Shown piece by piece: positions 1 to 64,000 of a DNA stretch of 64,000 nucleotides. The stretch lies in assembly GCA_965206955.1 (NCBI GenBank), contig OZ242252.1, positions 2,307,771 to 2,371,770 of the forward strand, read 5' to 3'. Below the pieces are notes generated by a model that saw only the letters and a list, made by a program, of their open reading frames with translations, had not been told where the DNA came from and made no database searches. Within the stretch, counting starts at the first letter, position 1, and every line of letters starts with the position of its first letter. A program made the position numbers and the translations under genes. The DNA is from Candidatus Foliamicus sp. Its GTDB lineage: Bacteria > Pseudomonadota > Gammaproteobacteria > Steroidobacterales > Foliamicaceae.

Positions 1-119
1 TCCGGAGCATGGAGCGGCACTTCTCAGGTGGCGCGGGTATCCTCCTGGATGACCTGGTGGCGGGGGGAATCGCAGGCTTAACTCTTATTATAAGTCAAGT
101 AGTTAGTGCTAATATCTAA
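1..119 (+). CDS. pgpA: phosphatidylglycerophosphatase A, C-terminal fragment (gene starts upstream of the window)
   Basis: Frame 3 reads ...FSGGAGILLDDLVAGGIAGLTLIISQVVSANI*. The GxGIxxDDxxAG block is the conserved PgpA C-terminus. The stop TAA overlaps the next ATG (TAATG). Confidence 0.55.
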   Translation, partial: RSMERHFSGGAGILLDDLVAGGIAGLTLIISQVVSANI

Positions 120-1324
120 TGATTAATGTGAATAGGTCGACAGGTGCGATCATCGCCATCGTTACGGCCATTCACGCCTTGAGTCCTCTGGCCATGCAGA
201 TCTTTCTCCCGGCGTTGCCGGCGATAAGATCCAGCTTCTCAGTCACAGTGGCTGACACCCAGTGGGTAGTCACCGCGTTCTCCGTGGCGCTGGCTGTTTC
301 GATGTTGGCATATGGGCCGATCTCGGACCGCTATGGGCGCCGCCGGGTGGTCCTGTTGGGGCTGACTGTTTTCCTGGTCGGCTCCGCCATCAGCTACTGG
401 GCGGAATCGCTGGAGATTCTGGTGCTGGGCCGAATCGTGCAGGCCATCGGGGTTGCGGCAGGTTCCACCATGGGCCGCGCGGTCGCGGCGGACGTCGTTC
501 CGCCGGAAGAGCTTGCGCGAGCCGTGAGTTTCATGACTATGGGGCTGGTAATGGGACCGATGCTGGCGCCGGTCATTGCCGGTTACCTGGTGTCCTCGGT
601 GGGCTGGCGGAGCATTCCCTTGCTGCTCGGGGCGGTCTCCGCGGTGTTATTGCTGATGGCGCTGAAGTGGATGCCGGAGACCCACAAGCCCAGCAAGCAT
701 TCAACCGGCCCAACCGCCGGGAATGGCGATCGATCGAGTGGGGTTTCCCTGTTTCTCAGCCCCTGGTTCGCCGGTCACCTGATCATCCTTATCGCAGTCC
801 AAGTGGGGGTGTACGGATTCCTTTCCGCTTCGTCGTACCTGGTCATCGATCTACTGGGGTATGAGCCTTTCCAATTCGGCTATGTGTTCATTTATCTGAC
901 CTGCGGCTACCTGTTGGGCAATGCCTTTTCCGGGTGGGGCCGCTTGAAAGGGCCCGGCCTTTTGGCTTGCGCGGTTTGCTCCTACGGCGCCGGCGCCGGC
1001 CTGATGCTGGCCCTTGCGCTGAACGGTGTCGTGAATCTCTACTCCATCGTCGGTCCGGCCGTACTGCTGACCTTCGCCAACGGCGTCTCCCAGCCGCAAT
1101 GCATGGCTGCGGCTCTTTCCGCCGCCCCACAACGCCGCGGCGCTGCCGCCAGCGTAACCGGGTTCGCGCAAATCATGGCCGGTGGAGTAGGCTTTCAGAT
1201 CGTCGGCTGGTTGCCAAGCGGCACTCCGGTTCCGATGGCGTGGCTCATCTGTATCTGCGCGCTTGTAGCCGCGATCGGCGTTGTTACCATTTCCCGCAAA
1301 CCTCGGCGTGCATCAGCCGGGTAG
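119..1324 (+). CDS. MFS transporter, Bcr/CflA drug-resistance subfamily
   Basis: 401 aa with multiple hydrophobic helices. MFS motif A is present (GPISDRYGRRRVVLLG). The N-terminal pattern LSPLAMQIFLPALPAI is typical of Bcr/CflA. Confidence 0.85.
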   Translation: MINVNRSTGAIIAIVTAIHALSPLAMQIFLPALPAIRSSFSVTVADTQWVVTAFSVALAVSMLAYGPISDRYGRRRVVLLGLTVFLVGSAISYWAESLEILVLGRIVQAIGVAAGSTMGRAVAADVVPPEELARAVSFMTMGLVMGPMLAPVIAGYLVSSVGWRSIPLLLGAVSAVLLLMALKWMPETHKPSKHSTGPTAGNGDRSSGVSLFLSPWFAGHLIILIAVQVGVYGFLSASSYLVIDLLGYEPFQFGYVFIYLTCGYLLGNAFSGWGRLKGPGLLACAVCSYGAGAGLMLALALNGVVNLYSIVGPAVLLTFANGVSQPQCMAAALSAAPQRRGAAASVTGFAQIMAGGVGFQIVGWLPSGTPVPMAWLICICALVAAIGVVTISRKPRRASAG

Positions 1325-1337
1325 CGGTACCGGACAG

Positions 1338-1468
1338 CTTGGGAAGGAGGGCTTCCAGCCCTCCACGAGGGCTGGAAGCCCTCGCTCCCAGGGTCGGGGA
1401 CAGGCTCTCGACGAGGGCTGGAAGCCCTCGCTCCCAGGGTCGAGGGCAGGATGCCCTCGTTCCCAGGG
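1338..1468. repeat. REP-like palindromic repeat cluster (4-5 hairpin units), locus A
   Basis: Tandem units of GGGAAGGAGGGCTTCCAGCCCTCC / CGAGGGCTGGAAGCCCTCGCTCCCAGGG / CGAGGGCAGGATGCCCTCGTTCCCAGG lie between convergent gene ends. Confidence 0.85.
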
Positions 1469-1471
1469 GGG

Positions 1472-2215
1472 TTATTCCGCAATGATCGGGTTAACCAGGC
1501 TGCCGACACCCTCAACACGCACTTCAACCGTGTCGCCCGGCTTGACGTCCGACAAGCCATGAGGCGTTCCCGTCGAAATAATCGTGCCGGGCGCCAGGGT
1601 CATGAACTGCGAGAACCACTCGATCAGCGCCGGGATGCCGAAGATGAGGTCGCGAGTATTGCCGTTCTGGCGTAACTCGCCATTCACCCGGGTTTGAATG
1701 GACAGTTCGTGCGGGTTGGGAACATCAGCTGCGTCAACAATCCAGGGGCCTACCGGACCGAAAGTATCAAAGCCCTTGGCCTTGATCGGGGGCCGATAGA
1801 AATTCCCCACGAAGTCGCGCACCGTAAAGTCGTTGCAGACCGTATATCCGGACACGTAATCCATGGCCTCATCGCGTTGAACGCGGCGCGCCTTGCGCCC
1901 GATCACAACGCCCAGTTCACCCTCGTAGTGCATGTACTTGACTCCTGCCGGCCGCACCACCGGAGTCAGATGCCCCACCACCGAGGACGGGTTCTTGATG
2001 AAGGGGATGGGCTCCTCGGGCAATTCGGCGAAATTCAGTTCGCGGGCGTGATCGGCAAAGTTCAGCGCCAAGCCATAGATGGCCGTGTGGGCAGGGGGCA
2101 ACCAGCGCCACTCGCTCGGAGTCAGCCGCTGTCCGTCCAAATCGCGAAAACTGCCGTCTTCATCCACCGTTACTTGCAGGGCTCTTGCGTCCACTTCTAT
2201 ACATGCGGTCTTCAT
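1472..2215 (-). CDS. fumarylacetoacetate hydrolase (FAH) family protein
   Basis: 247 aa. The C-terminal block LIFGIPALIEWFSQFMTLAPGTIISTGTPHG...KPGD is typical of the FAH / 2-keto-4-pentenoate hydratase fold. Its start overlaps the upstream stop (ATGA). Confidence 0.85.
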   Translation of the reverse strand: MKTACIEVDARALQVTVDEDGSFRDLDGQRLTPSEWRWLPPAHTAIYGLALNFADHARELNFAELPEEPIPFIKNPSSVVGHLTPVVRPAGVKYMHYEGELGVVIGRKARRVQRDEAMDYVSGYTVCNDFTVRDFVGNFYRPPIKAKGFDTFGPVGPWIVDAADVPNPHELSIQTRVNGELRQNGNTRDLIFGIPALIEWFSQFMTLAPGTIISTGTPHGLSDVKPGDTVEVRVEGVGSLVNPIIAE

Positions 2216-4137
2216 GCCAGTTCACTCTCCAGTCGGGTAAAGAATTCAAGGGATTGGGGATTCGCCAGGGCCTTGCGATTTGCAACCGGGCGGCCGTGGA
2301 TCAGCTCGCGCACCGCCAGTTCACTGATCTTTCCGCTAACCGTTCGAGGCAGATCCGGGGCAAAGATAATCTTCGCCGGAACGTGCCGCGGGCTGGCCTG
2401 ACGCCGCAATTCACTGCGCACCTTGTCCTTGATCTCCTCGAGAAATCGCGCGTCCTCCCGCACCTGCAGGAACAATACGATGCGAGTGTCGCCTTCGTAC
2501 TCCTGGCCCACTGCGAGCGCTTCTTCGACTTCATCCAAGGCTTCAACCACGCGGTAAATCTCGGCCGTTCCGATGCGATTGCCGCGGGGATTGAGGGCCG
2601 CATCGGAGCGGCCATAGATGATCATGCCTCCGGTTGCGGTGATTTCCGCAAAGTCGCCATGGGTCCACACGCCGGGGAACCGGTCGAAGTAGGCCCGCTG
2701 ATATTTCTCGCCGCGGGCATCGTTCAGGAATCGCAGCGGCATGGAGGGGAAGGGGCGCGTGCAAACCAGTTCACCCGGCTGTTCCCGCACCGAGTGCCCT
2801 TCACTGTCGAATACATCCACGGCCATGCCCAGCGCCCGGCAGGGCATCTCGCCCCGATAAACGCTGAGCATGGGGTTGCCGGCGATGAAACAGCCCAGCA
2901 ACTCCGTCCCGCCGGCGATGGACGCCAGCATTGCATTGCTTGAGACCTCACGATAAACGTAGTCGTAGCTCTGCGGCGCAAGCGGTGAGCCGGTCGACAA
3001 TAACACTCGGAGCTCGGTGAGATCGAACTCGGCGCCGGGGCGCACGCGCGAGTTTTCCATGTTCTTGAGATACGCGGCGCTGGCGCCGAAAATGTTCACG
3101 CCCTCGTCGGCGCAAATCTTCCACAGGGCGCCGGGGGAAGGGTGCAGAGGAGATCCTTCGTACAACAATAGGGTGCAGCCCGTTGCCAGACCGCTTGCCA
3201 GCCAGTTCCACATCATCCAGCCGCAATTGGTCAGGTAGTAGAACGTGTCGTCGGGTGTAAGTCCGGCATGCAAACGGTGCTCTTTTACGTGCTGCAGCAG
3301 CGCTCCGCCGGCACGGTGGACAATGCATTTGGGCGCGCCGGTGGTTCCGGAAGAAAACACAACGTAGAGCGGATGATCGAACGGCAGCTGCGCAAACTCA
3401 GGCATTGCAGGGGCGCCGAATTCCGGGTAAGCGACAACGTTCCCGCCGCATGGAAGCGATGCAGTCCCGCCGAGGTTGGCGACCAGCACCGTTGCGAGCA
3501 GGCTCGGCAAACCCTCGCGGATTTCCTCTAGCTCGGCAAGACGTGATAGCCGACGGCTTCGCCAGTAATAGCCATCCGCCCCAAGCAGAACTTTGGGCCG
3601 CAGCATGCTGAAGCGCTCAAGAACAGCCGCGACCCCAAACTCCTGGGAGCAGGAACTGAATACGGCCCCGATACTCGCCGCTGCCAGCATGAACACGACT
3701 GTCTCTGGACGATTCGGCATCCAGGCCGCCACGGTGTCGCCTTGGCGAACGCCCAGCCCGGTAAGGCCAGCCGCGACGCGCCCCACCTCCCGGCGCAACT
3801 CCCCGTAGCTCATTTCCATCCGGCGGCCGGCTTCGTCGAGATAAATGAGGGCGCGGCGCGAAGCGTCCTGCCAAAGCAGGTTCTCCGCGAAATTCAGCCG
3901 GGCGCCGGAGAACCATTGCACATCCTGCATCCGCTCCCCTTCCGTAAGGACCGTATCCCACTCTTTACTGGCGCGAATCCCACAGAATCGCCACAACCGG
4001 GCCCAGAAATCCTCGGGGTCTTCAACCGACCACTGATGCAGGGCAGGGTAGTCGGAATGCCCCGATTCGCGCATGAACTGCGCCATGGCGCTGGCGCGCG
4101 CCCGTTCCGGCGAAGGCGTCCAAAGGCAAGTGCTCAC
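2212..4137 (-). CDS. aacS: acetoacetyl-CoA synthetase (acetoacetate--CoA ligase)
   Basis: 641 aa. AMP-binding motif FSSGTTGAPKCIVH. The N-terminus (HQWSVEDPEDFWARLWRFCGI) is characteristic of acetoacetyl-CoA synthetases. Confidence 0.85.
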   Translation of the reverse strand: MSTCLWTPSPERARASAMAQFMRESGHSDYPALHQWSVEDPEDFWARLWRFCGIRASKEWDTVLTEGERMQDVQWFSGARLNFAENLLWQDASRRALIYLDEAGRRMEMSYGELRREVGRVAAGLTGLGVRQGDTVAAWMPNRPETVVFMLAAASIGAVFSSCSQEFGVAAVLERFSMLRPKVLLGADGYYWRSRRLSRLAELEEIREGLPSLLATVLVANLGGTASLPCGGNVVAYPEFGAPAMPEFAQLPFDHPLYVVFSSGTTGAPKCIVHRAGGALLQHVKEHRLHAGLTPDDTFYYLTNCGWMMWNWLASGLATGCTLLLYEGSPLHPSPGALWKICADEGVNIFGASAAYLKNMENSRVRPGAEFDLTELRVLLSTGSPLAPQSYDYVYREVSSNAMLASIAGGTELLGCFIAGNPMLSVYRGEMPCRALGMAVDVFDSEGHSVREQPGELVCTRPFPSMPLRFLNDARGEKYQRAYFDRFPGVWTHGDFAEITATGGMIIYGRSDAALNPRGNRIGTAEIYRVVEALDEVEEALAVGQEYEGDTRIVLFLQVREDARFLEEIKDKVRSELRRQASPRHVPAKIIFAPDLPRTVSGKISELAVRELIHGRPVANRKALANPQSLEFFTRLESELA

Positions 4138-4161
4138 AGCGCAATTATCGCCTCAGACCAC

Positions 4162-4190
4162 CCTGGGAAGGAGGGCATCCTGCCCTCGAC
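4162..4190. repeat. single REP-like hairpin unit, locus B
   Basis: CCTGGGAAGGAGGGCATCCTGCCCTCGAC, the same core as the other loci. Confidence 0.7.
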
Positions 4191-4263
4191 TATCAACTGG
4201 ATTTGTCGCCCCTTCCGCTCAAGCGAGAGTTTCGCGAGCGGAAACGCCAAGCAGCCTAACTTA

Positions 4264-4545
4264 TTACCCGGCGGCGAAAAGGGTGAAGATCCCTCCGATC
4301 ATGGTCACAACGATCGCGATGCTGCCGGTAAGGATCGCACGAAGAATGGAGTTCTTGGCCTGTTCGACCTTGGACTCGATCTTCGACTCAATCCTCGCTT
4401 CCAACGCGCTCAGATCCCCCTTCGTCGCGGAGTCTTCGCCCCGCAGGCCGGCAACCTGAGCGATGGCCTCCGCATGCTCCCGGTTCATGCCCGCTTTTTG
4501 CAGTGAACGGGCGGCCTGTAGCGTATCGAAGGCGACGGAGGTCAT
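4264..4545 (-). CDS. small coiled-coil protein with C-terminal membrane anchor (DUF1640-like)
   Basis: The start was re-chosen at MTSVAFDTLQAARSLQKAG... (93 aa). The longer ORF (to 4842) would overlap the TBDR 3' end. The protein has coiled-coil heptads and a hydrophobic tail, ILTGSIAIVVTMIGGIFTLFAAG. Confidence 0.6.
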   Translation of the reverse strand: MTSVAFDTLQAARSLQKAGMNREHAEAIAQVAGLRGEDSATKGDLSALEARIESKIESKVEQAKNSILRAILTGSIAIVVTMIGGIFTLFAAG

Positions 4546-4715
4546 GGGTGAAGTATAGCCCGCTGCAAACCACCCCCTTAAGCAAAAAAGGGCTGGGATC
4601 AAGCAGATTTTCCTGCCAGTCGCTCCTCGGCGCAAAACGCACCGGGTTGCAGCCTGACAGGATATCCAAGAGGCACGCTCACCCGCCTCCAGGGCGGGTG
4701 AGCGGTTGTTGCGAA

Positions 4716-7202
4716 CTAGAAGCTCCAGTCCACCTGAATGCCGATGCTGCGCAGATCCTGCGGCGCAACCATCACACCATGTATGTTGAACGTGAACCTG
4801 TAGGCTTCTGCAAAATTGACGTAGCGTGTGGCAGCAGCCCAAGTGTCCTGTTCAAACACATTGTCAACATAAAGTTCGACGCGCAGGCCTTCGCGTTCCA
4901 CACCTGCTCTCAAATTCGACAGCCAATATCCATCCAGCGTTGCGAGGTTTCCTCCGTCGCCAGCCCAGGTTTTCCCCATATACATGAAATCTCCGCGGGC
5001 GAAGAAATCCCAGTCGGCGGTCAGACGATCAGTGTAGGCAAGGCTGGCGTTACCCATAATGTTGGGGTAACGGCCTGACTGATTGCCCTCAAGATTTCGA
5101 CTTCCGGTGATGTCCTGGACGAAAGTCGCAGCATACGTTGTGTACTCATTGTCCTGCCAAGCAGCATTCGCATGAAGCATCCAGTTGTCGTCCAGTGCCC
5201 ATGAACTTTCCACTTCAATACCCCAAAGATTGGAATCTCCAGGGAAGCTGAATTCAAGCGTGTTTGGCCGGTTGTTTGGAATGCGATCAGGAACGGGGTT
5301 CTCGTCGTCAACATCACGGAAGAACACTACAAAGTTCTGAAACACCTGAGCCACCCACTTGTAGTAGTAAGTAGCCGCGCTTAATTGCCCTCTGCCTCCC
5401 AACAGCGTAGTCTTGATGCCAACCTCAATCGCGTCCAGTTCCTGCGCAGGCGTTGATTCCGTCGCCTCGGGAGCCTTGCGTCTAACCTGATCATACTCAG
5501 ATTCCGTACTGGCCTGACCTGTTTCGCGGTCGATGTAAGGCTCGATAAAGGCCTCACGCCCGGCATTGATTAGCTGCGTATTCAAGACCCCTGGAAGCAT
5601 GCCCTTCGAAAAACTAGCGTAAAGATTAGTAGTGTCGTTGGGTTGCCAACGCAGGATTACGCGTGGAATCAGTTCGTTGTAGTCGGCGCCTATGCCCGAA
5701 TTTGTTCTCTGATCGGCCATATATCGCGCTTCAAGGTCCAGCGAAAATTGTTGGCCGAGCGGGATTGAGGAGGAGGCAAATATTCCCTGTATCTTGGCCG
5801 TTTCGCCGCCTGTCGCCGGTAACGATACGGGCAACGGCCCCGCACATCCGATCGCTTCGGGAATCACGCAAGTTATTAGTACGTCTCCGCCCACGCCGGA
5901 TAATGCAATTTCGTGTTCAAAATAGCTGGCGCCGACCATCCAATCAATGCGGCTGTCAGGCGATGCCATAAGACGTAACTCCACGCCCCGGTCATCGTTG
6001 TTCTGAGGGTCGGATGTGTAAAACGCCTCCTTATCCGTCATGTCAAAATCCCGAATCCAATTGGCTCCGTGGTCGTTGTAAGAGAGATTCAACGCCAATT
6101 CCATTCCGTTACCCAAAGCGTAGTCCACGTCGAGGATCGACCGAAAAACTTCGCGAGTCAGGCCCATATTGCGCCGCTCGGGAACACCAGCCCGAAGTGC
6201 CCGCTGCGCCATCCTATCTACCAGAAAATTCGGCACTCCCCGACGCTCAAGTATGGCTGGGTAAAGCGATGTATTGTGCGAAACAAGCGGAGCCCCTGGT
6301 TCTCCCGGGTTTGGGATTCGTCCGCATATGTATTCGACTGGCGACAGGGATACAATCCTGCCGTCATTGTCCGGTCGCTGGATAGTCGTGCCACTACAGG
6401 TATCGTAGGAACGGCCACCAAGAAATGCGATAGCGGGCGGGCCGTCATCGTCCTCATGGTAGAACATGCGGAATCGAGCCGTGAGGCTGTCGCCCAGCGC
6501 CGAAAATAAAGTTAGCCCCGCGGATTGTGACGATTCCTTGCCCAAGCCGCCGCCGTCACTGGCAATATACATCGCTCCCTTGTTGTAGTGGCCCAGGCTG
6601 ATTCGAAAGGCGAGCCGATCTTCCACCAGAGGCCCGCCGAAACTGGCGGCGATGTTGGTCTGGTCATATTGCCCCGCCGACGCCCGCACCTTGCTCGAAA
6701 ACTCCGAAAGGCTGGGATTGCTGGTTACATAATTGATTGCTCCGGAGAAAGTGTTACGGCCGAAGAACGCGGATTGCGGCCCCTTGATGACTTCGACTCG
6801 TTCAACGTCCAAAAGGGGGATCGATTGCGACCCGCCCATGACATAAACGCCGTCCAGAAACAAGCCAGCCAATTGCTCATGTGGTTTGTCCGTGGGCCGG
6901 TCCATTCCCCGAAACCTGATTACTGTATTCAGCCGTCCAGGCCGGTTATGAGCCAGATTGTCCTGGAAAGCGAGCCCGGTCGTCTGGAGCGCGATGTCAC
7001 CAAGCGTCTGCAGGCCGGCCCGGCTCAGATCTTCGCCGGAAAACACTGTTATCGACAGCGGCGCCTCCAAGAGTGACTCGTCGCGCTTGCGGGCCGTGAC
7101 GATGATTTCTTCGAGTTCCTGCGCGGAAGCGCCCAGTGGAATGCACAATGCAACAGCAGGAATGGCGGCGCCAAGCAGGCGCCAGCGGAGTGTTTGGGCC
7201 AT
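4716..7202 (-). CDS. TonB-dependent receptor
   Basis: 828 aa. Signal peptide, plug-domain motif EEIIVTARKRDESLLEAPLSITV, VEVIKGPQSAFFG, and a C-terminal aromatic residue (...QVDWSF). Confidence 0.93.
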   Translation of the reverse strand: MAQTLRWRLLGAAIPAVALCIPLGASAQELEEIIVTARKRDESLLEAPLSITVFSGEDLSRAGLQTLGDIALQTTGLAFQDNLAHNRPGRLNTVIRFRGMDRPTDKPHEQLAGLFLDGVYVMGGSQSIPLLDVERVEVIKGPQSAFFGRNTFSGAINYVTSNPSLSEFSSKVRASAGQYDQTNIAASFGGPLVEDRLAFRISLGHYNKGAMYIASDGGGLGKESSQSAGLTLFSALGDSLTARFRMFYHEDDDGPPAIAFLGGRSYDTCSGTTIQRPDNDGRIVSLSPVEYICGRIPNPGEPGAPLVSHNTSLYPAILERRGVPNFLVDRMAQRALRAGVPERRNMGLTREVFRSILDVDYALGNGMELALNLSYNDHGANWIRDFDMTDKEAFYTSDPQNNDDRGVELRLMASPDSRIDWMVGASYFEHEIALSGVGGDVLITCVIPEAIGCAGPLPVSLPATGGETAKIQGIFASSSIPLGQQFSLDLEARYMADQRTNSGIGADYNELIPRVILRWQPNDTTNLYASFSKGMLPGVLNTQLINAGREAFIEPYIDRETGQASTESEYDQVRRKAPEATESTPAQELDAIEVGIKTTLLGGRGQLSAATYYYKWVAQVFQNFVVFFRDVDDENPVPDRIPNNRPNTLEFSFPGDSNLWGIEVESSWALDDNWMLHANAAWQDNEYTTYAATFVQDITGSRNLEGNQSGRYPNIMGNASLAYTDRLTADWDFFARGDFMYMGKTWAGDGGNLATLDGYWLSNLRAGVEREGLRVELYVDNVFEQDTWAAATRYVNFAEAYRFTFNIHGVMVAPQDLRSIGIQVDWSF

Positions 7203-7350
7203 AAATTACCCTCCCAAGTGGGTGTTTTCGAAACCGCGCGGGATAATAGCATGCACCGCAGATCCTGGCTATTTTGGCCCTACCAATAACCAAGGCAAGG
7301 TCACGCCACGAACGCTTCCCGTTCTGGTCGAGATCAAGCCCTGAGAAGCG

Positions 7351-9021
7351 ATGGACGTGTACACTTCCGGGGCAATGAGTGATCGGGAAAGCATGGAATT
7401 CGACGTGATCGTAGTGGGTGGCGGCCCCTGCGGCCTGTCCGCCTCCATCCGGCTGGCGCAGCTTGCTCAGAAAGAAGGGCGCGAACTCAATATCTGCCTG
7501 CTGGAAAAAAGCGCGGAGATCGGCGCGCATATCGTTTCCGGCGCGGTACTTGAATCGAGGGCACTGGACGAACTTCTGCCCGGATGGCAGGACCGGGGCG
7601 CGCCTCCGGCCACGCCGGTTGAGACCGACGACTTTCATTATCTGCTGTCATCGAACCGGTCGTTACGACTTCCGGGCATGTTCATTCCGTACCCGATGCG
7701 CAATCACGGCAATTTCATCGTAAGCCTGGGCGCCCTGTGCAAATGGCTTGGGGAACAGGCGGAGGACCTGGGCATCAACGTCTTTCCCGGCTATCCGGCC
7801 TCGGAGGTGCTGTACGCGAACGGGCGCGTCGTGGGTGTTGCAACCGGCCAAATGGGGCGCTCGCGGGATGGAGAGGAAAAGCCGGGCTACGACCCTGGAA
7901 TCGAGTTGCACGCTCCATACACGATATTCGCGGAGGGATGCCGGGGCAGCCTGGGGAAGGAACTGATGGGCCGCTTTGATCTTCGCAAGGACAGCGATCC
8001 GCAACATTACGGCATCGGCGTAAAAGAGGTCTGGCGGGTGCCGGAAGACAAGCACCGCCCGGGGGCTGTGGTACATACCCTTGGCTGGCCGCTGGGGCAG
8101 ACTACCGAAGGCGGCGGGTTTCTGTACCACGCGCATGACGGACTGATCTACCTGGGCTTTATCGTGGCCCTGAACTACAGCAACCCGCACCTGGATCCGT
8201 TTCAGGAATTTCAACGCTGGAAGCATCATCCGCGCATCCGCGCCGTGATTGAGGACGGTGAGCGGATTTCCTGGGGAGCAAGGGCGGTCAACAAGGGCGG
8301 CCTGCAATCGTTGCCGAAACTGGCTTTCCCCGGGGCGGTGCTGGCGGGTTGCGAGGCCGGATTTCTCAACGGCGCCAAAATCAAGGGCAACCATACGGCC
8401 ATGAAAACGGGCATGCTCGCGGCTGAAGCGATCTTCGATGCATTGGCGAGCGATGCTCCCCCGGACATCCCGAATAGCTACGAGCGCAGGGTAAGTGAAT
8501 CCTGGGTGCATGAAGAACTCATGCAGGCACGTAACTTCGGGCCGGCTCAGCACCGTTTCGGCCTGTTGGGGGGCTCGGCGTTTACCTGGCTTGACCTCAA
8601 TGTTTTTCGTGGCAGGCTTCCGTTTACGCTCCACAATCGCAAGCCGGATCATGCGTCCCTGTTGCCGGTCTCCAGGGCTCCGCGCATCGAGTATCCCAAA
8701 CCGGACGGCAAGCTGAGCTTCGACCGTCTGTCGTCGGTGTACCTGTCGGCCACCAATCATGAAGAGGACCAGCCGTGCCACCTGGTGCTGGCGGATTCCG
8801 AGATTCCAATACGCGACAATCTGCCGCAATTCGACGAACCGGCGCAGCGCTATTGCCCGGCGGCGGTGTATGAGGTCACCCGGGAAGGAGGCGCACCGCG
8901 CTTCGTGATCAACGCCCAGAATTGCATTCATTGCAAGACCTGCGACATCAAGGACCCGGCGCAGAATATCAATTGGGTCACGCCGGAGGGCGGTGGGGGG
9001 CCCAACTACGCCGGGATGTAG
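7351..9021 (+). CDS. electron-transfer flavoprotein:ubiquinone oxidoreductase (ETF-QO)
   Basis: FAD fold DVIVVGGGPCGLSA and C-terminal 4Fe-4S motif CIHCKTCDIKDP. The true start may be the in-frame ATG at 7375 (MSDRESMEFDV...). Confidence 0.9.
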   Translation: MDVYTSGAMSDRESMEFDVIVVGGGPCGLSASIRLAQLAQKEGRELNICLLEKSAEIGAHIVSGAVLESRALDELLPGWQDRGAPPATPVETDDFHYLLSSNRSLRLPGMFIPYPMRNHGNFIVSLGALCKWLGEQAEDLGINVFPGYPASEVLYANGRVVGVATGQMGRSRDGEEKPGYDPGIELHAPYTIFAEGCRGSLGKELMGRFDLRKDSDPQHYGIGVKEVWRVPEDKHRPGAVVHTLGWPLGQTTEGGGFLYHAHDGLIYLGFIVALNYSNPHLDPFQEFQRWKHHPRIRAVIEDGERISWGARAVNKGGLQSLPKLAFPGAVLAGCEAGFLNGAKIKGNHTAMKTGMLAAEAIFDALASDAPPDIPNSYERRVSESWVHEELMQARNFGPAQHRFGLLGGSAFTWLDLNVFRGRLPFTLHNRKPDHASLLPVSRAPRIEYPKPDGKLSFDRLSSVYLSATNHEEDQPCHLVLADSEIPIRDNLPQFDEPAQRYCPAAVYEVTREGGAPRFVINAQNCIHCKTCDIKDPAQNINWVTPEGGGGPNYAGM

Positions 9022-9045
9022 CTTTGGGAGCATTCGCCGCGGATA

Positions 9046-9145
9046 GCGCTGCGCTGATGCGCAAGGAGTAATGGAACGAGGGCATCCTGCCCTCGGCGAG
9101 GGCAGGATGCCCTCGTTCCCAGCGAAAGGATGCCCTCGTTCCCAG
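9046..9145. repeat. REP-like composite element, locus C
   Basis: GCGCTGATGCGCAAGGAGTAATGGAACGAGGGCATCCTGCCCTCGGCGAGGGCAGGATGCCCTCGTTCCCAG...GGATGCCCTCGTTCCCAGTC. It is nearly collinear with locus D (15322-15421). Confidence 0.85.
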
Positions 9146-9288
9146 TCAAACCGTGTTTCGTAATCGCCAACCTCCTCGGTTCAATCCGGCTTGCATTTTG
9201 GCTTTACAAAGCCTGAGCTGGGCGCCACCTTTGAGCCGGCGTCTGGGGTTTGTGTGCTGCGTGCATACGTATCGGGAGTAATCGAGTG

Positions 9289-10702
9289 ATGTCACCATTC
9301 CATAAAATGCGCTTCCGTATTGCTTATCGAAATGTTGCGTCTGTTGTCCTGATCGCGGCCGGCGCTGCCACTGTGGCAGTGGGGGAACCGGCAATCCCAG
9401 GCACTGCCGTTCTCTCAGGAACGGTAACGGCGGATACGCCGTTTACGCCGGCGCAGGTGTACGCAAAGAACCTCGATCGGAACATGCTGTACACCGTGTA
9501 TACGCACAACGGCGAGTATCGCGCCCCCAATCTGCTGCCGGGGGGCTACCGGATCTGGGCCGAGAAGGATGGCCTGACATCCCGCCACGAGATGCTGCGA
9601 ATTCAGGGTGAGGTGGAAATTGAGCTTGACCTCAAGATGGCCCCCGGGCCGGACAACCCGCTGACTCTGAAGGACTCCTCCAAGCCGGGACCGCAATTCG
9701 GCGGCGTCGGCAAGGACGCGCAACTGGTCTCCTATGATGAAATGTACCCACCTGGGCGGGGCAGAGACCTGGCCGAGCCTACCTGCCTAACCTGCCACGG
9801 CCATTCCTTCCTGCCGGCGCACCGTATGGGGCGTGAGCAATGGCACGCGATGATAAGCGTCATGCTTGATCCCAGCGGTCCGTTCGCCGATCCCACTTCG
9901 GCCCGCAGCATTACCGACGAGGAGCACGAAATCCTGGCGGATTACCTGGTGGAGAACTTCGGCCCGGACAGCTCCCGCCAAGGTATTGCGCCTCGACGTC
10001 AAGTATCCGCTGGACGAAGAGACGCTGGCCTCGGCGATGTTCATCGAGTATCTGACTCCCTTGCATCCGGCGGCCGACCTGTCCTTGAGATCGGCCAACG
10101 AGCCTTTCAAGCACCGGCTGCATCGGCCGATGCTGGACAACGACGGCAACCTGTGGGGCTCCAACAGCCTGATCGGCCTGAGCCGCGTCGATCCCCGCAC
10201 CGCGCAGTGGAGCCACTTTCCGATTGGTTATGACGAGAACAATCCGGAAACGGACATGTACGGCAAGAAAAAGGGTGACCCGGATTCGGTCTGGTCGTAC
10301 ATCTTCCCGCATGACCTCACTATCGATCGTGAAGGCCATGTTTTCTGGGCTGAGTTCCAGGGCCAGCACTTAGGCCGGCTGGACCCGGCCACCGGGGCAC
10401 AGAAGGAATACGACATCCTTCCCTTCTCGAAGGTCAAGGCATCGAGGCCCTACGGCATCGTTGCCGACCCGGATGACAAGATCTGGTTCGGCGACGGCGG
10501 ACTGGGCGGCGCGCTGGTCCGGTTCGACCCGGACACGGAATCGTTCACCTATTACCCGGAACCCCGCCAGGCCGACAATCCCAACCTGGACGTCACCCGG
10601 GAAGGCGCCATCATTTTCTCGACGCGCTCCAACAACCAGGCGGCGCTGGGAATTTTCTATCCCGACGTGTCGAAAATGACCGGCTACGGCGCCTATCGCT
10701 GA
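9289..10702 (+). pseudogene. disrupted paralog (P1) of the carboxypeptidase-regulatory-like / cytochrome c / beta-propeller family
   Basis: The reading frame splits between ORFs 9250..10233 and 9866..10702, a one-base shift near 9970-9980. The sequence reads ENFGPDS|SRQG..., where the paralogs read ENFGPDS(L/P)(P/S)(K/R)VLRLDV. About 140 aa present in both paralogs are missing at the junction HLGRLDP|ATGAQKEY (~10373-10392). Confidence 0.8.
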
Positions 10703-10901
10703 TTCAACTCAAGAAACGGACGGACGGTTGCCCGTGTTTCGGCGCCTCAATGTTGGACTGTCCAATTGTAAGTCTGCGTATATTGTGCTATAGACGGTCA
10801 CGTAGCTAGTCCGGTTTCCAAGGGGGACGTTGGGAACTGATGTCGGCGTAGCGAAATCGTTGCCTCGGCTCTGGCAGAAAAACGCCACTGGGAGGCAATC
10901 C

Positions 10902-13288
10902 ATGATCGAATCCAAACACCGTCTGCTGACGGCCCTGCTGGCCACGGCAGCATCATTTGCACTACTCGTTGCACCTTCACCGGCACATGCCCAGGAAGAC
11001 GGGTTAAGGATTGAAGAAATCGTGGTCACAGCCCGTAAACGGGACGAGACGCTGCTCAAGGTACCTATCACGGTGACCGTGATATCGGCAGAGGACATCG
11101 CCCTCAAGGCCATCGACAATTTAAGTGATATTGTCGATTTTGCCCCGGGCCTCTTTTACGGTGGCCCGTCCGGCGGTAACGCTGATCGTTCCTCCCGGCG
11201 CTTGCTGATGCGCGGGATGCAGCCCTCCACCGATCGCCAACTCCGTCAGGGCGCCTCGGTATTCATCGATGGCGCCCCCGTATTGGGGGCTGAGATCGGT
11301 GATACGGCGGGCGCGGAAAGGATCGAGGTCATAAAGGGGCCGCAAAGCGCCTACTTCGGCCGTTCCACCTTCGGTGGCGCGATCAACATCATCACCAAGA
11401 CGCCGGGCCAGGAGTGGCAGGGCCAGGTGACGGCGGAAGCCGGCAGCTGGGGTACTTCGGATTTTGGTCTGGAGGTTGAAGGGCCCTTGGTTCGGGACAA
11501 ACTGACGTTTCGTGTCAGCGCCAACTCGGACTCCATGGATGGCCAGTATACGAATTGGGCCAACCCGTCGGAGACGCTGGGGGCAAGAAGCACCGAGGAT
11601 TTCTCGTTGACCCTGCATGCCACGCCGACAGACCGGTTCACTGCCAGACTTCGTCTTCACTATTGGGAGGACGATGACGGCGAAACTCCCAGCATTGCCT
11701 ATGGGATGGGCAACGGCGAAGACCAATACAACTGCAACCTGGGCGGCACCGCCGGCCCGATGTCGGGTGTGCCCGGGGATCCCAACTGGATTTGCGGCAC
11801 GCCCCGATTCCCGAAGGACAGCGAGATCGCCCGGGATTCCATCGTGACCGACGTGATCAGGGCGGCGCTCCGGGGCGACTTCAACCCGGGCTCCAATCTT
11901 GTTCTGCCCGGATTGCTCGACCACTTCGGGTTGAGGCGGGAGGCGTTTGAGGCCAGCCTGATTTTGGACTACGAATTCGCCAACGGCATGACCATCTCGT
12001 CCATCACCGCGGCTCACACTAACGATCAGGCCCGTTTGGGTGACTTTGATTACCGGTGGACGGGTGGCTCGCGGCCCGGAAACGACGTGGCTGGCGTCAG
12101 CGACCGGACGCTGGAGGACTTCAGCCAGGAAATCCGTGTCGCGTCGTCCGCTGACAAGAAGCTGCAATGGATGATCGGCGCGAGCTATTTCGACATTGAG
12201 GAAAACCTCGGCGGAGCTTTCAGAGTTACTGCTTTCCCCCTCCCTCGAATCCGCACCCACGCGGCCCGGAAAAGAACACGGGCCAGACCACAGCCTGGTT
12301 CGGTTCGATCTCCTATGACTTGAACGACCGGTTCGCCTTGAGCGTGGAAGGCCGCAGCCAGGCGGACAAGGTCAGCAAAGGATATCCTCGGGGAATCACC
12401 CTGGAAGACACCTTCGACGCCTTTACGCCCCGCGTCATCCTGGATTACAAGCCAACCGACCAGATTACCCTCTATGCCAGCTTTGCCCAGGGCACCCGGC
12501 CCGGTGACTTCAACACGTCTCTGGTGACGGCGTCGGCCGAAAATCTCGCTTGTATTTCGGCGGCCATTGGCGCGGACGTTTTTATCCCCGAAGAAGATCT
12601 GAACAACTACGAGCTGGGTTTCAAGGGTCTGTTGTGGGACGGCCGCGCGTCGGTCACCGCCGCGGTATACAGGGGTGAATGGCGAAATATGCATACCCGC
12701 GGCGAGGTCCAGTGTCCGCAACCGGACGGCACGTTCAACGGCTTCCAGACGACCGGACTTGGGGGCTCATCCGACCTGACAGGAGCTTGAAGTAGAGGTG
12801 CTTGCCGCCGTGACGGAGAACCTGACGCTGGAGGCGACCTTTGCATTGAATGATACGGAAATCCTGTCGCGCGACAGCAATGATGCCGGGATCCTGTTGG
12901 GGTGCGGGAGTTGGCCGGACTCGGCAATCAATTCTCGCGCTATCCCAGGATCAGCGGAACGGCGTCGGGTACCTACCGGAGCCAACTGACCGACACCACC
13001 CACTGGTTTGCCCGTCTGGACTACATCTATAAGGATGGCAAGTGGGCAACGGATGCCAACGTGACGAAAACGCCCAAAGAGAATCGAATCAACTTGCGGG
13101 TTGGCCTTGAAGTTGGCGAGGACTTACGCATAGAGGCCTACGGCACCAACCTGACGGGCGACGATGCGTTTACCGGGTTCCAGGCGTTTAATGACCTTGC
13201 GTTCTTCGGTGGGCGACGGGTGCTCACCATAGGTCTTCCCGTCAAACGCACCTATGGGGTGCGCGCCGCCTATCGATTCGACCTGTAA
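10902..13288 (+). pseudogene. TonB-dependent receptor interrupted by three frameshifts
   Basis: TBDR sequence is spread over four frame segments: 10902-~12240 (signal peptide, plug EEIVVTARKRDETLLKVPITV), ~12250-12787, 12789-~12897 and 12902-13288 (C-terminal ...RAAYRFDL). The shifts are at a C-run (~12236-12247), at ~12779-12786 and at a G-run (~12893-12903). An RBS (GGGAGG) precedes the ATG at 10902. Confidence 0.75.
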
Positions 13289-13318
13289 CCAGCGGGCGGT
13301 AGCCTTTCCCACCTTCAA

Positions 13319-13355
13319 GTCGTGCCCGGAGCCCTGTTCGGGTCCCGGGCACGAC
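13319..13355 (+). terminator. stem-loop downstream of the TBDR pseudogene
   Basis: Perfect 11-bp inverted repeat GTCGTGCCCGG...CCGGGCACGAC, 30 nt after the stop. The downstream T-tract is weak. Confidence 0.5.
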
Positions 13356-13442
13356 TATTGGGAACGCATGATAGAGACACCGAGTCTGGTGCGGGTGTAA
13401 CGCAACACCAGAAAAACAAGTCAACTCTGAACAGGACAGACT

Positions 13443-15296
13443 ATGGGTATTTCAACGATGTTATTGGGCCGTGCCGTTCTTCCGGTGCTTGCTTTGACAA
13501 TTGCACTCTCCGGGTGCGCTTCGCCGGAATCTGATTCGTCGATCGAGGATTCGTCCACTACGGCCGATTCGCTTGATGGGCTTAACCGGCTTTCCGGAGC
13601 GGTTAGCGCTGAAGCGCCATTTGCGGCTGCCTACGTTTACGCCCGCAATCTCGACAAGAACGTGCTCTACACGGTTTTTACCCACAAGGGCCAGTACCAG
13701 GCCATCAACCTGATGGACGGCGGCTATGAAATCTGGTCGGAGAAAGGAGGTCTGCGATCGGAGCATCAAATGCTGCGCATTCAGGGTGGCGTTGACCTGC
13801 AGTTGGATCTGGCATTGCAGCCAGGTCCGGATAATCCGTTGACGCTCAGGGACAGCACCAAGCCCGGGCCACAGTTCGGGGGCAGGAAAGACGCCGAGCT
13901 GGTTAGCTACGACGAGATGTATCCGCCGGGTCGTGCGCGGGATCTGGCCGAACCCACCTGTCTGACGTGCCACGGGTCGGCGTTTCTGCCCGCCCATCGA
14001 ATGGATCGGAACCAGTGGCATGCCATGGTTGGCATCATGCTAGACCCCAGTGGGCCGTTCGTGGATCCTGACTCGGCGCGCGCTATTAGCGCCGAGGAAC
14101 ACAACCTTCTTGCTGACTACTTAGCGGAGAATTTCGGGCCGGACAGCCCCTCCAGAGTACTCAGGCTGGATGTGGAATATCCCGTGGATGAACAGACGCT
14201 GTCGACGGCCATGTTTATCGAGTACCTGACACCGCTGCATCCGGGTGCGGACCTCTCCCTGCGGTCCCCCAATGAGCCGTTCAAGAACCGTTTGCATAGA
14301 CCCCATCTCGATAACGACGGCAACCTCTGGGGTTCCAACAGTCTTATCGGCGTTAGCCGGGTGGATCCGCGCACCGCCCAATGGAGCCACTTCGTCATCG
14401 GCAAGGATGAGAACAACCCCGAAACAGATATGTACGGCAAGAAGAAGGGAGATCCTGATTCCATCTGGTCCTACATTTTTCCTCATGACCTCACGATCGA
14501 TGACCAGGGTTATGTATTCTGGGCAGAATATCAGGGCCAGCATTTAGGCCGCCTGGATCCGAGCACAGGCAAGATAGACCGGTTTCACATGGATCCCGAG
14601 GGCGTTGTTGTTGACGAGAATGGGGTAGTCGGAAACATCCGTGGCCACAGTCCTCACATGGCCGCCAATGGCGACGTCTGGTTTACGGCAATTCGCGGCA
14701 ACAAGATCGGAAGGTGGGACCGCAAAACCGAAAAAATCAAACTGTGGGAGATTCCCACTGCAGATTCCTTTCCCTACGGTATTGAGATCGATCAGCAAGG
14801 GGATATCTGGTTTGCCGAGGCTTTCGGTTGTGCGATTGGGCGCTTCAATCCGGCAACCGAGACGTTCACGGAATATCCGTCCCTTACAAATCCCTGCGCG
14901 ATCAATCGGCTCGCCGCTGATTCCAGGGGTACGATCTGGTACTCCGTGGCCAGTGCCGGGAAGCTGGGTAAGCTCGTCCCTGAGACAGGAGAGCAAAAAG
15001 AGTACGAGATTCTACCCTTCTCGAAAGTCAAAGCCTCTTCGCCTTACGGCATCATCGCTGACCATGAAGACAACATCTGGTTCGGAGACGGTGGTTTGGG
15101 GGGCGCCCTGGTCAAGTTTGATCAAGAGAAAGAAGAATTCACCTACTACCCGGAACCGCGGCAGGCTGATAATCCCAACCTGGATATTACCCGCGAGGGA
15201 GCAATCATCTTCTCAACCCGGTCCAACAATCAGGCTGCCCTGGGCATCTTCTACCCGGACATCAGCAAGATGACGGGTTATGGCGCGTACCACTAA
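13443..15296 (+). CDS. lipoprotein (P2): carboxypeptidase-regulatory-like domain + mono-haem cytochrome c motif + Vgb/streptogramin-lyase-type beta-propeller
   Basis: 617 aa. Lipobox LALTIALSG|C. A transthyretin-like N-domain (YVYARNLDKNVLYTVFTHKGQYQAINLMDGGYEIW). A single CXXCH motif (EPTCLTCHGSAF...WHAMVGIM). Repeated propeller-blade signatures (GDVWFTAIRGNKIGRWD, GDIWFAEAFGCAIGRFNP, GTIWYSVASAGKLGKLVP, NIWFGDGGLGGALVKFD). Confidence 0.8.
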   Translation: MGISTMLLGRAVLPVLALTIALSGCASPESDSSIEDSSTTADSLDGLNRLSGAVSAEAPFAAAYVYARNLDKNVLYTVFTHKGQYQAINLMDGGYEIWSEKGGLRSEHQMLRIQGGVDLQLDLALQPGPDNPLTLRDSTKPGPQFGGRKDAELVSYDEMYPPGRARDLAEPTCLTCHGSAFLPAHRMDRNQWHAMVGIMLDPSGPFVDPDSARAISAEEHNLLADYLAENFGPDSPSRVLRLDVEYPVDEQTLSTAMFIEYLTPLHPGADLSLRSPNEPFKNRLHRPHLDNDGNLWGSNSLIGVSRVDPRTAQWSHFVIGKDENNPETDMYGKKKGDPDSIWSYIFPHDLTIDDQGYVFWAEYQGQHLGRLDPSTGKIDRFHMDPEGVVVDENGVVGNIRGHSPHMAANGDVWFTAIRGNKIGRWDRKTEKIKLWEIPTADSFPYGIEIDQQGDIWFAEAFGCAIGRFNPATETFTEYPSLTNPCAINRLAADSRGTIWYSVASAGKLGKLVPETGEQKEYEILPFSKVKASSPYGIIADHEDNIWFGDGGLGGALVKFDQEKEEFTYYPEPRQADNPNLDITREGAIIFSTRSNNQAALGIFYPDISKMTGYGAYH

Positions 15297-15321
15297 CGGG
15301 CAGGGCGCCTAGGCGCGGGCC

Positions 15322-15421
15322 GCCGTTGCGCTGACGCGCAAGGAGTAAAGGAACGAGGGCATCCTGCCCTCGTCGGGGGCAGGATGCCCTCGTTCCCAGT
15401 AACGGATGGGCTCGTTCCCAG
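15322..15421. repeat. REP-like composite element, locus D
   Basis: GCGCTGACGCGCAAGGAGTAAAGGAACGAGGGCATCCTGCCCTCGTCGGGGGCAGGATGCCCTCGTTCCCAG...CTCGTTCCCAGTC. It abuts the thiolase stop codon. Confidence 0.85.
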
Positions 15422-16597
15422 TCAAGGGATTTCAACGGCGACGGCTACGGCCTCCCCGCCGCCGATACAAAGAGCCGCGACGCCGCGCCCGCCGCCGCGA
15501 TCCTGAAGTGCGTGGATCAGCGTAACCAGGATGCGGGCGCCGCTGGCTCCGATCGGGTGGCCGAGCGCACAAGCGCCGCCGCGCACATTGACTTTTTCGT
15601 GCGGCAGATCAAGGTCGCGCATTGCCGCCATCGTGACGCAGGCAAAGGCTTCGTTGATTTCGAACAAATCCACATCGGCCACCTTCCAACCCACCTTATC
15701 CAGGAGCTTCCCGATCGCGGGTCCGGGAGCGGTTGTAAACCATTCGGGGGCCTGTGCGTGAGATGCGTGACCGACCAATCTGGCCATTGGGTCCAGGCCA
15801 AGGCTCCCGGATTGGCTGGCGCTAAGCATGAGCAAGGCGGCGGCGCCGTCGGATATGGAGGAACTGGAGGCGGCGGTTACGGTGCCGTCGCGCGCAAATG
15901 CCGGGCGCATGCTCGGAATCCTGCCCAGTTCGCAACGTCCTGGTTCCTCGTCCTCACAAACTCTGAAGGTCTTGCCGCGGCGTGAAAAGGTGACCTCGAT
16001 GATTTCCCGCGCGAACTCTTCGCTGGAATCCAACGCCCGGGTGACCGACTCGGTCGCAAAGTCATCCTGCTCCCGGCGGCTGAACTGGTAGCGCCGGGCG
16101 GTCTCCTCGGCGAAATGGCCCATCATCTGACCGTCGTAGGGATTCTGCAGTCCGTCGAGGAACATGTGATCGCGCAATTCCTTGTGCCCCATTCTCAGTC
16201 CATCGCGCGCCTTCTCCACCAGATAAGGCGCGTTGGACATGGATTCCATGCCTCCGGCAACAATGACCATTCCCGGATCCGCGAGGATGCGATCATGCGC
16301 CAGCATTGCCGAAAACAGCCCGGACCCGCAGACCTTGCTGATCGTAGCGCAGGGAGTGGCGGTCGACAGGCCGGCCGCCAGGGCGGCCTGGCGCGCGGGC
16401 GCCTGACCGAGCCCGGCAGGCAATACGCAGCCCATCAGCACTTCGCTGATTTCATCCGCTGACCGCCCTGTATCTGTCAGGCATGCTTGAATTGCAGCCG
16501 CCCCCAGGGCAGTAGCCGTAACCGGGGCCAAGGCGCCCAGCATGGCGCCGATGGGCGTGCGCCGCGCGGCGGCGATGACAGTATGTCGTTGGCTCAT
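15422..16597 (-). CDS. acetyl-CoA C-acetyltransferase (thiolase II)
   Basis: Active-site Cys context ISKVCGSGL, and C-terminal GGACALGHPIGASGARIL and ALCIGGGEAVA. The ATG at 16597 (MSQRHTVIAAARRTPIG) is preferred over the TTG at 16609. Confidence 0.9.
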   Translation of the reverse strand: MSQRHTVIAAARRTPIGAMLGALAPVTATALGAAAIQACLTDTGRSADEISEVLMGCVLPAGLGQAPARQAALAAGLSTATPCATISKVCGSGLFSAMLAHDRILADPGMVIVAGGMESMSNAPYLVEKARDGLRMGHKELRDHMFLDGLQNPYDGQMMGHFAEETARRYQFSRREQDDFATESVTRALDSSEEFAREIIEVTFSRRGKTFRVCEDEEPGRCELGRIPSMRPAFARDGTVTAASSSSISDGAAALLMLSASQSGSLGLDPMARLVGHASHAQAPEWFTTAPGPAIGKLLDKVGWKVADVDLFEINEAFACVTMAAMRDLDLPHEKVNVRGGACALGHPIGASGARILVTLIHALQDRGGGRGVAALCIGGGEAVAVAVEIP

Positions 16598-16681
16598 GAA
16601 ACGATCCAAAAGCTAATCCTTCCCAACTGGTGGCGGAGATATGTTATTTTGGCAGCCTGGAAAAGGGTAGGTAGGGGAAAC

Positions 16682-17476
16682 ATGACTCATTCCACTTTCA
16701 AGCTGCCGGCTGGAGTTAGATTCACGCCGGTCGTAGTCGGCCTTCTATTGTGCGCCGGTTCCGCAACCGGGGACGAGCGCGTCAATGAAATGCTTCAGGT
16801 GCAACAAGGCGCCACGGCAGCCGACAAGCAGGCGCAGACCGAAATAAACGGTTTGGCGGACGCAACCCAGGAGGCGGTCAGCGAATATCGCGTGCGCCTG
16901 CAGGAACTCGACCGTATCCGGCGCTACAACGACAATCTGCAGAACACGGTGAACGACCAGGAACGGGAAAAGACGTCCCTGACGCGGCAGATCAACGAGT
17001 TCGGCAATCTGGAGCAGGGCATCGTTCCGCTCCTGTTGGACATGATCGACGACCTCGAACGTTTCATCCAGTTGGACGTGCCGTTTCAGATGGAGCAGCG
17101 GCGCGACAATATCACCCGCCTTCGTGATCTGATGGATCTGTCCAACGTCAGCATTGCCGAGAAGTATCGCCAGGTCATGGGCAGTTATCAGGTGGAAACG
17201 CTCATCGGCCGCAATATGGAGTCCTATGCCGGGGAACTGGAGTTAGGCGGGATCATGCGAAAGGTGGACTTTCTGCGCGTGGGGCGAGTGCTGTTGGCCT
17301 ACCAGACGCCCGATCGTGAAGAGACGGGGTACTGGGACAAGCAGGCGGGCGAGTGGCGCGCATTGGACGATAGTTATCGCAGCCCGATTACCCAGGGGAT
17401 ACGCATGGCGCGCCGGCTGGTGCCGCCCGACATTCTCACCCTGCCGGTAGCAGCGCCGCAAGGAGGCCAGTCATGA
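16682..17476 (+). CDS. DUF3450 family protein (TtpB-like first gene of a TonB2-type system)
   Basis: The ATG at 16682 gives a signal peptide followed by a long coiled coil. It sits immediately upstream of, and overlaps (ATGA), the large MotA/ExbB gene, as in Vibrio-type TonB2 clusters. Confidence 0.75.
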   Translation: MTHSTFKLPAGVRFTPVVVGLLLCAGSATGDERVNEMLQVQQGATAADKQAQTEINGLADATQEAVSEYRVRLQELDRIRRYNDNLQNTVNDQEREKTSLTRQINEFGNLEQGIVPLLLDMIDDLERFIQLDVPFQMEQRRDNITRLRDLMDLSNVSIAEKYRQVMGSYQVETLIGRNMESYAGELELGGIMRKVDFLRVGRVLLAYQTPDREETGYWDKQAGEWRALDDSYRSPITQGIRMARRLVPPDILTLPVAAPQGGQS

Positions 17477-18858
17477 ACCGCTTGATTGGCATGACTGCGG
17501 CAGCCCTGTTCCTGGTCAGTCCGGTGGGCGCTCAGGAGGAATCGCAGCCGGCGACAGCGATCGAGCCGGCCGACACGGTGCTGGAATTGCTTGACCTGGT
17601 GCGAGCGGAGGCCCGTGAAGGGTCGATCATGAATCGAGAGCGCGTAGAGCAGTTCCGCCAGACGCGGGACGAGCGCCAGCGTATGCTCGAGGAAGTGTCC
17701 CGGGAGCTGGCGGCGGAAAACCGCCGCAGCACTCAGTTGAATCGGAGTTATGAGCAGAACGAAGCGGATCTTTCCGAACTCGAGGAACGCCTCCAGATAC
17801 GAATCGGTAATTTCGGAGAGCTGTTTGGCGTAGTACGGGACGTGGCCGGCGACACAGTCGCATCGGTGCTCACATCGCTGATTTCCGCGCAGTATCCGAA
17901 TCGCGCCGATCTCGCGCGTGAGATGGCGGAAGCAAAAGAACTGCCCAGCCTGGAAGATCTGCGCGGCCTGCAGCTGATGCTGCTTGAGGAAATGGCGCAA
18001 TCAGGACAGGTGGTACGCTTCAACGCGGGGATCACCGATCCGGCCGGGCGGCCGACGCAAGGAGAAGTGGTCCGGGTGGGCGCTTTCAACCTCGTTCACG
18101 ATGGCAAGTTCCTGACCCGCGACTCGGAAACCGCAGCCCTGCAAATTCTGCCCCGCCAACCCGCGGGACGCTATGTCAGTATGGCCGAGGACCTGGGCAA
18201 GGCCACGTCGGGCATTGTGGAGATGGCTGTCGATCCCTCGCGCGGACAACTGCTGGGGTTGCTTATTCAGGCGCCGGATCTCATGGAGCGTATTCAGCAG
18301 GGAGGATACGTCGGCTACACGATCATCGGCATGGGCTTTATCGGCCTGCTGATCGCCTTATGGCGGCTGGTGGTGCTGCAAGGCGCCGGTCGGCGGATAC
18401 GGGCGCAGCTTCGTAGTTCGCAGGCCAATAAGGGCAATGCCCTGGGGCGGATCCTCACGGTCTACGAAGAGCATCGAAGCGGAAACCTTGACGCTCTGGC
18501 GCTGAAACTCGATGAAGCCATCATGCGCGAGGCGCCGGTTCTTGAGCGTTATCAGGGGATCCTGAAGGTATTCGCCGCCGTTGCTCCGTTGCTGGGCCTG
18601 CTCGGCACCGTGGTCGGCATGATCATTACCTTCCAGCAGTTGACCCTGTTTGGCACCGGCGACCCCAAAATGATGGCCGGCGGCATATCGCAAGCTCTTA
18701 TCACGACCGTATTGGGGCTGATCGTCGCCATTCCTCTGGTCCTTCTGCACAGCGTGGTTTCCAGTTCCAGCCAGGGACTGGTGGAAATCCTCGAAGAGCA
18801 GAGCGCCGGGTTGATCGCGCGCAAGGCCGAAGGAAATTCAGACAAGGAAGCGTCATAG
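17473..18858 (+). CDS. MotA/TolQ/ExbB proton-channel family protein, long form (TtpC-like)
   Basis: 461 aa. Signal peptide, a large periplasmic coiled-coil domain, and a C-terminal MotA/ExbB channel block (GLLGTVVGMIITFQ...GGISQALITTVLGLIVAIP). Confidence 0.85.
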   Translation: MNRLIGMTAAALFLVSPVGAQEESQPATAIEPADTVLELLDLVRAEAREGSIMNRERVEQFRQTRDERQRMLEEVSRELAAENRRSTQLNRSYEQNEADLSELEERLQIRIGNFGELFGVVRDVAGDTVASVLTSLISAQYPNRADLAREMAEAKELPSLEDLRGLQLMLLEEMAQSGQVVRFNAGITDPAGRPTQGEVVRVGAFNLVHDGKFLTRDSETAALQILPRQPAGRYVSMAEDLGKATSGIVEMAVDPSRGQLLGLLIQAPDLMERIQQGGYVGYTIIGMGFIGLLIALWRLVVLQGAGRRIRAQLRSSQANKGNALGRILTVYEEHRSGNLDALALKLDEAIMREAPVLERYQGILKVFAAVAPLLGLLGTVVGMIITFQQLTLFGTGDPKMMAGGISQALITTVLGLIVAIPLVLLHSVVSSSSQGLVEILEEQSAGLIARKAEGNSDKEAS

Positions 18859-18877
18859 CTGCCGGAACGATTAGAGC

Positions 18878-19429
18878 ATGACCTTCCTGATTGACTCCTG
18901 GGTTTCGATCAGAGGCTTTTTTGAGCTGGGCGGGCCAGTGCTGTACGCCATCCTCGGCGTAACCATGCTGATGTGGACTCTGATTGTGGAACGCCTGTGG
19001 TATTTCTTCGGCGTTCTGCCGGAGGAAATGCGCAACGCCCGGCAACTGTGGGAAAACGGGAAGCGCGACGGGTCGTGGTTCGCAACCAATATCCGGCGGC
19101 TTATTCTTTCGGAAGTCGGCCTGGGCGCGAAGCGCAATCTGGGGCTGATTCAAACGCTCATGCAGATTCTGCCTCTTCTGGGCCTCCTGGGCACGGTTTG
19201 GGGCATGATCCAGGTGTTCGAAATCATGACGGTGTTCGGCACCGGCAACGCACGTTTGATGGCGGGCGGCGTTTCGCAAGCCACCATACCAACTATGTCT
19301 GGCCTGGTCGCTGCGCTTTCTGGACTCTATTTGTCGGCCTGGCTGCGGCAGCGCGCCAAACTCAAGATGGAGGAGCTGGAGGACGTGCTGGAAATGCAAT
19401 TTGACGAAGGCTCTCAGAACCGGGAATGA
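18878..19429 (+). CDS. exbB: MotA/TolQ/ExbB proton-channel protein
   Basis: 183 aa with three TM segments and the motif LLGLLGTVWGMIQVF...GGVSQATIPTMSGLVAA. Confidence 0.85.
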   Translation: MTFLIDSWVSIRGFFELGGPVLYAILGVTMLMWTLIVERLWYFFGVLPEEMRNARQLWENGKRDGSWFATNIRRLILSEVGLGAKRNLGLIQTLMQILPLLGLLGTVWGMIQVFEIMTVFGTGNARLMAGGVSQATIPTMSGLVAALSGLYLSAWLRQRAKLKMEELEDVLEMQFDEGSQNRE

Positions 19430-19836
19430 TTGAGCGCAAACATCGCAAACGGGCGGCGGAAGAGGCCGAGATCAACATCACGCCGATGCTGGACATCGTG
19501 TTCATCATGTTGATTTTCTTCATTGTCACAACTTCCTTCGTAAAGGAGCTCGGAGTGGATCTCGACCGTCCGTCAAACGCGCCGGTCAAGGAGGAGAAGC
19601 GTTCCGAGGTCATCCCGGTTCGGATTGAAGCCAATGGGCAGATCTTTGTTGAGAACCGCCTGGTGAACGTAGGAGCGGTGCGGGCCAATATCGTTACCGG
19701 CCTTGCCGCCAAGCCGAACGCCACCGTGGTCGTGATCGCGGACCGCGACGCGGATTCCGGTTACATCGTAACGGTCGTCGATCAGGCCCGTGTGGCGGGC
19801 GCCGGCAAAGTTTCGCTGGCGGCCGCGTCGCGCTAG
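19426..19836 (+). CDS. exbD: biopolymer transport protein ExbD/TolR
   Basis: 136 aa. EINITPMLDIVFIMLIFFIVTTSF is the canonical ExbD N-terminal TM segment. ATGA overlap with exbB. Confidence 0.88.
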   Translation: MIERKHRKRAAEEAEINITPMLDIVFIMLIFFIVTTSFVKELGVDLDRPSNAPVKEEKRSEVIPVRIEANGQIFVENRLVNVGAVRANIVTGLAAKPNATVVVIADRDADSGYIVTVVDQARVAGAGKVSLAAASR

Positions 19837-19846
19837 GGGGTATGCT

Positions 19847-20254
19847 ATGCCGCAGATACGAAGGCGCAAACCGGAAGAAGAGGGCGAGATCAACATCACG
19901 CCGATGCTGGACATCGTGTTCATCATGCTGATCTTCTTCATCGTTACCACTTCATTCGTGAAGGAACCCGGCATCAACCCAAATCGCCCCTGGGCACAAA
20001 CGGCGGCAACCAAGGAGCGAGGCAACATCATGATCGCGGTTTCGGATAGCGATCAGATATGGATGAACAAGAAGCGGGTAGAACTCCACGGCATTCGACA
20101 GTTGGTTGAGGCCGCGCGGGCGGAGAACCCGGAAAGCAGCGTTATCATCGTAGCCGACCAGGCTGCGTCTACCGGCATGGTGATCGACCTGATGGATAAT
20201 GTGCGAGCTGCCGGCGTGACCAGCATTGCTTTGGCTGCGGAGGGAGTGGACTAG
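19847..20254 (+). CDS. exbD: biopolymer transport protein ExbD/TolR, second copy
   Basis: The ATG at 19847 gives MPQIRRRKPEEEGEINITPMLDIVFIMLIFFIVTTSF. The TM segment is identical to the first ExbD and the periplasmic domain differs. Confidence 0.85.
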   Translation: MPQIRRRKPEEEGEINITPMLDIVFIMLIFFIVTTSFVKEPGINPNRPWAQTAATKERGNIMIAVSDSDQIWMNKKRVELHGIRQLVEAARAENPESSVIIVADQAASTGMVIDLMDNVRAAGVTSIALAAEGVD

Positions 20255-20895
20255 TGATGAACCAGACAAGATGGCGCACGGTCGGATCGATCGTCGGCGG
20301 TGTATTTGTAGCACTTCTGTTGTTTCTGTTCATGAACACGCTGATCAGTGGCGGCAAGGGCAAACAGGGCGCGGCCACCGCAGGACAGATCGTGGACCTG
20401 ATCCGCGTGCAAGACGATCCAATCGTGCAGACCAAGCAGCGTGTTCGGCCCAAGAAACCGCCTCCGCCCAAGGATCCTCCGCCTCCGCCCAAACTCAAGC
20501 TTTCCAACGAGCCCAAACCGCAGAAAAATCCGATGCGTATCGATCTTCCCAAGATTGACGTTTCGGGCGCCGCCGGAGGTGGGCCGTTCATCGGAACCTG
20601 GGAACCCGGCGATCCCGCGGCCGAAGGCGAAGCAATTCCGATCGTGCGCATCGATCCCCAGTACCCGCGCGAGGCTCTGATGGACGGCACCGAGGGATAC
20701 GTCAAATTTGAAGTGCTGATCGGCACCGACGGCAGTGTGCTGGATGTAGAGGTAACCGAGGCGGCGCCCGGCCGAATTTTCGTTCGTAACGCGGTGCGCG
20801 CGGTGCGTCGCTGGAAATTCAAGCCACGCGTAGTTAACGGAGTTGCGGTGGAGCGTTGGGCCAAGACCAGCATCGTGTTCGAGCTGGATAGCTGA
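20254..20895 (+). CDS. tonB: energy transducer TonB (copy a)
   Basis: 213 aa. N-terminal TM segment, Pro-rich spacer (KKPPPPKDPPPPPK), and TonB C-terminal domain (YPREALMDGTEGYVKFEVLIGTDG...RRWKFKP). Confidence 0.88.
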   Translation: MMNQTRWRTVGSIVGGVFVALLLFLFMNTLISGGKGKQGAATAGQIVDLIRVQDDPIVQTKQRVRPKKPPPPKDPPPPPKLKLSNEPKPQKNPMRIDLPKIDVSGAAGGGPFIGTWEPGDPAAEGEAIPIVRIDPQYPREALMDGTEGYVKFEVLIGTDGSVLDVEVTEAAPGRIFVRNAVRAVRRWKFKPRVVNGVAVERWAKTSIVFELDS

Positions 20896-20933
20896 GGCCG
20901 AAGGCAGCGTCAGGCTTCGAACATTTTCCTGAG

Positions 20934-21575
20934 ATGGGAGGGTCGCCGATGAGACATGCAGTATGGCGCCGGGGCGCCTCGATAGCGGGCGGAACTTTCG
21001 TCGCGCTGGCGCTGTTCTTGTTGATGACCGTCCTTATTGACGGCGGACAGGGCCAGCCGGGTACAGCAACGGCGGGACAAATCGTGGATCTGATTCACCT
21101 GCAGGAAGAGGAAATCGTGCCCCGCAAGGTGCGCGTCCTTCCCAAGAAACCGCCGCGCAAGGAACCTCCGCCTCCCGTAAGAATCACGCAATCCAATGAC
21201 ATTGAGCCGCAAAGGGAACCGCTACGTATCGACTTCCCCACGATTGGCGCAACGGGCGGCGGGCCGATCATAGGACCCTGGAAACCAGGCGCCCCTGCGC
21301 CCGAGGGCGAAGCAATTCCGATCCAGCGTGTTAACCCGCAGTATCCGCAGCAGGCGCTGATGGACGGCACCGAGGGCTACGTCAGCCTTGAGGTACTGAT
21401 TGGCACTGACGGCAGGGTGCTGGAAGCAAAGGTGACCGAGGCCGCGCCCGGCCGAGTTTTCGTGGGTAGCGCAATCCGCGCGGTGCGTCGCTGGAAATTC
21501 AAGCCACGCGTAGTTGATGGGGTCCCGGTCGAGCGCTGGGCCAAGACCAGCATCGTGTTCAAGTTGGATAACTAA
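20934..21575 (+). CDS. tonB: energy transducer TonB (copy b, tandem paralog)
   Basis: 213 aa with the same architecture as copy a. The C-terminal domain is near-identical to copy a, including a 39-nt perfect DNA match. Confidence 0.85.
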   Translation: MGGSPMRHAVWRRGASIAGGTFVALALFLLMTVLIDGGQGQPGTATAGQIVDLIHLQEEEIVPRKVRVLPKKPPRKEPPPPVRITQSNDIEPQREPLRIDFPTIGATGGGPIIGPWKPGAPAPEGEAIPIQRVNPQYPQQALMDGTEGYVSLEVLIGTDGRVLEAKVTEAAPGRVFVGSAIRAVRRWKFKPRVVDGVPVERWAKTSIVFKLDN

Positions 21576-22853
21576 ATGGCTAAACACCTCATTGCGGCAC
21601 TGGCTTTGGCGTTACTGGCGCCGCTGGCGGCGGCGCAGGACGACTACACCGACCTGCCTACCTGGCATCCGCTTCGGCCGGACCGTGTTGCTGAAGAACG
21701 CGAAGAAACATCCGGTCAGATGAGCGAAGGCTTTTACCGGCGGTTGTCCCGCGCTCACGAACTTCTGGACGAAGATAATCTCACAGAGGCCGCGGACCTG
21801 CTGGACCGGATTCGCCCCGACCGTATTGGAAAATATGAAGCCGCCCAGCTCTACCAGACCTACGGATTTATCTACTCGCAACTGGAACGGGAAGAGGACG
21901 CCTTCGGAGCATTCGAAAAGTGCCTGGAGTTGGACGCATTGCCGACTTATGTTCAGCAGGGCATTGTGTATTCGGTAGCGGGCTACTACGCGGGTAAGGA
22001 CCGCTACCAGGAATCCAACGACACCTTGCTGCGCTGGTTCCGTTACGAGGCGGAGCCCATTGCCGATGCATACATCCTCATGGGCGCCAATTTCGCCCAG
22101 CGGGAAATGATGGCTGAGGCCTTGCCGTACGTGGTTCGCGCCAACCAGCTGGCCAAGGAACCCAGTGAAAACTGGCGTAATCTCCAACTGGCCATCCACG
22201 TTGAGTTGGGCCAGTTTGCCGAGGCCATAGAGTTGTTGAAAAGCAATTTAGCTATCTGGCCCGACAATCTGCGCTTCTACCTGGTTCTTTCCAGTCTGAA
22301 CATGGAACTCCAAAACGACGAGGGCTCTCTCGCCGCACTGGCGATTCCCTGGTATCGCGGATTGCTGGTGAAAGAGGTGGAAATCATTAACCTGGTGCGA
22401 CTTAACCTGTTTCTGGAGAATCCCGCCCGGGCCGGCTTGATCCTGAGTGAGGCGATGGAACGCGGTTACGTAGAAGAAAGCTCCGAGAATCTTCGCCTGC
22501 TGCTGAGTTCCTGGACCATGGCGCGAGAAATGGAGCGGGCCGTGGATACGATCGATAAGCTGGCAGCGACTTCCGACGATGGCGAGTACTACCATCGCAA
22601 AGCCATGTTGCTGAACGAGACCGGCGAATGGGAGGGGGTGGTGGAATCCTGCCGCTTGGCGCTTGAAAAAGGCGGACTGGAGCGCCCTGCCGAAGTCTGG
22701 GTGCTGCTGGGTGTTTCCCTGGCTGAGCTGCGGCGCTTTGATGAAGCAATAGAATCCTTCGAGAGCGCCAAGAAAAGTGGCAATGAGAATATTCGCCGCA
22801 ACGCTATTGCCTGGATTGCCTACGTCAAGGATCGCCGAGGGGATAGTTCCTGA
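21576..22853 (+). CDS. tetratricopeptide-repeat protein (TtpD-like last gene of the TonB2-type operon)
   Basis: 425 aa with a signal peptide and repeated TPR-like helical pairs. It starts directly after the tonB stop (TAAATG). Confidence 0.7.
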   Translation: MAKHLIAALALALLAPLAAAQDDYTDLPTWHPLRPDRVAEEREETSGQMSEGFYRRLSRAHELLDEDNLTEAADLLDRIRPDRIGKYEAAQLYQTYGFIYSQLEREEDAFGAFEKCLELDALPTYVQQGIVYSVAGYYAGKDRYQESNDTLLRWFRYEAEPIADAYILMGANFAQREMMAEALPYVVRANQLAKEPSENWRNLQLAIHVELGQFAEAIELLKSNLAIWPDNLRFYLVLSSLNMELQNDEGSLAALAIPWYRGLLVKEVEIINLVRLNLFLENPARAGLILSEAMERGYVEESSENLRLLLSSWTMAREMERAVDTIDKLAATSDDGEYYHRKAMLLNETGEWEGVVESCRLALEKGGLERPAEVWVLLGVSLAELRRFDEAIESFESAKKSGNENIRRNAIAWIAYVKDRRGDSS

Positions 22854-22906
22854 TCTGACGTCCGCAACTGATCTACGCCGGCCGCGCACAGCAGCCTCCC
22901 GCAGCG

Positions 22907-23629
22907 CTAACAGGCCCTGGTCTTTTTCAACGCCGTGTCCATCGCTTCCCGGCACTCTTCGGAAAGTTGCTCTGCCTGGCGCAAGCGGGATCCGCTCCCC
23001 GAAGTCCGTATTGGCGCCAAGAAACACACCTCAATATGCGACGGCGTGAACAGCCATGAACCGGAGGGCAAGAGGCGGCGGCAGCCTGTAATAACCATTG
23101 GCACGACCGGCAAGCCTCCGGCGGCGGCGGCGGCAAAGGCCCCCGTATGAAACGGCAGCAATTCCCGATCTGGACGGAAGGTCCCTTCCGGAAATATCGC
23201 CAATGATTGCCCGGCTCGCGCAGCCCGGAGCATGCCTCGAAGGTCGGCGACACGCCCTGTGCTCTGTTCCCGCTCCACGAATATGGTCCCGATGCGGCCC
23301 AGCATACGGCCGGCCAGCGGCACCGTCCGCATTTCCCGCTTTATCACCAGGCGAAATCGGGACGCCAGCAAGGCGCAAAGCAGGAACCCATCGGCAAAAC
23401 TTGCGTGATTGGCCGCAACCACGCAAGGCTCGGAGGGAAGGTTCTCGAGCCCGCGCACCTCGGGCCAGGCGCCTCCCAGGCGAAAGATGAGTCGGGAGGC
23501 GGAGCGGGCGCATTTTCGGCAGCGTTTCTCCCCGGGAAGGATCAATATCGCCAATGAAGCGACTAATGCTATCGTGCCAACAACGATCCAGCCCCAAAGC
23601 GTATAGGGATATACCAGCAGACGGGTCAT
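22907..23629 (-). CDS. 1-acyl-sn-glycerol-3-phosphate acyltransferase family (PlsC-like)
   Basis: HX4D motif (NHASFADG) and an FPEGT motif. The start was chosen at MTRLLVYPYTLWGW..., which is the TM anchor. Confidence 0.8.
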   Translation of the reverse strand: MTRLLVYPYTLWGWIVVGTIALVASLAILILPGEKRCRKCARSASRLIFRLGGAWPEVRGLENLPSEPCVVAANHASFADGFLLCALLASRFRLVIKREMRTVPLAGRMLGRIGTIFVEREQSTGRVADLRGMLRAARAGQSLAIFPEGTFRPDRELLPFHTGAFAAAAAGGLPVVPMVITGCRRLLPSGSWLFTPSHIEVCFLAPIRTSGSGSRLRQAEQLSEECREAMDTALKKTRAC

Positions 23630-24533
23630 GAGCGGAGATTCTATGGCTGAGTCAAGTGTGATTGATGGGTTTCTTGACGCAATGTGGTCAGAGCATGGCC
23701 TTTCGCAAAACACCCTTGCAGCCTACGGGGCGGACCTGAGGGTGCTGAATCGCTGGCTCAAGAGGCACGGCAGGACCCTGGAAAATGCCCGCAAGGGAGA
23801 CTTGCTTGCCTTTATCAGTGGCCGGGCCGCGGACGGCATCCACTTGCGCACCCTGGCGCGCCAATTGTCCACTGCGCGCCGATTCTACGGCTACCTGATG
23901 CGGGAAGGGCTTATTGCCCGTGATCCTTCCGGGCAGATCGCCAGCCCTCGCATGGGCCGCCCGCTTCCGCACACCTTGTCGGAAGCCGAAGTGGAACAAT
24001 TACTTGCCGCGCCGCCGTTGAATAGTCCGCTCGGCATGCGTGACCGGTGCATGCTCGAAGTGCTGTATGCGACCGGCTTGCGCGTCAGTGAACTGGTGAA
24101 CCTTACTTTGGGGCAAGTAAGTCTTGCCAGCGGAGTCCTGCGGGTTCGTGGCAAAGGCTCCAGGGAACGCCTCACCCCCCTGGGCGAAGAAGCGGCCGAT
24201 TGGCTGCGCAAATTCTTGGACGGCGCACGATCGGACATTCTGGGGGATCGTATTAGCGACGCGCTGTTTCCTACCCGCAGAGGCAAAGCCATGACTCGCC
24301 AGGCATTCTGGCTAAGGCTGCGCAAGCACAGCGCGGCGGCGGGAATCACCGAACATCTTACGCCGCACAGCCTGCGCCACGCTTTCGCCACACATCTCCT
24401 GGATCATGGCGCGGACTTGCGCGTAGTGCAGCTCCTGCTGGGCCACAGTAGCCTGTCTACAACCCAGATCTACACCCAGGTTGCGCGCAAGCGTTTACGC
24501 GAACTGCACCGCCGCCATCACCCCCGCGCTTAG
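23628..24533 (+). CDS. xerD: site-specific tyrosine recombinase XerD
   Basis: 301 aa. N-terminal LSQNTLAAYGADLR, and catalytic HSLRHAFATHLL ... LGHSSLSTTQIYTQV. Confidence 0.9.
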   Translation: MSGDSMAESSVIDGFLDAMWSEHGLSQNTLAAYGADLRVLNRWLKRHGRTLENARKGDLLAFISGRAADGIHLRTLARQLSTARRFYGYLMREGLIARDPSGQIASPRMGRPLPHTLSEAEVEQLLAAPPLNSPLGMRDRCMLEVLYATGLRVSELVNLTLGQVSLASGVLRVRGKGSRERLTPLGEEAADWLRKFLDGARSDILGDRISDALFPTRRGKAMTRQAFWLRLRKHSAAAGITEHLTPHSLRHAFATHLLDHGADLRVVQLLLGHSSLSTTQIYTQVARKRLRELHRRHHPRA

Positions 24534-24566
24534 CAATCCGTGGCGACACTCCGGGTAGAACACATA

Positions 24567-24634
24567 GGAACGAGGGCTTCCAGCCCTCGACGAGGGCAGG
24601 ATGCCCTCGTTCCCAGGGGGGAGCCTCGTTCCCG
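24567..24634. repeat. REP-like hairpin pair, locus E
   Basis: GGAACGAGGGCTTCCAGCCCTCGACGAGGGCAGGATGCCCTCGTTCCCAGG...CCTCGTTCCC, between convergent xerD and qor. Confidence 0.85.
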
Positions 24635-24646
24635 GCGTGATAGAGG

Positions 24647-25627
24647 CTAATCGAGGGTGAGCACCAACTTGCCCTGAGTGAGGTTGTCCTCCATCAGGGC
24701 ATGGGCCTGGGCAGCTTGCTCCAACCGAAAGCAGCGCTGAATCACCGGCCGTAACTGGCCCGATTCAAGCAAGGGCCACAAGTGTTTGCGAATCGCTGTT
24801 GCGATAACGGCTTTCTCTTCCACGGAGCGCGGGCGAAGCGTGGAGCCGGTAATCCACAGGCGCGACAGCATGATTCTGCGCAAGTCAAACTGCGCCTGCG
24901 GCCCGCCCAGTGCGGCGATCAGCACCAGTCGCCCTCCCGGCGTGAGGCTGCGCAGATTGTCACGCAGGTAAGGAGCACCCACCATACATAGAATCACATC
25001 CGCGCCCCGGCCCCCGGTTGCTTGCTTGAAGGTCTCGGCCCAATTCTCGGTTCGATAACATGCACCTGCCCAGGCTCCCAGGCCCAGGCAGAAATCTACT
25101 TTCTCGGCGCTGCCGGCGGTCACGAAGACTCGTGCACCCAGCGCGGTACCAATCTGTATGGACGCCGTCCCGATACCGCTGGCGCCGCCATGCACCAGGA
25201 GGGTGTCCCCGGCCTCCAGCCGCCCCGAGTCCACCAGGTTGGTCCATACCGTGAACCAGGTCTCGGGAATCGCCGCTGCCTCCACCATGGACACACCCAC
25301 CGGTACCGGCAGGCAATGCACCGCCGGAGCCGCACAATACTCCGCGTATCCTCCGCCTGGAAGTAGCGCGCATACGCGTTCGCCCACCGCCGGTGACTTC
25401 ACACCCGGGCCCAGCGCCTCGACGTACCCCGCAACCTCAAGGCCCGGCCACTCCGGCGCCCCCTTTGGCGGTGGATATTGCCCCTGGCGCTGCATGCAAT
25501 CCGGCCGGTTGACACCGGCCGCCGCAACCCGCACAAGCACTTCGCCCGGGCCCGGCGTGGGTCGCGGGCGCTGTTCTACAACCAGCGTTTCCGGTCCTCC
25601 CGGCCTGGATATGGCTACGACGCGCAT
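24647..25627 (-). CDS. NAD(P)H:quinone oxidoreductase (zeta-crystallin/Qor-type MDR)
   Basis: The start at MRVVAISRPGGPETLVVEQ gives 326 aa. Cofactor-binding motif VHGGASGIGTASIQ. Confidence 0.85.
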   Translation of the reverse strand: MRVVAISRPGGPETLVVEQRPRPTPGPGEVLVRVAAAGVNRPDCMQRQGQYPPPKGAPEWPGLEVAGYVEALGPGVKSPAVGERVCALLPGGGYAEYCAAPAVHCLPVPVGVSMVEAAAIPETWFTVWTNLVDSGRLEAGDTLLVHGGASGIGTASIQIGTALGARVFVTAGSAEKVDFCLGLGAWAGACYRTENWAETFKQATGGRGADVILCMVGAPYLRDNLRSLTPGGRLVLIAALGGPQAQFDLRRIMLSRLWITGSTLRPRSVEEKAVIATAIRKHLWPLLESGQLRPVIQRCFRLEQAAQAHALMEDNLTQGKLVLTLD

Positions 25628-25728
25628 GAAATCGAAGGCAATCTGAAACCGGCCCTTGAGACACCAGCCTGGGGCCGGCAGTATAGCCTCCGCTTGCCCC
25701 CACGGCATGAATCATCGAAGATAGACAC

Positions 25729-26790
25729 ATGCCAACACAATCGATAGACAAGATTGATGTCGTGACCCTGCACAGGGACGCCCGGGACACACTGGGGCGG
25801 CCGTTGCGCGACTTGCGGATTTCAGTGATGGACCGGTGCAATTTCCGCTGTCCCTACTGTATGCCCGAGGACATTTACGACCGAAATTTCCGTTTCCTTT
25901 CCAGCAAGCAGAGGTTGTCGTTTGCCGAAATCATTCGACTTGCCCGGCTGTTTGTGCAGCTGGGCGCGAGCAAATTGCGGATCACCGGCGGTGAGCCGCT
26001 ATTGCGCGCCGGTCTGGCTGATCTGGTTGGAGATCTTTCCCGCCTCGACGGTGTGCAGGATGTCGCTCTGACAACCAACGGCGTTTTGCTGGCGCAACAA
26101 GCCGCGGCCCTCACTGCCGCCGGCCTGGACCGGGTGACGGTAAGCCTGGATGCCGTTGACGAGGAACTGTTCCGGCGCATGAGCGGCGGCCGGGGCCGCC
26201 TGCAGTCCGTGCTGGATGGCATTGCCGAGGCGCGCTCCGCAGGGTTGAACCCGATCAAGGTCAACGCGGTTATCCAGCGCGGCGTCAACGACCACCATGT
26301 ACTGGAACTGGTCGAGCATTTCCGCGGGACCGGAATGATCTTACGGTTCATCGAGTACATGGACGTGGGCACGATCAACAACTGGAACGTGTCACAGACC
26401 GTCCCTTCCGCCGAGATTGTTCACAGGATTCATCAACGCTGGCCAATGCGGGCTTTGGGGGCCAATTACCACGGCGAAGTAGCCAGGCGCTACGCCTTTG
26501 CGGACGGGCAGGGTGAGCTGGGATTCATAACGTCGGTAACGCAACCGTTTTGCGGTTCCTGCAATCGCGCCCGCTTGTCCTCGGACGGGCGCCTCTATAC
26601 CTGCCTGTTCGCTTCACAGGGACTTGATTTGCGGGAACCCATGCGTGATGGGGCCAGCGACGAGGCGTTATCCGAGTTGATCCGAACCTGTTGGACCCGC
26701 CGGAAAGACCGCTATAGCGAATTGCGGACGTCCGCGGAAAGCGAGGAAAACTCGCAAGAAAAGGTGGAGATGTACTACATCGGGGGGTAG
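25729..26790 (+). CDS. moaA: GTP 3',8-cyclase (molybdenum cofactor biosynthesis protein A)
   Basis: Radical-SAM motif CNFRCPYCMP, C-terminal cluster CGSCNRARLSSDG, and a terminal GG. Confidence 0.93.
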   Translation: MPTQSIDKIDVVTLHRDARDTLGRPLRDLRISVMDRCNFRCPYCMPEDIYDRNFRFLSSKQRLSFAEIIRLARLFVQLGASKLRITGGEPLLRAGLADLVGDLSRLDGVQDVALTTNGVLLAQQAAALTAAGLDRVTVSLDAVDEELFRRMSGGRGRLQSVLDGIAEARSAGLNPIKVNAVIQRGVNDHHVLELVEHFRGTGMILRFIEYMDVGTINNWNVSQTVPSAEIVHRIHQRWPMRALGANYHGEVARRYAFADGQGELGFITSVTQPFCGSCNRARLSSDGRLYTCLFASQGLDLREPMRDGASDEALSELIRTCWTRRKDRYSELRTSAESEENSQEKVEMYYIGG

Positions 26791-26841
26791 CCGAGAATTG
26801 CGTTATTATTCGCCACTTGGCGCTACCGGGGGATAAGCGAA

Positions 26842-27546
26842 ATGGCGCTCCCGCAAAGATTTGTTGTGGCAACGGCCATCGTTGCCCTCTTTGGGTTATC
26901 AGCAGCTGCGAGAGGCCAGGAGGACCCTGCGGTAACGGCAAACCTTGCTGTAACTACCGACTACGTATTTCGCGGTTATACGCAAACCGGCGAGGATGCC
27001 GCCGTGCAGGGAGGCGTGGACTGGGCCGACCCAAGCGGGTGGTATATCGGCGCCTGGGCATCCAATATCGATTTCGGCCCCGGAGATGACGCTTCCATGG
27101 AAGTGGACCTCTACGGGGGATACGCGTGGGAAATCAACGATGTGAGCTATGACCTGGGAGTGATTTACTACGCCTATCCCGGCGCTGACGAAATGTCCGG
27201 CTATGACTTTATCGAAGCTTACTTAAGCCTTGGGTATGACCTCGAAGCCGTTTCGCTTTCGGCCGCCGTAAATTTCACGCCGGACAACTTTGGAGAAACG
27301 GGCAATGGCTGGTACCTCACCGGCGGGCTCAGCAGGGCGCTCTCGGAAGCTTTGAGTGTGGATGCGAATGTCGGCTTCTCCCAGGTTACGCCCGATTTCG
27401 GTGAAGACTACCTCGATTGGAACCTGGGCCTTAGTTATTCCTTTTCGCGCTTTGCAATGGACTTGCGCTACCACGACACGGATGCGCCTGATTGTGCCGG
27501 CGCCTGCGATGCACGCGTTGTGCTGAGCTTGTCGGCAGGCTTTTGA
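26842..27546 (+). CDS. small beta-barrel outer-membrane protein (TIGR02001-like)
   Basis: 234 aa. Signal peptide, alternating beta-strand pattern, signature TTDYVFRGYTQT, and a terminal aromatic residue (LSAGF). Confidence 0.7.
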   Translation: MALPQRFVVATAIVALFGLSAAARGQEDPAVTANLAVTTDYVFRGYTQTGEDAAVQGGVDWADPSGWYIGAWASNIDFGPGDDASMEVDLYGGYAWEINDVSYDLGVIYYAYPGADEMSGYDFIEAYLSLGYDLEAVSLSAAVNFTPDNFGETGNGWYLTGGLSRALSEALSVDANVGFSQVTPDFGEDYLDWNLGLSYSFSRFAMDLRYHDTDAPDCAGACDARVVLSLSAGF

Positions 27547-27664
27547 GTTTGCCGCTTGCGGGCACACCTCCGCTGAGTCAGCGGAATTTGTTTCGGGTCA
27601 CCCGCCGGTCAGCGCGGCCTGCTCGCCTGCCTGTCGGGTGGCCAATTGCTCTGGGGAGAGATTC

Positions 27665-29065
27665 ATGAAGACACACACAGCTTATCGTCGCTGCGCCTGG
27701 GCATTGGCTTGCCTGGCGGGATTGGCCGGAGTGGCCGGATTGATGTTCCTGCTGCCCATTGCCCGGGCGGATGCAGCGGCGCAAACGGACTTTGTCCTGA
27801 ACACATTCGCGTTTCTGGTCTGGGGCGCCCTGATCATGTGGATGTGCGCCGGCTTCACGATGCTGGAGGCTGGTTCGGTGCGTACCAAGAACGCTTCCGT
27901 TATCTGCCTCAAGAACATCGGCCTCTATGCCATCGCCGGGATCATGTTCTATTTCGTGGGCTACAACCTGATGTACCTGGTGGATCCGGGAGGCATTATT
28001 GGTACGCTCACATTCGGCTACGGACCATCGGCAGAGGAAATCGCGCTGTTGAACGCGGTAGCTGAAGAAGCGCCCGCAGCAGAGATTGCAGCGGCGGCCG
28101 ATACGGTGACGGGAAACCAGTACTCCGTCATGTCCGACTGGTTCTTTCAGATGGTCTTTGTGGCGACAACCGCATCCATCGTGTCGGGAACCCTTGCGGA
28201 AAGGGTAAAGCTCTGGTCCTTCTTCGTGTTCACCATAGTCCTGACCGCGTTCATCTATCCGGTGGTCGGGGCATGGACCTGGGGCGGTGGCTGGTTGAGC
28301 AATATGGGTTTCAGCGATTTTGCGGGTTCCAGCATCGTGCACTCAACCGGCGGCTGGGCGGCACTGGCGGGCGCGCTGGTAGTAGGCCCGCGACTTGGAA
28401 AATACCGTTCCGATGGCAGTGTGAAGATCACGGCGCCTTCCAACGTACCCGTCGTCACGCTGGGCGTTTTCATTCTGTGGTTGGGCTGGTTCGGGTTTAA
28501 CGGTGGCTCTCAATTGGCGCTCGGCGGGGTGGAGAATGCCGTGGCCATGAGCATCGTGCTGGTCAATACAAATCTGGCCGCTGCCGGCGGCGTCATGGCG
28601 GCCTTGATTGTGTCTCGTCCATTGCTCAAGCGGGTTGACCTGCTGGCGGTTCTGAACGGAGCCATTGCCGGCCTGGTGTCCATCACCGCCGGGCCCGACG
28701 TGCTACCACACTCCATGGCCTTGCTGATCGGCGCCGTAGGCGGTGTGATTTGTACCGCCGGACTGGTGCTTCTGGAGCGGCTGCGGATAGACGATGTGGT
28801 CGGCGCCGTGCCTGCTCACCTGTTCGCGGGCGTGTGGGGCACCCTGGCGGTTTGCATAGCCGGAAATCACAGCTTCGGAATACAATTGCTGGGTGTGGTC
28901 TCAATAGGAGGCTTCGTTTTTGGTGCTTCGTGGCTGTCTTGGACGCTGATAGAAAAAACAATGGGGGCACGGGTCTCCGAGACCGTGGAGGAATTGGGCC
29001 AGGATGCGGCTGAATTGGGGATAGAAGCCTATCCCGAATTCGTGCTGATGCCCGATAGCGATTGA
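27665..29065 (+). CDS. amtB: ammonium transporter (Amt family)
   Basis: The ATG at 27665 gives a signal peptide. Amt signatures include AGFTMLEAGSVRTKN and VHSTGGWAALAGALVVGPRLGKY. Confidence 0.92.
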   Translation: MKTHTAYRRCAWALACLAGLAGVAGLMFLLPIARADAAAQTDFVLNTFAFLVWGALIMWMCAGFTMLEAGSVRTKNASVICLKNIGLYAIAGIMFYFVGYNLMYLVDPGGIIGTLTFGYGPSAEEIALLNAVAEEAPAAEIAAAADTVTGNQYSVMSDWFFQMVFVATTASIVSGTLAERVKLWSFFVFTIVLTAFIYPVVGAWTWGGGWLSNMGFSDFAGSSIVHSTGGWAALAGALVVGPRLGKYRSDGSVKITAPSNVPVVTLGVFILWLGWFGFNGGSQLALGGVENAVAMSIVLVNTNLAAAGGVMAALIVSRPLLKRVDLLAVLNGAIAGLVSITAGPDVLPHSMALLIGAVGGVICTAGLVLLERLRIDDVVGAVPAHLFAGVWGTLAVCIAGNHSFGIQLLGVVSIGGFVFGASWLSWTLIEKTMGARVSETVEELGQDAAELGIEAYPEFVLMPDSD

Positions 29066-29131
29066 CGATTGGGCTGTGGTACGATTGAGGTGTTGCCACA
29101 CAGACCGTGAAACCTAATATCAGGAGCAAGA

Positions 29132-29467
29132 ATGGATATCCCAATTGAGCGCAACAACGGAACCCTGATTGCCACCCCTTCCGGGCGCATTGATGGCTTT
29201 AACGCCCAGGATTTCCACCAGACCCTGACTGGCGCGATCAGCGGCGACGACACGGCTGTTCTGGTGGACATGAGCGGGTTGAATTACATCAGCAGCGCCG
29301 GATTGCGGGCCGTTCTCATGATTGCCAAGGCGCTCTGGCAGCGCAAGGCCAAGTTCATGTTGTGCTCATTGACGGGGTCTATCGGCGAAGTCTTCAAGAT
29401 GAGCGGGTTCGACAAGATTATCGAGATTCACGACAGCAAGGACGCTGCACTGGAAACGCTCAACTAG
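29132..29467 (+). CDS. STAS-domain anti-sigma-factor antagonist (SpoIIAA/RsbV-like)
   Basis: 111 aa. It carries the phosphorylatable-Ser context DMSGLNYISSAGLRAVL. Confidence 0.85.
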   Translation: MDIPIERNNGTLIATPSGRIDGFNAQDFHQTLTGAISGDDTAVLVDMSGLNYISSAGLRAVLMIAKALWQRKAKFMLCSLTGSIGEVFKMSGFDKIIEIHDSKDAALETLN

Positions 29468-29501
29468 AAACCAGCTCCGGCAATTCAACCAACAAGCCTG
29501 A

Positions 29502-31685
29502 TCAGGCGCTCTCCTCGACCTCCAGGGAAACCGGCAGCCGTACAATCATTTCAGTCCCTTCGCCGGGCTCCGTATCGACGGAAATTTCGCCGCCATGCTG
29601 GCGCACAATATCGTTGGACAGCGCCAGGCCCAGACCGGTCCCCTGATCCGTAGGTTTGGTGGTGAAGAAAGGATTGAAAATCTTTCCAAGAACCTCGTCG
29701 GGAATACCCCCGCCATTGTCGCGAATCGAAACCTCAACGGACTTCGGTGTGCGCCGGGTACTCAAACTGAGCTTCGGCTCGTAGGAATCATTATTTGCTT
29801 CGGCAGCCTCGCGTAAACGCCGGTCATGCGTGGCATGGCAGGCATTCGTTACCATGTTCAGAAACACCCGACCGAGATCCTGGGAAACCACGTTCAGTTC
29901 CTTCACATCCTCGCTGTAGGCTTCCTCAATGGTGAGATTGAAATCGGTATCGCTGGCGCGAGCTGCGTGGTAGGCAAGTCGTGCGTGTTCCTCCAGCAGG
30001 GAATTGATGTTTGTGGGCTGCGCGTCGCCTGAGCCGCCGCCCATCTTGAGCATGTCCTTTACGATCCTGTTGGCGCGTTGGCCGTGATGCCGAATCCGGC
30101 CAAGATTGGAGTTGAGATCCCCGCAGATGTCTTCAAACAGGCCCTTATCATCCTCGCTTGGATTTCCATTGCCGCCCTTCATGACGTCTTGCAGTTCTTC
30201 TACCAATTCCACCGAAACTTCCGAGAAGTTCTTTACAAAATTCAATGGATTCTGGATCTCATGCGCGACCCCGGCAGTTAATTCTCCCAATTCCGCGAGT
30301 TTCTCCCGCATCACCATCTGGTCCTGCGCTTTCTTGAGGTCCTCCAGCACCTGCTCCAGCTCTTCGTTCTTGTCCCGTAACTCCTGCGCCATTCGTTCGA
30401 CCAGATCCAATCGTTGCGCCTTCAGCGAAGCTTCCCGAAAAACCTCCAGCGCCGCAGCCATATCGGCAACCTCATCGCGGCCGCTGACATCGACCCTGGT
30501 CTTCAAATCGCCCGCAGCCATGCGCCGCATCCGGCCTGACAAGCCCTCCAGGCGCCGCAACAGCCCGCCAACGAACAAAGACCCCACGAGAACCGCGGCC
30601 AGTATCGCCACCGCCGTTACGCTCAACAGAAGGGTTCGGCCCGTATCTATCGCTTCATTGGCCGTCGCGGCAGAGGCTTGCGCGCTGTCGCGCGCGCCGC
30701 GGACCATACTCTGCGCAGCGGCGCCCAACTCGATCTCCAGGCTGCGGCTGTCGAGCAGCAGACGTCTTTCCTTTTCGGCCAGATCAAGTTCCCGCCGGCG
30801 AAGGGCGAAACCGGCGTCCTCGCCGCTTCCCAACAGGTGCAATCGATCGGTAATTTCCTTAAGGTCCTCCGGCTCGGGAGCATCGCGCAACGCGCCAAGG
30901 TTGCGCGAAATTGCTTCCGAAGCCGACTCAAAGCTCTCCAGTAGCGGCTCCAGCAACTGTGGATCAGCAACATTGAAGGCTCTATCCAGCATTTGCACGG
31001 AGTTATCCACATTGACTTTCAGGTCGGCGAGGCGTCGATAGCGTGCAAGCGCCTGTTCGGACATGTGCTGCTCACGGGCCGCCTGCTGCGACTCAAGATC
31101 CCGGTACCCGGTAATGGTGAAGAAATATTGGTCGTCTATGGCCGGCCCCAGTATGCGTTGCAAGCGCTCATGCAGGACCGGTACTTCCTGCTGGAGCTCG
31201 CGTGTCCGGTCGGCAATCAGAAATCTCTCTTCCACCGAACGTTCCAGCTGTTCAATATTGGCGAGCAAGGCGCCGGCCCGCTCCCGCAATTGCTGAATCC
31301 CCGGCTCATCGCTTGCCTGGGCCTCCAGGGCATCGATTCGAGACCCAAAAATCTCCCGATTCCTGGCAATGGATTCTCGCACGTCCGCCAGCTCTTCCAG
31401 GGTGGCCGCCGCCGCCAGGCGCGGCGCAGCCGCCACCAGGGCGCCGCTTTGCTCCGCCACGGCAAACGCGCCGGTAATCTTGGGGAGGCTCCGGTCCACA
31501 ACATCGCGCTGGACATCCGCTACCGTGTTGAAGGCAAACCAGCTGTTCAGACTTGCAAGCATGAACAGCAGCAGGGCCGCGCTGATGCCTATGTACATCC
31601 GGCCCGATATCTTGTGCCGCTTTTCAAGAATTCGGGATATGCGAGCCTTCAGTGTTTCGCCCCCTTTATTTGAGGCAGAGTTCAT
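29502..31685 (-). CDS. sensor histidine kinase with large periplasmic helical domain and HAMP
   Basis: 727 aa. Two TM segments flank ~330 aa. HAMP domain (MAAGDLKTRVDV), H-box HEIQNPLNFV, and G-boxes DNGGGIP / GTGLGLALS. No receiver domain. Confidence 0.88.
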   Translation of the reverse strand: MNSASNKGGETLKARISRILEKRHKISGRMYIGISAALLLFMLASLNSWFAFNTVADVQRDVVDRSLPKITGAFAVAEQSGALVAAAPRLAAAATLEELADVRESIARNREIFGSRIDALEAQASDEPGIQQLRERAGALLANIEQLERSVEERFLIADRTRELQQEVPVLHERLQRILGPAIDDQYFFTITGYRDLESQQAAREQHMSEQALARYRRLADLKVNVDNSVQMLDRAFNVADPQLLEPLLESFESASEAISRNLGALRDAPEPEDLKEITDRLHLLGSGEDAGFALRRRELDLAEKERRLLLDSRSLEIELGAAAQSMVRGARDSAQASAATANEAIDTGRTLLLSVTAVAILAAVLVGSLFVGGLLRRLEGLSGRMRRMAAGDLKTRVDVSGRDEVADMAAALEVFREASLKAQRLDLVERMAQELRDKNEELEQVLEDLKKAQDQMVMREKLAELGELTAGVAHEIQNPLNFVKNFSEVSVELVEELQDVMKGGNGNPSEDDKGLFEDICGDLNSNLGRIRHHGQRANRIVKDMLKMGGGSGDAQPTNINSLLEEHARLAYHAARASDTDFNLTIEEAYSEDVKELNVVSQDLGRVFLNMVTNACHATHDRRLREAAEANNDSYEPKLSLSTRRTPKSVEVSIRDNGGGIPDEVLGKIFNPFFTTKPTDQGTGLGLALSNDIVRQHGGEISVDTEPGEGTEMIVRLPVSLEVEESA

Positions 31686-32848
31686 TGCCGGGCGGGGGGC
31701 GAGGAAACCGGTAGATACTGGCCTTGGGGGCTCACTGTGGTGAGGTACACCGAATCCGATCCCTGATAGTCATCCGGCCCGAATTCCAGCACGAAACCGC
31801 CCAGATCAATACGTCCCCCGGCGCGCAGCTGCGGAAGCACCTGGTCCCTCTGCGGATTCGGCCCGCACTGCTGCATCGCGGCAATGGCCAGTCGCCCGGC
31901 CAGATAGCCCTCCAATGAGACAAATCCCGGTTCCGCCGCGGGAGATGTTGTTTGTAGCGCCTTGTGGTACTGCTCCACAATGGGCAGTGAATCGCCGAGC
32001 AACGGCGGCACCACCTGGGTCATCAGAAGGCCGGCGCCATCCAGGCTCTCCGGGCTCAGGCTTCGGGTCAGCGCGTTGCCCCCGGCGAACGACGTGGTCA
32101 TGTAGACCAGGTCGAGCTTAAGCTTGCTGGCCCAATTCACAAAGGCCGCCACGGGCGTCGGAGCCCCGACAATAATGACGGCTTCCGGCCGGCCTTCGAT
32201 CACATCCAGCAAAGTGGTCTTGACGGCAGTCGTGTTTCTTGGGTAGACCGCCGTGGCCACCGGCTTTAGGTTCCTCCGCTCCATGGCAAGCTGAGCTCCC
32301 CGGAACCCAGCTCGGCCGAAGGAGTCGTCCTGGTAGGCCACCGCAATGCGCGTGAGGCCGTTCCGGGTAAGAAACGCCATCATTGCCTCGGTTTCCTGGT
32401 AATACGAAGCGCGAAGATTGACCACGTTCCGCCATTGCCCATCGCGCAGGAACGGCGCCCCGGTAAACGGCGCGATATACGGAACCCCCTCGGCGGCCGC
32501 TACCGGTACGGAAGAACGGGCGGTTGGCGTACCGACCGCGCCGATCAGCGCAAATACCTGGTGATCGTTGATCAATTTGCGCACGTTCGCGATAGCGGCC
32601 TCAGGCTCATAGCCATCATCCAGGGAAATCAGTTCCAACCGGCGACCATGCACACCCCCATTCTCGTTGGCCTCGAAGAATGCCGCCTCGATACCGGCGC
32701 GCATCCCCTCTCCCAGCGCGCTCGCCGGGCCGCTGAATGCGGCCGATTGCCCAAACAGAATGCGGTCCGGATCAACCTCCTGTTGGGCCGCCGAGCCGGC
32801 CCAAGCGGCCAGTCCCAGCACAACAAGCAGTGGACGCCTAGCCCGCAT
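31682..32848 (-). CDS. periplasmic ligand-binding protein, Leu/Ile/Val-binding (type 1 PBP) family
   Basis: 388 aa. Signal peptide, ILFGQSAAFSGPASALG...ELISLDDGYEP. Its stop overlaps the kinase start (ATGA). Confidence 0.8.
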   Translation of the reverse strand: MRARRPLLVVLGLAAWAGSAAQQEVDPDRILFGQSAAFSGPASALGEGMRAGIEAAFFEANENGGVHGRRLELISLDDGYEPEAAIANVRKLINDHQVFALIGAVGTPTARSSVPVAAAEGVPYIAPFTGAPFLRDGQWRNVVNLRASYYQETEAMMAFLTRNGLTRIAVAYQDDSFGRAGFRGAQLAMERRNLKPVATAVYPRNTTAVKTTLLDVIEGRPEAVIIVGAPTPVAAFVNWASKLKLDLVYMTTSFAGGNALTRSLSPESLDGAGLLMTQVVPPLLGDSLPIVEQYHKALQTTSPAAEPGFVSLEGYLAGRLAIAAMQQCGPNPQRDQVLPQLRAGGRIDLGGFVLEFGPDDYQGSDSVYLTTVSPQGQYLPVSSPPARQ

Positions 32849-32851
32849 TTC

Positions 32852-33274
32852 TCACGATGGCAGCCGCATCACCAGAGTAAGCCGATTATGGTTGCTGTCC
32901 CTCGTGTACTTGACCTCGTCCATCATCTCCCGCACCAGGTGAACGCCCAGGCCACCGATCGGGCGCTCCTCTATGCCCGACGATACATCGGGGACCGGAG
33001 TCTCACTAAGGGGGTCGAAGGGTTTGGCTTCGTCGATGAATTCAATCGTAAGCGCGCCATCCTCGGAGTTCAGCCGGAATTCCATTTCCTTGGAATCGTC
33101 TTGCCCGTAACCGTGGTCAATGATGTTCAGCCCGATTTCTTCAACCACCAGCTTTACCTTGAAGACGACTTCGTCGGGCCACTGTTCGCGCCGTGCCATT
33201 TTGTCGATTGCCTGCTCCACCAACTCCAATTGCGCATGGTTGGCAGGGACACGGAGGGTTATTTTGCCGCTCAT
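32852..33274 (-). CDS. anti-sigma regulatory factor / serine protein kinase (RsbW/SpoIIAB-like HATPase)
   Basis: 140 aa, with EEIGLNIIDHGYG and GGLGVHLVREMMDEVKY. Its start overlaps the upstream stop (ATGA). Confidence 0.8.
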   Translation of the reverse strand: MSGKITLRVPANHAQLELVEQAIDKMARREQWPDEVVFKVKLVVEEIGLNIIDHGYGQDDSKEMEFRLNSEDGALTIEFIDEAKPFDPLSETPVPDVSSGIEERPIGGLGVHLVREMMDEVKYTRDSNHNRLTLVMRLPS

Positions 33275-34437
33275 GATTCCGTGTCCTCGCGCAGCAGTAC
33301 AAGGCAGGTAATGTCGTCGGATTGTGAACGATTTTTTGCAAACTCCCTGACTGCCTCGAAAACGTCATCATTGGCCTTGCGTGCGCTCAGCAGCGCGGAG
33401 CCTGCAAAAACGGCCTGCAAACGATCCATGCCGAATTCTTCGCTATCAATGTCTTCGGCTTCCGACACGCCATCGGTATACAGGAACAGGGCCTCGCCCG
33501 GCTCCAGCGTTATCTGGTCTGTGGTGTATTCAAAATTCGGCGCCACGCCCAGAGCAATGCCGCCGGTCAGCGGCAGCACAGTTGAGCTCCCGTCCTTATA
33601 TACGATCAGCGGAGGATTGTGTCCGCCGTTGGCGAAGTTGACCAGACCGGTGCCGGGATCGAATACCGCGTAGAACAGGGTAACGAACATGTTGGACTCG
33701 TTGCCGTCCTGCAACTGATCGTTGACGACCGTTACAACCGTTCCCGGATCCTCACAGCCGACCGCCGCACCCTTTAGCAGCGTGCGGCTGGACATCATGA
33801 ACAGGGCCGCGGGGATGCCCTTGTCGGACACGTCTGCAATGGCAATGCCGATGCGATCCTGCCCCAGCCGAATGATGTCAAAGAAATCGCCCCCCACGTT
33901 TCGGGCCGGCGCCATACTGCCGTACAGCTGATATTGTTCGTTCTTGGGAAACTCCTTGGGAAGGATGGATTGCTGCATGCTGTTGGCCACGTCCAGCTCG
34001 CTCTGCAAGGTAAGCAGCTTGTCCCGCGACGCCTCCACCTCGCGCCACATCTCAAGCTGACGCAATCCACGGTCTATGGTGACTCTCAAGTCGTCGAAAT
34101 CGATTGGCTTGGTTACGAAATCGAAAGCCCCGCGATTCATGGCCTTGCGAATATTCTTCATGTCCCCATAGGCTGAGATCACCACCGATCTGAGGTCGGT
34201 GTTCACATCGGGAATCTTCTCCAGCAGCGTCAACCCGTCCATGCGAGGCATATTGATATCAGACAGCACCAGGTCGATGTCCTTATGCTCGCCGAGCGTT
34301 TCCAGAGCTTCCACTCCGTCCCCGGCGAACAGGAACGAATATTGGCCCGAGCGAATTTCACGGCGCATTCTTTGCCGGACCAGCTGCTCGATATCCGGCT
34401 CGTCGTCCACCATCAGAATCTTATGTTGCGCTGGCAT
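33271..34437 (-). CDS. response-regulator receiver fused to PP2C (SpoIIE/RsbU-type) phosphatase
   Basis: 388 aa. Receiver domain (KILMVDDEPD...LVLSDINMPRMDG) and PP2C motifs (GGDFFDI, IADVSDKGIPAALFM, YTDGVSEA). Confidence 0.88.
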   Translation of the reverse strand: MPAQHKILMVDDEPDIEQLVRQRMRREIRSGQYSFLFAGDGVEALETLGEHKDIDLVLSDINMPRMDGLTLLEKIPDVNTDLRSVVISAYGDMKNIRKAMNRGAFDFVTKPIDFDDLRVTIDRGLRQLEMWREVEASRDKLLTLQSELDVANSMQQSILPKEFPKNEQYQLYGSMAPARNVGGDFFDIIRLGQDRIGIAIADVSDKGIPAALFMMSSRTLLKGAAVGCEDPGTVVTVVNDQLQDGNESNMFVTLFYAVFDPGTGLVNFANGGHNPPLIVYKDGSSTVLPLTGGIALGVAPNFEYTTDQITLEPGEALFLYTDGVSEAEDIDSEEFGMDRLQAVFAGSALLSARKANDDVFEAVREFAKNRSQSDDITCLVLLREDTES

Positions 34438-34509
34438 CTCAAATCAGCCTGCCCGTGTCGGCGAAAGTGTATGAATTGTATATGGGGCGGGGATCGGATC
34501 TACCTGGCT

Positions 34510-35517
34510 TCACGCGGCCAGCATTCTCTGGACCGCCTGGCGGGCACGTCCGGCGACTTCCGGCGCTATATCCACTTCGGGCTGGAGTGTTTCCAGAGTC
34601 CTCAGAATCTTCGGCAGGGTAATGCGCTTCATGTGAGGGCAGAGATTGCAAGGACGCACAAACTCCACATCCGGATGCTCCACCGCTACGTTATCGCTCA
34701 TCGAACACTCCGTGACCATCACCACCCGCTTGGGCTTGTGCTCGCCCACGTAGCGGATCATCGCTGAGGTCGAACCCACGAAGTCGGCCTCGGACAGTAC
34801 GTCGGGCGGGCACTCGGGATGCGCAATGACCTGAATGCCGCTATGCGAACGTCGGTAGGCGCGTATTTCCCCGGCCGTGAACCGCTCATGCACCTCGCAA
34901 CTGCCTTCCCAGAGAATGATTTCGACGTCGGTCTTGCTTGCCACATAGCGCCCCAGATACCCGTCGGGAAGAAAGATGACCCGGTCCGTGCCCAGGGATT
35001 CCACAATCTGAACCGCGTTCGCCGAGGTGCAGCAGATGTCCGATTCCGCTTTGACCTCAGCCGAGGTATTGACGTAGGTCACAACGGGAACGCCCGCATA
35101 TTTCTGTTTCAGCAGGCGCACGTCCTCGCCGGTAATCCCTTCTGCCAGGGAACATCCGGCCCTTAAGTCCGGGATCAATACGGTTTTCTCGGGGGCCAGT
35201 AACTTTGCAGTCTCGGCCATGAAGTGGACGCCGCACATGAGGATAACGCGAGCCTCTGATTCCGCGCCGCGGCGGGCCAACTCCAGGGAATCACCCGAAA
35301 AATCCGCCACGCCGTGAAAGATTTCCGGTGTCTGGTAGTTATGCACCAGGATGACAGCGCCGCGTTCCCGCTTCAGTTCGTTGATCCGGGCGATATAGGG
35401 CGCATGTAGCGGCCATTCCACACCGGGAATCACATCGGAAAGACGGGCCCTGATCAGCGCCGTTCTGCGTTCTATTTCCGGCGTGAAATCAAGATCGCTT
35501 GTTGCATAAACCTGCAT
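34510..35517 (-). CDS. nadA: quinolinate synthase
   Basis: 335 aa, with VILVHNYQTPEI, MCGVHFMAETA and the C-terminal CPHMK motif. Confidence 0.93.
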   Translation of the reverse strand: MQVYATSDLDFTPEIERRTALIRARLSDVIPGVEWPLHAPYIARINELKRERGAVILVHNYQTPEIFHGVADFSGDSLELARRGAESEARVILMCGVHFMAETAKLLAPEKTVLIPDLRAGCSLAEGITGEDVRLLKQKYAGVPVVTYVNTSAEVKAESDICCTSANAVQIVESLGTDRVIFLPDGYLGRYVASKTDVEIILWEGSCEVHERFTAGEIRAYRRSHSGIQVIAHPECPPDVLSEADFVGSTSAMIRYVGEHKPKRVVMVTECSMSDNVAVEHPDVEFVRPCNLCPHMKRITLPKILRTLETLQPEVDIAPEVAGRARQAVQRMLAA

Positions 35518-35542
35518 TGAGTTCCTCCTTCAGTGGGGCCAG

Positions 35543-35563
35543 TAATGCTATATCTGAGCATAA
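35543..35563. promoter_or_regulatory. candidate operator palindrome between nadA and the NrtR/NadQ-like gene
   Basis: TAATGCT-N7-AGCATAA, a 7-bp inverted repeat with one mismatch, 26-46 nt upstream of the nadA start. Confidence 0.45.
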
Positions 35564-35623
35564 CCGTTGTCAAATGCATGGCTTGACGGAAGATTCCTTA
35601 GAGAGCAGGACTAAAATGGAGTC

Positions 35624-36538
35624 GTGAGTGAGGCTATCAGCGTGGAGCTAAGCGCGGTCGTTCTGGCGGTTGCCGATAATGAACCCTGCGTGCTTACCCT
35701 GGGCGACGAACAACAGGCCCGATTACCCTCCGACCGGCTGCTGAGCACCCGCGATCAAACCCTGGAATTCGGCGCCAGGCGGCTGCTTCGCCGCCAGGTA
35801 GGGCTTGAACCCGCATGGCTGGAGCAGCTGTATACCTTTGGTGATCGGCGGAGAAATTTCTGGCCGCGCAGCCCCGCCCGCACGATTTCCGTGGCCTACC
35901 TGGCGCTGGTTCGAAAAGACCTGTGCTCGATCGGCGCAGTTTGGCGGAAGTGCTACGAGTTCTTTCCGTGGGAAGACCAGCGAGCCGATCCCGTTGCTAT
36001 GCAGAAGCTGGCCTCCGGCCTTCAGGCCTGGCGGAAGCGCGCGCGGGCTGATGCAAACCGGGCCGCACGAGCCGAGCGGATTGACCGATGCCTTGGTTTG
36101 GGCAAGGCCGGCTGGACACCTGACCTGGTGCTGGAACGGTATGAACTGATTTATGAGGCTGCGCTGGTTGCCGAGGCCTGGCACGATCGAGGCGCCCAGC
36201 CGCCAAGAGGCCGAGTCCCGGATGGCTCATGCATGGCGCTGGACCACCGGCGTATTCTGGCGACTGCATTGGGGCGAATGCGGGGGAAACTGCGCTACCG
36301 GCCTCTGGTATTTGAGTTGATGCCGCCGGAATTCACCCTCTACGAGCTGCAGCGCGTGATCGAGGCAATCGTGGGCCGCAACATGCACAAGCAGAATTTC
36401 CGTCGGCTGGTGGCTAATCAGCGGCTAGTGGAAGCCACAGGGGTGCGGAAAGGGCATACCGGAGGGCGGCCGGCTCGCCTGTACCGTTTTCGCCCCGAAG
36501 TTTTGGCGGAGCGCCGTGCCGCCGGTGTTCTATCCTGA
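35624..36538 (+). CDS. Nudix-related transcriptional regulator of NAD metabolism (NrtR/NadQ-like)
   Basis: 304 aa with a GTG start after GGAG. The C-terminal winged-helix block LYELQRVIEAIVGRNMHKQNFRRLV...GRPARLYRF matches the NrtR-type signature. It is divergent from nadA. Confidence 0.65.
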   Translation: MSEAISVELSAVVLAVADNEPCVLTLGDEQQARLPSDRLLSTRDQTLEFGARRLLRRQVGLEPAWLEQLYTFGDRRRNFWPRSPARTISVAYLALVRKDLCSIGAVWRKCYEFFPWEDQRADPVAMQKLASGLQAWRKRARADANRAARAERIDRCLGLGKAGWTPDLVLERYELIYEAALVAEAWHDRGAQPPRGRVPDGSCMALDHRRILATALGRMRGKLRYRPLVFELMPPEFTLYELQRVIEAIVGRNMHKQNFRRLVANQRLVEATGVRKGHTGGRPARLYRFRPEVLAERRAAGVLS

Positions 36539-36546
36539 AGATCGCT

Positions 36547-36770
36547 TGCATGGAACAACCTGGGCCCGAGGGCTTCCAGCCCTCCACGAGGACAGGATGT
36601 CCTCGTTCCCAGCGCGTGTTCCCAGCGCGTCCGCGCGCCGGCGCCGGCGGAGTGGAAACTTGCATGGAACAACCTGGGACCGAGGGCTTCCAGCCCTCCA
36701 GGACGAGGACAGGATGTCCTCGTTCCCAGCGCGTGTTCCTTGCGCGTAAGCGCGGCGCGGGCGCTGTGAA
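36547..36770. repeat. two tandem long-form REP-like elements, locus F
   Basis: TGCATGGAACAACCTGGG(C/A)CCGAGGGCTTCCAGCCCTCC...GAGGACAGGATGTCCTCGTTCCCAGCGCGTGTTCC occurs twice, with copies starting at ~36547 and ~36661. Confidence 0.85.
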
Positions 36771-36831
36771 TACTTCCCCCAAAGCGAGATGGGAATAAGG
36801 GTGATCGTGTATATTCAACGCTTCTTTCTAC

Positions 36832-36907
36832 AGGCGCGTAGCTCAGGGGTTAGAGCACTTGCTTGACATGCAAGGGGTCGGTGGTTCAATTCCACTCGCG
36901 CCTACCA
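36832..36907 (+). tRNA. tRNA-Val (anticodon GAC)
   Basis: Cloverleaf: 7-bp acceptor stem AGGCGCG/CGCGCCT, D-arm GCTCAGGGGTTAGAGC, anticodon stem CTTGC/GCAAG with loop TTGACAT, T-arm GGTGGTTCAATTCCACT, and an encoded CCA. Confidence 0.9.
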
Positions 36908-36910
36908 AGT

Positions 36911-36938
36911 CCTTGTGAGGTCCGGGCCAGGCACAAGG
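36911..36938 (+). terminator. stem-loop immediately after tRNA-Val
   Basis: CCTTGTG-N14-CACAAGG followed by TTCACGTTT. Confidence 0.4.
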
Positions 36939-37263
36939 TTCACGTTTCGCACCCGAGACATCGTTTGACGTTCTGCGCTACGAAGGGTCTCGCTGGGGGT
37001 GCGACTCATCCCGCGTCCTGGTTGAAGATTCCCGGGTCATAGTTGAGGAAGCCAAGCTGCCGGGGCGCTTGCGTCAGTCCGCTCATCTGCGCAGCGGAGA
37101 GGTCCGCAGAAATGTCACGCGCAGCATTCCTCTGTGCGGTTGACTATTGGCACAGTCCTATCTGACTATGTAATAAGACTCAAAGAAAGAACGGTTCGAA
37201 TTGGCGCAGCTTTGTGCTGTTCTGGCCCGAGAAAGACAGGCCGCCTCCCTAAAGCGGGGATCT

Positions 37264-39147
37264 ATGTCCGGAATTGACATCGTCATCGTGATCATCTTCG
37301 TCGCCTGGTCGGTGACCGCCGGCTTCCGGGCGCGGGCGCGGGCATCGAAGAGTCTGGACGAATACTATCTGGCCGGGCGCGAGATCAAAGGCTGGAAAGC
37401 CGGAATCAGCATGGCGGCAACACAGTTTGCCGCGGATACTCCGCTGTTGTTTTGCGGCCTCATAGCCACTGCCGGCATCTTCGCCCTGTGGCGCGTATGG
37501 ATCTATGGCCTTGCCTTTCTCCTGATGGGGTTCCTGTTTGCAGCTTTATGGCGGCGGGCAGGAATCCTTACCGATGCGGAGCTTGTCGAGATCAGATATA
37601 GCGGGAACTGGCGTTTGCCGTTAAGGCTGACCAAAGCCCTTTATTTCGGGCTGGTAATCAACTCGGTCACGTTGGGTTTCGTTCTGCTGGCCGCTTTCCA
37701 GATATCCGAGATATTCCTCCCCTGGCATACCTGGCTGCCCTCCGCGCTGTATCAGCCCATCCTGACCCTTACCGAGTGGGCAGCATTGGACCTTTCCACG
37801 GGCGCGACGCAATATGGCGAGCAATTTGCGACAGCCAACAACGTAATCAGTATCGCGTTGCTCTTGCTCTTCGTCGGCCTCTATTCCACGACCGGCGGGC
37901 TCAGGGGCGTCATATCCTCCGACCTCCTTCAATTTGGCGTTGCCATGGCGGGCTCCATCGTGTTCGCTGTGATTATTCTGGTGGAGGGGGGAGGGTTCTC
38001 CGGCATGTCAGAACGCGTTGTAGCCACGTATGGCGAAAGCCGCGCCCAGGAGATGCTGTCGTTTGGTCCATCCATTGATGGAGCGTTGATGCCGTTTCTT
38101 GTAATTATGGGACTGCAATGGCTCTTTCATATGAGCAGCGATGGAACGGGATATCTGGCCCAACGATTCATGGCCTGTTCAGCGGACCGGGAAGCACGGC
38201 TTGCGGCGTTCGTGTTTGCCTGGGTGCAGATTATCGGGCGAAGCCTTGTGTGGCTCGTAATAGGAGTCGGGCTGCTCTTGCTCTATCCCTTTAGCCCGAC
38301 CGAAATGCTTGAGCCCACCTTTGCCGCGTCAAGAGAACGGACCTTTCTTTCGGGAATTAACGACTTCATGCCGATCGGCGCGCGGGGATTGATGGTTACG
38401 GCACTGTTGGCCGCGCTTGCTTCGACTATTGATACGCATCTCAATTGGGGCTCCAGCTATCTGACCAACGACCTGTACAAGCGTTTCGCCTGCCAATGCT
38501 GGCTGAGAAGGGAGCCCACGACCCGGGAGTTGGTGCTGGTAGCCCGTATTTCCTCGATACTGGTGCTGCTGGCAGGGTGCCTGGTCGCAGCGAACCTGGA
38601 TTCCATACAGCAGGGCTGGAAGATCTCCCTGCTTTTCGGGGCGGGCATTGGTGCTGTCTTGATGCTTCGCTGGGTCTGGGAACGCATCAATATCCAATCG
38701 GAATTTGCAGCCATTGGGATCGCGCTGGCTGCCGGCCCAATCCTGCTTTGGGCCGTTCCAGGCGATGACCGGGAATGGATACGCCTGGGGACTATGGTCT
38801 TGATTTCCACCGCCGGCACTATCCTCACCGCCATGCTTACTCGCGCCACCGACGAAGAAGTGCTCCTGAAGTTCTACCGGACCGTTCACCCCGTGGGCTT
38901 CTGGGCAAGAACCGCAGCAATGGCCGGTGACCATCCGCCGGAGGTGCGCCGAGCTTTGGGTGAGATCCTCATCACCACGCTTGGATGCGGCGCATCCCTC
39001 TTTCTGCTGCTCGTGGGAGTAGCAAAAATGATCGTGCCTCTCCCGGGGGAAAGCATTCTCTGGCCGCTCTTCCTTGTTCTGGGAGCCTTGATGCTGGTAC
39101 CGACGTGGTGGCGGCACGTTACGAAGAAAACCCAGGAGCGACCGTGA
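37264..39147 (+). CDS. sodium:solute symporter (SSS) family transporter
   Basis: The ATG at 37264 gives MSGIDIVIVIIFVAW.... The protein has about 13-14 TM segments and the SSS N-terminal pattern YYLAGREIKGWKAGISMAATQFAADTP. Confidence 0.85.
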   Translation: MSGIDIVIVIIFVAWSVTAGFRARARASKSLDEYYLAGREIKGWKAGISMAATQFAADTPLLFCGLIATAGIFALWRVWIYGLAFLLMGFLFAALWRRAGILTDAELVEIRYSGNWRLPLRLTKALYFGLVINSVTLGFVLLAAFQISEIFLPWHTWLPSALYQPILTLTEWAALDLSTGATQYGEQFATANNVISIALLLLFVGLYSTTGGLRGVISSDLLQFGVAMAGSIVFAVIILVEGGGFSGMSERVVATYGESRAQEMLSFGPSIDGALMPFLVIMGLQWLFHMSSDGTGYLAQRFMACSADREARLAAFVFAWVQIIGRSLVWLVIGVGLLLLYPFSPTEMLEPTFAASRERTFLSGINDFMPIGARGLMVTALLAALASTIDTHLNWGSSYLTNDLYKRFACQCWLRREPTTRELVLVARISSILVLLAGCLVAANLDSIQQGWKISLLFGAGIGAVLMLRWVWERINIQSEFAAIGIALAAGPILLWAVPGDDREWIRLGTMVLISTAGTILTAMLTRATDEEVLLKFYRTVHPVGFWARTAAMAGDHPPEVRRALGEILITTLGCGASLFLLLVGVAKMIVPLPGESILWPLFLVLGALMLVPTWWRHVTKKTQERP

Positions 39148-40781
39148 GTAACCGTGTGCCCGAGGACGCGCAAGTCCCTGAAGAGCAAACGATTTTCTCG
39201 GCGCCGCCATGGTGGAAAGGGGCGGTCGTCTATCAGATCTATCCGCATAGCTTCTTCGACGCCGATAATGACGGGACCGGAGACCTTGCCGGGATCACCC
39301 GGAAGTTGGACTATGTCGTACGGCTCGGCGTGGATGCAATCTGGCTTTCGCCCTTTTTCCGCTCACCCATGGCCGATTTTGGCTACGACGTCTCCGACCA
39401 CAAGGACATAGATCCGGTTTTTGGTGCGATGACCGACTTTGAGGCTCTCTTGGAGAAAGCCCACTCATTGGGACTCAAGGTAATCATCGATCAGATCTAT
39501 TCGCACACCTCCGACCGGCATGAATGGTTCCAGGAAAGCCGCAGCGGCAGGCAACAACCGAAATCCGACTGGTATGTTTGGGCTGAGCCCAAGGAGGATG
39601 GAACACCTCCCAACAACTGGCTATCCCTCTTCGGTGGCCCCGCCTGGTCTTGGGATAGCTGTCGAAAGCAATACTATTTCCATAATTTCCTTCGCGAGCA
39701 ACCCGATCTTAATTTCCATAACCCGAGTGTCCGGGCTGCGGTCCTGGATATAGCTCGGTTCTGGCTGGACAAGGGCGTAGATGGGTTGCGCCTGGACGTT
39801 GCAAACTTTTATTTCTGCGACTCTCAGCTTAGAGATAATCCCCCATGGCTGGATTCGCCAAGAGAGCGCCCTTATCAGTTTCAGCGCCACCTGTACGACC
39901 GGTCGCGTCCGGAGAATCTCAAGTTCGCCGAAGAATTGCGGCGCCTGACCGACCGCTATGAGGATCGGATGCTGGTAGCCGAAATCGGCAGTCAATCCTA
40001 CCTAGGGCGTAGCATTGAGTATACCCAGGGGGAAAAAAGGTTCCACACTGCCTATAACTTCCTGATGCTGGAGAACGGCCCCCTGAGTGCATCTCTTGTT
40101 CGACAGGCATTCCAGCTTTGGAACAGCAACAGTGCTTGGCCGAGTTGGTCTTTCAGTAACCATGACGTCGAACGGGTAGCGACCCGCTGGGGTGGTCAAC
40201 AAGCGCCGGTGGCGTTCGCGAGGATGCTGGTTTGCCTGCTCTTGTGTTTGCGTGGGACGATCTTCCTTTACCAGGGCGAGGAACTCGGCTTGCCCCAGGC
40301 CAATGTGCCGCGCGAGAGCTTGAAGGATCCGGAGGGAATCCGTTTTTGGCCCCACAGCCTGGGAAGAGACGGCGCCCGAACACCTTTCCCGTGGAATCAC
40401 GATCGTCCCCATGCCGGTTTCTCGGATGTTTCCCCCTGGCTTCCGGTGGACCAGCGGCACGCTGCTTTGGCAGTGGATGTGCAGGAACCCAATCCGGATT
40501 CCGTGTTGAACCTGGCGCGACGGGTGATTGCCGTGCGCCGCTCCCGCGGGGCTTTAAGGCATGGCGGAATTGTCTTTGAGAACGCACGCGAGCCCGTCTT
40601 ACGGTTTCAGCGTCAATGGCAAGAGGAGGCCATTCACTGCATATTCAACCTGGGGGCCACGCCTGCGCGCGTCGCCGTTTCTGGCGGAGTGCAGGAAAGA
40701 CTGGCCGGCATGCCCCAGAAGGCAAAGAAAGACGGTGACGCTCTTGTGTTGCCCGCGTACGGTTTTGCCGTCTTGGGCTAA
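39144..40781 (+). CDS. GH13 alpha-glucosidase (oligo-1,6-glucosidase/AglA-like)
   Basis: All four GH13 conserved regions are present: DAIWLSPFF, GVDGLRLDVANF, MLVAEIGS, FSNHDVER. The GTG start overlaps the transporter stop (GTGA). Confidence 0.88.
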   Translation: MSNRVPEDAQVPEEQTIFSAPPWWKGAVVYQIYPHSFFDADNDGTGDLAGITRKLDYVVRLGVDAIWLSPFFRSPMADFGYDVSDHKDIDPVFGAMTDFEALLEKAHSLGLKVIIDQIYSHTSDRHEWFQESRSGRQQPKSDWYVWAEPKEDGTPPNNWLSLFGGPAWSWDSCRKQYYFHNFLREQPDLNFHNPSVRAAVLDIARFWLDKGVDGLRLDVANFYFCDSQLRDNPPWLDSPRERPYQFQRHLYDRSRPENLKFAEELRRLTDRYEDRMLVAEIGSQSYLGRSIEYTQGEKRFHTAYNFLMLENGPLSASLVRQAFQLWNSNSAWPSWSFSNHDVERVATRWGGQQAPVAFARMLVCLLLCLRGTIFLYQGEELGLPQANVPRESLKDPEGIRFWPHSLGRDGARTPFPWNHDRPHAGFSDVSPWLPVDQRHAALAVDVQEPNPDSVLNLARRVIAVRRSRGALRHGGIVFENAREPVLRFQRQWQEEAIHCIFNLGATPARVAVSGGVQERLAGMPQKAKKDGDALVLPAYGFAVLG

Positions 40782-41827
40782 TGTTTGCCGGTGGCTGCGC
40801 AAGACCCTCGCACGACAAGCGTGGTAGGCAACCGCAGCGATTGAACTCTCTTGCCGTCAATCATGTCCACAATTCTTGCCGCAAGCGCCGCACCCGCCAG
40901 CCTGCTGTCCTGAGCCACTGTGGTCAAGGGCGGAGAGAATTCGGCCGCCAGCGGAATATCGTCATATCCAATCACCGAAACGTCTTTGGGAACGTCCAGG
41001 CCAGCCTGCTCGATTGCTCTGATGGCGCCCATCGCGACCATGTCGTTCTGTGCAAAGAGACCATCAAAACATCGGCCATGTTCAACCAGAAACCGGCGCA
41101 TAGCCTCATAGCCGGACTGGTGACTGATAGAAGCAGGCAAGTTCCGTAGCGAACGCGCGCCTCGGCGGCGGACCCTTGCCTCGAACCCCGCCCAGCGTTG
41201 CCCCTGTTCGGGCATTCGGGTGTCGCCGAGAAACAGAAAATCATGTCGCCCGACATCCAGGAGCCGCGAAGCTGCGAGTTCCCCACCATGATAGTTGTTG
41301 CTGCCCACCGCGGGATAAGCCCCCCCCTTGACGTCGGCGCCCCAAAGCACGGCCGGCAGCTTTGCCTGGCGAATTCCCTCAAGCATCCGGCCTCCATCAT
41401 TCCTGCCCAGGATGATCGCACCGTCAACGGGTTTTGACGCTATGGCGTTCCCCCAATCCTCCGATGCGCCCGTTTCGGCGCACAACAGAAGATCAAATCC
41501 TTTCACGGTAAGAGCCTCAGCGATGCTTGAGAGCAGGGCCAGTGGAAACGGCTCCGAGAGCGGATGATGGACGTCGGTATCGAAAGCGAGCGCGATGGTG
41601 TGCGATCGCTGCAGCCGCAAGTTGCGCGCCGTCTTGTTGAAACGATAGTCATGTTCGCGTGCGATCTTGCGGATATTCTCCTTGGTATCCGGGCGCACCA
41701 ACGGACTATCCCTCAACGCGCGCGATACCGTTATCTTCGATACGTTTGCAATCCGCGCGATATCCGCCATCGTTCGGGCAGGCTTCCTTTTCGGGTTATC
41801 GCCGTTTGGCCTATTCGCTCTTGACAT
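40778..41827 (-). CDS. LacI-family transcriptional regulator
   Basis: HTH motif MADIARIANVSKITVSRAL plus a periplasmic-binding-like effector domain. The start at 41827 is uncertain. Its 3' end overlaps the GH13 3' end by 4 nt. Confidence 0.88.
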   Translation of the reverse strand: MSRANRPNGDNPKRKPARTMADIARIANVSKITVSRALRDSPLVRPDTKENIRKIAREHDYRFNKTARNLRLQRSHTIALAFDTDVHHPLSEPFPLALLSSIAEALTVKGFDLLLCAETGASEDWGNAIASKPVDGAIILGRNDGGRMLEGIRQAKLPAVLWGADVKGGAYPAVGSNNYHGGELAASRLLDVGRHDFLFLGDTRMPEQGQRWAGFEARVRRRGARSLRNLPASISHQSGYEAMRRFLVEHGRCFDGLFAQNDMVAMGAIRAIEQAGLDVPKDVSVIGYDDIPLAAEFSPPLTTVAQDSRLAGAALAARIVDMIDGKRVQSLRLPTTLVVRGSCAATGKH

Positions 41828-41940
41828 GCCGTTTTTCTTGCCCCCCGCCGTGAATGGCGCCAGGAAACCGTAAGGCACATCAAATCACGCGCCTCTTGCC
41901 GGGTTCCAGGTCCAGACAACCTGATCATAGCAAACTTCTA

Positions 41941-41968
41941 TTGACATCGATACCATTTTTTCTATACT
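41941..41968 (+). promoter_or_regulatory. near-consensus sigma-70 promoter upstream of the TBDR
   Basis: TTGACA-N16-TATACT, about 85 nt upstream of the ATG at 42054. A partial LacI-type half-site (TGCAATCG) follows it. Confidence 0.5.
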
Positions 41969-42053
41969 GTTTAGTGCAATCGAACTTTCGCAGGCATGAA
42001 TCCGGACGCAACCAGCCCGGATGAATGGGCTTTCCAGGAAAGGGCAGGAGGAA

Positions 42054-44402
42054 ATGATGTGTGGTCATCCAACAAGATTGGTCAAGATCCTGACCATATT
42101 CCCGGGGCTGGCAACAGCCGCGCTTTCCTTCTCCGCAAGCGCCCTCGGGCAGGACCCGGAGTCCCGGTCGGAGCCGGCGGCGGAACTTGAAGAAATCGTG
42201 GTCACCGCCCGCCGCAAGGCCGAGAACATTCGAACCGTGCCGATTTCCATTACCGCGGTTACGAATGACGAAATCCGCAGGTTGGATCTGCGTAGCGCAA
42301 CCGACCTGCAGCGCATCGTTCCGTCGCTCACCGCCACGGGGCGCCTCGGCCAGAACGAGGAATCACTCACCCTTCGCGGGCAGCGGGCAACCGGTGAGTT
42401 CATCGGTGCGGGCGCCGGATCGGCGGTAGTCAGCTATTTCGCTGAAGTCCCCGGCGCCAGCACCGGTCCTGGACTCTATCTGGATCTGGCCAACGTGCAG
42501 GTCCTTAAGGGCCCGCAGGGGACACTATTCGGGAGAAACACAACCGGGGGAGCCATTCTGTATGAACCCATGCGCCCCGAAGGCGAATTCTCGGCATACG
42601 TTCAGACTACTCTGGGAGACATGAATCGGCTGGATGTTGAAACCGTTTTCAACCTGCCCATTGTTCGCGATGTGCTTCTGCTTCGGGTTGCCGCCCAACA
42701 CCAGAAACGTGACGGTCTCGCCGTTGATGTCAACACCGGCGCCGAATACAACAATCGCGACCATTGGACCGCGCGACTCGGGATTCAATTCAACCCGACC
42801 GAGCGAGTCAGCAACTACTTTATTTTCCAGTCCGTCCGTTTCGAGGAGAACGGACCCGCTTCAATCCTGTACGCGGTCAATCCGCAAGCGCTCTTGTTTC
42901 CTCTATTGCAACCCCTTTTCAGCGCACAGCAGGAGCGAGGCATTCGCCGGGTTGCACTGGGAGTCAACAACAGCGAGAGCCGGGATACGCGGGTCCTTGT
43001 CAATCGAACGGAAGTCAGCTTGGGGAACGAAACAGGACTGACGAATGTCCTCTCGTACACCCGCGAGAAGGGCAATCGATCAGGCGATCTTGACGGAACG
43101 ACACTCGCGGTGGTGGATTCCTTAGGCGTTACCGGTTTTGGAAGCGGCTCCAACCCCAATCACTCGATCCTTACTGAAGAACTGCAATTGAGCGGCAACT
43201 TTGTTGACGGAAACGGAGAATGGAGGCTTGGAGCTTATCTGGAAAGGCTCAGGACAGAGGGCACTCAGACCTTTTCCCAACGGCTCTTTCTCGCTCAGTC
43301 CACCCACCAGCTGGACGCGCCGCAATCCGTCGATTCGGAAGCGCTTTTTGGGCATGTCAACCTTGACCTGGGCGTGCTTTCGGAGTCCCTGCAGGGATTG
43401 AATCTCTCGGCCGGCTATCGATACACATGGGATGCCGGCTTGCTGGGATTTGATTTGCTGGTTTATCCCGGCCAGCTGTTTCAACTCAATCAAATTCCCG
43501 ACCCGGCGCCTGGAGATCTGTGTTTTACGTTCCTGGCCACAGGCGCAACACACCCCAATTGCCTGGTTGAGGTTGATGGATCGGATAGCGGTCAATCCTG
43601 GAACCTTGGATTGGACTATCAGCTTGAAGACGGAAGCCTTGTGTACGGCAGCTATCGCCGTGGCTACAAGAGCGGAGGCTTCAATCCCGGTGTCGGCGTG
43701 TTCTTCGGAACCACGGTGCCGGAGTTCTCCTTTGGCCCCGAGGAAGTTGATGTCATTGAGTTCGGGTGGAAGGGAGCCTGGCCGCTTGGCGACTTGCAGT
43801 TCCGGCAGAATGCCGCGTTTTACAAGAGTTGGTACAGCGATGTTCAGGTTCTGAACAATGTAGTGATCGCCGGCGCCGCCACTACGGCGACGCAGAACGC
43901 GGCAAGGGCTGAAATCGAAGGAATTGAAGTTGAATCTGAAATTCAATTGGCCGAGTCCCTGAGCTTCACCTTTGCCTACGCATATACGCGGGCCAACTAC
44001 AAGGACTACGTTACTCCTGCCGGAGAGGATCTGAGTGGGTTGCCGTTCCTCTATACACCGAGACGCAAGTTCAGTTTGGGACTTTCCTTCGAAACGGATC
44101 TGCCCGATCAACTTGGAGAACTGGCTTTGTACGGCACCTATGCCTGGCAGGCCGAGATGTTCGGCGGTTTTACTACCGCCGATGTCCCGGGAACCACGAT
44201 ACCGTCATACGGCCTGGCCGGATTGCGTGTCGATTGGAACCGAATATTCGGAACGCGCCTGGACCTGGCCCTTTTTGTAAACAATCTCAATGATCAGGAA
44301 TACCGAATCGCCAACAATGCTCAATATGAATCGCTGGGCTACGCGATCACTCAGTACGGGGAACCGAGAATCTGGGCGGTCTCGCTCAGGTTCGACTTCT
44401 AG
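42054..44402 (+). CDS. TonB-dependent receptor
   Basis: AGGAGG RBS. Signal peptide, plug motif ELEEIVVTARRKAENIRTVPISITAV, VQVLKGPQGTLFG, and C-terminal ...VSLRFDF. Confidence 0.92.
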   Translation: MMCGHPTRLVKILTIFPGLATAALSFSASALGQDPESRSEPAAELEEIVVTARRKAENIRTVPISITAVTNDEIRRLDLRSATDLQRIVPSLTATGRLGQNEESLTLRGQRATGEFIGAGAGSAVVSYFAEVPGASTGPGLYLDLANVQVLKGPQGTLFGRNTTGGAILYEPMRPEGEFSAYVQTTLGDMNRLDVETVFNLPIVRDVLLLRVAAQHQKRDGLAVDVNTGAEYNNRDHWTARLGIQFNPTERVSNYFIFQSVRFEENGPASILYAVNPQALLFPLLQPLFSAQQERGIRRVALGVNNSESRDTRVLVNRTEVSLGNETGLTNVLSYTREKGNRSGDLDGTTLAVVDSLGVTGFGSGSNPNHSILTEELQLSGNFVDGNGEWRLGAYLERLRTEGTQTFSQRLFLAQSTHQLDAPQSVDSEALFGHVNLDLGVLSESLQGLNLSAGYRYTWDAGLLGFDLLVYPGQLFQLNQIPDPAPGDLCFTFLATGATHPNCLVEVDGSDSGQSWNLGLDYQLEDGSLVYGSYRRGYKSGGFNPGVGVFFGTTVPEFSFGPEEVDVIEFGWKGAWPLGDLQFRQNAAFYKSWYSDVQVLNNVVIAGAATTATQNAARAEIEGIEVESEIQLAESLSFTFAYAYTRANYKDYVTPAGEDLSGLPFLYTPRRKFSLGLSFETDLPDQLGELALYGTYAWQAEMFGGFTTADVPGTTIPSYGLAGLRVDWNRIFGTRLDLALFVNNLNDQEYRIANNAQYESLGYAITQYGEPRIWAVSLRFDF

Positions 44403-44596
44403 CCCAAGCTCCAAAAAACCGGCAGGTGCGGAACCAAAAAATGCGCCCATTTACCCTCTAGAGCGAGGTTCCGCACTTGCCGGTCCTATCCGCACGCCAT
44501 TGCCGGTCGCAACATACTCTTACGGGGCCAGACCTGAGATTCAATCCCAGCCCCTCCAGCCGGTAGGTAAGGGTGCAAGGGAAGACACGACATCTG

Positions 44597-46255
44597 ATGG
44601 CAAGGCATGATTGGTCAAGGACGCGCGGCGCTGCGCATCGAACCGGGAATTGCCGGGGCGCAATGACAGCGGCGCTGCTATCCGTGCTGGCGCCTGTTGC
44701 CGGGCTTGGAGCCGCAACGGATTGCGAGCCCAAAGGATCCCTCAGGCTGCAAGACACGGAGATTGTCTCTGCCCACTTCTACGACGAAGGCACGGTCAAG
44801 GATGCGGGCCGCCCCTTCCCGCCGACTTCTGTTCCGCGGCATTGCCGGGTTTCGGGCGTCGTACGGCCCGTGCCCAATTCCGAAATCGGCTTCCAGGTTT
44901 GGCTGCCGCAAGAGAACTGGAACGGAAGACTGATTGGTGTCGGAAATGGCGGTTATGGCGGCCGTATTCTCTTGCAAGGGGGTCTTGCCGAGGCCGTAAA
45001 GCGAGGTTACGCGGCCGTTTCGACCGACACCGGACATTCAGGTTCGGCCATCGATACACACTGGGCATACCAGGAGAAAGAAAAGATCATCGATTGGGGA
45101 CATCGCGCCGTTCACCTGATGACGGTCAAGGCAAAAGAGATTGTGCAAATACACTACGGCCGGCCGGTCGAAAAGTCCTATTTCATCTCTTGCTCGAACG
45201 GTGGGCGCCAGGGCTTGATGGAGGCGCAGCGCTATCCGAATGACTACGACGGGATCCTGGTCGGAGCGCCGGCCATTGATTTTACGGGCCTGGTCGCAGC
45301 CTTTGCCTGGAACTACCTTGCACAGAACGGCAGCAGCGAGAGTGTCATACCGCCCGCGTTCGCAAGCCACATTTCAAAGACAGTCAATGAGCAATGCGAC
45401 CACCTGGACGGGGTCAGAGACGGACTCATTTCCGATCCGCGCACATGCAGGGTCGATTTTGCAGAGTTCCTTTGCGGAGAAGAGCAAAGCGGCGACTGCT
45501 TGAGCAAGTCCCAACTCGAAGCGCTGCTGAAGATATACGGTGGTCCGAAAAATGGGTCCGGACAACAGATCTACCCCGGCTGGCCGGTCGGGGGAGAGGC
45601 AGGAACGAGTCCCGTCTCCGGCTGGGAAATCTGGACCCTGGGCACAAGACCCCACCAGCGTAGCTACGTCGATGGTTTCTTCCAGCACCTGCTCGGCCGG
45701 GGTTCCGGTTGGAGCGTCAGGCACATGGATTTTGATCACGACACACTTGAGGCGAAACGGGAATTGGGAAGTCTTATTGACGCGACCAACCCGGACTTAA
45801 GGGCATTTGCAGAAAAAGGCGGAAAGCTGATCATCTATCACGGTTGGTCCGATGAGGCGGTTCCCGCGGGCGGGAGCATTCGATATTTTGAAGATCTGCA
45901 GCGTTTCATGGGTGCGGAAAAGGTTGAGCAATTCGCACGACTTTACCTGGTGCCGGGCATGCATCATTGCTTCGGAGGGCACGGGCCGAGCCTGTTCAAT
46001 CATCTGACTGCGCCCATTTCTCCGGCAGATCCAAGCCGTGACATTGCCGCTGCCCTGGCAACCTGGGTGGAGCACGACGCTGCACCCGGGGCGCTGATTG
46101 CGGTTGAGCCGGAGAATCTCTTCGAGGCGACCTTCGACCTTTCCCTCACGATTCCCATACGGACGGGATTGTTGTGTCCGTACCCACAAAAGGCCCTGCT
46201 GCGGGGAAAGGCATTGGATCCCATGCTGGCGTCCAGCTACTACTGCAGCGATTGA
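44597..46255 (+). CDS. tannase/feruloyl-esterase family alpha/beta hydrolase
   Basis: Nucleophile context YFISCSNGGRQG and VPGMHHCFGG. Together these give the CS...HC disulfide-linked catalytic motif of the family. The start is ambiguous (44573, 44597 or 44663). Confidence 0.8.
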   Translation: MARHDWSRTRGAAHRTGNCRGAMTAALLSVLAPVAGLGAATDCEPKGSLRLQDTEIVSAHFYDEGTVKDAGRPFPPTSVPRHCRVSGVVRPVPNSEIGFQVWLPQENWNGRLIGVGNGGYGGRILLQGGLAEAVKRGYAAVSTDTGHSGSAIDTHWAYQEKEKIIDWGHRAVHLMTVKAKEIVQIHYGRPVEKSYFISCSNGGRQGLMEAQRYPNDYDGILVGAPAIDFTGLVAAFAWNYLAQNGSSESVIPPAFASHISKTVNEQCDHLDGVRDGLISDPRTCRVDFAEFLCGEEQSGDCLSKSQLEALLKIYGGPKNGSGQQIYPGWPVGGEAGTSPVSGWEIWTLGTRPHQRSYVDGFFQHLLGRGSGWSVRHMDFDHDTLEAKRELGSLIDATNPDLRAFAEKGGKLIIYHGWSDEAVPAGGSIRYFEDLQRFMGAEKVEQFARLYLVPGMHHCFGGHGPSLFNHLTAPISPADPSRDIAAALATWVEHDAAPGALIAVEPENLFEATFDLSLTIPIRTGLLCPYPQKALLRGKALDPMLASSYYCSD

Positions 46256-46292
46256 TCCAAGCGGCAAGTCGAGAACAAGCAGAAACAGCACA

Positions 46293-47972
46293 ATGAACCG
46301 GATTACGAAAAGCAAGGTTATCGGGCCTGAGCACCCGCCATTGCTTGAGAAGACCATTGGGAGTCATCTCAAGGACATTGCCACCCTACATGGAGACTGT
46401 CCGGCGCTAGTGGTCTGCCACCAGGACGTACGATGGACCTATGCCACGTACCTGAAGCAGATCGACAGACTCGCAGCGGGATTCCTGGCACTGGGTGTCC
46501 GCCCCGGAGATCGGGTCGGGGTATGGTCGCCAAACTGCTTCGAATGGTGTCTGACCCAGTTTGCAACGGCGCGAATCGGGGCTGTCCTGGTCTGCATCAA
46601 CCCCGCCTACCGCGTCTTCGAACTGGAATATGCCCTCAACCAGTCGGAGTGCAGGGCAATCGTGCTGGCCGAATGCTTCAAATCCAGCAATTACCTGGAA
46701 ATGCTTGAAGAATTGGCGCCGGAACTGAAGTCAAGCGAGCCGGGGAAGCTCAATTCCCGCCGGCTACCGAAGCTGGAAACCGTAATACGCATTGGTGATT
46801 CTCCGGCGCCGGGTATCCTCAATTTCACGGAAGTATGGGACATGGGACGCGAACGGGAAAGAAACGAGCTTCGATTGATTGAAGGGAGTCTTGATCCCCA
46901 TGATCCGATCAATATTCAATTCACCAGCGGCACAACAGGAAGCCCCAAGGGCGCCACGCTGACCCACCACAATATTCTGAACAACGCCTATTTTGCCGGT
47001 CGGGAAATGGGAATGAAGCCCGGAGAGAGGCTTTGCATTCCGGTACCGCTTTACCACTGTTTCGGTATGGTACTGGGCAACCTCGTATGTGTAGCACACG
47101 GCGCTGCCGCTGTCTTTCCGGGACCCGTCTTCGATGCAGGCGATACCCTTCAGGCGGTAGCGCTGGAACAATGCACTGGACTGCACGGCGTGCCAACCAT
47201 GTTTCTTGCGGAATTGCGCCACGAAAGCTTTGAAAGCTACGAAACCTCTTCGCTGCGTACCGGAATCATGGCGGGTGCTCCCTGTCCGGTCAGCCTGATG
47301 AACGAGGTGATTGAAAGGATGCATATGCCGGAAGTTCTGATCGGTTATGGTCAGACCGAACTCAGCCCCCTGAACTGCCTTACGCACGCCGATGATCCGA
47401 TTGAGAAACGGGTCGGCACTGTGGGAACTGTAGGGCCGCACTTGGAGCTCAAGATTGTGGACAGCGACGACCGCTGCGTACCCGTTGGCATGCAGGGCGA
47501 AATATGCACGCGAGGATATTCGGTAATGCAGGGCTATTGGCAAGAACCCATGCGTACGGCGGAAGCCATCGACGAAGACGGTTGGCTGCATTCCGGCGAC
47601 CTGGGCGAATTGGACGCAGAGGGCTACGTAAAAGTTACCGGGCGGCTCAAGGACATGATCATTCGGGGTGGAGAGAACATCTATCCCAAAGAGATCGAGG
47701 AATTCCTCTATTCGCATCCCGCGGTTCAGGAAGTGGCCGTTTTCGGCGTGCCCGATGAGAAGTTTGGAGAGCAGGTTTGCGCCTGGATTCAGTTGCGTGC
47801 CGGTCACAGCGCGAATGAGAAGAGCATCCGCGCGTTTTGTGAGGACGGAATCTCGCATTTCAAGATTCCCCATTACATTAGCCTTGTGCACGCGTTTCCG
47901 ATGACGGTCACCGGCAAGATGAAAAAGTTTGAAATGCGAAACGCTATGATCAGGGAATTGGGACTGCGATAG
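46293..47972 (+). CDS. AMP-dependent acyl-CoA synthetase/ligase
   Basis: The ATG at 46293 gives 559 aa. Motifs FTSGTTGSPKGATLTHHN, GYGQTE, GDLGELDAEGYVKVTGRLKDMIIRGGENIYPKEIE. Confidence 0.9.
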   Translation: MNRITKSKVIGPEHPPLLEKTIGSHLKDIATLHGDCPALVVCHQDVRWTYATYLKQIDRLAAGFLALGVRPGDRVGVWSPNCFEWCLTQFATARIGAVLVCINPAYRVFELEYALNQSECRAIVLAECFKSSNYLEMLEELAPELKSSEPGKLNSRRLPKLETVIRIGDSPAPGILNFTEVWDMGRERERNELRLIEGSLDPHDPINIQFTSGTTGSPKGATLTHHNILNNAYFAGREMGMKPGERLCIPVPLYHCFGMVLGNLVCVAHGAAAVFPGPVFDAGDTLQAVALEQCTGLHGVPTMFLAELRHESFESYETSSLRTGIMAGAPCPVSLMNEVIERMHMPEVLIGYGQTELSPLNCLTHADDPIEKRVGTVGTVGPHLELKIVDSDDRCVPVGMQGEICTRGYSVMQGYWQEPMRTAEAIDEDGWLHSGDLGELDAEGYVKVTGRLKDMIIRGGENIYPKEIEEFLYSHPAVQEVAVFGVPDEKFGEQVCAWIQLRAGHSANEKSIRAFCEDGISHFKIPHYISLVHAFPMTVTGKMKKFEMRNAMIRELGLR

Positions 47973-48080
47973 CGGAGCGGCGGCCGCACTTGAACAGGGC
48001 GGAGCCTCGGCAATGTGGAAACGAAGTGCCGGCATGAGCGGTTTGCAGGGCCACGTGTGGGTCGTTTCGATGAGAATGTC

Positions 48081-49040
48081 ATGACTCAAAGCGCTTTGAT
48101 TCCATTTTCCAGTCCCGCAAGCCGGCTGGCAGCAGAAAAGAGCGCCGAGGAATTCGCTTCTCCTGGTGCGCCGCTGGACGCCGACATAAGGCAACTCCGC
48201 GCCCACTACTCCGAGTTGGACCGTATGAGGCTTGAGAGAATTCAGAGCCGGTTTGCGGCAGAGGTTGAGACCCGGGAAATTGGCGGCGTTAGTACGCGAT
48301 GGCTAACGCCAGCAAAAGGTGTCCCACGGAAAAATGCCCGGCGTGTCCTCATGAACCTTCACGGCGGAGCATTCATGTGGGGAAGGCGCTACGGAAGTCT
48401 GGTTGAGTCGATCCCTATTGCCGTGACCGGCGGATTCAAGGTTGTTGCCGTTCACTACCGTCTGGCGCCAGAACACAGGTTTCCCGCAGCATCCGAGGAC
48501 GCTGCGGCGGTGTATGCGGAATTGCTTAAGGACTACGACGCTGATTCAATCGGCGTGTATGGCTGTTCGGCCGGCGGAGTGTTGACCGCGCAACTGATTG
48601 CCTGGCTTTATCAGTCCGGGCTGCCGCTGCCCGGTGCGATCGGCACTTTTTGCGGCACCGGCCTGGAATTGGGTGGAGACAGCAGCACACTTTGGGAGGC
48701 CCGTTCGGGCCAACCGGGCCAATCCTCTTCTGGGTACTTGCCCAAGCTTCTAAGCCTGCCTTACTTCCGTGACATTCTTCCAACTGATCCGCTTGCTCTT
48801 CCTCTTACGTCCAGGGAAATACTCAGCAAGTTCCCGCCAACACTATTGCTGAGCGGCGGGCGTGATTTCGCCGCAAGTTCGCTGACGCTGGCCCATCGAT
48901 TGCTAACCGCGGCCGGCTGCGACTCCCGGCTGTTCCTATTTGACGGACTTTGGCACTCCTTTCTCCTGGATTCAGACCTACCCGAATCAAGTGAGGCGTA
49001 CGCTCTGATCTGCCGTTTTTTCTCGGAGTGCCTTCGCTAG
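48081..49040 (+). CDS. alpha/beta hydrolase, hormone-sensitive-lipase-like esterase (family IV)
   Basis: Oxyanion motif LHGGAF and nucleophile elbow GCSAGG. Confidence 0.8.
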   Translation: MTQSALIPFSSPASRLAAEKSAEEFASPGAPLDADIRQLRAHYSELDRMRLERIQSRFAAEVETREIGGVSTRWLTPAKGVPRKNARRVLMNLHGGAFMWGRRYGSLVESIPIAVTGGFKVVAVHYRLAPEHRFPAASEDAAAVYAELLKDYDADSIGVYGCSAGGVLTAQLIAWLYQSGLPLPGAIGTFCGTGLELGGDSSTLWEARSGQPGQSSSGYLPKLLSLPYFRDILPTDPLALPLTSREILSKFPPTLLLSGGRDFAASSLTLAHRLLTAAGCDSRLFLFDGLWHSFLLDSDLPESSEAYALICRFFSECLR

Positions 49041-49092
49041 TGTCGTGTTCCGCAGGTAACCGCGCCAAGCAGTTACTTGCGGAACACGACAC
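49040..49092 (+). terminator. long stem-loop after the esterase gene
   Basis: 21-bp inverted repeat with one mismatch, GTGTCGTGTTCCGCAGGTAAC-N11-GTTACTTGCGGAACACGACAC. It starts at the stop codon and has no T-tract. Confidence 0.5.
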
Positions 49093-49256
49093 CAGGACTA
49101 CAGCTCCAGCCCTGAATCAAAAAAAGCGAACATGAAGTTGGGAGGTTCGGGGCGCTGGAATAGAATTCTTGTCACGCTGCCGGTTAACGCATTTCGTCGC
49201 ATCTGGAAAACAGTGGACGGGAATCCGGTATCGAGCAATGAATACTACGCTCCAGA

Positions 49257-52200
49257 ATGTCGCATCAACCCATCGATGACTTTCACTACGCGATTCGCGA
49301 GTGGTTCAGTGAGGCGTTTCGACAGGCCACCAAGGTACAAGAGGGAGCCTGGCCGGCTATTGCCGCCGGTCGTCACGCGCTGCTGGCGGCTCCCACCGGG
49401 TCGGGCAAGACGCTCGCGGGGTTCCTGGCGGTTATCGATCAGCTGTTGCAGCGCAGCCGCCGCGAAGCGCTTCCCGAGCGAACGGAGGTCGTATACGTAT
49501 CGCCGTTGCGAGCGCTGTCGAACGATATACGGCGAAACCTGAAGCAGCCCCTTGCGGCCATCGATCAGCAACTGAACAATGCGGGAGAGCAGCCATCGGG
49601 TATATCCGTGGGGCTGCGCACCGGCGACACTTCTCAGGCCGAACGCCGCCGTTTGCTTAAGCGGCCGCCGCACATTCTGGTAACCACTCCCGAGTCGCTA
49701 TACCTGCTTCTGACCTCGCAAGGCGGCCGGGGCATGCTTTCCGACGTTCGCACGGTCATTCTGGATGAATTGCACGCGCTGGCCGGAGGCAAGCGCGGCG
49801 CCCACCTTGCGCTGACACTGGAGCGGCTGGAGATGCTTACTCAAAAGCCCTTGCGGCGCATCGGCATGTCGGCTACCCAGCGGCCCCTGGAGCGCATGGC
49901 GCGCTTCCTGCTGGGCACGCGGAAGGAGGATTGCGCCATCATCGACGCAGGCGCAGACCGTGCACGGGATCTGGGCCTGGAACTGCCCGGCTCGCCGCTT
50001 CAGGCTGTCATGCCTCTTGAAGTGTGGTCCGAGATCTACGAGCGTCTGGCTGATCTGGTGCGGGAACACGATTCAACCCTGGTGTTCGTCAATACCCGCC
50101 GCCTGTGCGAGCGCGCAGCGCGCCAACTGAGCGAGCGTCTGGGCGAGGACGCGGTGGCATCCCACCATGGCAGCATGTCGAAAGAGCATCGGATGTCAGC
50201 CGAGGAACGGCTGAAGTCCGGGCGCCTGAAGGTCCTGATTGCTACGGCGTCGCTGGAACTGGGTATCGACATCGGTTCGGTGGACCTTGTTTGCCAGCTG
50301 GGTTCTCCGCGAGGGATTTCGGTGTTTCTGCAGCGCGTCGGGCGGTCCGGACACACCGTGGGAGAAACACCGAAGGGGCGCCTGTTCCCGCTGACCCGAG
50401 GCGAATTGGTCGAGAGCCTCGCCTTGCTGAAGGCAGCGGCGGACAACGAGCTTGAGGAAATTCGCATTCCTCCCGGCGCGCTCGATGTTCTTGCGCAGCA
50501 GCTTGTGGCCGAGGTGGCCTGCGGTGACCGCGAGGTCAGGGCTTTGCATGCGGCGTTCTCGCGCGCCTGGCCCTACCGGGAGCTCGGCTTTGAGGAGTTC
50601 CTGCGGGTCGTGAAAATGCTTGCCGATGGCTACTCCACCCGCCGAGGACGATCCGGCGCCTACCTGCATTACGACAGCGTGCGACTGCAGCTCCGGCCAC
50701 GCAGGGCCGCGCGCATTACGGCGCTGACCAACGGCGGAACCATTCCGGATCAATTCGACTACGACGTGGTGCTGGCGCCATCCGAAATCCGAATCGGCAC
50801 GCTGAATGAGGATTTTGCGTTCGAGAGCCTTCCGGGGGACATTTTCCAGCTCGGCAACACATCCTACCGGATCCAGCGGGTCACTTCCGGAAAGGTCTAC
50901 GCGGAGGATGCGCACGGCGCGCCCCCGACCATCCCGTTCTGGTTCGGCGAAGCACCCGGCCGCAGCAGCGAACTGTCCCTGCGGGTAGCGGCAATCCTGG
51001 ATGGTGTGGACGCTCGCCTGGCCAATGGCGGCGAGGCGGAACGGTGGCTGGAAAAGATTCCGGGCGCAACCGTCGAGGCCGCAGGGCAGGCCGTGGAGTA
51101 TCTGGCGGCGGCGCGCGCCACTTTGGGTGTGTTGCCAGGCGCGGGACGTATCGTGATCGAGCGGTTCCTGGATGAACTGGGCGATATGCATGTGGTGGTC
51201 CATTCGCCTCTGGGGTCGCGACTGAATCGAGCCTGGGGGCTTGCGCTGCGGAAACGCATCTGCCGCAAGTTCAACATTGAGCCTCAGGCGGCGGCGCTGG
51301 ACGACAGCATCGTCATTTCGCTTGGGCCCGGACACAGCTTTCCGCTCAAGGACATCGCGGGCTGGCTGCATTCGTCCTCGGTGCGCGATGTCCTGGTTCA
51401 AGCAGTGCTGGATTCGCCCATGTTTCCGACGCGCTGGCGATGGGCCGCCACTACCGCGCTGGCGATACTCCGCAATCGCAATGGAGAACGGCGCCCGGCG
51501 CAGTTTCAGCGTGGCGACGCCGAAGACCTGATGGTGGCGTTGTTCCCGGATCTCGTGGCCTGCGCCGAAAACCTCACCGGGGACCGGGAGATACCCGACC
51601 ATCCGCTTGTTAATCAGACACTCACCGACTGCCTTGAGGAGTTGATGGATGTGGACGGTTTGCTCGCGCTCCTGCAATCCCTTGAAGGCGGTGAGGCGCA
51701 AATACACTTTGCCGAACCGGCGTCGGCCTCGATACTGGCCCAGGAAGTCATCACCGCCAAACCCTACGCATTCCTGGATGACGTGCCGGCCGAGGAGAGG
51801 CGAACCCAGGCCATTCGAACCCGTCACTTGCTGGGCGTCGAAGACGCGGCCCAGCTGGCACGTCCGGATCCGCAGGCGATTGCCGATGTGTGCGCCGAAG
51901 TCTGGCCTCGGCCGCGCGACGCGGATGAGTTGCACGATGCGCTCAATCTGGCTGGATTCCTGACCGCAACGGAACTTGGCGACCACGAATCGCTGGTTGA
52001 TGAACTTGCTGCACAGGGACGATCCGTGCAGGTTGCCGCGCCGAGCGGCCAGGTCTTGTGGGGCTGCATTGAGCGCCGCAACGAGCTGATCGCCTGCTGC
52101 AATTCGTCCGGCGACAGTCTTGCCGTTGCGGCCCGGGAGCTCCTTCGCAGCCGCCTGGAAATACTGGGGCCGGTTACGGCCGGGGAACTGGCCGCTCCCC

Positions 52201-53411
52201 TGGGCCTGACTCCGGCGGATACGGCAATCGCCCTGACCACGCTGGAAAGCGAGGGCTTTGTCGTACGCGGCCGCTTCCGCACTGCTGCCGGGGCTGAAGA
52301 GGAAGGGCGGGAGGAATGGTGCGAACGCGGGCTATTGGCGCGCATACATCGGCGCACGCTCAAGTCACTTCGAAAGCAAATCCGGCCGGTAAGCGCGGCC
52401 GAATTCACATCCTTCCTGGTCCGCTGGCAGGGCCTGGACGGTGAACGTCGCCAGGGCCCCGAAAGCCTGCGTCTGGCTCTGCAGAGGCTGGAAGGTTGCG
52501 CCGCGCCGGCCGCCACCTGGGAACGCAGCGTATTGCCGGCGCGCGTAACCGATTATTCTCCCCCGATGCTGGACCAGGTGCTGGCATCGGGAGAGTGGCT
52601 GTGGAAGCGCGCCGAACCGTCCTCGGGAAGATCGCGAGCCCGCCTGGCGGCCAACACACCCATTTGCCTCTTGCGACGGGAATGCTGGGATTATTGGCCG
52701 CTGGGGCCGGGACGCGGCGAACGGCTGTCCTTCGGCGCGAAGGCGGTATTCAACGCCCTAAAGGAAGGTGGGGCTGATTTCTTCCAGGGTCTGTTGCGCA
52801 CTACGGGGATGTTGCGCAGCCAAATCGAAATGGCCCTGGGGGAACTTGCGGCGGCCGGCCTGGTGACCTCGGATAACCTTACCGGTCTCAGAGCATTGAC
52901 GACCCGGGCGGACAAACGACCGCGCTTCGGCAGTTTGCGGGCCCGGCTGGCCGGGGTGCAGGCAGCCGGCCGCTGGTCGGCGCTGACCTCACCCGCGGAC
53001 GGTCAAATCGATGAGGAGCAGCGGGTTCAATACCTGGCCGAAGCCATGATCCGACGCTACGGCATCGTGTTTCGCGCTTTGCTGGCGCGCGAGCGGGGGC
53101 TGCCGCCCTGGCGCTCCTGGTTGCGGGTGTACCGCCGCCTGGAGGCCCGGGGCGAATTGCGGGGCGGACGATTTGTCAGCGGATTCAGCGGTGAGCAATT
53201 TGCGTCGCCTGCCGCCGTCGATGAATTGCGGGCAATGCGGCGATCCGGTTCAGGGGTATCAAGGGTACGGATTGCCAGTACCGACCCGTTCAATTTGACC
53301 GGGGTATTGTCGCCAATTCGAATTCCTGCACAGCCGCGGAACTGGATTGATTTCGTCAACGGCGAACCGGAAATACAACCCGAAAAGGGGAAATCCGCCT
53401 TTAGCGCCTGA
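49257..53411 (+). CDS. lhr: Lhr-like large ATP-dependent helicase
   Basis: 1384 aa. Walker A APTGSGKTLAG, DExH box ILDELHAL, helicase C motifs (ATASLELGIDIG, QRVGRSGH), and a long Lhr-type C-terminal extension. Confidence 0.88.
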   Translation: MSHQPIDDFHYAIREWFSEAFRQATKVQEGAWPAIAAGRHALLAAPTGSGKTLAGFLAVIDQLLQRSRREALPERTEVVYVSPLRALSNDIRRNLKQPLAAIDQQLNNAGEQPSGISVGLRTGDTSQAERRRLLKRPPHILVTTPESLYLLLTSQGGRGMLSDVRTVILDELHALAGGKRGAHLALTLERLEMLTQKPLRRIGMSATQRPLERMARFLLGTRKEDCAIIDAGADRARDLGLELPGSPLQAVMPLEVWSEIYERLADLVREHDSTLVFVNTRRLCERAARQLSERLGEDAVASHHGSMSKEHRMSAEERLKSGRLKVLIATASLELGIDIGSVDLVCQLGSPRGISVFLQRVGRSGHTVGETPKGRLFPLTRGELVESLALLKAAADNELEEIRIPPGALDVLAQQLVAEVACGDREVRALHAAFSRAWPYRELGFEEFLRVVKMLADGYSTRRGRSGAYLHYDSVRLQLRPRRAARITALTNGGTIPDQFDYDVVLAPSEIRIGTLNEDFAFESLPGDIFQLGNTSYRIQRVTSGKVYAEDAHGAPPTIPFWFGEAPGRSSELSLRVAAILDGVDARLANGGEAERWLEKIPGATVEAAGQAVEYLAAARATLGVLPGAGRIVIERFLDELGDMHVVVHSPLGSRLNRAWGLALRKRICRKFNIEPQAAALDDSIVISLGPGHSFPLKDIAGWLHSSSVRDVLVQAVLDSPMFPTRWRWAATTALAILRNRNGERRPAQFQRGDAEDLMVALFPDLVACAENLTGDREIPDHPLVNQTLTDCLEELMDVDGLLALLQSLEGGEAQIHFAEPASASILAQEVITAKPYAFLDDVPAEERRTQAIRTRHLLGVEDAAQLARPDPQAIADVCAEVWPRPRDADELHDALNLAGFLTATELGDHESLVDELAAQGRSVQVAAPSGQVLWGCIERRNELIACCNSSGDSLAVAARELLRSRLEILGPVTAGELAAPLGLTPADTAIALTTLESEGFVVRGRFRTAAGAEEEGREEWCERGLLARIHRRTLKSLRKQIRPVSAAEFTSFLVRWQGLDGERRQGPESLRLALQRLEGCAAPAATWERSVLPARVTDYSPPMLDQVLASGEWLWKRAEPSSGRSRARLAANTPICLLRRECWDYWPLGPGRGERLSFGAKAVFNALKEGGADFFQGLLRTTGMLRSQIEMALGELAAAGLVTSDNLTGLRALTTRADKRPRFGSLRARLAGVQAAGRWSALTSPADGQIDEEQRVQYLAEAMIRRYGIVFRALLARERGLPPWRSWLRVYRRLEARGELRGGRFVSGFSGEQFASPAAVDELRAMRRSGSGVSRVRIASTDPFNLTGVLSPIRIPAQPRNWIDFVNGEPEIQPEKGKSAFSA

Positions 53412-53446
53412 TGGCATAGAATCGGGCGCGAAAACCGGAGGGAAAT

Positions 53447-55018
53447 ATGAGCCAGGAAATTCTTCAGGAGCTATCCGAACTGCTGGGAAGCGACTACGTC
53501 ATTACGGATGATGCGGAACGCCGCTACTTCACGATGGACGTGTACAACGCGCGAGAGATGCCGCTGGCAGTGATACAGCCGGGCACCGTGGAAGAATTAC
53601 AGAAAGCTGCGCGTATCGCGCTCAACAACAACGTGGCGCTGGTGCCCCGGGGAGGAGGCGCGTCGTACACGGATGGCTATCTGCCTACGCGGGCGCGTTC
53701 ACTGCTGGTTGAAACGTCACGGCTGAACCGAATCGTGGAGATCAATGCCACGGATATGTACGTAACCGTGGAGCCGGCGGTCACCTGGGAGCGCCTCAAC
53801 GCCGCCTTGGCGAAAGAAAAGCTCCGCACGCCTTTCTGGGGACCGTTCTCGGGCCTGAAGGCTACGGTAGGCGGTTCCACATCGCAAAACTCGGCGAGCA
53901 TGGGTTCCGGCAACTACGGACTGTCCGCTGAATCGGTGCTTTCCTTTGACGTAGTGCTGGGCAACGGAGAATTGCTGCGTACCGGATCGGCCGCCATCAG
54001 CACTTCGGTCCCGTTCTTTCGCTGGTACGGGCCGGATCTGACGGGGTTGTTCACCGGAGACACGGGCGCGATGGGCATCAAGGCGCACATTACCTTGAGG
54101 CTGATCAAGCGTCCCACGCGCACCGGCACGGCATCGTTCGGTTTCGATACCTTCGAGGGCATGTCCTCCGGCATGTCCGCGGTGGCGCGCCTAGGGGTGG
54201 TGGCGGACAACTACGGCCTGGACCCGAAACTGCAGCAGGGCCAACTCACCAAGACCGACACCGCCGACCAGGCCCGCGCCGTGTGGAACGTAACCCGGGA
54301 TTCCAGCAATCCCTTCGAGGCGGTCAGCCGCCTGACACGGATGGCGCTGGCGGGCAAACGATTTTTCTCCGGCTTCAGCCATTCCGCGCACTATGTCGTG
54401 GAGGGCCACAGCGCCAGCGAGGTCAACTCCAAGCTGAAACTGGTGCGTGAAACCATGCGGCCGCACGGCACCGAAATAGCCAATACCGTACCCACCGTAC
54501 TCCGTTCCATGCCTTTTATTCCCATGTATTCCGTTCTTGGCGTCAACGGCGAACGATGGGTGCCCCTGCACGGAATCATGCCGTTTTCCAAAGTGCCCGA
54601 GTTTCGCCGCTTGCTGATGGCCGTGTACGAGGAGAACGCCGAGCGTATGAAGGAATTGCGCGTCGACAAAGGCGCCATGTTCATGACCATCAACTCCAAC
54701 GCGTTTCTTTATGAGCCGGTGTTCTACTGGGAGGACAGCCAGACGGTTTTTCATAAGCGGTTCATGCCCAAGGATTACCTGGCAACGCTGCCGGAGCACG
54801 CAGAAAACCCGGAGGGTCGGGCGCTGGTGGAAGAACTGCGCCAGCGTATTCTGGATCTCTTCTGGCAGGTGGGAGCCAGCCACCTGCAAATCGGCAAGAC
54901 CTATCCCTACCTGCGAGGCCGGCAGCCCGAGGCCGAGCGCCTGTTACGTGCGTTCAAGAGCAGCGTGGATCCGAAAAACCTGATGAATCCGGGGGCCCTC
55001 GGCCTGGACGCATCCTGA
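53447..55018 (+). CDS. FAD-linked oxidase (GlcD/vanillyl-alcohol-oxidase superfamily)
   Basis: 523 aa with the FAD-binding PCMH pattern VALVPRGGGASYTDGY. The substrate is not inferable. Confidence 0.75.
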   Translation: MSQEILQELSELLGSDYVITDDAERRYFTMDVYNAREMPLAVIQPGTVEELQKAARIALNNNVALVPRGGGASYTDGYLPTRARSLLVETSRLNRIVEINATDMYVTVEPAVTWERLNAALAKEKLRTPFWGPFSGLKATVGGSTSQNSASMGSGNYGLSAESVLSFDVVLGNGELLRTGSAAISTSVPFFRWYGPDLTGLFTGDTGAMGIKAHITLRLIKRPTRTGTASFGFDTFEGMSSGMSAVARLGVVADNYGLDPKLQQGQLTKTDTADQARAVWNVTRDSSNPFEAVSRLTRMALAGKRFFSGFSHSAHYVVEGHSASEVNSKLKLVRETMRPHGTEIANTVPTVLRSMPFIPMYSVLGVNGERWVPLHGIMPFSKVPEFRRLLMAVYEENAERMKELRVDKGAMFMTINSNAFLYEPVFYWEDSQTVFHKRFMPKDYLATLPEHAENPEGRALVEELRQRILDLFWQVGASHLQIGKTYPYLRGRQPEAERLLRAFKSSVDPKNLMNPGALGLDAS

Positions 55019-55057
55019 CCTGCCGCCTGGTACGCCTGGCCGTGCAACGCTTCCTAC

Positions 55058-55248
55058 CCAGAACCTGGGAACGAGGGCTTCCAGCCCTCGACGAGGGCAA
55101 GATGCCCTCGCTCCTTTGTTCCCTCCCCGTCAGCGCAACGGCGCCCGCTACGCGTACTTGCATGGAACAACCTGGGAACGAAGGCTTCCAGCCTGGGAAC
55201 GAGGGCTTCCAGCCCTCGCCGAGGGCGGGACGCCCTCGCTCCCAGCGG
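55058..55248. repeat. REP-like composite cluster, locus G
   Basis: CTGGGAACGAGGGCTTCCAGCCCTCGACGAGGGCAAGATGCCCTCGCTCCTTTGTTCC...TGCATGGAACAACCTGGGAACGAAGGCTTCCAGCCTGGGAACGAGGGCTTCCAGCCCTCGCCGAGGGCGGGACGCCCTCGCTCCCAG. Confidence 0.85.
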
Positions 55249-57003
55249 CCTTGCTCGCAGGCTGCGTGGCTCCTGTACTTGCTGTTTTGTTGCATCTGGA
55301 CTACGGCGCAGGCGCAGGACGACAACGCCGAGCGGGTTATCGGGGTGCTGTTCGTGATCCACGGCGGCGCCGAGGACTGGAGCGAACGAGGGGCGTTCGA
55401 CACCGCCGCGCAGCTGTTTTCCTACGATCACAACAGTCCCGTCTACCAGCGATTTCTCTGGGACCCGCGCATCTGGCCCCGGTTCATGCAGTTCGGCAAC
55501 GGCCCCAAGGAGGGGCTCAAGTACGGGTTCGAATACGAGCGCATTGGGGGGCCGAGCCCGTTCTATCGCATTACCCGTTCGCAGATGGCCATGCTGGAGG
55601 AGGAACTGGCGGCGCGTTCGCAGGATCTCGGGGTGCGATTCGTGGTCGATATGGCGTCATGGATGGCCGCCGACCCGAAGCACCACCCGTGGCCGAGATT
55701 GGTGTACGGCCCGGGAAGCCCTCAAGGGCAGCCGCTCACCTGGTGCGGGCCGGAGGGTGCTCCGTGGGCGGATTGCGATCCCCAACGGCATAACGTAAAT
55801 GGGCCCATACCTCGTCTGCTGGCGCAGGGAGTGACGGAAATACTGGCAGTGGATATGACCGTCGGCGGTCCCCGGTTTTCCAAGACGCATGACGTGATAA
55901 GCACACTGCGCCTGCGGCTTGCCGCTGAGGCGGGCGAGGACAGCGAGCCGATACCCCTGCGCTGGCTGAACGATCCCGCAGACCTGATGCGTGACTCCTA
56001 TCCGGCGGAGCCGGCCGGATGGACGCGTTCCCTGGGGCCGCCCGCCACCGATCGCAGCGTCGCGCTCGAAGGCCGTCCCAACCCGGTGGTGGCCTCACCG
56101 ATCCTGGCTTTGCTGCACGCGGAGGGCATCGCGCACCGGTTCAACCCGCAAGTCGCCGAAGCCGACACCGGTATCGTGCTGTTGGGCCACGCCTTGCGGC
56201 GCTACGACGAGTATTTCGACCCGAAGATCAACGATACGCTCACGCTGCATCGAATGATCGAGCTGGAGTTGCTGCGCCTTTACCCGGAACTCAAGCAGCG
56301 CCGGATTGTGGGCGCCTGGGCCGGCGACATGGTAACCAACGAGCAAATGCCGCCATCGCCCGCCGGCCGCCTTGAACGCAGCCGCCCCATGCGCGGTGAA
56401 AACCTCGGATACGCGTCGCTCTATGAACAACCCGGAGTACACCCCGAAGGCAAGTGGGGATTTCGTTACTGGGAGGCGCTGGATTTCCTGCTTGATGAGG
56501 GCGTCAAACACATCGTCGTGGCGTTTCCCCAGATCGTGGCCGATTCAGTGCTCAACCTCGTAGAGTTGCCAAACCAGATCGGCAAGGAGATTGGTTATCG
56601 CACCTGGCTGTACTACGACGACGGTGACTACACACGCTATCCGGAGGTAGGGAGTCCGTTCGCCGATTATTGGGGCGTGTGGGTGAATACCGAGTGCCTC
56701 GACGGCGAATCGAAAATTCCTTGCTGCCTGGAACTGGGCGGCTGTGCCGACGGACGAAGCTATCCGCCGAAGCGGCAAACGCCTTCCGACCGCCGGCGCA
56801 ACGATATGGATCCGTCCCTGGGCTTCGACGTGCCTGCATACGGACACCTGGGCTATGACCCGGCGGAAGGCAAACCGTCTTCCGACCAACCGGTGCAGCA
56901 ACAGTACCGGGGCAGCTGGGCAATGTGGCGACCTCCCAACGATGACCCGCGTATGGGCGCGCTCATGGCAAAAATGGTGCTGGATGCCGTTCGTACACGC
57001 TAA
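55162..57003 (+). CDS. secreted ferrochelatase-fold (class II chelatase-like) protein with insertions and a Cys-rich C-terminal region
   Basis: Blocks align with HemH: VIGVLFVIHGG, YERIGGPSPFYRITRSQMAMLEEEL, GVTEILAVDMTV, GIVLLGHALR, HIVVAFPQIVADSVLNL. Signal peptide ...AAWLLYLLFCCIWTTAQA|QDD. The only conventional start that keeps the signal peptide is the ATG at 55162, which lies inside the REP element. Confidence 0.6.
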   Translation: MEQPGNEGFQPGNEGFQPSPRAGRPRSQRPCSQAAWLLYLLFCCIWTTAQAQDDNAERVIGVLFVIHGGAEDWSERGAFDTAAQLFSYDHNSPVYQRFLWDPRIWPRFMQFGNGPKEGLKYGFEYERIGGPSPFYRITRSQMAMLEEELAARSQDLGVRFVVDMASWMAADPKHHPWPRLVYGPGSPQGQPLTWCGPEGAPWADCDPQRHNVNGPIPRLLAQGVTEILAVDMTVGGPRFSKTHDVISTLRLRLAAEAGEDSEPIPLRWLNDPADLMRDSYPAEPAGWTRSLGPPATDRSVALEGRPNPVVASPILALLHAEGIAHRFNPQVAEADTGIVLLGHALRRYDEYFDPKINDTLTLHRMIELELLRLYPELKQRRIVGAWAGDMVTNEQMPPSPAGRLERSRPMRGENLGYASLYEQPGVHPEGKWGFRYWEALDFLLDEGVKHIVVAFPQIVADSVLNLVELPNQIGKEIGYRTWLYYDDGDYTRYPEVGSPFADYWGVWVNTECLDGESKIPCCLELGGCADGRSYPPKRQTPSDRRRNDMDPSLGFDVPAYGHLGYDPAEGKPSSDQPVQQQYRGSWAMWRPPNDDPRMGALMAKMVLDAVRTR

Positions 57004-57007
57004 ACCC

Positions 57008-57165
57008 ATGGGAAGGAGGACACCCGGACCTCCGTCGAGGGCGGGGACGCCCTCATCCCCATGGAACAACCTGGGAACGAGGGCTTCCAGCCCTCGACGA
57101 GGGCAAGATGCCCTCGCTCCATTGTTCCTTGCTCGTCAGCGCGTCGGCGCCCGCAGCGAATACTC
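57008..57165. repeat. REP-like composite element, locus H
   Basis: ...CGAGGGCGGGGACGCCCTC...ATGGAACAACCTGGGAACGAGGGCTTCCAGCCCTCGACGAGGGCAAGATGCCCTCGCTCCATTGTTCCTTGCTCGTCAGCGCGTCGGCGCCCGC. Confidence 0.85.
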
Positions 57166-57187
57166 CCGTCGCTGCAGCTGACAGGAA

Positions 57188-58024
57188 ATGAGCAAGCGCG
57201 AGAGCCTCAGCCGCCGGGATTTGCTGGCTGGCGCTGGCAGTCTGGCGCTGTTCGGCTCTCCCTGGGCGTCACTCGCGGAGCAGCAGCCCACGGCGCTTAC
57301 CGGGCTCTCCACGCCACGGGACCACTTATTGGCATTGATTCGCCTTCAAGCCAGCCTGCGCGAGGAGGATGTGCCCTGGTGGTACAGCGGCATCATTTAC
57401 GGGGTCGAAGAAGGCCGGCCACCGCGTCCTCTATTCGGATTCGAAGGGATGGAGATGTACTGGATGCGCCATCTGGACGGCGAGGAATTCGAATTGATCG
57501 GACACACGGTGTCGTTCCTGCGGGATGCCGACAATGGCGACTGGCTGCGCGAGTGGCGCAATCCCTATACCGGCGAGCTGCTTTCGGTGCCGGCAGCAGT
57601 TCAGGGAGGAGGCGCCGGCAGGGGCTTCAATTATTCGGTGAAAGGCATACGGCCGACGCCTTTTATCTCGCAGATGCCGGAGCGCCCACCCGCTTACCGG
57701 ATCATCGCCGGAGGAGGGCAGGTCTGGCTCAGCAAGGAGACCGAATACCCGCCGGGCATGCAGCAGCCCCGATTGCAGCGCCAAACCCTGCACTGCCCGC
57801 TGCAACAATTCAACGACTCCAGCGTGGAGCGCCTGGACACCCAATTTGCCTCAACCGTGTTCATGCCCTGGCGTGACTGGATGAACATGGGTGAACACAA
57901 AGGCCACATGATCTGGCACGCAGCCGGCCTCAAACTCGCTTCAATTGACGCGCTTCCCCCCGACTACCGGCAGCGTTTGGAAGCGGAATACCCGGACAAG
58001 CTCTCAGCCCGCCCCGCAACGTAA
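57188..58024 (+). CDS. Tat-exported protein of unknown function (possibly DUF1838 family)
   Basis: Twin-arginine signal MSKRESLSRRDLLAGAGSLALFGSPWASLA. 278 aa with no recognisable catalytic motif. The family assignment is from memory only. Confidence 0.55.
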   Translation: MSKRESLSRRDLLAGAGSLALFGSPWASLAEQQPTALTGLSTPRDHLLALIRLQASLREEDVPWWYSGIIYGVEEGRPPRPLFGFEGMEMYWMRHLDGEEFELIGHTVSFLRDADNGDWLREWRNPYTGELLSVPAAVQGGGAGRGFNYSVKGIRPTPFISQMPERPPAYRIIAGGGQVWLSKETEYPPGMQQPRLQRQTLHCPLQQFNDSSVERLDTQFASTVFMPWRDWMNMGEHKGHMIWHAAGLKLASIDALPPDYRQRLEAEYPDKLSARPAT

Positions 58025-58123
58025 GGCCGGCAAACTCAGGCAAGTGCCCTCCTTGGCCGCCCGCGGAAATTAACAGGTCGCGGGTACAATATCCGGACCC
58101 TTAGCAAGTTCTTGCCCAGCCCC

Positions 58124-59884
58124 ATGTCCGAGTATCGGCCCCCCGTCGATGAAATGCTGTTTATCCTGAAATCCGTCGCTGGAATGGACGGAGTTGCAGG
58201 GCTACCTGGCTGTGAAATGCTGACGACGGACCTGGCCCGTTCGGTAATGGATGAGGCCGGAGAACTGGCCGCCAATGTGCTTGCGCCGTTGAACGCCAAG
58301 GGCGACCAGACCGGCGCCAGGGTCGCGAATGGCAGCGTGCAAGTGCCGGACAGCTTCCGCGAGGCTTACGAGGCTTTTGTGGATGGAGGTTGGGGCGGCA
58401 TTTCCGCACCCGAGGAGTATGGAGGCCAGGGATTGCCCCAGCTCATCTCCATGCCGGTACAGGAAATGTGGCAATCCGCCAACCTGGCCTGGTCGCTCTG
58501 CCCCCTGTTGAGCCAGGGTGCGTTGCATGCCTTGGAACTATATGCCAGCGACGAATTACGCCGGGAATTCCTGCCTCGATTGGTGAGCGGAGAGTGGACC
58601 GGCACCATGAATCTGACCGAGCCGCAGGCCGGCTCTGACCTCGGGCTGGTGCGCAGTCAGGCGAAGCCGGAGAACGGCCACTACCGGATCAGCGGGCAGA
58701 AGATTTTCATCACCTTCGGTGATCACGACATGACCGGGAATATTCTTCACCTGGTGCTCGCGCGGGTGCCGGACGCGCCCCAGGGAACTCGGGGCCTGTC
58801 CCTGTTCCTGGTACCCAAGCGGATTCCGGACAAGAATGGCTGCGCGGGCGAGCTCAATAATGTGCGTGCGGTGTCCGTGGAGCACAAACTTGGGCTCCAT
58901 GCCAGTCCGACCTGCGTCATGAGTTACGAAGATGCCGTTGGCTACCTCGTGGGCCAGGAGAACCAGGGCCTGCCGCACATGTTCGCGATGATGAACGATG
59001 CGCGCGTTTCCGTAGGACTGCAGGGCGTTGCGGTATCGGAGCGAGCCTACCAGCAAGCGCTGGAATACGCCCGGAATCGCTTGCAGGGCAATTCTCCGGG
59101 CAGCCAGGAAACCGTTCCCATCGTTCGGCATCCCGACGTGCGGCGCATGCTCATGGAAATGAAGTCGCAGATTTTTGCGATGCGTTCGCTGGCCTATATG
59201 GCCGGCATGCACACGGACTACGCTCGCCGGCACCCGGACCAGGACCGGCGCGCCTATCACCAGCGGCGGCTGGATCTGCTTACGCCGATCGTAAAGGGCT
59301 GGATCTGCGAGGTCGGCATCGAACTGACGTCAATTGGAATACAGATTCACGGCGGCATGGGCTACGTGGAAGAAACCGGGGCTGCCCAGCACTATCGCGA
59401 TGCACGCATCACGACTATTTACGAGGGAACCTCCGGTATTCAAGCCGGCGATCTGGTGGGCCGCAAGATGATTCGCGACAAGGGCAGGGCACTGCGCGAA
59501 TTGCTGAGCGAGATGCATGGCACGGCGGACAGGTTGGATGCTCTCCCGGCCGACGACCTGATGGTCGGCGCGGCGCTCAGGGAAGGGCTCACGGAAACCA
59601 ATGCAGTCGTTGAATGGTTCTTCAGCGAGGTGGGCAACCAGGAGGACCTGCCCGGAGCCGCGGCCTTCAGCCTGATGATGATGCTGGGATATCTGTGCGG
59701 CGGCTGGCTGCACGCCCGGGCCGTGCTCGCCGTACCCGTCGCCGGCGACCATCCCACAGCGGAGGCGCGCCGCGTAAGCGCACGCTTCTATGCCGAGAAC
59801 TTCATGCCGCAGGTCACCGCGCGGGCTCGCCGCATACGGGCCGGCGCTGCCAGTACCATGGCGCTGAGCCTCGAGCAGTTCTGA
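58124..59884 (+). CDS. large (~590 aa) acyl-CoA dehydrogenase with N- and C-terminal extension domains
   Basis: The ATG at 58124 gives MSEYRPPVDEMLFIL.... Motifs EEYGGQGLP, GTMNLTEPQAGSDL and YEGTSGIQ are typical of the FadE/DmdC-type long ACAD family. Confidence 0.85.
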   Translation: MSEYRPPVDEMLFILKSVAGMDGVAGLPGCEMLTTDLARSVMDEAGELAANVLAPLNAKGDQTGARVANGSVQVPDSFREAYEAFVDGGWGGISAPEEYGGQGLPQLISMPVQEMWQSANLAWSLCPLLSQGALHALELYASDELRREFLPRLVSGEWTGTMNLTEPQAGSDLGLVRSQAKPENGHYRISGQKIFITFGDHDMTGNILHLVLARVPDAPQGTRGLSLFLVPKRIPDKNGCAGELNNVRAVSVEHKLGLHASPTCVMSYEDAVGYLVGQENQGLPHMFAMMNDARVSVGLQGVAVSERAYQQALEYARNRLQGNSPGSQETVPIVRHPDVRRMLMEMKSQIFAMRSLAYMAGMHTDYARRHPDQDRRAYHQRRLDLLTPIVKGWICEVGIELTSIGIQIHGGMGYVEETGAAQHYRDARITTIYEGTSGIQAGDLVGRKMIRDKGRALRELLSEMHGTADRLDALPADDLMVGAALREGLTETNAVVEWFFSEVGNQEDLPGAAAFSLMMMLGYLCGGWLHARAVLAVPVAGDHPTAEARRVSARFYAENFMPQVTARARRIRAGAASTMALSLEQF

Positions 59885-59885
59885 C

Positions 59886-61037
59886 ATGCGATTCGCCACC
59901 AAACAGATTCATGCAGGCGCCGAGCCCGACCCCACCACCGGGTCGGTGCTGCCGCCCATCTACCAGTCCACGACCTTCGCCCAGCCGTCCGTGGACGAAT
60001 ACCTTTCCAAGGGATATTCCTATTCACGTAGCGGCAATCCGACCGTAAGGGCCCTGGAGAATCGTCTCACCGGTTTGGAGGATGGCGTGGACTGCACCTG
60101 CTTTTCCACCGGGATGGCGGCGATCACCGCGGTGCTGCACGCTTTTCTGAATGCCGGTGATCACGCCCTGGTGTCGCAGGTCGCGTACGGCGGAACCTAC
60201 CGGGTCTGCACCCAGGTGTTCGCGCGATTCGGAGTGCGGTTTACGTTCGTGGATACCTCCGATCCCGATGCGGTTCGATCCGCAATCACGCCGCAAACCC
60301 GGCTCTTGTTGACCGAGACGCCGGCCAATCCCACGCTGGCGCTCAGCGACATCGCCGCCTTGTCGGAAATCGCCCGCGCCAACGGCCTGGTCCATGTGGT
60401 GGATAACACCTTCCTGTCGCCGTACTACCAGCAACCGCTGGCGCTGGGCGCGGACATTTCCTTGCACAGCACCACCAAGTACCTGGACGGCCACAACGCG
60501 ACAGTGGGCGGGGCCCTGGTCGCCGCGAACGCGGAGCTGGACGAGAAGGTGCGGTTTGTTCAGAACGCCACCGGCAGCATCATGTCGCCCATGGTCGCCT
60601 GGCTCACGCTGCAGGGCGTGAAGACGCTTTCGGTGCGCATGGACCGCCAATCAGCCAGCGCCACGCAAATTGCCCGCTACCTGTGCGAGCATCCAGCGGT
60701 AAAGGAAGTGTGCTACCCGGGGCTGGAATCCTTCGCCCAGCACGATCTTGCGACCCGCCAGGCTTCCGGTTACGGCGCCATGCTCTGGTGCGAGCTGAAG
60801 GGGGGCCTTCAAGCCGGCAAGAACCTTATGGACCGGGTGAAGCTGTGGACCCTGGCAGAAAACCTGGGAGCCGTGGAATCACTGATTACCCACCCGGCAA
60901 CGATGACCCACGCAGACGTGGATCCCGCAGAACGCCGCCGCGTGGGTTTGCGCGACGGCCTGGTTCGCCTGTCCGTGGGCCTGGAGGACCCGCAGGACCT
61001 GATCGAAGCACTCGGCGCCGCCCTCCCGAACGGGTAA
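59886..61037 (+). CDS. Cys/Met-metabolism PLP-dependent enzyme (cystathionine gamma-synthase / gamma-lyase / beta-lyase family)
   Basis: 383 aa. N-terminal TKQIHAG...PIYQSTTF and PLP-lysine context HSTTKYLDGH. It starts 1 nt after the ACAD stop. Confidence 0.88.
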   Translation: MRFATKQIHAGAEPDPTTGSVLPPIYQSTTFAQPSVDEYLSKGYSYSRSGNPTVRALENRLTGLEDGVDCTCFSTGMAAITAVLHAFLNAGDHALVSQVAYGGTYRVCTQVFARFGVRFTFVDTSDPDAVRSAITPQTRLLLTETPANPTLALSDIAALSEIARANGLVHVVDNTFLSPYYQQPLALGADISLHSTTKYLDGHNATVGGALVAANAELDEKVRFVQNATGSIMSPMVAWLTLQGVKTLSVRMDRQSASATQIARYLCEHPAVKEVCYPGLESFAQHDLATRQASGYGAMLWCELKGGLQAGKNLMDRVKLWTLAENLGAVESLITHPATMTHADVDPAERRRVGLRDGLVRLSVGLEDPQDLIEALGAALPNG

Positions 61038-61113
61038 CCATTCGGCAACCGTCAGATAGGATTCCTGGGGCTGGCTTGCGATGTGCGGCCAGCTGTCCGT
61101 TCCTCCAATTGAA

Positions 61114-62946
61114 TCAGCGAAACGCGCCGTAGCCGGTCATTTTCGAAACGTCGGGATAGAAAATTCCCAGCGCCGCCTGGTTGTTGGAACGCGTCGAGAA
61201 AATGATGGCGCCTTCCCGGGTGACGTCCAGGTTGGGATTGTCGGCCTGGCGGGGTTCCGGGTAATAGGTGAACGTTTCCGTGTCCGGGTCGAACCGGACC
61301 AGCGCGCCGCCCAGTCCGCCGTCGCCGAACCAGATCTTGTCCTCAGGGTCGGCAACGATGCCGTAGGGCCTCGATGCCTTGACCTTCGAGAATGGAAGGA
61401 TGTCGTATTCCTTCTGTGCCCCGGTGGCCGGGTCCAGCCGTCCCAGTCTTCCGGAGCTGGCGACCGAGTACCAGATCGTGCCCTTGGAGTCGGATGCAAG
61501 CCGGTTGATTGCGCAGGGCTTAATCAATGAGGGGTACTCCATGAACTCTTCAGTTTCCGGATCGAAGCTCGTGACGGCACAGCCGAACAGTTCAGCGAAC
61601 CAGACGATGCCCTGCTGATCCACTTCTATTCCGTAGGGGAAGGAGTGCGCCGTGGGGATTTCCCACAACGTGATGTTTTTCGTCCGGCGTTCCCATTTTC
61701 CGAGTTTGTTACCGCGGATCGCGGTGAACCACACGTCGCCGTTCTGCGCCATGTGCGGGCTGTGGCCGCGAATGTTGCCCACGACTCCTCTTTCGTCGAC
61801 CACCACACCCTCAGGATCCATCGGGTAGCGATCGATCTTTCCTGTACTGGGATCCAGCCGGCCCAAATGCTGGCCCTGGAATTCGGCCCAGAAAACATGG
61901 CCTTCACTGTCGATAGTCAGGTCATGCGGAAAGATGTACGACCAGATCGACTGCGGGTCGCCTTTTTTCTTTCCGTACATGTCGGTTTCCGGATTGTTTT
62001 CGTCATAGCCAATCGGAAAGTGGCTCCACTGCGCGGTGCGGGGGTCGACGCGGCTAAGACCGATCAGGCTGTTGGAGCCCCACAGATTGCCGTCGTTGTC
62101 GAGCATCGGGCGATGCAGCCGATGCTTGAAAGGTTCGTTGGCTGATCTGAGGGACAGGTCGGCGGCCGGATGCAGCGGAGTGAGATACTCAATGAACATC
62201 GCCGAGGCCAGCGTATCTTCGTTAAGCGGATACTCCACGTCGAGGCGCAAGACCTTGGGGAGACTATCCGGACCGAAGTTTTCCGCCAGGTAGTCAGCGA
62301 GGATTTCGTGCTCCTCATCGGTAATGCTGCGGGCTGAGTTGGGATCGGCAAACGGACCGCTGGGATCAAGCATGATGCCTATCATCACGTGCCACTGCGC
62401 TCGTCCCATGCGGTTGGCAGGCAGGAAGGAATGCCCGTGGCAGGTCAGGCAGGTGGGCTCGGCCAGGTCCCTGCCACGCCCGGGGGGATACATCTCGTCA
62501 TAAGAGACCAGTTTCGCGTCCTTGCCGACGCCACCGAATTGCGGTCCCGGCTTGGAGCTGTCCTTCAGGGTCAGTGGATTGTCCGGCCCCGGACGCATCT
62601 CAAGGTCCAGCTCAATTTCCACTTCACCCTGAATTCGCAGCATCTCGTGCCGGGATGTCAGGCCGTTCTTCTCGACCCAGATCCGGTAACCGCCGGGCAA
62701 AAGATTGACCGCGCGATACTCGCCGTTGTGCGTGTACACCGTGTATAGCATGTTCCGGTCAAGGTTTTTCGCATACACCTGCGCGGCCGTGAACGGCGTG
62801 TCAGCCGATACCTTTCCGGTGAGAGTGGCAGTGCCTGGGATTGCCGATGCGCCGTGTGCCAAAGTGGCGGTGCTCGCCGCGATCAACACCGCAGACACGA
62901 CATGCCGGCGTGCACCGCGGAAGTGTTTCCAAGTAATTGTTGACAT
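61114..62946 (-). CDS. secreted paralog (P3): carboxypeptidase-regulatory-like domain + CXXCH cytochrome c motif + Vgb-type beta-propeller
   Basis: The ATG at 62946 gives 610 aa with a signal peptide (...ATLAHG|AS). It is collinear with P2 (13443..15296) and with both halves of the pseudogene P1. It contains EPTCLTCHGHSF. Confidence 0.8.
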   Translation of the reverse strand: MSTITWKHFRGARRHVVSAVLIAASTATLAHGASAIPGTATLTGKVSADTPFTAAQVYAKNLDRNMLYTVYTHNGEYRAVNLLPGGYRIWVEKNGLTSRHEMLRIQGEVEIELDLEMRPGPDNPLTLKDSSKPGPQFGGVGKDAKLVSYDEMYPPGRGRDLAEPTCLTCHGHSFLPANRMGRAQWHVMIGIMLDPSGPFADPNSARSITDEEHEILADYLAENFGPDSLPKVLRLDVEYPLNEDTLASAMFIEYLTPLHPAADLSLRSANEPFKHRLHRPMLDNDGNLWGSNSLIGLSRVDPRTAQWSHFPIGYDENNPETDMYGKKKGDPQSIWSYIFPHDLTIDSEGHVFWAEFQGQHLGRLDPSTGKIDRYPMDPEGVVVDERGVVGNIRGHSPHMAQNGDVWFTAIRGNKLGKWERRTKNITLWEIPTAHSFPYGIEVDQQGIVWFAELFGCAVTSFDPETEEFMEYPSLIKPCAINRLASDSKGTIWYSVASSGRLGRLDPATGAQKEYDILPFSKVKASRPYGIVADPEDKIWFGDGGLGGALVRFDPDTETFTYYPEPRQADNPNLDVTREGAIIFSTRSNNQAALGIFYPDVSKMTGYGAFR

Positions 62947-62973
62947 CGCTCGATAACTCCCTGGAAGTTTTCG

Positions 62974-63079
62974 CAGCGGGCGCCGCTGCGCTGACGCGCA
63001 GGGAACCAACGCTGGGAACGAGGGCGTCCCGCCCTCGACGGAGGGCAAGATGCCCTCCCTCCCAGATTGTTCCATGCAA
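62974..63079. repeat. REP-like composite element, locus I (opposite orientation)
   Basis: GCTGCGCTGACGCGCAGGGAACC...CTGGGAACGAGGGCGTCCCGCCCTCGACGGAGGGCAAGATGCCCTCCCTCCCAGATTGTTCCATGCA. Confidence 0.85.
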
Positions 63080-63229
63080 GTGTGAATGCAGCCCACATAT
63101 CCCTGAGGCTTGCGCATAGTCGCACGCGGACCAGGGTTTGTAAAGGATGGCGCCAGCACCTAAAATGCGAGTCGAATTGTCCCTGGCGGCCCGGTATTAC
63201 CTCACCTTGCACGGCAAAAAGCGATAGCC

Positions 63230-63805
63230 ATGAAAGCGTTACTTTGTCTTGATTTCGAAAACGATATAGTCCACCTGAAGGGCAAAGTGTCGGGCAAGGG
63301 CTATGCGGCCTATGATGCCGACCACGGGACGCTGTCACTAGTGCGCGGCGTCCAGGACAGGTTTCGGGCTGCCGGCCTGCCGGTCATTCACGTGCGGGTC
63401 GGCTTCTATCCGGGTTACGCGCAGAGTCCCAAGGGATCGCCGCTAATGGGGCAGGCGCACCAATTCGGCGCCTTCGATCTGAGTGGGTGGGGTGGCCAAT
63501 TCGTCGATGACGTCGCTCCCCAGGGAGAGGAACTGGTCATTACCAAGCACCGTGTCGGCAGTTTTCACGCAACGGCAATGGAACTGACCTTGCGCAACAT
63601 GGGCGTAACGCACATTTTTCTGGCCGGCGTTGCAACCGATATGGTTGTGGAGTCCACGGCAAGAGAGGCGCATGATCGCGATTTCAGCGTGAGCGTGATC
63701 GCCGATTGCTGTATCGCGGCCAATGAAGAAGACCAGCTGCGCAGCCTCAAGAATATGCAGAAATTGGCCACCATCCTGACCAGCGGTGAGATCGAACTCG
63801 ACTAA
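63230..63805 (+). CDS. cysteine hydrolase / isochorismatase-family protein
   Basis: 191 aa with LLCLDFEND, THIFLAGVATDMVVESTAREAHDRDF and a catalytic Cys context VIADCC. Confidence 0.82.
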   Translation: MKALLCLDFENDIVHLKGKVSGKGYAAYDADHGTLSLVRGVQDRFRAAGLPVIHVRVGFYPGYAQSPKGSPLMGQAHQFGAFDLSGWGGQFVDDVAPQGEELVITKHRVGSFHATAMELTLRNMGVTHIFLAGVATDMVVESTAREAHDRDFSVSVIADCCIAANEEDQLRSLKNMQKLATILTSGEIELD

Positions 63806-63810
63806 GGCCC

Positions 63811-63926
63811 TGCATGGAACAACCTGGGAACGAGGGGTTCCGGCTCCCCGATCAGGGTCGGGGACAGGGTCTCGACGAGGGCAAGAAACGTCATTCCCGC
63901 GAAAGCGGGAATGCCCTCGTTCCCAG
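63811..63926. repeat. REP-like long-form element carrying a nested second hairpin type, locus J
   Basis: TGCATGGAACAACCTGGGAACGAGGGGTTCC...GGGTCGGGGACAGGGTCTCGACGAGGGCAAGA[AACGTCATTCCCGCGAAAGCGGGAA]TGCCCTCGTTCCCAG. Confidence 0.8.
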
Positions 63927-63934
63927 CTGCTGGT

Positions 63935-64000
63935 TCAGCTGCTGTCAGTGGGCTCCTGCGGTAATTGGTAGCGTTCCATGGCCAGGCGCTGGCGAACGAC
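63935..64000 (-). CDS. 3' end of an unidentified gene that runs off the window
   Basis: The minus strand reads ...VVRQRLAMERYQLPQEPTDSS* with an open frame to the window edge. It is too short to identify. Confidence 0.3.
   Translation of the reverse strand, partial: VVRQRLAMERYQLPQEPTDSS

Follow-up and report, generated by a model that had tools for sequence, protein, structure and literature searches.

The REPs of E. coli are short extragenic palindromes with a conserved unpaired head, mostly paired in BIMEs as inverted copies of two different subtypes (Y and Z types), and their transposase, TnpA_REP (PDB 4ER8), is a single-copy HUH/Tyr enzyme whose gene has flanking REPs. The family described here shares these traits but differs in its head, CTGG(GAAC) rather than GTAG, and in having a perfect 8-bp helix capped by a 3-nt loop in place of a bulged, imperfect palindrome, a partner spacer of only 3 nt and a density of roughly 0.4 hairpins per kb. 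[quoted passage not shown] All of these features recur here, the remnants being exemplified by a collapsed doublet in a related genome (locus D in G001, Table 1). Unlike the SBW25 doublets, which are 71 or 110 bp long, those described here have a 3-nt spacer and arms usually of different subtypes.

In the GTAG super-family (Di Nocera et al., 2013; PMC3733652), and most of all in GTAG-1/2 and the families of Opitutus terrae, one finds the same order of tag, few unpaired bases, stem (6–9 bp) and loop (2–3 nt), subfamilies set by complementary stem changes, and a predominance of HH (head-outward) dimers with heterodimers preferred; the paper also describes 1–2-bp spacers in O. terrae dimers and an overlap of REPs with RAYT ends. 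Going by the text descriptions of those families, the present one is set apart by a tag starting with C, since GYAG, GYRG, GTRG, GTMG and GTGG all start with G. A REP dimer within an outer inverted repeat, here TGCATGGAACAA / TTGTTCCNTGCG, also occurs in Anabaena variabilis (GTAG-15) and Halothiobacillus neapolitanus (CGTC-1), where no REP-free target palindromes were found (PMC3733652). In contrast, the outer palindrome described here has an additional module after it, which contains a variable hairpin of its own, and a few scaffolds have an A+T-rich core in place of the REPIN.

The ten loci and the genome-wide family

A first-pass annotation of the window, the 64-kb stretch of DNA analysed as a whole, had proposed ten REP-like loci built on the hairpin GAGGGC-N-TCC-N'-GCCCTC with GGGAAC/GTTCCC flanks. 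All ten were recovered: a covariance model whose training copies all lay outside the window placed, with filters off, 28 oriented REP units at E<0.01 in these loci (Table 1), the sole further match at this threshold being a partial one of 17 nt at 52515 (12.4 bits). The formula proved correct, the core GAGGGC-N5-GCCCTC, with a closing pair around a 3-nt TCC/TCT loop, being present in 1,243 exact copies genome-wide versus none in a control consisting of the genome reversed but not complemented; with up to one mismatch the numbers were 1,423 and 13. The flanks reappear in the oriented consensus, CCTGGGAAC-GAGGGC-W-TCC-W'-GCCCTC-G. Each REP unit, 27 nt long, has CCTGGGAAC as its unpaired head and a G+C-rich 8-bp stem closed by a loop of TCC (or TCT), and the 543 REP loci cover 37.2 kb, or 1.05% of the 3.5-Mb genome. 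The family is REP-like: short, palindromic, highly repeated and mostly extragenic.

Its commonest genomic form is a head-outward inverted REP doublet with a 3-nt spacer, G-N-C, that is, a REPIN. Head-outward doublets number 347 genome-wide, 296 of them with exactly this spacer length, and the opposite arrangement stands alone at only two loci. About nine-tenths are heterotypic, typically combining a REP with a T-A closing pair and one with an A-T closing pair. The doublets form a diverse cloud in which the master 49-mer accounts for 21 of 296 (7%) and the mode lies at 2–3 differences, a diversity as published for REPINs and unlike that of IS copies.

Table 1. REP loci in the window, with their components and the state of orthologous sites (CM, covariance model; L-arm and R-module as defined under Long forms and nested inserts).
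Feature	Coordinates	Strand	Composition	Setting	Orthologous sites
Locus A	1337-1468		Four REP units: 1337+, 1365-, 1411-, 1440- (CM 38-51 bits)	Between convergent ORFs 119-1324(+) and 1472-2215(-)	G001: one REPIN
Truncated copy of nested 25-nt hairpin insert	~1394-1410			In locus A	
Locus B	4161-4189	+	Single REP CTGGGAAG-GAGGGCATCCTGCCCTC-G (CM 46.2 bits)		G001: kept, with 1-nt deletion in 3' arm
Locus C	9044-9147		Degenerate reverse R-module (core 9051-9069), REPIN (9073+, 9096-), REP remnant (9127-9147)		
Locus D	15313-15423		Reverse R-module (core 15328-15346), REPIN (15350+, 15373-), remnant (15403-15423)	Between convergent ORFs	G001: doublet collapsed into one palindrome, R-module absent
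Locus E	24567-24635		Heterotypic REPIN (TTCCA + AGGAT, spacer GAC), short remnant	Between convergent ORFs	G001: exact reverse complement of the REPIN, including spacer base
Locus F	36546-36790	+	Two tandem long forms: L-arm TGCATGGAACAA (36547, 36661), REPIN with GAGGAC...GTCCTC variant as second REP (36588, 36705), R-module (36618, 36735)	Directly upstream of tRNA-Val (36832-36907)	G001: one unit; G002, G008: no unit in alignment (same gap in G002 holds a doublet, so site may not be empty)
Locus G	55063-55247	+	REPIN (55063+, 55091-), R-module (55118-55136 plus hairpin), L-arm (55159-55170), truncated REP (55170-55190), second REPIN (55191+, 55219-)		G001: first ~110 nt (REPIN, R-module, L-arm) missing; G008: no REP
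Locus H	57006-57165	+	Degenerate REPIN (57006+, 57035-, 4-nt loop variant), L-arm remnant, REPIN (57069+, 57097-), R-module (57124-57142 plus hairpin)		G001, G002: without R-module
Locus I	62965-63080	-	Complete long form: R-module (62988-63006), REPIN (63010+, 63039-; GTCCC + AAGAT), L-arm (63067-63078)	Divergent-type gap	G001, G002: kept
Locus J	63810-63928	+	L-arm (63811-63822), then REPIN with a nested insert in each REP; CM matches 63822+ (15.2 bits), 63899- (20.4 bits)		G001: clean REPIN, neither insert
Nested 25-nt hairpin insert CTCCCCGATCAGGGTCGGGGACAGG	63844-63868	+		3' arm of left REP, locus J	
CGTC-tagged hairpin CGTC-ATTCCCGC-GAAA-GCGGGAAT	63886-63912	+		Loop of right REP, locus J	

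The RAYT gene and related genomes

As the first-pass annotation had stated, the window holds no RAYT gene, and the genome-wide search it had suggested uncovered a single-copy one, flanked by REPs of the family, at C1:1054195-1055190, 1.25 Mb from the window. No other gene in the genome matches Y1_Tnp; this one exceeds the cut-off of NCBIfam REP_Tyr_transpos (94.6 bits versus 80), has E. coli TnpA_REP as its only PDB relative (4ER8, E 3.5e-10) and carries HUH-type (HVH) and Tyr-type (YIHQNP) motifs. Family REPINs overlap both of its ends in inverted orientation, these flanks consisting of plain REPs and not of long-form ends, and the locus is the same in the related genomes L002-L004. We estimate a probability of about 0.87 that the ten loci belong to a REP/REPIN population that this one RAYT maintains.

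Within the genus, closed genomes with a RAYT contain 1,161, 581, 803 and 366 hairpins and those lacking it 0–56, in agreement with published work in which REPINs decay once the RAYT is lost, in a comparison that does not amount to many independent trials because it is largely one clade versus the rest of the genus; the RAYT-bearing draft G014 (78% complete) has only 46. Between genomes of 92–96% identity, orthologous loci show inversions, collapses, gains of units and nested inserts.

It is rather unlikely that the family is a fossil whose RAYT is inactive here, with strain differences arising only from slippage, recombination and decay. We saw no transposition event between this genome (G000) and G001, which share all REP positions over the 64 kb and differ by local rearrangements, and the master sequence makes up just the small share of doublets given above, both as a fossil would have it. 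Moreover, REP-encoded repeats fill the RAYT N-terminus: in G000 six such 15-aa repeats lie downstream of the only in-frame ATG, and because the frame runs through them from that sole ATG, its start codon and activity are uncertain; in G001 the frame is truncated at the N-terminus, in a genome that still has 581 hairpins. The lack of an observed transposition and the state of the two RAYT frames count against maintenance by the RAYT as well. Against this, the catalytic motifs and frame of the G000 gene are intact, the hairpin count of G000 is double that of G001, G001 lacks whole long-form units that G000 has at loci F and G, an R-module was gained at locus H and the REPIN at locus E is exactly inverted. 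Few new sites would in any case be expected in 64 kb, because REPINs are reported to duplicate extremely slowly even in active systems.

Stem covariation and folding

The closing-pair variants CATCCTG, CTTCCAG and CGTCCCG and the double change GAGGAC...GTCCTC at locus F, which the first-pass annotation had read as signs of selection on hairpin structure, are all real, and the genome-wide counts uphold that reading, paired variants being far commoner than unpaired ones. The closing pair (T-A, A-T or G-C) is paired in 1,197 copies and unpaired in 46 (96% paired). At pair 5, the locus F change from G-C to A-T recurs as 69 double changes versus 22 one-sided ones, and the outer pair is G-C in 134 copies and C-G in 862. 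Besides these three covarying pairs, the remaining stem pairs show one-sided decay only, and 662 of 884 sites ascertained by head and loop only have 7/7 Watson-Crick pairs. Most compensatory variants are subfamily markers copied many times and not independent per-locus events. Next to RAYT relatives in other phyla, the flanking REPs keep head and loop, and their stems differ yet stay complementary: this set is 94.3% paired versus 70.7% in shuffles (0/500), with six of seven stem pairs changed on both sides.

In a rival reading, selection acts on the long hairpin that both arms of a doublet form together and not on the small 8-bp hairpins of the single REPs. Predicted folding energies are -9.4 kcal/mol for a single REP and, for an isolated doublet folded as one long hairpin, its minimum-free-energy structure, -29.1 (heterotypic) or -35.7 kcal/mol (homotypic). 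This preference for the long fold, -29.1 versus about 2 x -9.4 kcal/mol, is a point against a RAYT acting on the small hairpin. The long hairpin would also suit the dominance of doublets, as in the REPIN concept, but is an unlikely target of selection. It does not require self-complementarity of the arms, which is present in each; homotypic (perfect) doublets, about 30 of 347, are rare; the long form is predicted to fold as an outer stem enclosing two separate small hairpins; and in the solved complex of TnpA_REP the bound DNA is one REP hairpin (PMC3479197). Because REPs are self-complementary and the closing pair is complementary within the REP in 96% of copies, differing between the arms in ~90% of doublets, the conserved unit is the small hairpin and not the long one.

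Placement in the genome

The first-pass annotation had described all copies as intergenic, which is so for the ten loci of the window, all between ORFs; genome-wide, a few REPs lie in frame within real genes. REP loci fall strictly between crude ORF calls in 62% of cases versus 18% under random placement, and occupy ~31% of convergent, 18% of tandem and 10.5% of divergent gaps; where a 3' gene end is adjacent, 43% lie within 30 nt of the stop codon.

This enrichment after stop codons and in convergent gaps, with depletion in divergent ones, together with the stability of the hairpins (-9.4 kcal/mol for a REP, -29 for a doublet), would fit host-selected structural signals, such as 3'-end stabilisers or terminators or gyrase or IHF-type binding sites, to which the RAYT is incidental; roles of this kind are ascribed to some REPs in PMC3733652 and PMC3479197. 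We consider this quite improbable as a full account, since some closed genomes in the genus have just 0–56 copies and the orthologous gaps of G008 are empty, no T-run follows the stem 3' in the consensus, and the asymmetric long form has no orientation bias relative to transcription (34 versus 31) or replication. An RNA role would also leave unexplained why the unpaired head is conserved and why there is a link across phyla to one clade of RAYTs. A host role can, however, hold alongside maintenance by the RAYT, not in its place.

Long forms and nested inserts

The conserved long-form ends that had been noted earlier are borne out. In about 70 copies, TGCATGGAACAA / TTGTTCCNTGCG forms an outer palindrome around the repeat, and a second module (R-module), CGTCAGCGC + variable hairpin + GAAAACTCC, comes after it. 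The L-arm, TGCATGGAACAA, has ~127 matches genome-wide at up to one mismatch, part of them spurious, and GTTCCCTGCGCGTCAGCGC plus hairpin has 147 at up to three mismatches versus 5 in the control. An R-module lies downstream of 71 L-arms, mostly ~70 nt away. Of the nested inserts, the 25-nt hairpin occurs 26 times in the genome, and in 25 cases it occupies one and the same REP position and an inverted partner REP follows; the CGTC-tagged hairpin of locus J, which fits the CGTC-1 (dRS3-like) format of PMC3733652, has only about three to five related copies.

Despite their inverted ends and fairly fixed length (~115 nt), these elements are very improbable as MITEs or fragments of an ordinary insertion sequence, as no parent element was found and none carrying genes has long-form ends, eight (six independent) inverted L-arm pairs 2.3–3.6 kb apart enclose unrelated genes with only the repeat ends in common, the sole associated transposase is the RAYT with its plain REPs, and the diversity among copies is high, unlike in bursts derived from an IS.

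Discussion

By analogy with E. coli TnpA_REP (PDB 4ER8) and IS200/IS605 TnpA, the RAYT would work on single-stranded DNA, where the shape of each small REP hairpin and the sequence of its head and loop may guide recognition; cutting and rejoining beside the hairpin could then copy or replace doublets. If only stem-paired variants propagate in this way, this would explain why compensatory variants occur as whole subfamilies. The CTGG head is a point against the RAYT reading, as it is GTAG that matters for E. coli TnpA_REP. Secondary roles at the RNA level, for example as 3'-end hairpins after genes, are possible.

Because one dedicated RAYT carries the same flanking repeats, the family falls into a familiar class of selfish or domesticated bacterial DNA. 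Less ordinary are its CTGG (not GTAG) head, its heterotypic doublets, its long forms with an outer palindrome and the signs of cross-phylum transfer.

A dense family of REP hairpins, mostly arranged as doublets

The genome, a single contig (C1) of 3.53 Mb and 61.4% G+C, carries 1,243 exact copies of the palindrome GAGGGC-N5-GCCCTC, which has a 3-nt loop and, counting its variable closing pair, a 7-bp stem; only 47 copies have a 6-nt centre, and each other centre length is represented by 0-2. Allowing at most one mismatch raised the number to 1,423 hairpins, compared to 13 in the reversed, non-complemented control (1,243 versus 0 for exact copies), grouped in 543 loci dispersed round the chromosome. 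Once copies were oriented by their loop (TCC/TCT versus GGA/AGA), the unit was seen to be asymmetric, CCTGGGAAC-GAGGGC-W-TCC-W'-GCCCTC-G, with conservation stopping ~10 nt 5' of the stem. The bases flanking the stem form an eighth, outer pair (C-G in 862 copies and G-C in 134), and the head is C-T-G-G (CTGGGAAC), with G at -6 in 89% of copies, T at -7 in 82% and C preceding. Each REP unit spans 27 nt; its stem has 8 bp, its loop 3 nt, and its folding energy as single-stranded DNA is -9.4 kcal/mol. Short, palindromic, present in high copy and mostly extragenic, these hairpins are REPs.

The first-pass annotation had described the hairpin at ten loci (A-J) of the window, which corresponds to C1:2307771-2371770, and inspection of the sequence found it at all ten. 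Moreover, a covariance model trained on copies from outside the window and run unfiltered over it (E < 0.01) returned 28 oriented units, every one within these loci, so that the earlier list had neither missed nor over-called any. At Rfam gathering thresholds tRNA alone was matched in the window, the repeats having no curated RNA family.

In the prevailing form (a REPIN), two REPs are paired head-outward, and the 20-nt distance between their stems corresponds to a 3-nt spacer. There are 347 doublets with stems at 18-22 nt, 296 of them with exactly the 3-nt spacer; the opposite arrangement occurs alone at only two loci, and lone singlets make up 154 of the 1,423 hairpins. Single REPs also form tandem arrays, with a period of 26-29 nt, as do doublets (~45 nt). 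About nine in ten doublets are heterotypic, the commonest combining a REP with a T-A closing pair and one with A-T, and the spacer base tracks polarity (GAC after the T-type arm, 51 versus 14 in the commonest core). Heterodimer preference is a known, still unexplained trait of REP families (PMC3733652). The 296 tight doublets comprise 177 distinct 49-mers, the commonest of which accounts for 7% and from which most others differ at two or three positions; the population resembles the diverse sequence cloud reported for REPINs in published REPIN-RAYT work, not uniform IS copies.

Long forms and other elements associated with the REPs

Around 70 doublets lie within an outer inverted repeat, TGCATGGAACAA ... 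TTGTTCCNTGCG (the L- and R-arms), followed by a second module made up of CGTCAGCGC, a small hairpin and GAAAACTCC. The hairpin of this module has compensatory stem variants of its own (GCAGCGG/CCGCTGC, GCCGCCG/CGGCGGC and CCGCGG/CCGTGG). As single-stranded DNA, the long form is predicted to fold into an outer stem from which both small REP hairpins project, with the hairpin of the module as an additional one. The second module occurs in 147 copies, half of them without the left arm, and behaves as a separate repeat. Parts of the long form are found in the window at loci F, G, H, I and J, and degenerate second modules at C and D. Nesting of REP dimers in outer palindromes has been described in Anabaena and Halothiobacillus (PMC3733652). 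Long forms showed no orientation bias relative to replication (replichores defined by GC skew) or to the direction of neighbouring genes.

A few scaffolds with L-arm, R-arm and second module hold, in place of a REPIN, an A+T-rich core of ~75 nt that includes TATCAATGACTTA, which fits the IHF consensus WATCAANNNNTTR; they are reminiscent of the IHF-binding BIMEs (RIB/RIP) of E. coli. Two further small hairpins were noted. One, of 25 nt (CTCCCCGATCAG(C/G)GTCGGGGACAGG; 26 copies genome-wide), occupies a single fixed place in the 3' arm of REPs of several subtypes, and the REP concerned is almost always the left one of a doublet; the orthologous REPIN in the related genome G001 lacks it. This hairpin either marks a REPIN subfamily that has three hairpins or is itself a very small REP-targeting element. 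The other, CGTC-ATTCCCGC-GAAA-GCGGGAAT, lies within a REP loop, is likewise missing in G001, has about three to five related copies in the genome and is built like members of the CGTC-1 (Neisseria dRS3-like) family.

Positions of REPs and other features (window, numbering of the 64,000-nt stretch; C1, genome contig; L, RAYT-containing loci)
Feature	Position	Observation
Locus A		four units here; one doublet in G001
Locus D		doublet here; collapsed single palindrome in G001
Locus E	window 24567-24618	exact reverse complement in G001, down to the spacer base
Loci F, G		extra long-form unit here relative to G001
Locus H		second module here, not in G001 or G002
Locus J		two nested inserts here only, relative to G001
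Second modules	window 36618-36660; 55118-55158; 57124-57165; 62965-63006	
Segment of ~12.4 kb	window about 36910-49280	missing from G001, G002 and G008
25-nt hairpin	window 63844-63868; about 1394-1410	
CGTC-tagged hairpin	window 63886-63912	
A+T-core scaffolds	C1 about 13081; 3526300; 632819; 696915	
In-frame REPs	C1:1103320-1103456; 1728095-1728111; 2236456-2236472	
Y1_Tnp match	C1:1054846-1055076	
RAYT open frame	C1:1054195-1055190 (= L084:910-1905)	only in-frame ATG 5' of six REPIN units
Loci with RAYT and REPs in frame with flanking gene	L005:1-3543; L006:1-3543; L009:25-3540; L013:1-3537; L016; L018; L080	

The small hairpin is the conserved structure

The closing pair is complementary in 1,197 of the 1,243 copies with exact arms, T-A, A-T and G-C each being common, and at pair 5 the double change from G-C to A-T occurs 69 times versus 22 one-sided changes. 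The remaining five pairs have more one-sided than double changes, the pattern that gradual decay of single copies would leave. Because double changes concentrate at the closing pair, pair 5 and the outer pair, with the other five changed mainly on one side, the compensatory variants are mostly subfamily markers: variants that keep pairing have been copied many times, and those that break it have not. When sites were picked by head and loop alone, with no stem presupposed, 662 of 884 had seven pairs and 76 had six, compared to a reversed-head control that gave ten sites, none with more than four pairs. We take 662 of 884 as the unbiased figure, the 96.5% pairing in our within-genome alignment (A2) being optimistic, as truncated copies had been filtered out by hand. 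The most stable predicted fold of an isolated doublet is one long hairpin; since the two halves of every REP are complementary, with agreement at the variable pair inside a REP but usually not across the arms of a doublet, it is nonetheless the small hairpin that is the conserved structure.

Stem covariation extends beyond the genus. A search with the RAYT yielded 253 relatives, of which the best 80 loci were retained, and beside these genes we found 114 YYGGGANC-N7-TCY sites, stem unconstrained, in 31 loci; 76 had 7/7 pairs and most of the others were 4-nt-loop variants paired in a shifted register. Head and TCC loop stay constant across lineages while stems differ, being GAGGGC in Foliamicus, Binatia and Latescibacterota, GCGGCC or GCGGGC in Chlorobium, GCCGGC in Alphaproteobacteria, GCACGC or GCCCGC in Acidobacteriota and GCCGAC in Planctomycetota. 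In the resulting cross-phylum set (50 distinct sequences), 94.3% of cells were paired versus 70.7% after shuffling (reached in 0 of 500 shuffles), with both-sided changes at six of the seven pairs, and slid registers paired at only 36-53%. These comparisons suggest that the RAYT family recognises head and loop through their sequence but the stem through its shape, and a clade with constant head and loop and a freely changing stem hints at which bases are read by the enzyme and which need only be paired.

A single-copy RAYT flanked by the same REPs

The first-pass annotation had seen no RAYT gene in the window, and the genome proved to have a single one outside it, REP-flanked on both sides. 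Pfam Y1_Tnp has one match in the genome (28.6 bits; cut-off 23), lying within a longer open frame that also matches the NCBIfam equivalog REP_Tyr_transpos (94.6 bits; cut-off 80). The protein has the HUH motif (HVH) and the catalytic tyrosine context YIHQNP, and its only relative of solved structure is E. coli TnpA_REP (4ER8; E 3.5e-10). REPs of the same family flank the gene in inverted orientation, with six tandem 45-bp doublets and one more upstream, and a doublet downstream that overlaps the last RAYT codons, so that REPINs overlap the ends of the ORF. A RAYT with inverted flanking REPs is the defining REPtron arrangement (PMC3733652).

The RAYT is at the same locus in four Foliamicus genomes and, in these four species, its frame is open through the flanking REPs from a conserved upstream ATG although their REP content differs. 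The six REPIN units downstream of the only in-frame ATG would, if translated, give six 15-residue repeats (GLPALDEGRMPSPPE); the three other Foliamicus orthologues have the same ATG (M-N/K-N/D-x-E-V/I), with the frame open through REPs that differ in number or orientation. In G001 the RAYT frame is cut short.

The data show the REP unit and its doublet, the constraint on structure, a cognate single-copy RAYT bordered by REPs at either end, an association of REP number with RAYT presence, and fast turnover within loci. A mechanism can be sketched beside them by analogy with the E. coli enzyme (4ER8) and the IS200/IS605 family. RAYT would act on single-stranded DNA, with each monomer binding one small REP hairpin and the unpaired head predicted to position the cut; doublets may thereby be copied or replaced, at a very low rate.

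Local turnover and copy number within the genus

G001 is collinear with the window save for one segment, and all REP positions in the compared region are common to both genomes, with no new site in 64 kb. Turnover is instead seen inside loci, which differ in number of units, in long-form parts or in nested inserts at A, D, F, G, H and J. The locus E REPIN is in G001 the exact reverse complement, down to its asymmetric spacer base, which means that the doublet was either flipped or replaced at the site. REPs are lacking from the gaps orthologous to F and G in G008, a more distant genome with no RAYT.

A segment of ~12.4 kb directly downstream of tRNA-Val(GAC), missing from G001, G002 and G008, has a lower G+C of 57-58% and no REP. 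It encodes catabolic and uptake functions (a sodium:solute symporter, an alpha-amylase family enzyme, a LacI regulator, a TonB receptor, a tannase/feruloyl esterase, an AMP-dependent ligase and an esterase). The whole stretch from 36.8 to 55.0 kb is devoid of REPs, as would be expected for recently acquired DNA.

Across the genus, hairpins matching one exact pattern, GAGGGCNTCYNGCCCTC, numbered 1,161, 581, 803 and 366 in closed genomes with a RAYT versus 0, 0, 2, 32, 52 and 56 in closed genomes without, counts that underestimate diverged copies and that, in fragmented MAGs, may suffer from assembly quality. Remnants in RAYT-less genomes are mainly of the G-C closing-pair type. The low numbers are consistent with the published picture of REPIN decay following RAYT loss. 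The genomes with a RAYT are more closely related to one another than to the rest (95-97% identity across the tested genes) and form one close clade, so that few independent events underlie the association between RAYT and REP number. For studying how REPINs grow and decay, the closed genomes of both kinds provide a natural series.

Placement relative to genes

Genes were delimited by a crude rule combining ORF length and GC3, whereby 5' ends are over-extended through the stop-free REPs. On this basis, 62% of loci were strictly intergenic versus 18% expected, with gap occupancy decreasing from convergent to tandem to divergent pairs, and 43% of adjacent 3' gene ends had the REP within 30 nt of the stop codon. 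The 173 loci counted within ORFs are mostly an artefact, because the gene caller over-extends starts; 97 are no more than 200 nt away from the longest start that is possible. REPINs are stop-free in all six frames. A few REPs are in frame within real-looking genes, namely in the linker of a lipoyl-domain acyltransferase (E2), in a biotin carboxylase and in a LapB-like TPR protein, being translated as ...WERGLPAL... or ...RRGQDAL... peptides. Placement after stops and scarcity in divergent gaps fit equally well with insertions being tolerated where they are harmless and with a secondary role as hairpins at transcript 3' ends.

Relation to known families

Wherever our tests gave a clear answer, the features that define REP, REPIN and REPtron are present here. 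The system lacks the tag of the GTAG super-family, whose variants as given by Di Nocera et al. (2013; PMC3733652) are GYAG, GYRG, GTRG, GTMG and GTGG, all G-first, whereas the Foliamicus tag is CTGG, C-first; the REP layout (tag, GA, 2 nt, stem) resembles that of GTAG-1/2, only the first base differing. Published precedents exist for the 3-nt spacer, heterodimer preference, subfamilies with complementary stems, REPs overlapping RAYT ends and nesting in outer palindromes.

An origin from a MITE or a known IS, with the outer inverted repeats as its termini, is countered by inverted L-arm pairs 2.3-3.6 kb apart, examined as possible ends of an IS or composite element, which enclose DNA unrelated between pairs, and by a RAYT bordered by plain REPs; no parent IS sharing these terminal inverted repeats was found. 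An intrinsic terminator has a G+C-rich hairpin with a T-run behind it, and no such run is present here, positions +17 to +30 past the stem being mostly G, A or C and usually belonging to the partner REP. The tandem arrays are not CRISPRs, having periods of 26-29 or ~45 nt and no unique inserts of spacer length, and the defining motifs of integron attC sites are missing.

Relatives in other phyla

In a RAYT tree, the Foliamicus proteins are nested in a well-supported clade with those of Latescibacterota, Binatia, Thermodesulfobacteriota and some Pseudomonadales MAGs, the Binatia and Thermodesulfobacteriota copies being nearly identical. The same GAGGGC heterodimer REPIN (GTCCC + ATCTT, 3-nt spacer) is dispersed in genomes of Binatia (64 hairpins), Latescibacterota (174) and Pseudomonadales (349); the Thermodesulfobacteriota genome has eight, none of them farther than 17 kb from the RAYT, a pattern that a recent arrival would give. 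These genomes (G032, G033, G036 and G038) were reached through the RAYT loci L005, L006, L009 and L012.

At seven of the best 80 loci, from at least five phyla, REP-RAYT-REP forms one uninterrupted frame with a flanking gene, with both flanking REP(IN)s inside the frame and RAYTs 43-69% identical. The flanking gene encodes a DUF1156/D12-type DNA methylase in all three loci scanned with Pfam (L005, L009 and L013), and a literature search on DUF1156 together with a transposase found no paper. The Foliamicus RAYT frame running through its flanking REPs would fit descent from such a methylase-lodged copy.

In the published view (Bertels et al., 2017, for vertical RAYT inheritance), RAYTs are absent from horizontally mobile contexts and REPINs are transmitted almost only vertically. 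Judging from MAG taxonomy labels and one tree, horizontal spread of this lineage is plausible. Our fuller reading, to which we give a probability of about 0.45, is that a REPIN-RAYT lineage with head CTGGGA and loop TCC moves between phyla, in frame inside DUF1156 methylase genes, beyond vertical descent, and that the more than 1,100 hairpins of Foliamicus represent a bloom on the chromosome, which such transfers either seeded or stem from.

In this genome, the REP family accounts for ~1% of the DNA and for most of the odd intergenic structure, and it warns annotators of spurious ORFs (GLPALDEGRMPSPPE-type peptides) and over-extended start codons. It also adds a clean, very dense REPIN-RAYT system from an uncultured gammaproteobacterial genus. 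Its in-frame relatives in defence methylases of other phyla bear on whether REPIN-RAYT systems are strictly vertical passengers and, if true, movement across phyla would contradict the published vertical-only view of RAYTs and REPINs.

Follow-up and report, generated by a model that had tools for sequence, protein, structure and literature searches.

The window analysed here, a stretch of 64,000 nucleotides from Candidatus Foliamicus, raises two linked questions: what does a protein do that joins a c-type haem site to a propeller of the streptogramin lyase (Vgb) type, and does it do so in the service of a TonB-dependent receptor (TBDR)? The original prediction had described a three-copy family of unusual four-part architecture with no characterised precedent. 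Both the family and its layout are borne out by the open reading frames, the profile matches and an AF2 model. P2, P3 and the decayed P1 are paralogs, so that of the copies in this 64-kb window two are intact and the third is decayed, and the family layout comprises, from N- to C-terminus, a signal peptide, a beta-sandwich, a mono-haem cytochrome c domain and a seven-bladed Vgb-type propeller. As to precedent, the literature and the PDB gave no paper on and no solved structure of the fusion, and literature searches on cytochrome c/propeller fusions, on COG4257/PF24684 and on Foliamicus found nothing relevant. The explanation we prefer, and to which we would give an even chance of being correct, is that P2 and P3 are self-contained extracytoplasmic haemo-propeller redox proteins, i.e. 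periplasmic oxidoreductases and not antibiotic lyases. The three copies and the parts of P2 are located as follows.

13443 to 15296, plus strand: P2, the intact lipoprotein form, 617 aa (open reading frame, translation).
13443 to 13517, plus strand: lipoprotein signal peptide of P2 with the lipobox LTIALSG/CAS, Cys25, and Ala26 at +2 (sequence).
13584 to 13817, plus strand: N-terminal beta-sandwich of P2, CarboxypepD_reg-like, residues 48-125 (all-beta in AF2, weak PF13620 match).
13896 to 14147, plus strand: mono-haem class-I-type cytochrome c domain, residues ~152-235 (conservation, profiles, Foldseek).
13959 to 13973, plus strand: CLTCH motif, residues 173-177, the single CXXCH in P2.
14037 to 14039, plus strand: codon of the conserved Met199 (alignment).
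14154 to 15254, plus strand: seven-bladed Vgb-type beta-propeller, residues ~238-604 (AF2 strands, Foldseek, profile).
61114 to 62946, minus strand: P3, intact, 610 aa, with an ordinary signal peptide, the periplasmic form (open reading frame, translation, profile matches).
9289 to 10702, plus strand: P1, a P3-type pseudogene (alignment; two frames, 9250-10233 and 9866-10702).

An identical protein (100%) to P2 is encoded by a sister strain. The start of P3 was set at the ATG at 62946 because its homologs begin with MSTITWKHF, the open reading frame as such extending to a GTG at 63159; P3 is 97% identical to its ortholog in L005 and ~79% identical to the P2-type orthologs of L003 and L004. The decay proposed for P1 is evident: it has lost 136 aa internally, which amounts to roughly three propeller blades, and at 9972 it carries a +1 C frameshift. 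L003 has a full-length gene at this locus, whereas that of L001 is in frame yet deleted (471 aa).

All intact copies carry export signals. The lipobox predicted for P2 is indeed present (L-S-G-C25 followed by Ala26), also in the P2-type orthologs P0001-P0003, and the signal peptide is followed by a Ser/Asp-rich tether, residues 1-40 being modelled with low pLDDT (<55). Lipoproteins were scored by the pattern [LVI][ASTVI][GAS]C behind a hydrophobic stretch, and a +2 residue other than Asp was read as a prediction of outer-membrane sorting; by this E. coli Lol +2 rule P2 would reside in the outer membrane. Only ~10 of 120 homologs, mainly of the P2 subclade, have a lipobox. The proposed analogy to bipartite receptor/surface-lipoprotein pairs is weakened by the ordinary signal peptides that most members possess. 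Sec is the normal export route of c-type cytochromes. Tat export was considered for P3 on the strength of an RR in its n-region and dropped, as the family as a whole does not conserve this motif. Behind the signal peptide, Pfam CarboxypepD_reg (PF13620) scored 14.6 bits (E 0.043) in P2 and 23.0 bits in P3, both under the cut-off of 32.3, and passed it in family homologs (e.g. 51.8 and 56.1 bits). The full-length AF2 model of P2 is rigid and of high confidence across the three domains (pLDDT 90.4, pTM 0.89). A Foldseek search of this model against the PDB returned propellers alone and no full-length structural analogue.

The haem site was examined in an alignment of 50 sequences with identities from 23 to 97%. 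Conservation of the CXXCH motif across homologs, on which the original prediction depended, is confirmed: C173, C176 and H177 do not vary in any of the 50 aligned sequences, and 115 of 120 homologs have the motif. The W-H-x-M segment, proposed to supply the distal ligand, fared less well, His193 (8/50) and Met195 (13/50) not being conserved. W192 is kept in 45/50 and Met199 in 47/50 sequences, and the latter lines up with the Met in SorB's W..7..M segment; Met199 is the conserved candidate for the distal ligand, by which the haem would be Met-ligated. In two full-length members (P0104 and P0105) AxxFH replaces CxxCH, and in P0033 the cytochrome domain has been lost, so that haem is not strictly required in the family. 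The AF2 model shows helices at residues 164-177, 189-200 and 217-231, i.e. a small helical fold with a C-terminal helix, whose N-terminal helix ends at the CXXCH. The isolated domain was modelled with pLDDT 89.6, and its top Foldseek match was 1jmx_A, followed by small electron-carrier cytochromes, all with weak E-values. By profile the domain matches quinohaemoprotein amine dehydrogenase (E 3e-9 for the QHNDH alpha subunit 1jmx, and 1e-7), SorB (2blf_B, 6e-6) and bc1 cytochrome c subunits; Pfam Cytochrome_CBB3 was found in 28/31 and Dehyd-heme_bind in 12/31 family members, and NCBIfam SorB cytochrome gave a weak match over residues 160-216. The same domain type occurs in 616 cluster representatives (E <= 1e-10), many of them tandem 2-8-haem, QHNDH-like or EB_dh-fused proteins. 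Within the family itself several variants have a second cytochrome c domain, N-terminal in P0121, P0132 and P0158, in tandem in P0129 and C-terminal in L019-L021 and L050, and such extra haems are the pattern expected of an electron wire.

The propeller is of the Vgb type. Pfam Vgb_lyase (PF24684) scored 87.9 bits in P2 and 102.3 bits in P3 (cut-off 50), and SGL profile matches are also present. Vgb was found by a PDB sequence search (2z2n, E 1.5e-31), by profile (2z2n, E 2e-51) and by Foldseek (2z2n and 2qc5, E 1e-19 to 1e-17, ~20% identity), the last of which also lists Reg_prop sensor domains such as BT4663. With Vgb (2z2n/2z2o/2z2p, 2qc5; PF24684) P2 and P3 share the seven blades and the blade motif P-x-G-I..D..G.IWF.E...N.IGR.D. 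Since Vgb is the closest match by structure as well as by sequence, and JGI pipelines label some family members ‘virginiamycin B lyase’ (others are left hypothetical), one might consider a genuine lyase of the Vgb type, or a lactonase of the SMP-30 type, whose target is a cyclic ester from the environment and whose cytochrome only regulates or stabilises. Our data make this very unlikely. The best profile register places Vgb's catalytic His270 opposite Tyr535, a position held by Tyr in 49/50 sequences, so that streptogramin-lyase chemistry is unsupported; H270A is the catalytically inactive Vgb mutant in PDB 2z2p. His228 aligns with Asn488 (27 Arg and 22 Asn among the 50), Glu268 with Ser533, a variable position, and Glu284 falls outside the aligned region. 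The CylK paper places the active site in blades 6-7. The NCBIfam profiles Vgb(A)/Vgb(B) gave 52-88 bits, far under the 600 required for naming. His228, Glu268 and Glu284, reportedly described by Korczynska et al. in 2007, we take to be the polar/Mg-binding residues of blades 6-7 of Vgb, with the numbering checked on the alignment of the 2z2n search. Furthermore, the ~300-aa Vgb is a Mg-dependent lyase that consists of one domain, lacks an export signal and resides in the cytoplasm, whereas P2 and P3 are exported three-domain proteins of 610-617 aa, in which a beta-sandwich and a c-type cytochrome are fused to the propeller and the catalytic and metal residues are not kept. Members named ‘virginiamycin B lyase’ run the risk of being tallied by mistake as antibiotic-resistance genes when resistomes are surveyed.

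In place of the lyase set the propeller shows a ring of conserved polar residues: H348 (48/50), H402 (42/50), Y445 (50/50), R489 (50/50) and Y535. Sequence analysis of P2 and P3 gave no identifiable cofactor, metal site or substrate. Propellers are often binding platforms, BT4663-type Reg_prop domains are among the structural matches, P2 has a lipobox and tether, and CarboxypepD_reg-like domains are also N-terminal in some TBDRs. All this would suit an envelope lipoprotein with a structural haem that binds or scaffolds without catalysis, capturing substrate in the manner of SusD or TbpB or serving as a receptor accessory. We hold this to be improbable, given the rarity of the lipobox among the homologs and the conserved polar ring; moreover, an invariant CXXCH plus Met and the repeated gain of cytochromes are hard to square with a structural haem.

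The redox reading, in contrast, draws on designs that are well known. In type II quinohaemoprotein alcohol dehydrogenases and in NirS, the cytochrome cd1 nitrite reductase, the catalytic cofactor sits in a periplasmic propeller, and electrons are relayed by a class-I cytochrome c fused to it covalently. These propellers differ in being eight-bladed, in binding PQQ or haem d1 and in their domain orders; no homology to the propellers of P2 and P3 was detected, and the cd1 cytochrome domain (1h9x) is a weak structural match to that of P2. By profile, the closest relatives of the family's cytochrome domain are QHNDH alpha (1jmx, 1jju; PF09098) and SorB of SorAB (2blf_B). The QHNDH alpha haem domain and SorB are built-in electron acceptors of periplasmic dehydrogenases; their catalytic partners differ (a CTQ subunit and a molybdenum subunit, respectively), and the similarity is remote and covers ~70 residues. 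The family is thus a variation on a known design, that of cytochrome-fused propeller enzymes, although this particular fusion is undescribed. The propeller relatives of known function are non-redox enzymes (lyase, lactonases).

Under the oxidoreductase model P2 and P3 would be exported via Sec, P3 as a soluble periplasmic protein and P2 lipid-anchored in the outer membrane and facing the periplasm according to the +2 rule. The propeller, of Vgb/SMP-30 descent, has lost the lyase catalytic set, and a conserved putative pocket at the mouth of the central channel (His348, His402, Tyr445, Arg489, Tyr535) may bind a substrate, a metal or an organic cofactor. The cytochrome domain, joined to the propeller apparently without a flexible linker and presumably haem-loaded, could then relay single electrons between this pocket and soluble periplasmic carriers, following the design logic of quinohaemoprotein dehydrogenases, SorAB and cd1 nitrite reductase. 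The data show the architecture, the invariance of the haem motif, the type of cytochrome domain, the loss of the Vgb catalytic residues, the di-haem variants, the distribution and the gene neighbourhood; haem loading, Met ligation, electron transfer within one molecule and its direction, and any substrate, we infer. Should the haem indeed pass electrons to or from the propeller, periplasmic redox chemistry would gain a catalytic module of a new kind and possibly a new enzyme class.

The second question concerns the receptors. The features around P2 and P3 are these.

10902 to 13288, plus strand: TBDR pseudogene between P1 and P2 (alignment to the intact L001 ortholog, 795 aa).
13318 to 13356, plus strand: strong hairpin in the interval from the TBDR stop to the start of P2 (RNA fold).
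4716 to 7202, minus strand: intact TBDR paralog (RxRxxY[HW]EDDDG block).
16487 to 22853, plus strand: TonB2-type energising cluster with DUF3450, two ExbB, two ExbD, two TonB and a TPR protein.
63230 to 63805, plus strand: isochorismatase-family gene, divergent from P3 (ORF clustering).

The labels of the TonB2-type cluster are Pfam assignments made on the collinear locus of the sister strain, whose DNA is 99.5% identical. That the TBDR gene between P1 and P2 is dead was confirmed by comparison with the sister-strain ortholog, which reveals three net frameshifts near 12237, 12784 and 12903. Sequencing error was rejected as the main cause, because the four net frameshifts all fall within P1 and the TBDR gene, not one occurs across ~14 kb of neighbouring genes, and none of the four is a simple homopolymer-length change; compared with the sister strain, neither ETF-QO nor the 12 kb that follow it downstream show any. 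The RxRxxY(H/W)EDDDG block is, as proposed, common to the pseudogene and the TBDR at 4716-7202. Five TBDRs compared with the NCBIfam subfamilies all scored under every cut-off, and by sequence the ortholog of the pseudogene is of a generic type. The region 13300-13380 folds with -40.5 kcal/mol (z-score -5.6), and the stem of the hairpin is kept in L001, where a T-run lies behind it; the hairpin is a possible terminator or attenuator upstream of P2.

Could P2 and its relatives be periplasmic partners of a TBDR? The propeller would then bind an imported metal chelate, cyclic ester or peptide and the haem would provide an electron, e.g. for reductive metal release, comparable to the periplasmic siderophore esterases and reductases encoded beside receptors. 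We consider this unlikely, though several observations point towards it. A single TBDR gene is flanked by P1 and P2, the TonB/ExbBD cluster follows 1.2 kb downstream, and P2 has its lipobox; in the related strains L002 and L003 TBDR genes stand on both sides of P2, and the P3-type orthologs of L006-L008, L011 and L017 have a convergent TBDR 21-82 bp away. Against it, the receptor beside P2 is a pseudogene while P2 is intact and matches its sister-strain counterpart residue for residue, the two genes have a strong hairpin between them, the TBDRs match no substrate-specific subfamily, and P3 has no adjacent TBDR in the 64-kb window, just as the original prediction had cautioned. The comparison with SusD, TbpB/HpuA-type lipoproteins and PfeE/IroE is an analogy drawn from the literature: P2 resembles them in TBDR adjacency and lipobox, yet none has sequence or fold similarity to the family, the TBDR adjacency is seen in one gammaproteobacterial group only, and most family members are not lipoproteins.

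A wider census decides how far the pairing reaches. In gammaproteobacterial loci TBDRs make up 12/74 adjacent versus 13/281 farther genes (odds ratio ~4, Fisher p 0.0015, in a test that ignores shared ancestry, and in genomes that are TBDR-rich, with three TBDRs in the 64-kb window alone). For the 51 loci from other phyla the figure is 1/99 adjacent genes; the family gene stands alone in Rokubacteria, Acidobacteria, Burkholderiales and Alphaproteobacteria. The proposed link to TBDRs therefore holds for the Foliamicus/Woeseiaceae-type Gammaproteobacteria, where the statistical association is present, and is absent from the other clades; with the enrichment limited to one gammaproteobacterial group, a TBDR is not the family's conserved neighbour, a result that counts in part against the original prediction by its own yardstick. 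ORF clustering over 80 loci gave no conserved partner gene, a Pfam census of 97 immediate neighbours in non-gammaproteobacterial loci found nothing recurrent (the maximum being 3 Cytochrome_CBB3), and two further look-ups of distant members met with unrelated neighbours. A lone gene without a recurrent partner in the 51 loci of other phyla fits a self-contained enzyme. Receptor pairing is accordingly a lineage-specific use and not the defining context of the family: in Foliamicus-type Gammaproteobacteria some paralogs have settled beside TBDR genes and could act on a receptor-imported compound; this pairing could indicate a processing step after import. A bolder version, in which a Vgb-type propeller has become a cofactor- or metal-dependent periplasmic oxidoreductase wired by its c-haem to the respiratory chain, with each Foliamicus-type paralog dedicated to a receptor, strikes us as rather improbable. 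If true, it would describe a module of receptor and periplasmic redox processing, e.g. for reductive metal release from an imported chelate, without a described counterpart.

The family is widespread but uncharacterised, spreading over Gammaproteobacteria, Rokubacteria/Methylomirabilota, Acidobacteria, Burkholderiales and Alphaproteobacteria, in uncultured bacteria of soil, sediment and sea. The conserved block in gammaproteobacterial loci comprises hydantoinase A/B, a TPP enzyme, an acyl-CoA dehydrogenase, TctCBA, isochorismatase, a class IV aminotransferase and IclR; neither this block nor the other neighbourhoods form a coherent pathway or offer a clue to one. Among the neighbours of P3-type orthologs the isochorismatase-family gene is retained most widely, its cluster adjoining a family gene in 14 gammaproteobacterial loci. 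Tandem paralogs were found in 16/80 loci in a first, more stringent ORF scan, an expansion that, under the redox reading, would suggest diversification of substrates.

The intact proteins P2 and P3 belong to a real, widespread and misannotated family, whose members appear in databases as hypothetical, as 'virginiamycin B lyase' or as 'streptogramin lyase/mono/diheme cytochrome c family protein'. In line with the original prediction that no characterised protein combines a c-type haem with a virginiamycin B lyase (Vgb) propeller, no description of such a fusion was found in the literature searched and no entry in the PDB. Both the design principle and the individual parts have precedents; their combination and its putative chemistry do not.

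Pfam recognises the C-terminal two thirds as Vgb_lyase (88 and 102 bits, cut-off 50) and gives a weak N-terminal CarboxypepD_reg match (below the cut-off in P2 and P3, above it in homologs), and NCBIfam adds a weak SorB cytochrome match at residues 160-216. AlphaFold2, supplied with 50 homologs, gives a rigid, high-confidence model (pLDDT 90.4, pTM 0.89) with the following predicted domains:

Residues 48-125: beta-sandwich
Residues 152-235: three-to-four-helix domain, with CLTCH ending the first long helix
Residues 238-604: propeller of seven four-stranded blades

In this model the last blade is closed by the strand directly after the cytochrome domain, and therefore no flexible linker would separate the haem domain from the propeller. 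Foldseek searches of the PDB returned propellers only, with Vgb at the top (E ~1e-19, ~20% identity), and no solved structure spanning the whole architecture.

The haem-binding motif is conserved across homologs. CXXCH is carried by 115 of 120, and C173, C176 and H177 (P2 numbering) are invariant in a 50-sequence alignment reaching down to 23% identity. Among the five homologs without the motif, P0075 is a C-terminal fragment and P0110 (~400 aa) matches the propeller only; P0033 has lost the whole cytochrome domain by a clean in-frame deletion, and the full-length P0104 and P0105 carry AxxFH in place of CxxCH with His and Met retained. The latter three could represent naturally haem-less forms or forms that hold haem non-covalently. 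A W-H-x-M segment had been suggested as a possible source of the distal ligand; it is not conserved as such (W192 in 45/50, His193 in 8/50, Met195 in 13/50). Because M199 is conserved (47/50) and His193 and Met195 are not, Met199 is the likely distal haem ligand.

Compared with the PDB, the cytochrome-domain profile retrieved the haem domains of quinohaemoprotein amine dehydrogenase (1jmx, E 3e-9; 1jju, E 1e-7), SorB of sulfite dehydrogenase (E 6e-6) and also actinobacterial bc1 cytochrome c subunits; Pfam assigned Cytochrome_CBB3 to 28/31 members and Dehyd-heme_bind to 12/31. The best structural match of the isolated-domain model (pLDDT 89.6) is 1jmx_A, followed by small electron-carrier cytochromes, all with weak E-values. 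Among 1.84 billion cluster representatives the profile found 616 proteins at E <= 1e-10, many of which string together 2-8 such domains or are QHNDH-like or fused to EB_dh. By these homologies the domain is a modular electron-transfer cytochrome. Some relatives have a further cytochrome c domain, at one of three positions:

Upstream of the beta-sandwich: P0121, P0132 and P0158
In tandem with the first: P0129
C-terminal to the propeller: paralogs of ~770-800 aa in loci L019-L021 and L050, second CXXCH near residue 670-690

Recurrent independent haem gain would be expected of an electron wire; a purely structural haem hardly accounts for it. The genes of the ~770-800-aa paralogs are at L019 100-2496, L020 239-2608, L021 222-2552 and L050 2281-4584. 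In the first three loci a standard family gene follows ~7.3 kb downstream; in L050 the paralog is on the opposite strand to the family gene, with a TonB-dependent receptor (TBDR) gene between them.

A Vgb-type lyase step finds no counterpart in the catalytic residues. When the family profile is aligned to Vgb in its best-scoring register (E 2e-51), the catalytic His270 is replaced by Tyr535 (Tyr in 49/50 members), His228 lies opposite Asn/Arg488 and Glu268 opposite a variable position; the Vgb numbering was verified on a separate alignment, from the PDB sequence search. The roles of the active-site residues His228 and Glu268 are said to have been described by Korczynska et al. in 2007. PDB entry 2z2p is an inactive H270A mutant of Vgb, and the NCBIfam models Vgb(A) and Vgb(B) score far under their cut-offs. 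These residues and scores argue that the family is not a Vgb lyase, and a true lyase or lactonase in which the haem is accessory is highly improbable. The CylK paper places the active site of Vgb in blades 6-7. The family has a conserved ring of its own (H348, H402, Y445, R489, Y535), which the model would place at the inner-strand starts of successive blades, where propeller enzymes usually form their active site. A non-catalytic envelope binding protein is likewise highly improbable.

We see about an even chance that the P2/P3 family is a self-contained extracytoplasmic redox protein that joins a propeller pocket to an electron-relaying c-haem. The propeller would bind a substrate, metal or cofactor at the conserved pocket, and the rigidly attached His/Met c-haem would relay electrons to or from periplasmic carriers, the same design as in quinohaemoprotein dehydrogenases, SorAB and cd1 nitrite reductase. 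From haem loading and ligation to electron transfer and substrate, every element here is inferred. This redox hypothesis is testable, any new mechanism is so far hypothetical, and the appealing TBDR link is partial only.

For the neighbourhood census, 79 loci were fetched from one-genome-per-species contigs, ORFs were called and TBDRs were detected with an iteratively built HMM. The proposed TBDR association stood in the gammaproteobacterial loci (n=29; Foliamicus, Woeseiaceae, Steroidobacteraceae, unnamed MAGs), where a TBDR lies <=200 bp from the family gene in 10 and <=3 kb in ~16. TBDRs make up 12/74 adjacent genes there versus 13/281 farther ones (odds ratio 4, Fisher p 0.0015, shared ancestry ignored), in at least three arrangements: upstream co-directional (P2 type), downstream convergent (seen with P3-type genes and with P2 in L002 and L003) and 1-3 kb off. 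It did not extend to the 51 non-gammaproteobacterial loci (Rokubacteria/Methylomirabilota, Acidobacteria, Burkholderiales and Alphaproteobacteria), which hold a single adjacent TBDR (L050) and whose 97 immediate neighbours showed no recurrent family in a Pfam census; two further look-ups of distant members agree. None of the five TBDRs compared matched a substrate-specific subfamily. A receptor-coupled processing enzyme is not the family's defining role; it is an unlikely reading, possibly a lineage-specific specialisation of the same protein. The lipobox is found in roughly 10/120 homologs, mainly in the P2 subclade. The most widely kept neighbour of gammaproteobacterial P3-type genes is a divergent isochorismatase-family gene (window 63230-63805); farther upstream come the genes for TctCBA, acyl-CoA dehydrogenase, TPP enzyme and hydantoinase A/B, a block that does not define a pathway. 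L002 is a contig of 11.7 kb from a Terriglobia (Acidobacteriota) bin; it has a 98% identical P2 ortholog and the same flanking TBDR genes as Foliamicus, and is most likely a mis-binned Foliamicus contig.

The three family reading frames were correctly placed by the original prediction; with the intervening receptor gene they are:

13443-15296, + strand: P2, 617 aa, lipoprotein signal peptide LTIALSG/C25 with Ala at +2, then a Ser/Asp-rich tether
61114-62946, - strand: P3, 610 aa, ordinary signal peptide
9289-10702, + strand: P1, broken across two frames
10902-13288: TBDR gene between P1 and P2, three net frameshifts against the intact 795-aa ortholog

The window comes from a Candidatus Foliamicus sp. 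(Gammaproteobacteria); P2 orthologs in MAGs of this kind share 96-98% protein identity with it, and P3 is ~79% identical to P2-type orthologs (L003, L004). The P3 ORF is readable back to a GTG at 63159; its homologs start at the ATG at 62946. The sister strain L001, located via exact look-up of P2, served as reference for the decay. An in-frame deletion has cost P1 136 aa, about three propeller blades, and the window copy has an extra C at 9972 as well. Since the flanking ETF-QO gene and the 12 kb downstream of P2 are without net frameshifts, both pseudogenes are taken as real and not as assembly noise. Although its receptor neighbour in the window is dead, P2 is intact and identical to the sister-strain protein; it is therefore independent of that receptor. 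The TBDR stop is separated from the P2 start by a highly stable hairpin (-40.5 kcal/mol, z -5.6).

The P1 locus forms a decay series from full length in the related Foliamicus genome L003 (5032-7257; 91% identical to P3), through the in-frame loss of 136 aa in L001 (5902-7317; junction overlap ~10 bp), to deletion plus frameshift in the window. P1 DNA is ~97% identical to P3 at the 3' end and ~87% in the 5' part, an unevenness that hints at gene conversion between the two copies. L001 also carries an IS element (2294-3538; rve integrase, 414 aa) between the TBDR gene (window 4716-7202) and ETF-QO (7351-9021), absent from the window (7203-7350). P3-type signal peptides (window 62850-62946; orthologs P0004-P0015) have a twin-arginine-like n-region (ARRHVV; TRRFVV in orthologs), which looks Tat-like, odd for a c-type cytochrome, and is not conserved across the family.

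Three further features of the window were recorded:

16487-22853, + strand: complete TonB2-type energising cluster (DUF3450, two ExbB/MotA, two ExbD, two TonB_C, TPR protein); the ExbD and TonB pairs are internal paralogs (91% and 77% DNA identity over matching parts)
55042-57003, + strand: 653-aa ORF of high GC3 (0.75) between a FAD_binding_4 oxidase gene and a DUF1838 gene, with nothing significant in Pfam and a sub-threshold Ferrochelatase hit as sole match
49257-53411, + strand: large Lhr-type DEAD/DEAH helicase of 1384 aa with the full set of Lhr winged-helix domains

Follow-up and report, generated by a model that had tools for sequence, protein, structure and literature searches.

Class II chelatases and the ferrochelatase active site

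To our knowledge, proteins of the ferrochelatase fold are known almost entirely as metal inserters working on the cytoplasmic or matrix side, and the few exported examples that we are aware of, CbiK-P and FetB, are small CbiK-type chelatases. Human ferrochelatase (FECH) has a cluster-binding C-terminal extension; the Cys residues of its cluster are C196, C403, C406 and C411. In the ferrochelatase cleft, the iron of bound coproheme lies between Tyr12/13, at 2.7 Å, and His182/183, at 3.2 Å (PMC7340540), and in the human enzyme the geometry given in the literature places M76 opposite H263. The ferrochelatase Glu is indispensable, as the human E343K variant is inactive and even E343D is impaired; E343K nevertheless co-purifies with porphyrin and binds it tightly (PMC9133952). 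Metal ligands of class II chelatases can reside in either domain: SirB uses His10, Glu43 and His76 of its N domain, and CfbA is symmetric (PMC11301274). Exported CbiK-type chelatases also have the class II chelatase fold and bind metallated porphyrins (PMC13065792).

A conserved family of exported chelatase-like proteins

The window, a stretch of 64,000 nucleotides from Candidatus Foliamicus sp., contains a plus-strand gene (55162..57003) for a chelatase-like protein of 613 residues, counted from the ATG at 55162. The source bacterium is sponge-associated. No stop interrupts the reading frame from a GTG at 55042 onwards, and two REP-like paired-hairpin repeat elements (55050..55250, no strand assigned) overlap the start as annotated and the initial ~30 codons. 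Because the ATG lies inside this dispersed repeat, which encodes ~33 N-terminal residues, the exact start of the gene in the window is uncertain. Repeat families D1–D4 occur in at least 10 copies in the window, which also contains 22 GAGGGC-loop-GCCCTC hairpins, and one REP-like unit folds at −34 kcal/mol. Further REP-like hairpins (57037..57128, no strand assigned) lie in the spacer to the downstream DUF1838 gene, a spacer of ~20–35 bp in relatives without the repeat.

All motifs quoted in the preliminary description of this locus were recovered, namely YERIGGPSPFYRITRSQMAMLEEEL, LLGHAL, ADSVLN and NTECLDGESKIPCCLELGGCADG in the 613-residue protein and SRRDLL in the next ORF (57188-58024), and the Bacillus HemH strings given there were correct (reference sequence PDB 1ak1_A, 310/310 residues identical).

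Residues 34–51 (55261..55314, plus strand) comprise the hydrophobic core of the signal peptide and an AQA|Q cleavage-type site, which are conserved in orthologs. A hydrophobic leader is present in 108/113 family members, with a lipobox in ~60% and RR motifs in only 5/113; divergent members carry PKD-like or CarboxypepD_reg-like tails. In the more distant orthologs L002 and L016 the repeat is missing from the start, and the signal peptide is short and clean. A wrong-start artefact is ruled out at the family level by these leaders, and export, as claimed for the single protein, is a trait of the whole family.

In total, 372 homologs of ~600 residues were found, hosted by uncultured Gammaproteobacteria, Rhodospirillaceae and Thermodesulfobacteriota and 45–55% identical across proteobacterial classes. 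When 1.84 billion representatives were searched exhaustively with a profile, only 181 proteins reached E ≤ 0.001; those listed, 150 in number, are all family members or fragments and include no bridge to canonical ferrochelatases. The homologs belong to no characterised family, their database names all being 'hypothetical protein', and the literature yielded nothing on an exported ferrochelatase-like family, on the function of DUF1838 or on Candidatus Foliamicus. The family is tightly conserved, unannotated and undescribed. No canonical hemH was detected by tblastn in the window and 80 fetched loci.

Fold and relationship to ferrochelatase

The AF2 model of the 613-residue protein has a pLDDT of 94.8 and a pTM of 0.94. 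A Foldseek search of the PDB gave a ferrochelatase for each of its best 44 matches (E 1e-9 to 2e-6, TM on target 0.54–0.72), with HemH-type enzymes nearest; periplasmic CbiK follows (2xvz, E 1e-3, TM 0.38), and periplasmic binding proteins are weaker matches (E ~1e-2). The model thus provides strong structural evidence for a predicted two-domain class II chelatase fold and bears out the ferrochelatase fold that had been proposed from the sequence.

The sequence evidence for a ferrochelatase relationship is weak. With 19.5 bits, the Pfam Ferrochelatase model (PF00762) stays below its cutoff of 27 and covers residues 92–160 only, and TIGR00109 scores 11.2 against 124.6 bits. The family profile found no ferrochelatase or other match among PDB sequences, and a Pfam scan at E ≤ 1 returned the weak ferrochelatase match alone, with no match to the CbiK family. 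Global hhalign against a single HemH sequence gave no usable alignment, and HemH residues were mapped by local low-mact and sub-domain hhalign, which aligned the N-terminal block (Prob 90%, E 1.6e-6) and the π-helix block (Prob 62%, E 7.5e-5). The β5 block alignment alone is not significant; DSSP on the AF2 model places a strand at 285–290 directly before His343. Descent from ferrochelatase, with its class II chelatase fold, is the best explanation for this family, which on the residues described below is best read as not being a ferrochelatase.

Residues of the tetrapyrrole cleft

Residues were counted in 114 family sequences. His343, in the LLGHAL motif at the end of β5 (codon 56188..56190, plus strand), is the counterpart of HemH His183 and human His263 and is His in 114/114 sequences, in agreement with the earlier claim that this pocket residue is kept. 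It is followed after 10 residues by FDPK, as His183 of HemH is followed after 11 residues by GDPY. A second invariant His, which the preliminary description did not mention, occupies the opposite-face position: His67, in VIHGG at the end of strand β1 (codon 55360..55362, plus strand), aligns with Tyr13 of B. subtilis HemH and Met76 of human FECH and is likewise His in 114/114. Also invariant are E468 and Q472 (114/114) and, after β3, Asp231 and Thr233 in a region that reads DMT.

The loss of the catalytic His and Glu of ADHLE, noted for the single protein, extends to the family. At the start of the π-helix, the segment DSVLNLVE (56542..56565, plus strand) replaces D-H262-L-E264-VLYD of HemH. 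Position 462 (HemH H262, human H341) is Ser in 112 and Asn in 2 of the 114 sequences, and position 464 (HemH E264, human E343) is Leu in 112 and Ile in 2; the five most divergent members have Ser or Thr and Leu or Val, respectively, and in none of the 114 sequences is position 462 His or position 464 Glu.

Catalytic competence is still conceivable, since the invariant Asp231 and His67 could form a SirB-like metal site in the N domain. The protein would then be an active periplasmic chelatase or dechelatase, comparable to CbiK of D. vulgaris or FetB of P. gingivalis, that inserts or removes Fe, Mg, Mn or Co in an exogenous tetrapyrrole by means of non-canonical residues, for example His67 and Asp231 together with His343. 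The freedom of SirB and CfbA to place metal ligands in either domain (PMC11301274), the position of His67 after β1, like that of SirB His10, the invariant Asp231 and Thr233 after β3, and the precedent of exported CbiK-type chelatases (PMC13065792), one of which is the Foldseek match 2xvz, all speak for such an enzyme. It is nevertheless considered unlikely, because the Glu that is indispensable in ferrochelatase (PMC9133952) is Leu or Ile in 114/114 and a second His is missing from either of the 'second ligand' positions.

The porphyrin-cleft motifs RIGGxxP and DPK are retained in the family. At the propionate-ligand positions, Tyr46 of the L. monocytogenes enzyme (human Tyr123) corresponds to Tyr in only 59/114 sequences, and Ser53 (human Ser130) corresponds to Asp in 103/114. 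The propionate ligands are thus not kept, which argues against the canonical mode of proto- or coproporphyrin binding.

Insertions and invariant cysteines

Four insertions or extensions account for ~250 of the ~560 mature residues and contain many invariant residues (ERTRxMRGENLG, YGHLGY, DPxRYNVDG). This is what would be expected if the chelatase scaffold had been reused for a periplasmic binding protein or enzyme with no link to tetrapyrroles, its site for another ligand being built from invariant His, Arg, Glu and Asp residues largely in the four big insertions. Such reuse is doubtful. It would agree with the unconserved propionate ligands, with the small-molecule catabolic genes that often lie adjacent and with the sharing of this fold by periplasmic binding proteins, as seen in the weaker Foldseek matches; against it, the two invariant residues of the core cleft are those that flank the macrocycle metal in ferrochelatases (PMC7340540), and RIGGxxP and DPK are still present in the porphyrin cleft.

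The large insertions and Cys-rich C-terminal extension reported earlier include six Cys that are invariant in 28 sequences, among them the most divergent members: C195 and C205 in the insertion after β2 (55744..55776, plus strand) and C512, C521, C522 and C528 in the extension, spaced C-x8-CC-x5-C (56695..56745, plus strand). Binding of an Fe–S cluster or another metal by these Cys, as a redox-active part of the protein that echoes the C-terminal [2Fe-2S] cluster of animal and some bacterial ferrochelatases, is very improbable. The invariance of the Cys, an extension that begins where the cluster-binding extension of FECH begins, and the electron carriers encoded nearby would favour a cluster, but the spacing resembles no ferrochelatase cluster motif and, for an exported protein, an even Cys count is in keeping with three disulfides. 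Moreover, the periplasmic Fe–S proteins that we know of are exported folded by Tat, whereas the leaders of this family are of the Sec or lipoprotein type (RR in 5/113).

Gene neighbourhood

The chelatase-like gene is the second of three genes on the plus strand. The first gene of this conserved triad (53447..55018) encodes an FAD_binding_4 oxidase of 523 residues without a signal peptide (Pfam E 1.2e-33), and the third (57188..58024) a DUF1838 protein of 278 residues (PF08894, E 1.4e-19, 71.3 bits against a gathering threshold of 25), whose homologs are precomputed as PF08894. The latter has a putative twin-arginine leader (SRRDLLAGAGSLALF), as noted earlier; R9 and R10 are ≥90% conserved in 59 homologs, and the Pfam TAT_signal model scores 11.5, below its threshold of 22.7. 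Its AF2 model is all-beta (pLDDT 88.8) and has no convincing structural match in the PDB; the best match, a Riemerella haemophore, was rejected as a fold analogue at a TM of only 0.27.

Across 80 loci, the FAD oxidase is directly upstream of the chelatase-like gene in 21, and DUF1838 is immediately downstream in ~26 and within 8 kb in 32. Adjacency to the Tat-type neighbour is clade-specific, the chelatase-like gene lying between the other two in only two clades. In genomes that have the chelatase-like gene at another site, FAD oxidase and DUF1838 still occur as a pair, and the two form a conserved module on their own. An obligate partnership with DUF1838 is rejected because this module occurs without an intervening chelatase-like gene.

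Redox carriers are adjacent in only ~12/80 loci, amid heterogeneous neighbourhoods: a HiPIP gene is directly downstream in 5 and a cytochrome c follows DUF1838 in 7. Woeseia-type loci are ordered FAD oxidase, chelatase-like gene, DUF1838 and cytochrome c, and other genomes have FAD oxidase, DUF1838, DUF1838b, a 2Fe-2S protein and cytochrome c. In a single lineage, four CxxCH motifs are fused to the N-terminus of the chelatase-like protein, which is present in at least two tandem copies; a third downstream gene there is interrupted by the contig end.

Frequent neighbours are small-molecule catabolic genes (Rieske/VanA-like, luciferase-like, SDR, amidohydrolase, MFS). The recurrent Rieske oxygenases, and a chlorophyllase/PETase-like hydrolase directly downstream or nearby in 5 loci of Rhodospirillaceae or Alphaproteobacteria, would suit a chelatase active on exogenous tetrapyrroles, although the chlorophyllase match is generic for alpha/beta hydrolases.

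Association with TBDR or haem-uptake genes, also suggested earlier, was not seen: the 80 loci contain no recurrent TBDR, ABC or haem-utilisation neighbours. The window has TBDR-like ORFs at three places (4716-7202, 42021-44402 and, with no more than a Plug domain, 10830-12323) as well as TonB/ExbD genes clustered at 19.4–21.6 kb, all of them >10 kb from the chelatase-like gene. No Fur box was found (best matches 9–14/19, mean 11.0 versus a background of 10.5), and no cobalamin or other riboswitch in the window and 13 diverse loci. These distances and absences rule out a haem/iron-uptake operon, and the lack of an iron-regulation signal and of uptake genes further counts against an active chelatase.

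Proposed role as a periplasmic tetrapyrrole-binding protein

The handling of tetrapyrroles or metals, which the preliminary description had guessed, is still the most economical reading. As the catalytic residues are absent and both pocket faces carry a His, the protein probably binds haem, or a pigment related to it, in an extracytoplasmic location. We tentatively favour, at somewhat less than an even chance, a periplasmic tetrapyrrole (haem) binder with possible bis-His ligation and a redox role, rather than a ferrochelatase. The protein is exported by Sec and, in most relatives, lipid-anchored. It has kept the scaffold and the tetrapyrrole cleft with His343, the π-helix Glu and His needed for ferrochelatase catalysis have become Leu and Ser, and His67 has arisen at the position across the macrocycle. 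Iron insertion would have been lost. The two axial His would instead hold a metallotetrapyrrole, for which haem b taken up from the periplasm is the likeliest candidate, and the six invariant Cys would form disulfides. Hints of redox chemistry come from the HiPIP and cytochrome c neighbours, the CxxCH fusion and the gene orders that combine FAD oxidase, DUF1838 and cytochrome c, and a role in uptake is disfavoured by the missing uptake neighbours, Fur box and riboswitch. The protein may thus serve periplasmic redox chemistry, by binding haem or transferring electrons, and not the uptake of haem or iron.

A more specific and rather improbable version would make the family a class of bis-His extracytoplasmic haemoproteins on a ferrochelatase scaffold, with one axial His per pseudo-symmetric domain. 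It would serve either as the haem-b electron-transfer subunit of a Tat-exported flavoprotein–DUF1838 dehydrogenase, in place of the 2Fe-2S subunit of other lineages, or as a demetallase that, in bacteria of marine sediments and sponges, removes the metal from environmental tetrapyrroles such as haem and chlorophyll derivatives but spares the ring.

The family is exported, doubled in size and devoid of the catalytic Glu and His, with a His on each pocket face. If it binds haem, the chelatase scaffold would have gained another function, that of a haem protein or handler in the periplasm, the family would be a natural experiment on migration of the class II chelatase active site between the two domains, and work on the function of the FAD-oxidase–DUF1838 module, which is widespread in uncultured Gammaproteobacteria from the sea and from sponges, would have a first point of entry. 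At the least, the family qualifies well for a Pfam entry of its own.

Comparison with known chelatases

In structure, the HemH/PpfC/CpfC enzymes (PF00762; B. subtilis 1ak1, human FECH 1hrk, L. monocytogenes CpfC 6sv3) match best and lead by seven orders of magnitude. The present family shares with them the class II chelatase fold in two domains, whose eight core strands and main helices all follow in order, the YxRIGGxSP-helix block, the cleft His after β5 followed by a DP motif, and a recognisable ADxxxxL π-helix segment. In contrast to these enzymes, it falls below every sequence-model threshold, is longer by ~250 residues, which make up four insertions or extensions, is exported, whereas ferrochelatase acts on the cytoplasmic or matrix side, carries Ser for H262/H341, Leu for E264/E343 and an invariant His for Tyr13/Met76, and combines a lack of propionate ligands with six invariant Cys.

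CbiK-P of Desulfovibrio vulgaris (2xvx/2xvz) and FetB/IhtB of Porphyromonas gingivalis (9B86) are exported proteins of the class II chelatase fold with a signal peptide or lipoprotein leader, as in the present family, and are a precedent for superfamily members outside the cytoplasm. CbiK-P and FetB, the latter 37% identical to Salmonella CbiK, are CbiK-family proteins of ~270 residues that keep chelatase activity, whereas members of the present family have ~600 residues, are nearest to HemH rather than CbiK (TM 0.38, E 1e-3) and differ in their His arrangement.

C. elegans pseudoferrochelatase and human E343K are ferrochelatase scaffolds without activity, but neither is exported, expanded or a conserved bacterial family, and the C. 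elegans protein lacks the catalytic His263 that is kept here. SirB and CfbA have a His directly after β1 (His10 and His9), as in VxHGG of the present family, which shows that the superfamily active site can move between the pseudo-symmetric halves. Their second His follows β3 (His76 and His75), where the present family has DMT and no His; its own second invariant His is the pseudo-symmetry mate after β5, and we know of no described chelatase with this arrangement of one His per domain.

Reading frame, repeats and export

The chelatase-like protein, exported and of ferrochelatase fold, is encoded by an intact 613-codon ORF at 55162-57003 (+) of the window, where G+C is approximately 60%; the open frame reaches back to a GTG at 55042. 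The ATG at 55162 falls within a dispersed REP-like element of paired GAGGGC-loop-GCCCTC hairpins, one unit of which has a folding energy of -34 kcal/mol. Thus, the repeat supplies the coding sequence for the first ~33 residues (MEQPGNEGFQPGNEGFQPSPRAGRPRSQ...), which leaves the real start codon in the window uncertain; in the near-identical relatives P0001 and P0002, gene callers picked differing starts.

The window contains at least 10 REP-like elements with 22 hairpins, each element consisting of one or two GAGGGC-(5 nt)-GCCCTC hairpins with the flanks GGGAACG...CGTTCCCAG. Copies are found at 1324-1471, 4148-4195, 9047-9127, 15324-15404, 24541-24657, 36545-36757, 55050-55250, 57037-57164, 63020-63070 and 63809-63887. 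The hairpins are mostly intergenic, and copies that invade the 5' ends of ORFs generate spurious or extended reading frames, affecting the start of the chelatase-like gene, the ORF 57061-57876 and the N-terminus of the ORF 61114-63159 (-).

The hydrophobic core AAWLLYLLFCCIWTTAQA, followed by QDD and located 3' of the repeat, is conserved, and more distant orthologues that lack the repeat carry textbook leaders, e.g. MNARTTLLACWLCILLCTAGYAQA followed by E in locus L002. A hydrophobic leader is present in 108 of 113 homologues, a lipobox in ~60% and an RR motif in only five. The conserved leaders, including those of the repeat-free orthologues, indicate that Sec export is characteristic of the whole family, as opposed to an artefact of annotation, and at the family level the signal peptide of the preliminary description is therefore not the product of a wrong start. 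Judged from the lipoboxes, export as a lipoprotein is often the route taken. In divergent family members the C-terminus bears a PKD-like or CarboxypepD_reg-like domain, of a kind that looks typical of surface proteins.

In the window, a CarboxypepD_reg-like domain is combined with a Vgb-lyase/SGL-type β-propeller in the paralogues 13443-15296 (+) and 61114-63159 (-), the latter of which also contains the CxxCH motif CLTCH and weakly matches SorB cytochrome c. The region 9250-10702 (+) is possibly a third such locus, its ORF 9250-10233 having only a sub-threshold CarboxypepD_reg match. The DNA repeat families D6/D7 (9974-10677 versus 14148-15271, 75-76% identical) mark a duplicated block, which also holds a TonB-dependent receptor fragment at 10830-12323 (Plug domain only).

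Fold and relationship to ferrochelatase

Sequence profiles place the protein below the thresholds for ferrochelatase, with 19.5 bits for PF00762 (cutoff 27; residues 92-160 only) and 11 bits for TIGR00109 (cutoff 124.6), and a 23-sequence family profile gave no match to PDB sequences. An AlphaFold2 model of the mature protein, based on the 114-sequence family alignment, reached a pLDDT of 94.8 and a pTM of 0.94. When this model was compared to the PDB with Foldseek, the best 44 matches were all ferrochelatases (human FECH, B. subtilis HemH, Listeria CpfC and yeast; E 1e-9 to 2e-6, TM on target 0.54-0.72), followed by the periplasmic CbiK of D. vulgaris (E 1e-3) and then by generic periplasmic-binding and LacI folds (E ~1e-2). 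The structural prediction therefore upholds the fold assignment originally made from the sequence alone.

DSSP analysis of the model shows the full set of eight core strands, and the main helices, in HemH order, as well as four large additions relative to HemH, located after β2, β4 and β6 and in a C-terminal extension of ~110 residues. Local profile-profile alignment to HemH (B. subtilis, human and E. coli) covers query residues 4-453 and HemH 1-300 (Prob 54%, E 1.3e-4), and the sub-domain alignments are stronger, both for the N-terminal block (Prob 90%, E 1.6e-6) and for the β7/π-helix block (Prob 62%, E 7.5e-5). The peptide strings quoted in the preliminary description were all found at their places in the gene and its neighbour, and the Bacillus HemH strings given there for comparison are correct, the reference sequence being identical to PDB 1ak1_A at 310 of 310 positions.

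Extent of the family

A word-indexed search retrieved 372 homologues of ~600 aa, all named 'hypothetical protein' and without any Pfam domain; no characterised family was recognised among them. When 1.84 billion representatives clustered at 50% identity were scanned exhaustively with an HMM, only 181 matches at E<=0.001 were obtained, comprising about ten full-length clusters and otherwise fragments. Of these 181 matches, the 150 listed all belong to the family, whole or as fragments, and none of the 150 links it to canonical ferrochelatases.

The loci most similar to that of the window lie on complete MAG chromosomes of Candidatus Foliamicus (Gammaproteobacteria; 93% protein identity), followed by gammaproteobacterial MAGs, which, from their isolate codes, presumably derive from sponge-microbiome studies. 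MAG labels across the family include Foliamicus, Woeseiaceae, Chromatiales/Chromatiaceae and Steroidobacteraceae within the Gammaproteobacteria, as well as Rhodospirillaceae/Alphaproteobacteria and Thermodesulfobacteriota, and record titles refer to such sources as Lake Baikal, a sea cave and mud. Identity between groups is still 45-55%, and by this measure the family is compact and strongly constrained.

In one deep-branching member, P0125 (986 aa), four CxxCH motifs and TSP3/dockerin-like repeats precede the chelatase-like part, and its gene type occurs in at least two tandem copies, with a third downstream gene running off the contig end. In locus L082, two complete copies (495-3455 and 3606-6566) precede the cut-off third gene (6647-7987). 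Each complete copy encodes four CxxCH haem-c motifs and Asp-rich TSP3/dockerin-like repeats at the N-terminus and a PKD-like domain at the C-terminus, and its Cys-rich loop is interrupted by a large insertion.

Gene neighbourhood

The neighbour at 57188-58024 (+) is a bona fide DUF1838 protein (71 bits; cutoff 25). The RR of the twin-arginine motif noted on it is at least 90% conserved among its homologues. A DUF1838 gene is located directly downstream of the chelatase-like gene in ~26 of 80 loci sampled from GTDB genomes (Foliamicus clade, Woeseia-type clade and L017, another homologue locus). In five further loci (four Rhodospirillaceae and one alphaproteobacterial MAG), DUF1838 lies within 3-7 kb. 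An FAD_binding_4 oxidase gene is located directly upstream in 21 of 80 loci. In relatives without REP insertions, only ~20-35 bp separate the FAD oxidase, chelatase-like and DUF1838 genes, indicating that the three form an operon.

In CP070671 and OZ244928, the chelatase-like gene is found elsewhere in the genome and the FAD oxidase-DUF1838 module is still present, in the order Lhr, SnoaL/LEH, (α/β hydrolase), FAD oxidase, DUF1838, a second DUF1838, a CoxS-like 2Fe-2S protein and cytochrome c. This persistence identifies FAD oxidase and DUF1838 as the core pair. The module spans 5850-12706 in L083, 4282-10947 in L085 and 53447-58024 in the window. Several gammaproteobacterial lineages have it next to the Lhr helicase gene; the α/β hydrolase is double and the second DUF1838 is longer. 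The chelatase-like gene is inserted between FAD oxidase and DUF1838 in two clades only, and there the second DUF1838 and the 2Fe-2S gene are absent. In the module of CP070671 and OZ244928, both DUF1838 paralogues carry an RR leader and the cytochrome c a lipobox, with no leader on the 2Fe-2S protein of the module or on the flavoprotein of the window. The module looks like a Tat 'hitch-hiker' periplasmic dehydrogenase, and its leaders suggest an uncharacterised enzyme of this type that would be assembled via Tat co-export.

An AF2 model of the DUF1838 neighbour (pLDDT 88.8) is all-β and barrel-like, with no convincing solved analogue (best match TM 0.27, nothing above TM 0.3), and the literature yielded nothing on DUF1838 function. 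The invariant residues of DUF1838 include a GHxxWHA motif (H240, W243, H244).

Other immediate partners of the chelatase-like gene in the 80 loci are heterogeneous. They include HiPIP directly downstream (5 loci), DUF4397 with an L,D-transpeptidase (~8 loci), a chlorophyllase/PETase-like hydrolase (5 loci), an MFS, ABM-like and Rieske/VanA-like block (~8 loci; its individual gene clusters in 5-14 loci), an exported metallo-β-lactamase with a Tat amine oxidase, a luciferase-like monooxygenase and an SDR.

A link to TonB-dependent or haem uptake, raised in the preliminary description, was not borne out. TBDR-like ORFs and a TonB/ExbD cluster are present in the window, all more than 10 kb from the chelatase-like gene, and no uptake genes recur beside the family in the 80 loci. 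Upstream regions contain no Fur box (best match 9-14 of 19, mean 11.0 versus 10.5 for background), and no riboswitch was found in the window or in 13 diverse loci. These results, and the associations with HiPIP, cytochrome c and CxxCH motifs that concern only ~15% of loci, tilt the balance towards a redox or haem-holding role over nutrient acquisition.

The TonB-system cluster itself contains tandem duplications (19454-19971 and 20254-21575): two 100-nt segments, 88% identical, appear by eye to encode the ExbD/TolR transmembrane motif, and a 300-nt pair (20566-20865 and 21246-21545, 81% identical) links two 213-aa ORFs, the second with a TonB_C domain. A tannase/feruloyl-esterase family protein (44573-46255, +) directly follows a TonB-dependent receptor (42021-44402, +) and precedes an AMP-binding ligase, an order that suggests uptake and breakdown of aromatic esters. 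This locus lies ~9 kb upstream of the chelatase-like gene, and in other genomes the two show no linkage.

Residue pattern and comparison with known chelatases

In the HemH alignments, His67 (VIHGG) aligns with B. subtilis Tyr13, human Met76 and E. coli Leu13, D461-S462-V463-L464 with D-H262-L-E264 of HemH (human D-H341-I-E343), and E468 and Q472 with later acidic positions of the HemH π-helix. Position 462 is Ser in 112 and Asn in 2 of 114 sequences, and position 464 Leu in 112 and Ile in 2, so that the described loss of the ADHLE His and Glu holds throughout; H67, E468 and Q472 are each invariant (114 of 114). The metal-side His (LLGHAL) is likewise retained in all 114 as His343, which is placed on HemH His183 although the β5 block alignment by itself is not significant; a conserved FDPK lies 10 residues past it, and the HemH counterpart GDPY 11 residues past His183.

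When the five most divergent full-length representatives were added to the family alignment, H67, H343, H450 and H562 remained invariant, as did D231, T233, R238, K241, D353-P354-K355, R408, R411-G412-E413, N471, Q472, E476 and Cys 195, 205, 512, 521, 522 and 528. A metal cluster bound by these cysteines is a highly improbable reading. The porphyrin-propionate positions of CpfC/FECH are not conserved, the Tyr46/Tyr123 position being Tyr in only 59 of 114 sequences and the Ser53/Ser130 position Asp in 103. Reuse of the chelatase scaffold for a non-tetrapyrrole ligand is rather doubtful.

Six-coordinate haem is classically bound between two histidines on either side of the centre of a tetrapyrrole pocket, and the placement of H67 and H343 by alignment on opposite faces of the pocket suggests that such a haem may be held between them. 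The protein can thus be viewed, tentatively and with somewhat less than even confidence, as an exported protein that binds a tetrapyrrole (haem) through two axial histidines and is probably redox-linked. It is homologous to ferrochelatase, with fold and cleft histidine retained; it is not a ferrochelatase in the functional sense, since it lacks the defining Glu/His, scores below the sequence thresholds and belongs to the wrong compartment. H67 and the invariant D231, located after β3, could make an N-domain metal site, as a non-canonical periplasmic (de)chelatase might use, but with the catalytic pair lost such an activity is unlikely. The initial observation is confirmed and its interpretation is supported insofar as it is testable.

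In CpfC with bound coproheme, Tyr12 (B. subtilis Tyr13) and His182 lie on opposite faces of the macrocycle, 2.7 and 3.2 Å from the iron, and His182 is hydrogen-bonded to Glu263; metal binding and deprotonation both require this pair (PMC7340540). In human FECH, M76 is opposite the catalytic H263, and H263, E343 and H341 constitute the proton-abstraction network; all H263 variants are dead, and E343K is inactive yet co-purifies with porphyrin (PMC9133952). Class II chelatases shift metal ligands between their pseudo-symmetric halves, as in SirB (His10/Glu43/His76 in the N domain) and CfbA (two symmetric pairs) (PMC11301274). The present family is an undescribed one within this superfamily. An arrangement of one His after β1 and one after β5, neither half having a second, is to our knowledge not described for any chelatase. 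With H67 and H343 invariant and positions 462 and 464 changed, the roles of the corresponding residues in CpfC and FECH imply that, compared to ferrochelatase, the family has kept the cleft histidine, has lost the partners that make it a catalytic base and has gained an extra histidine on the opposite face of the pocket.
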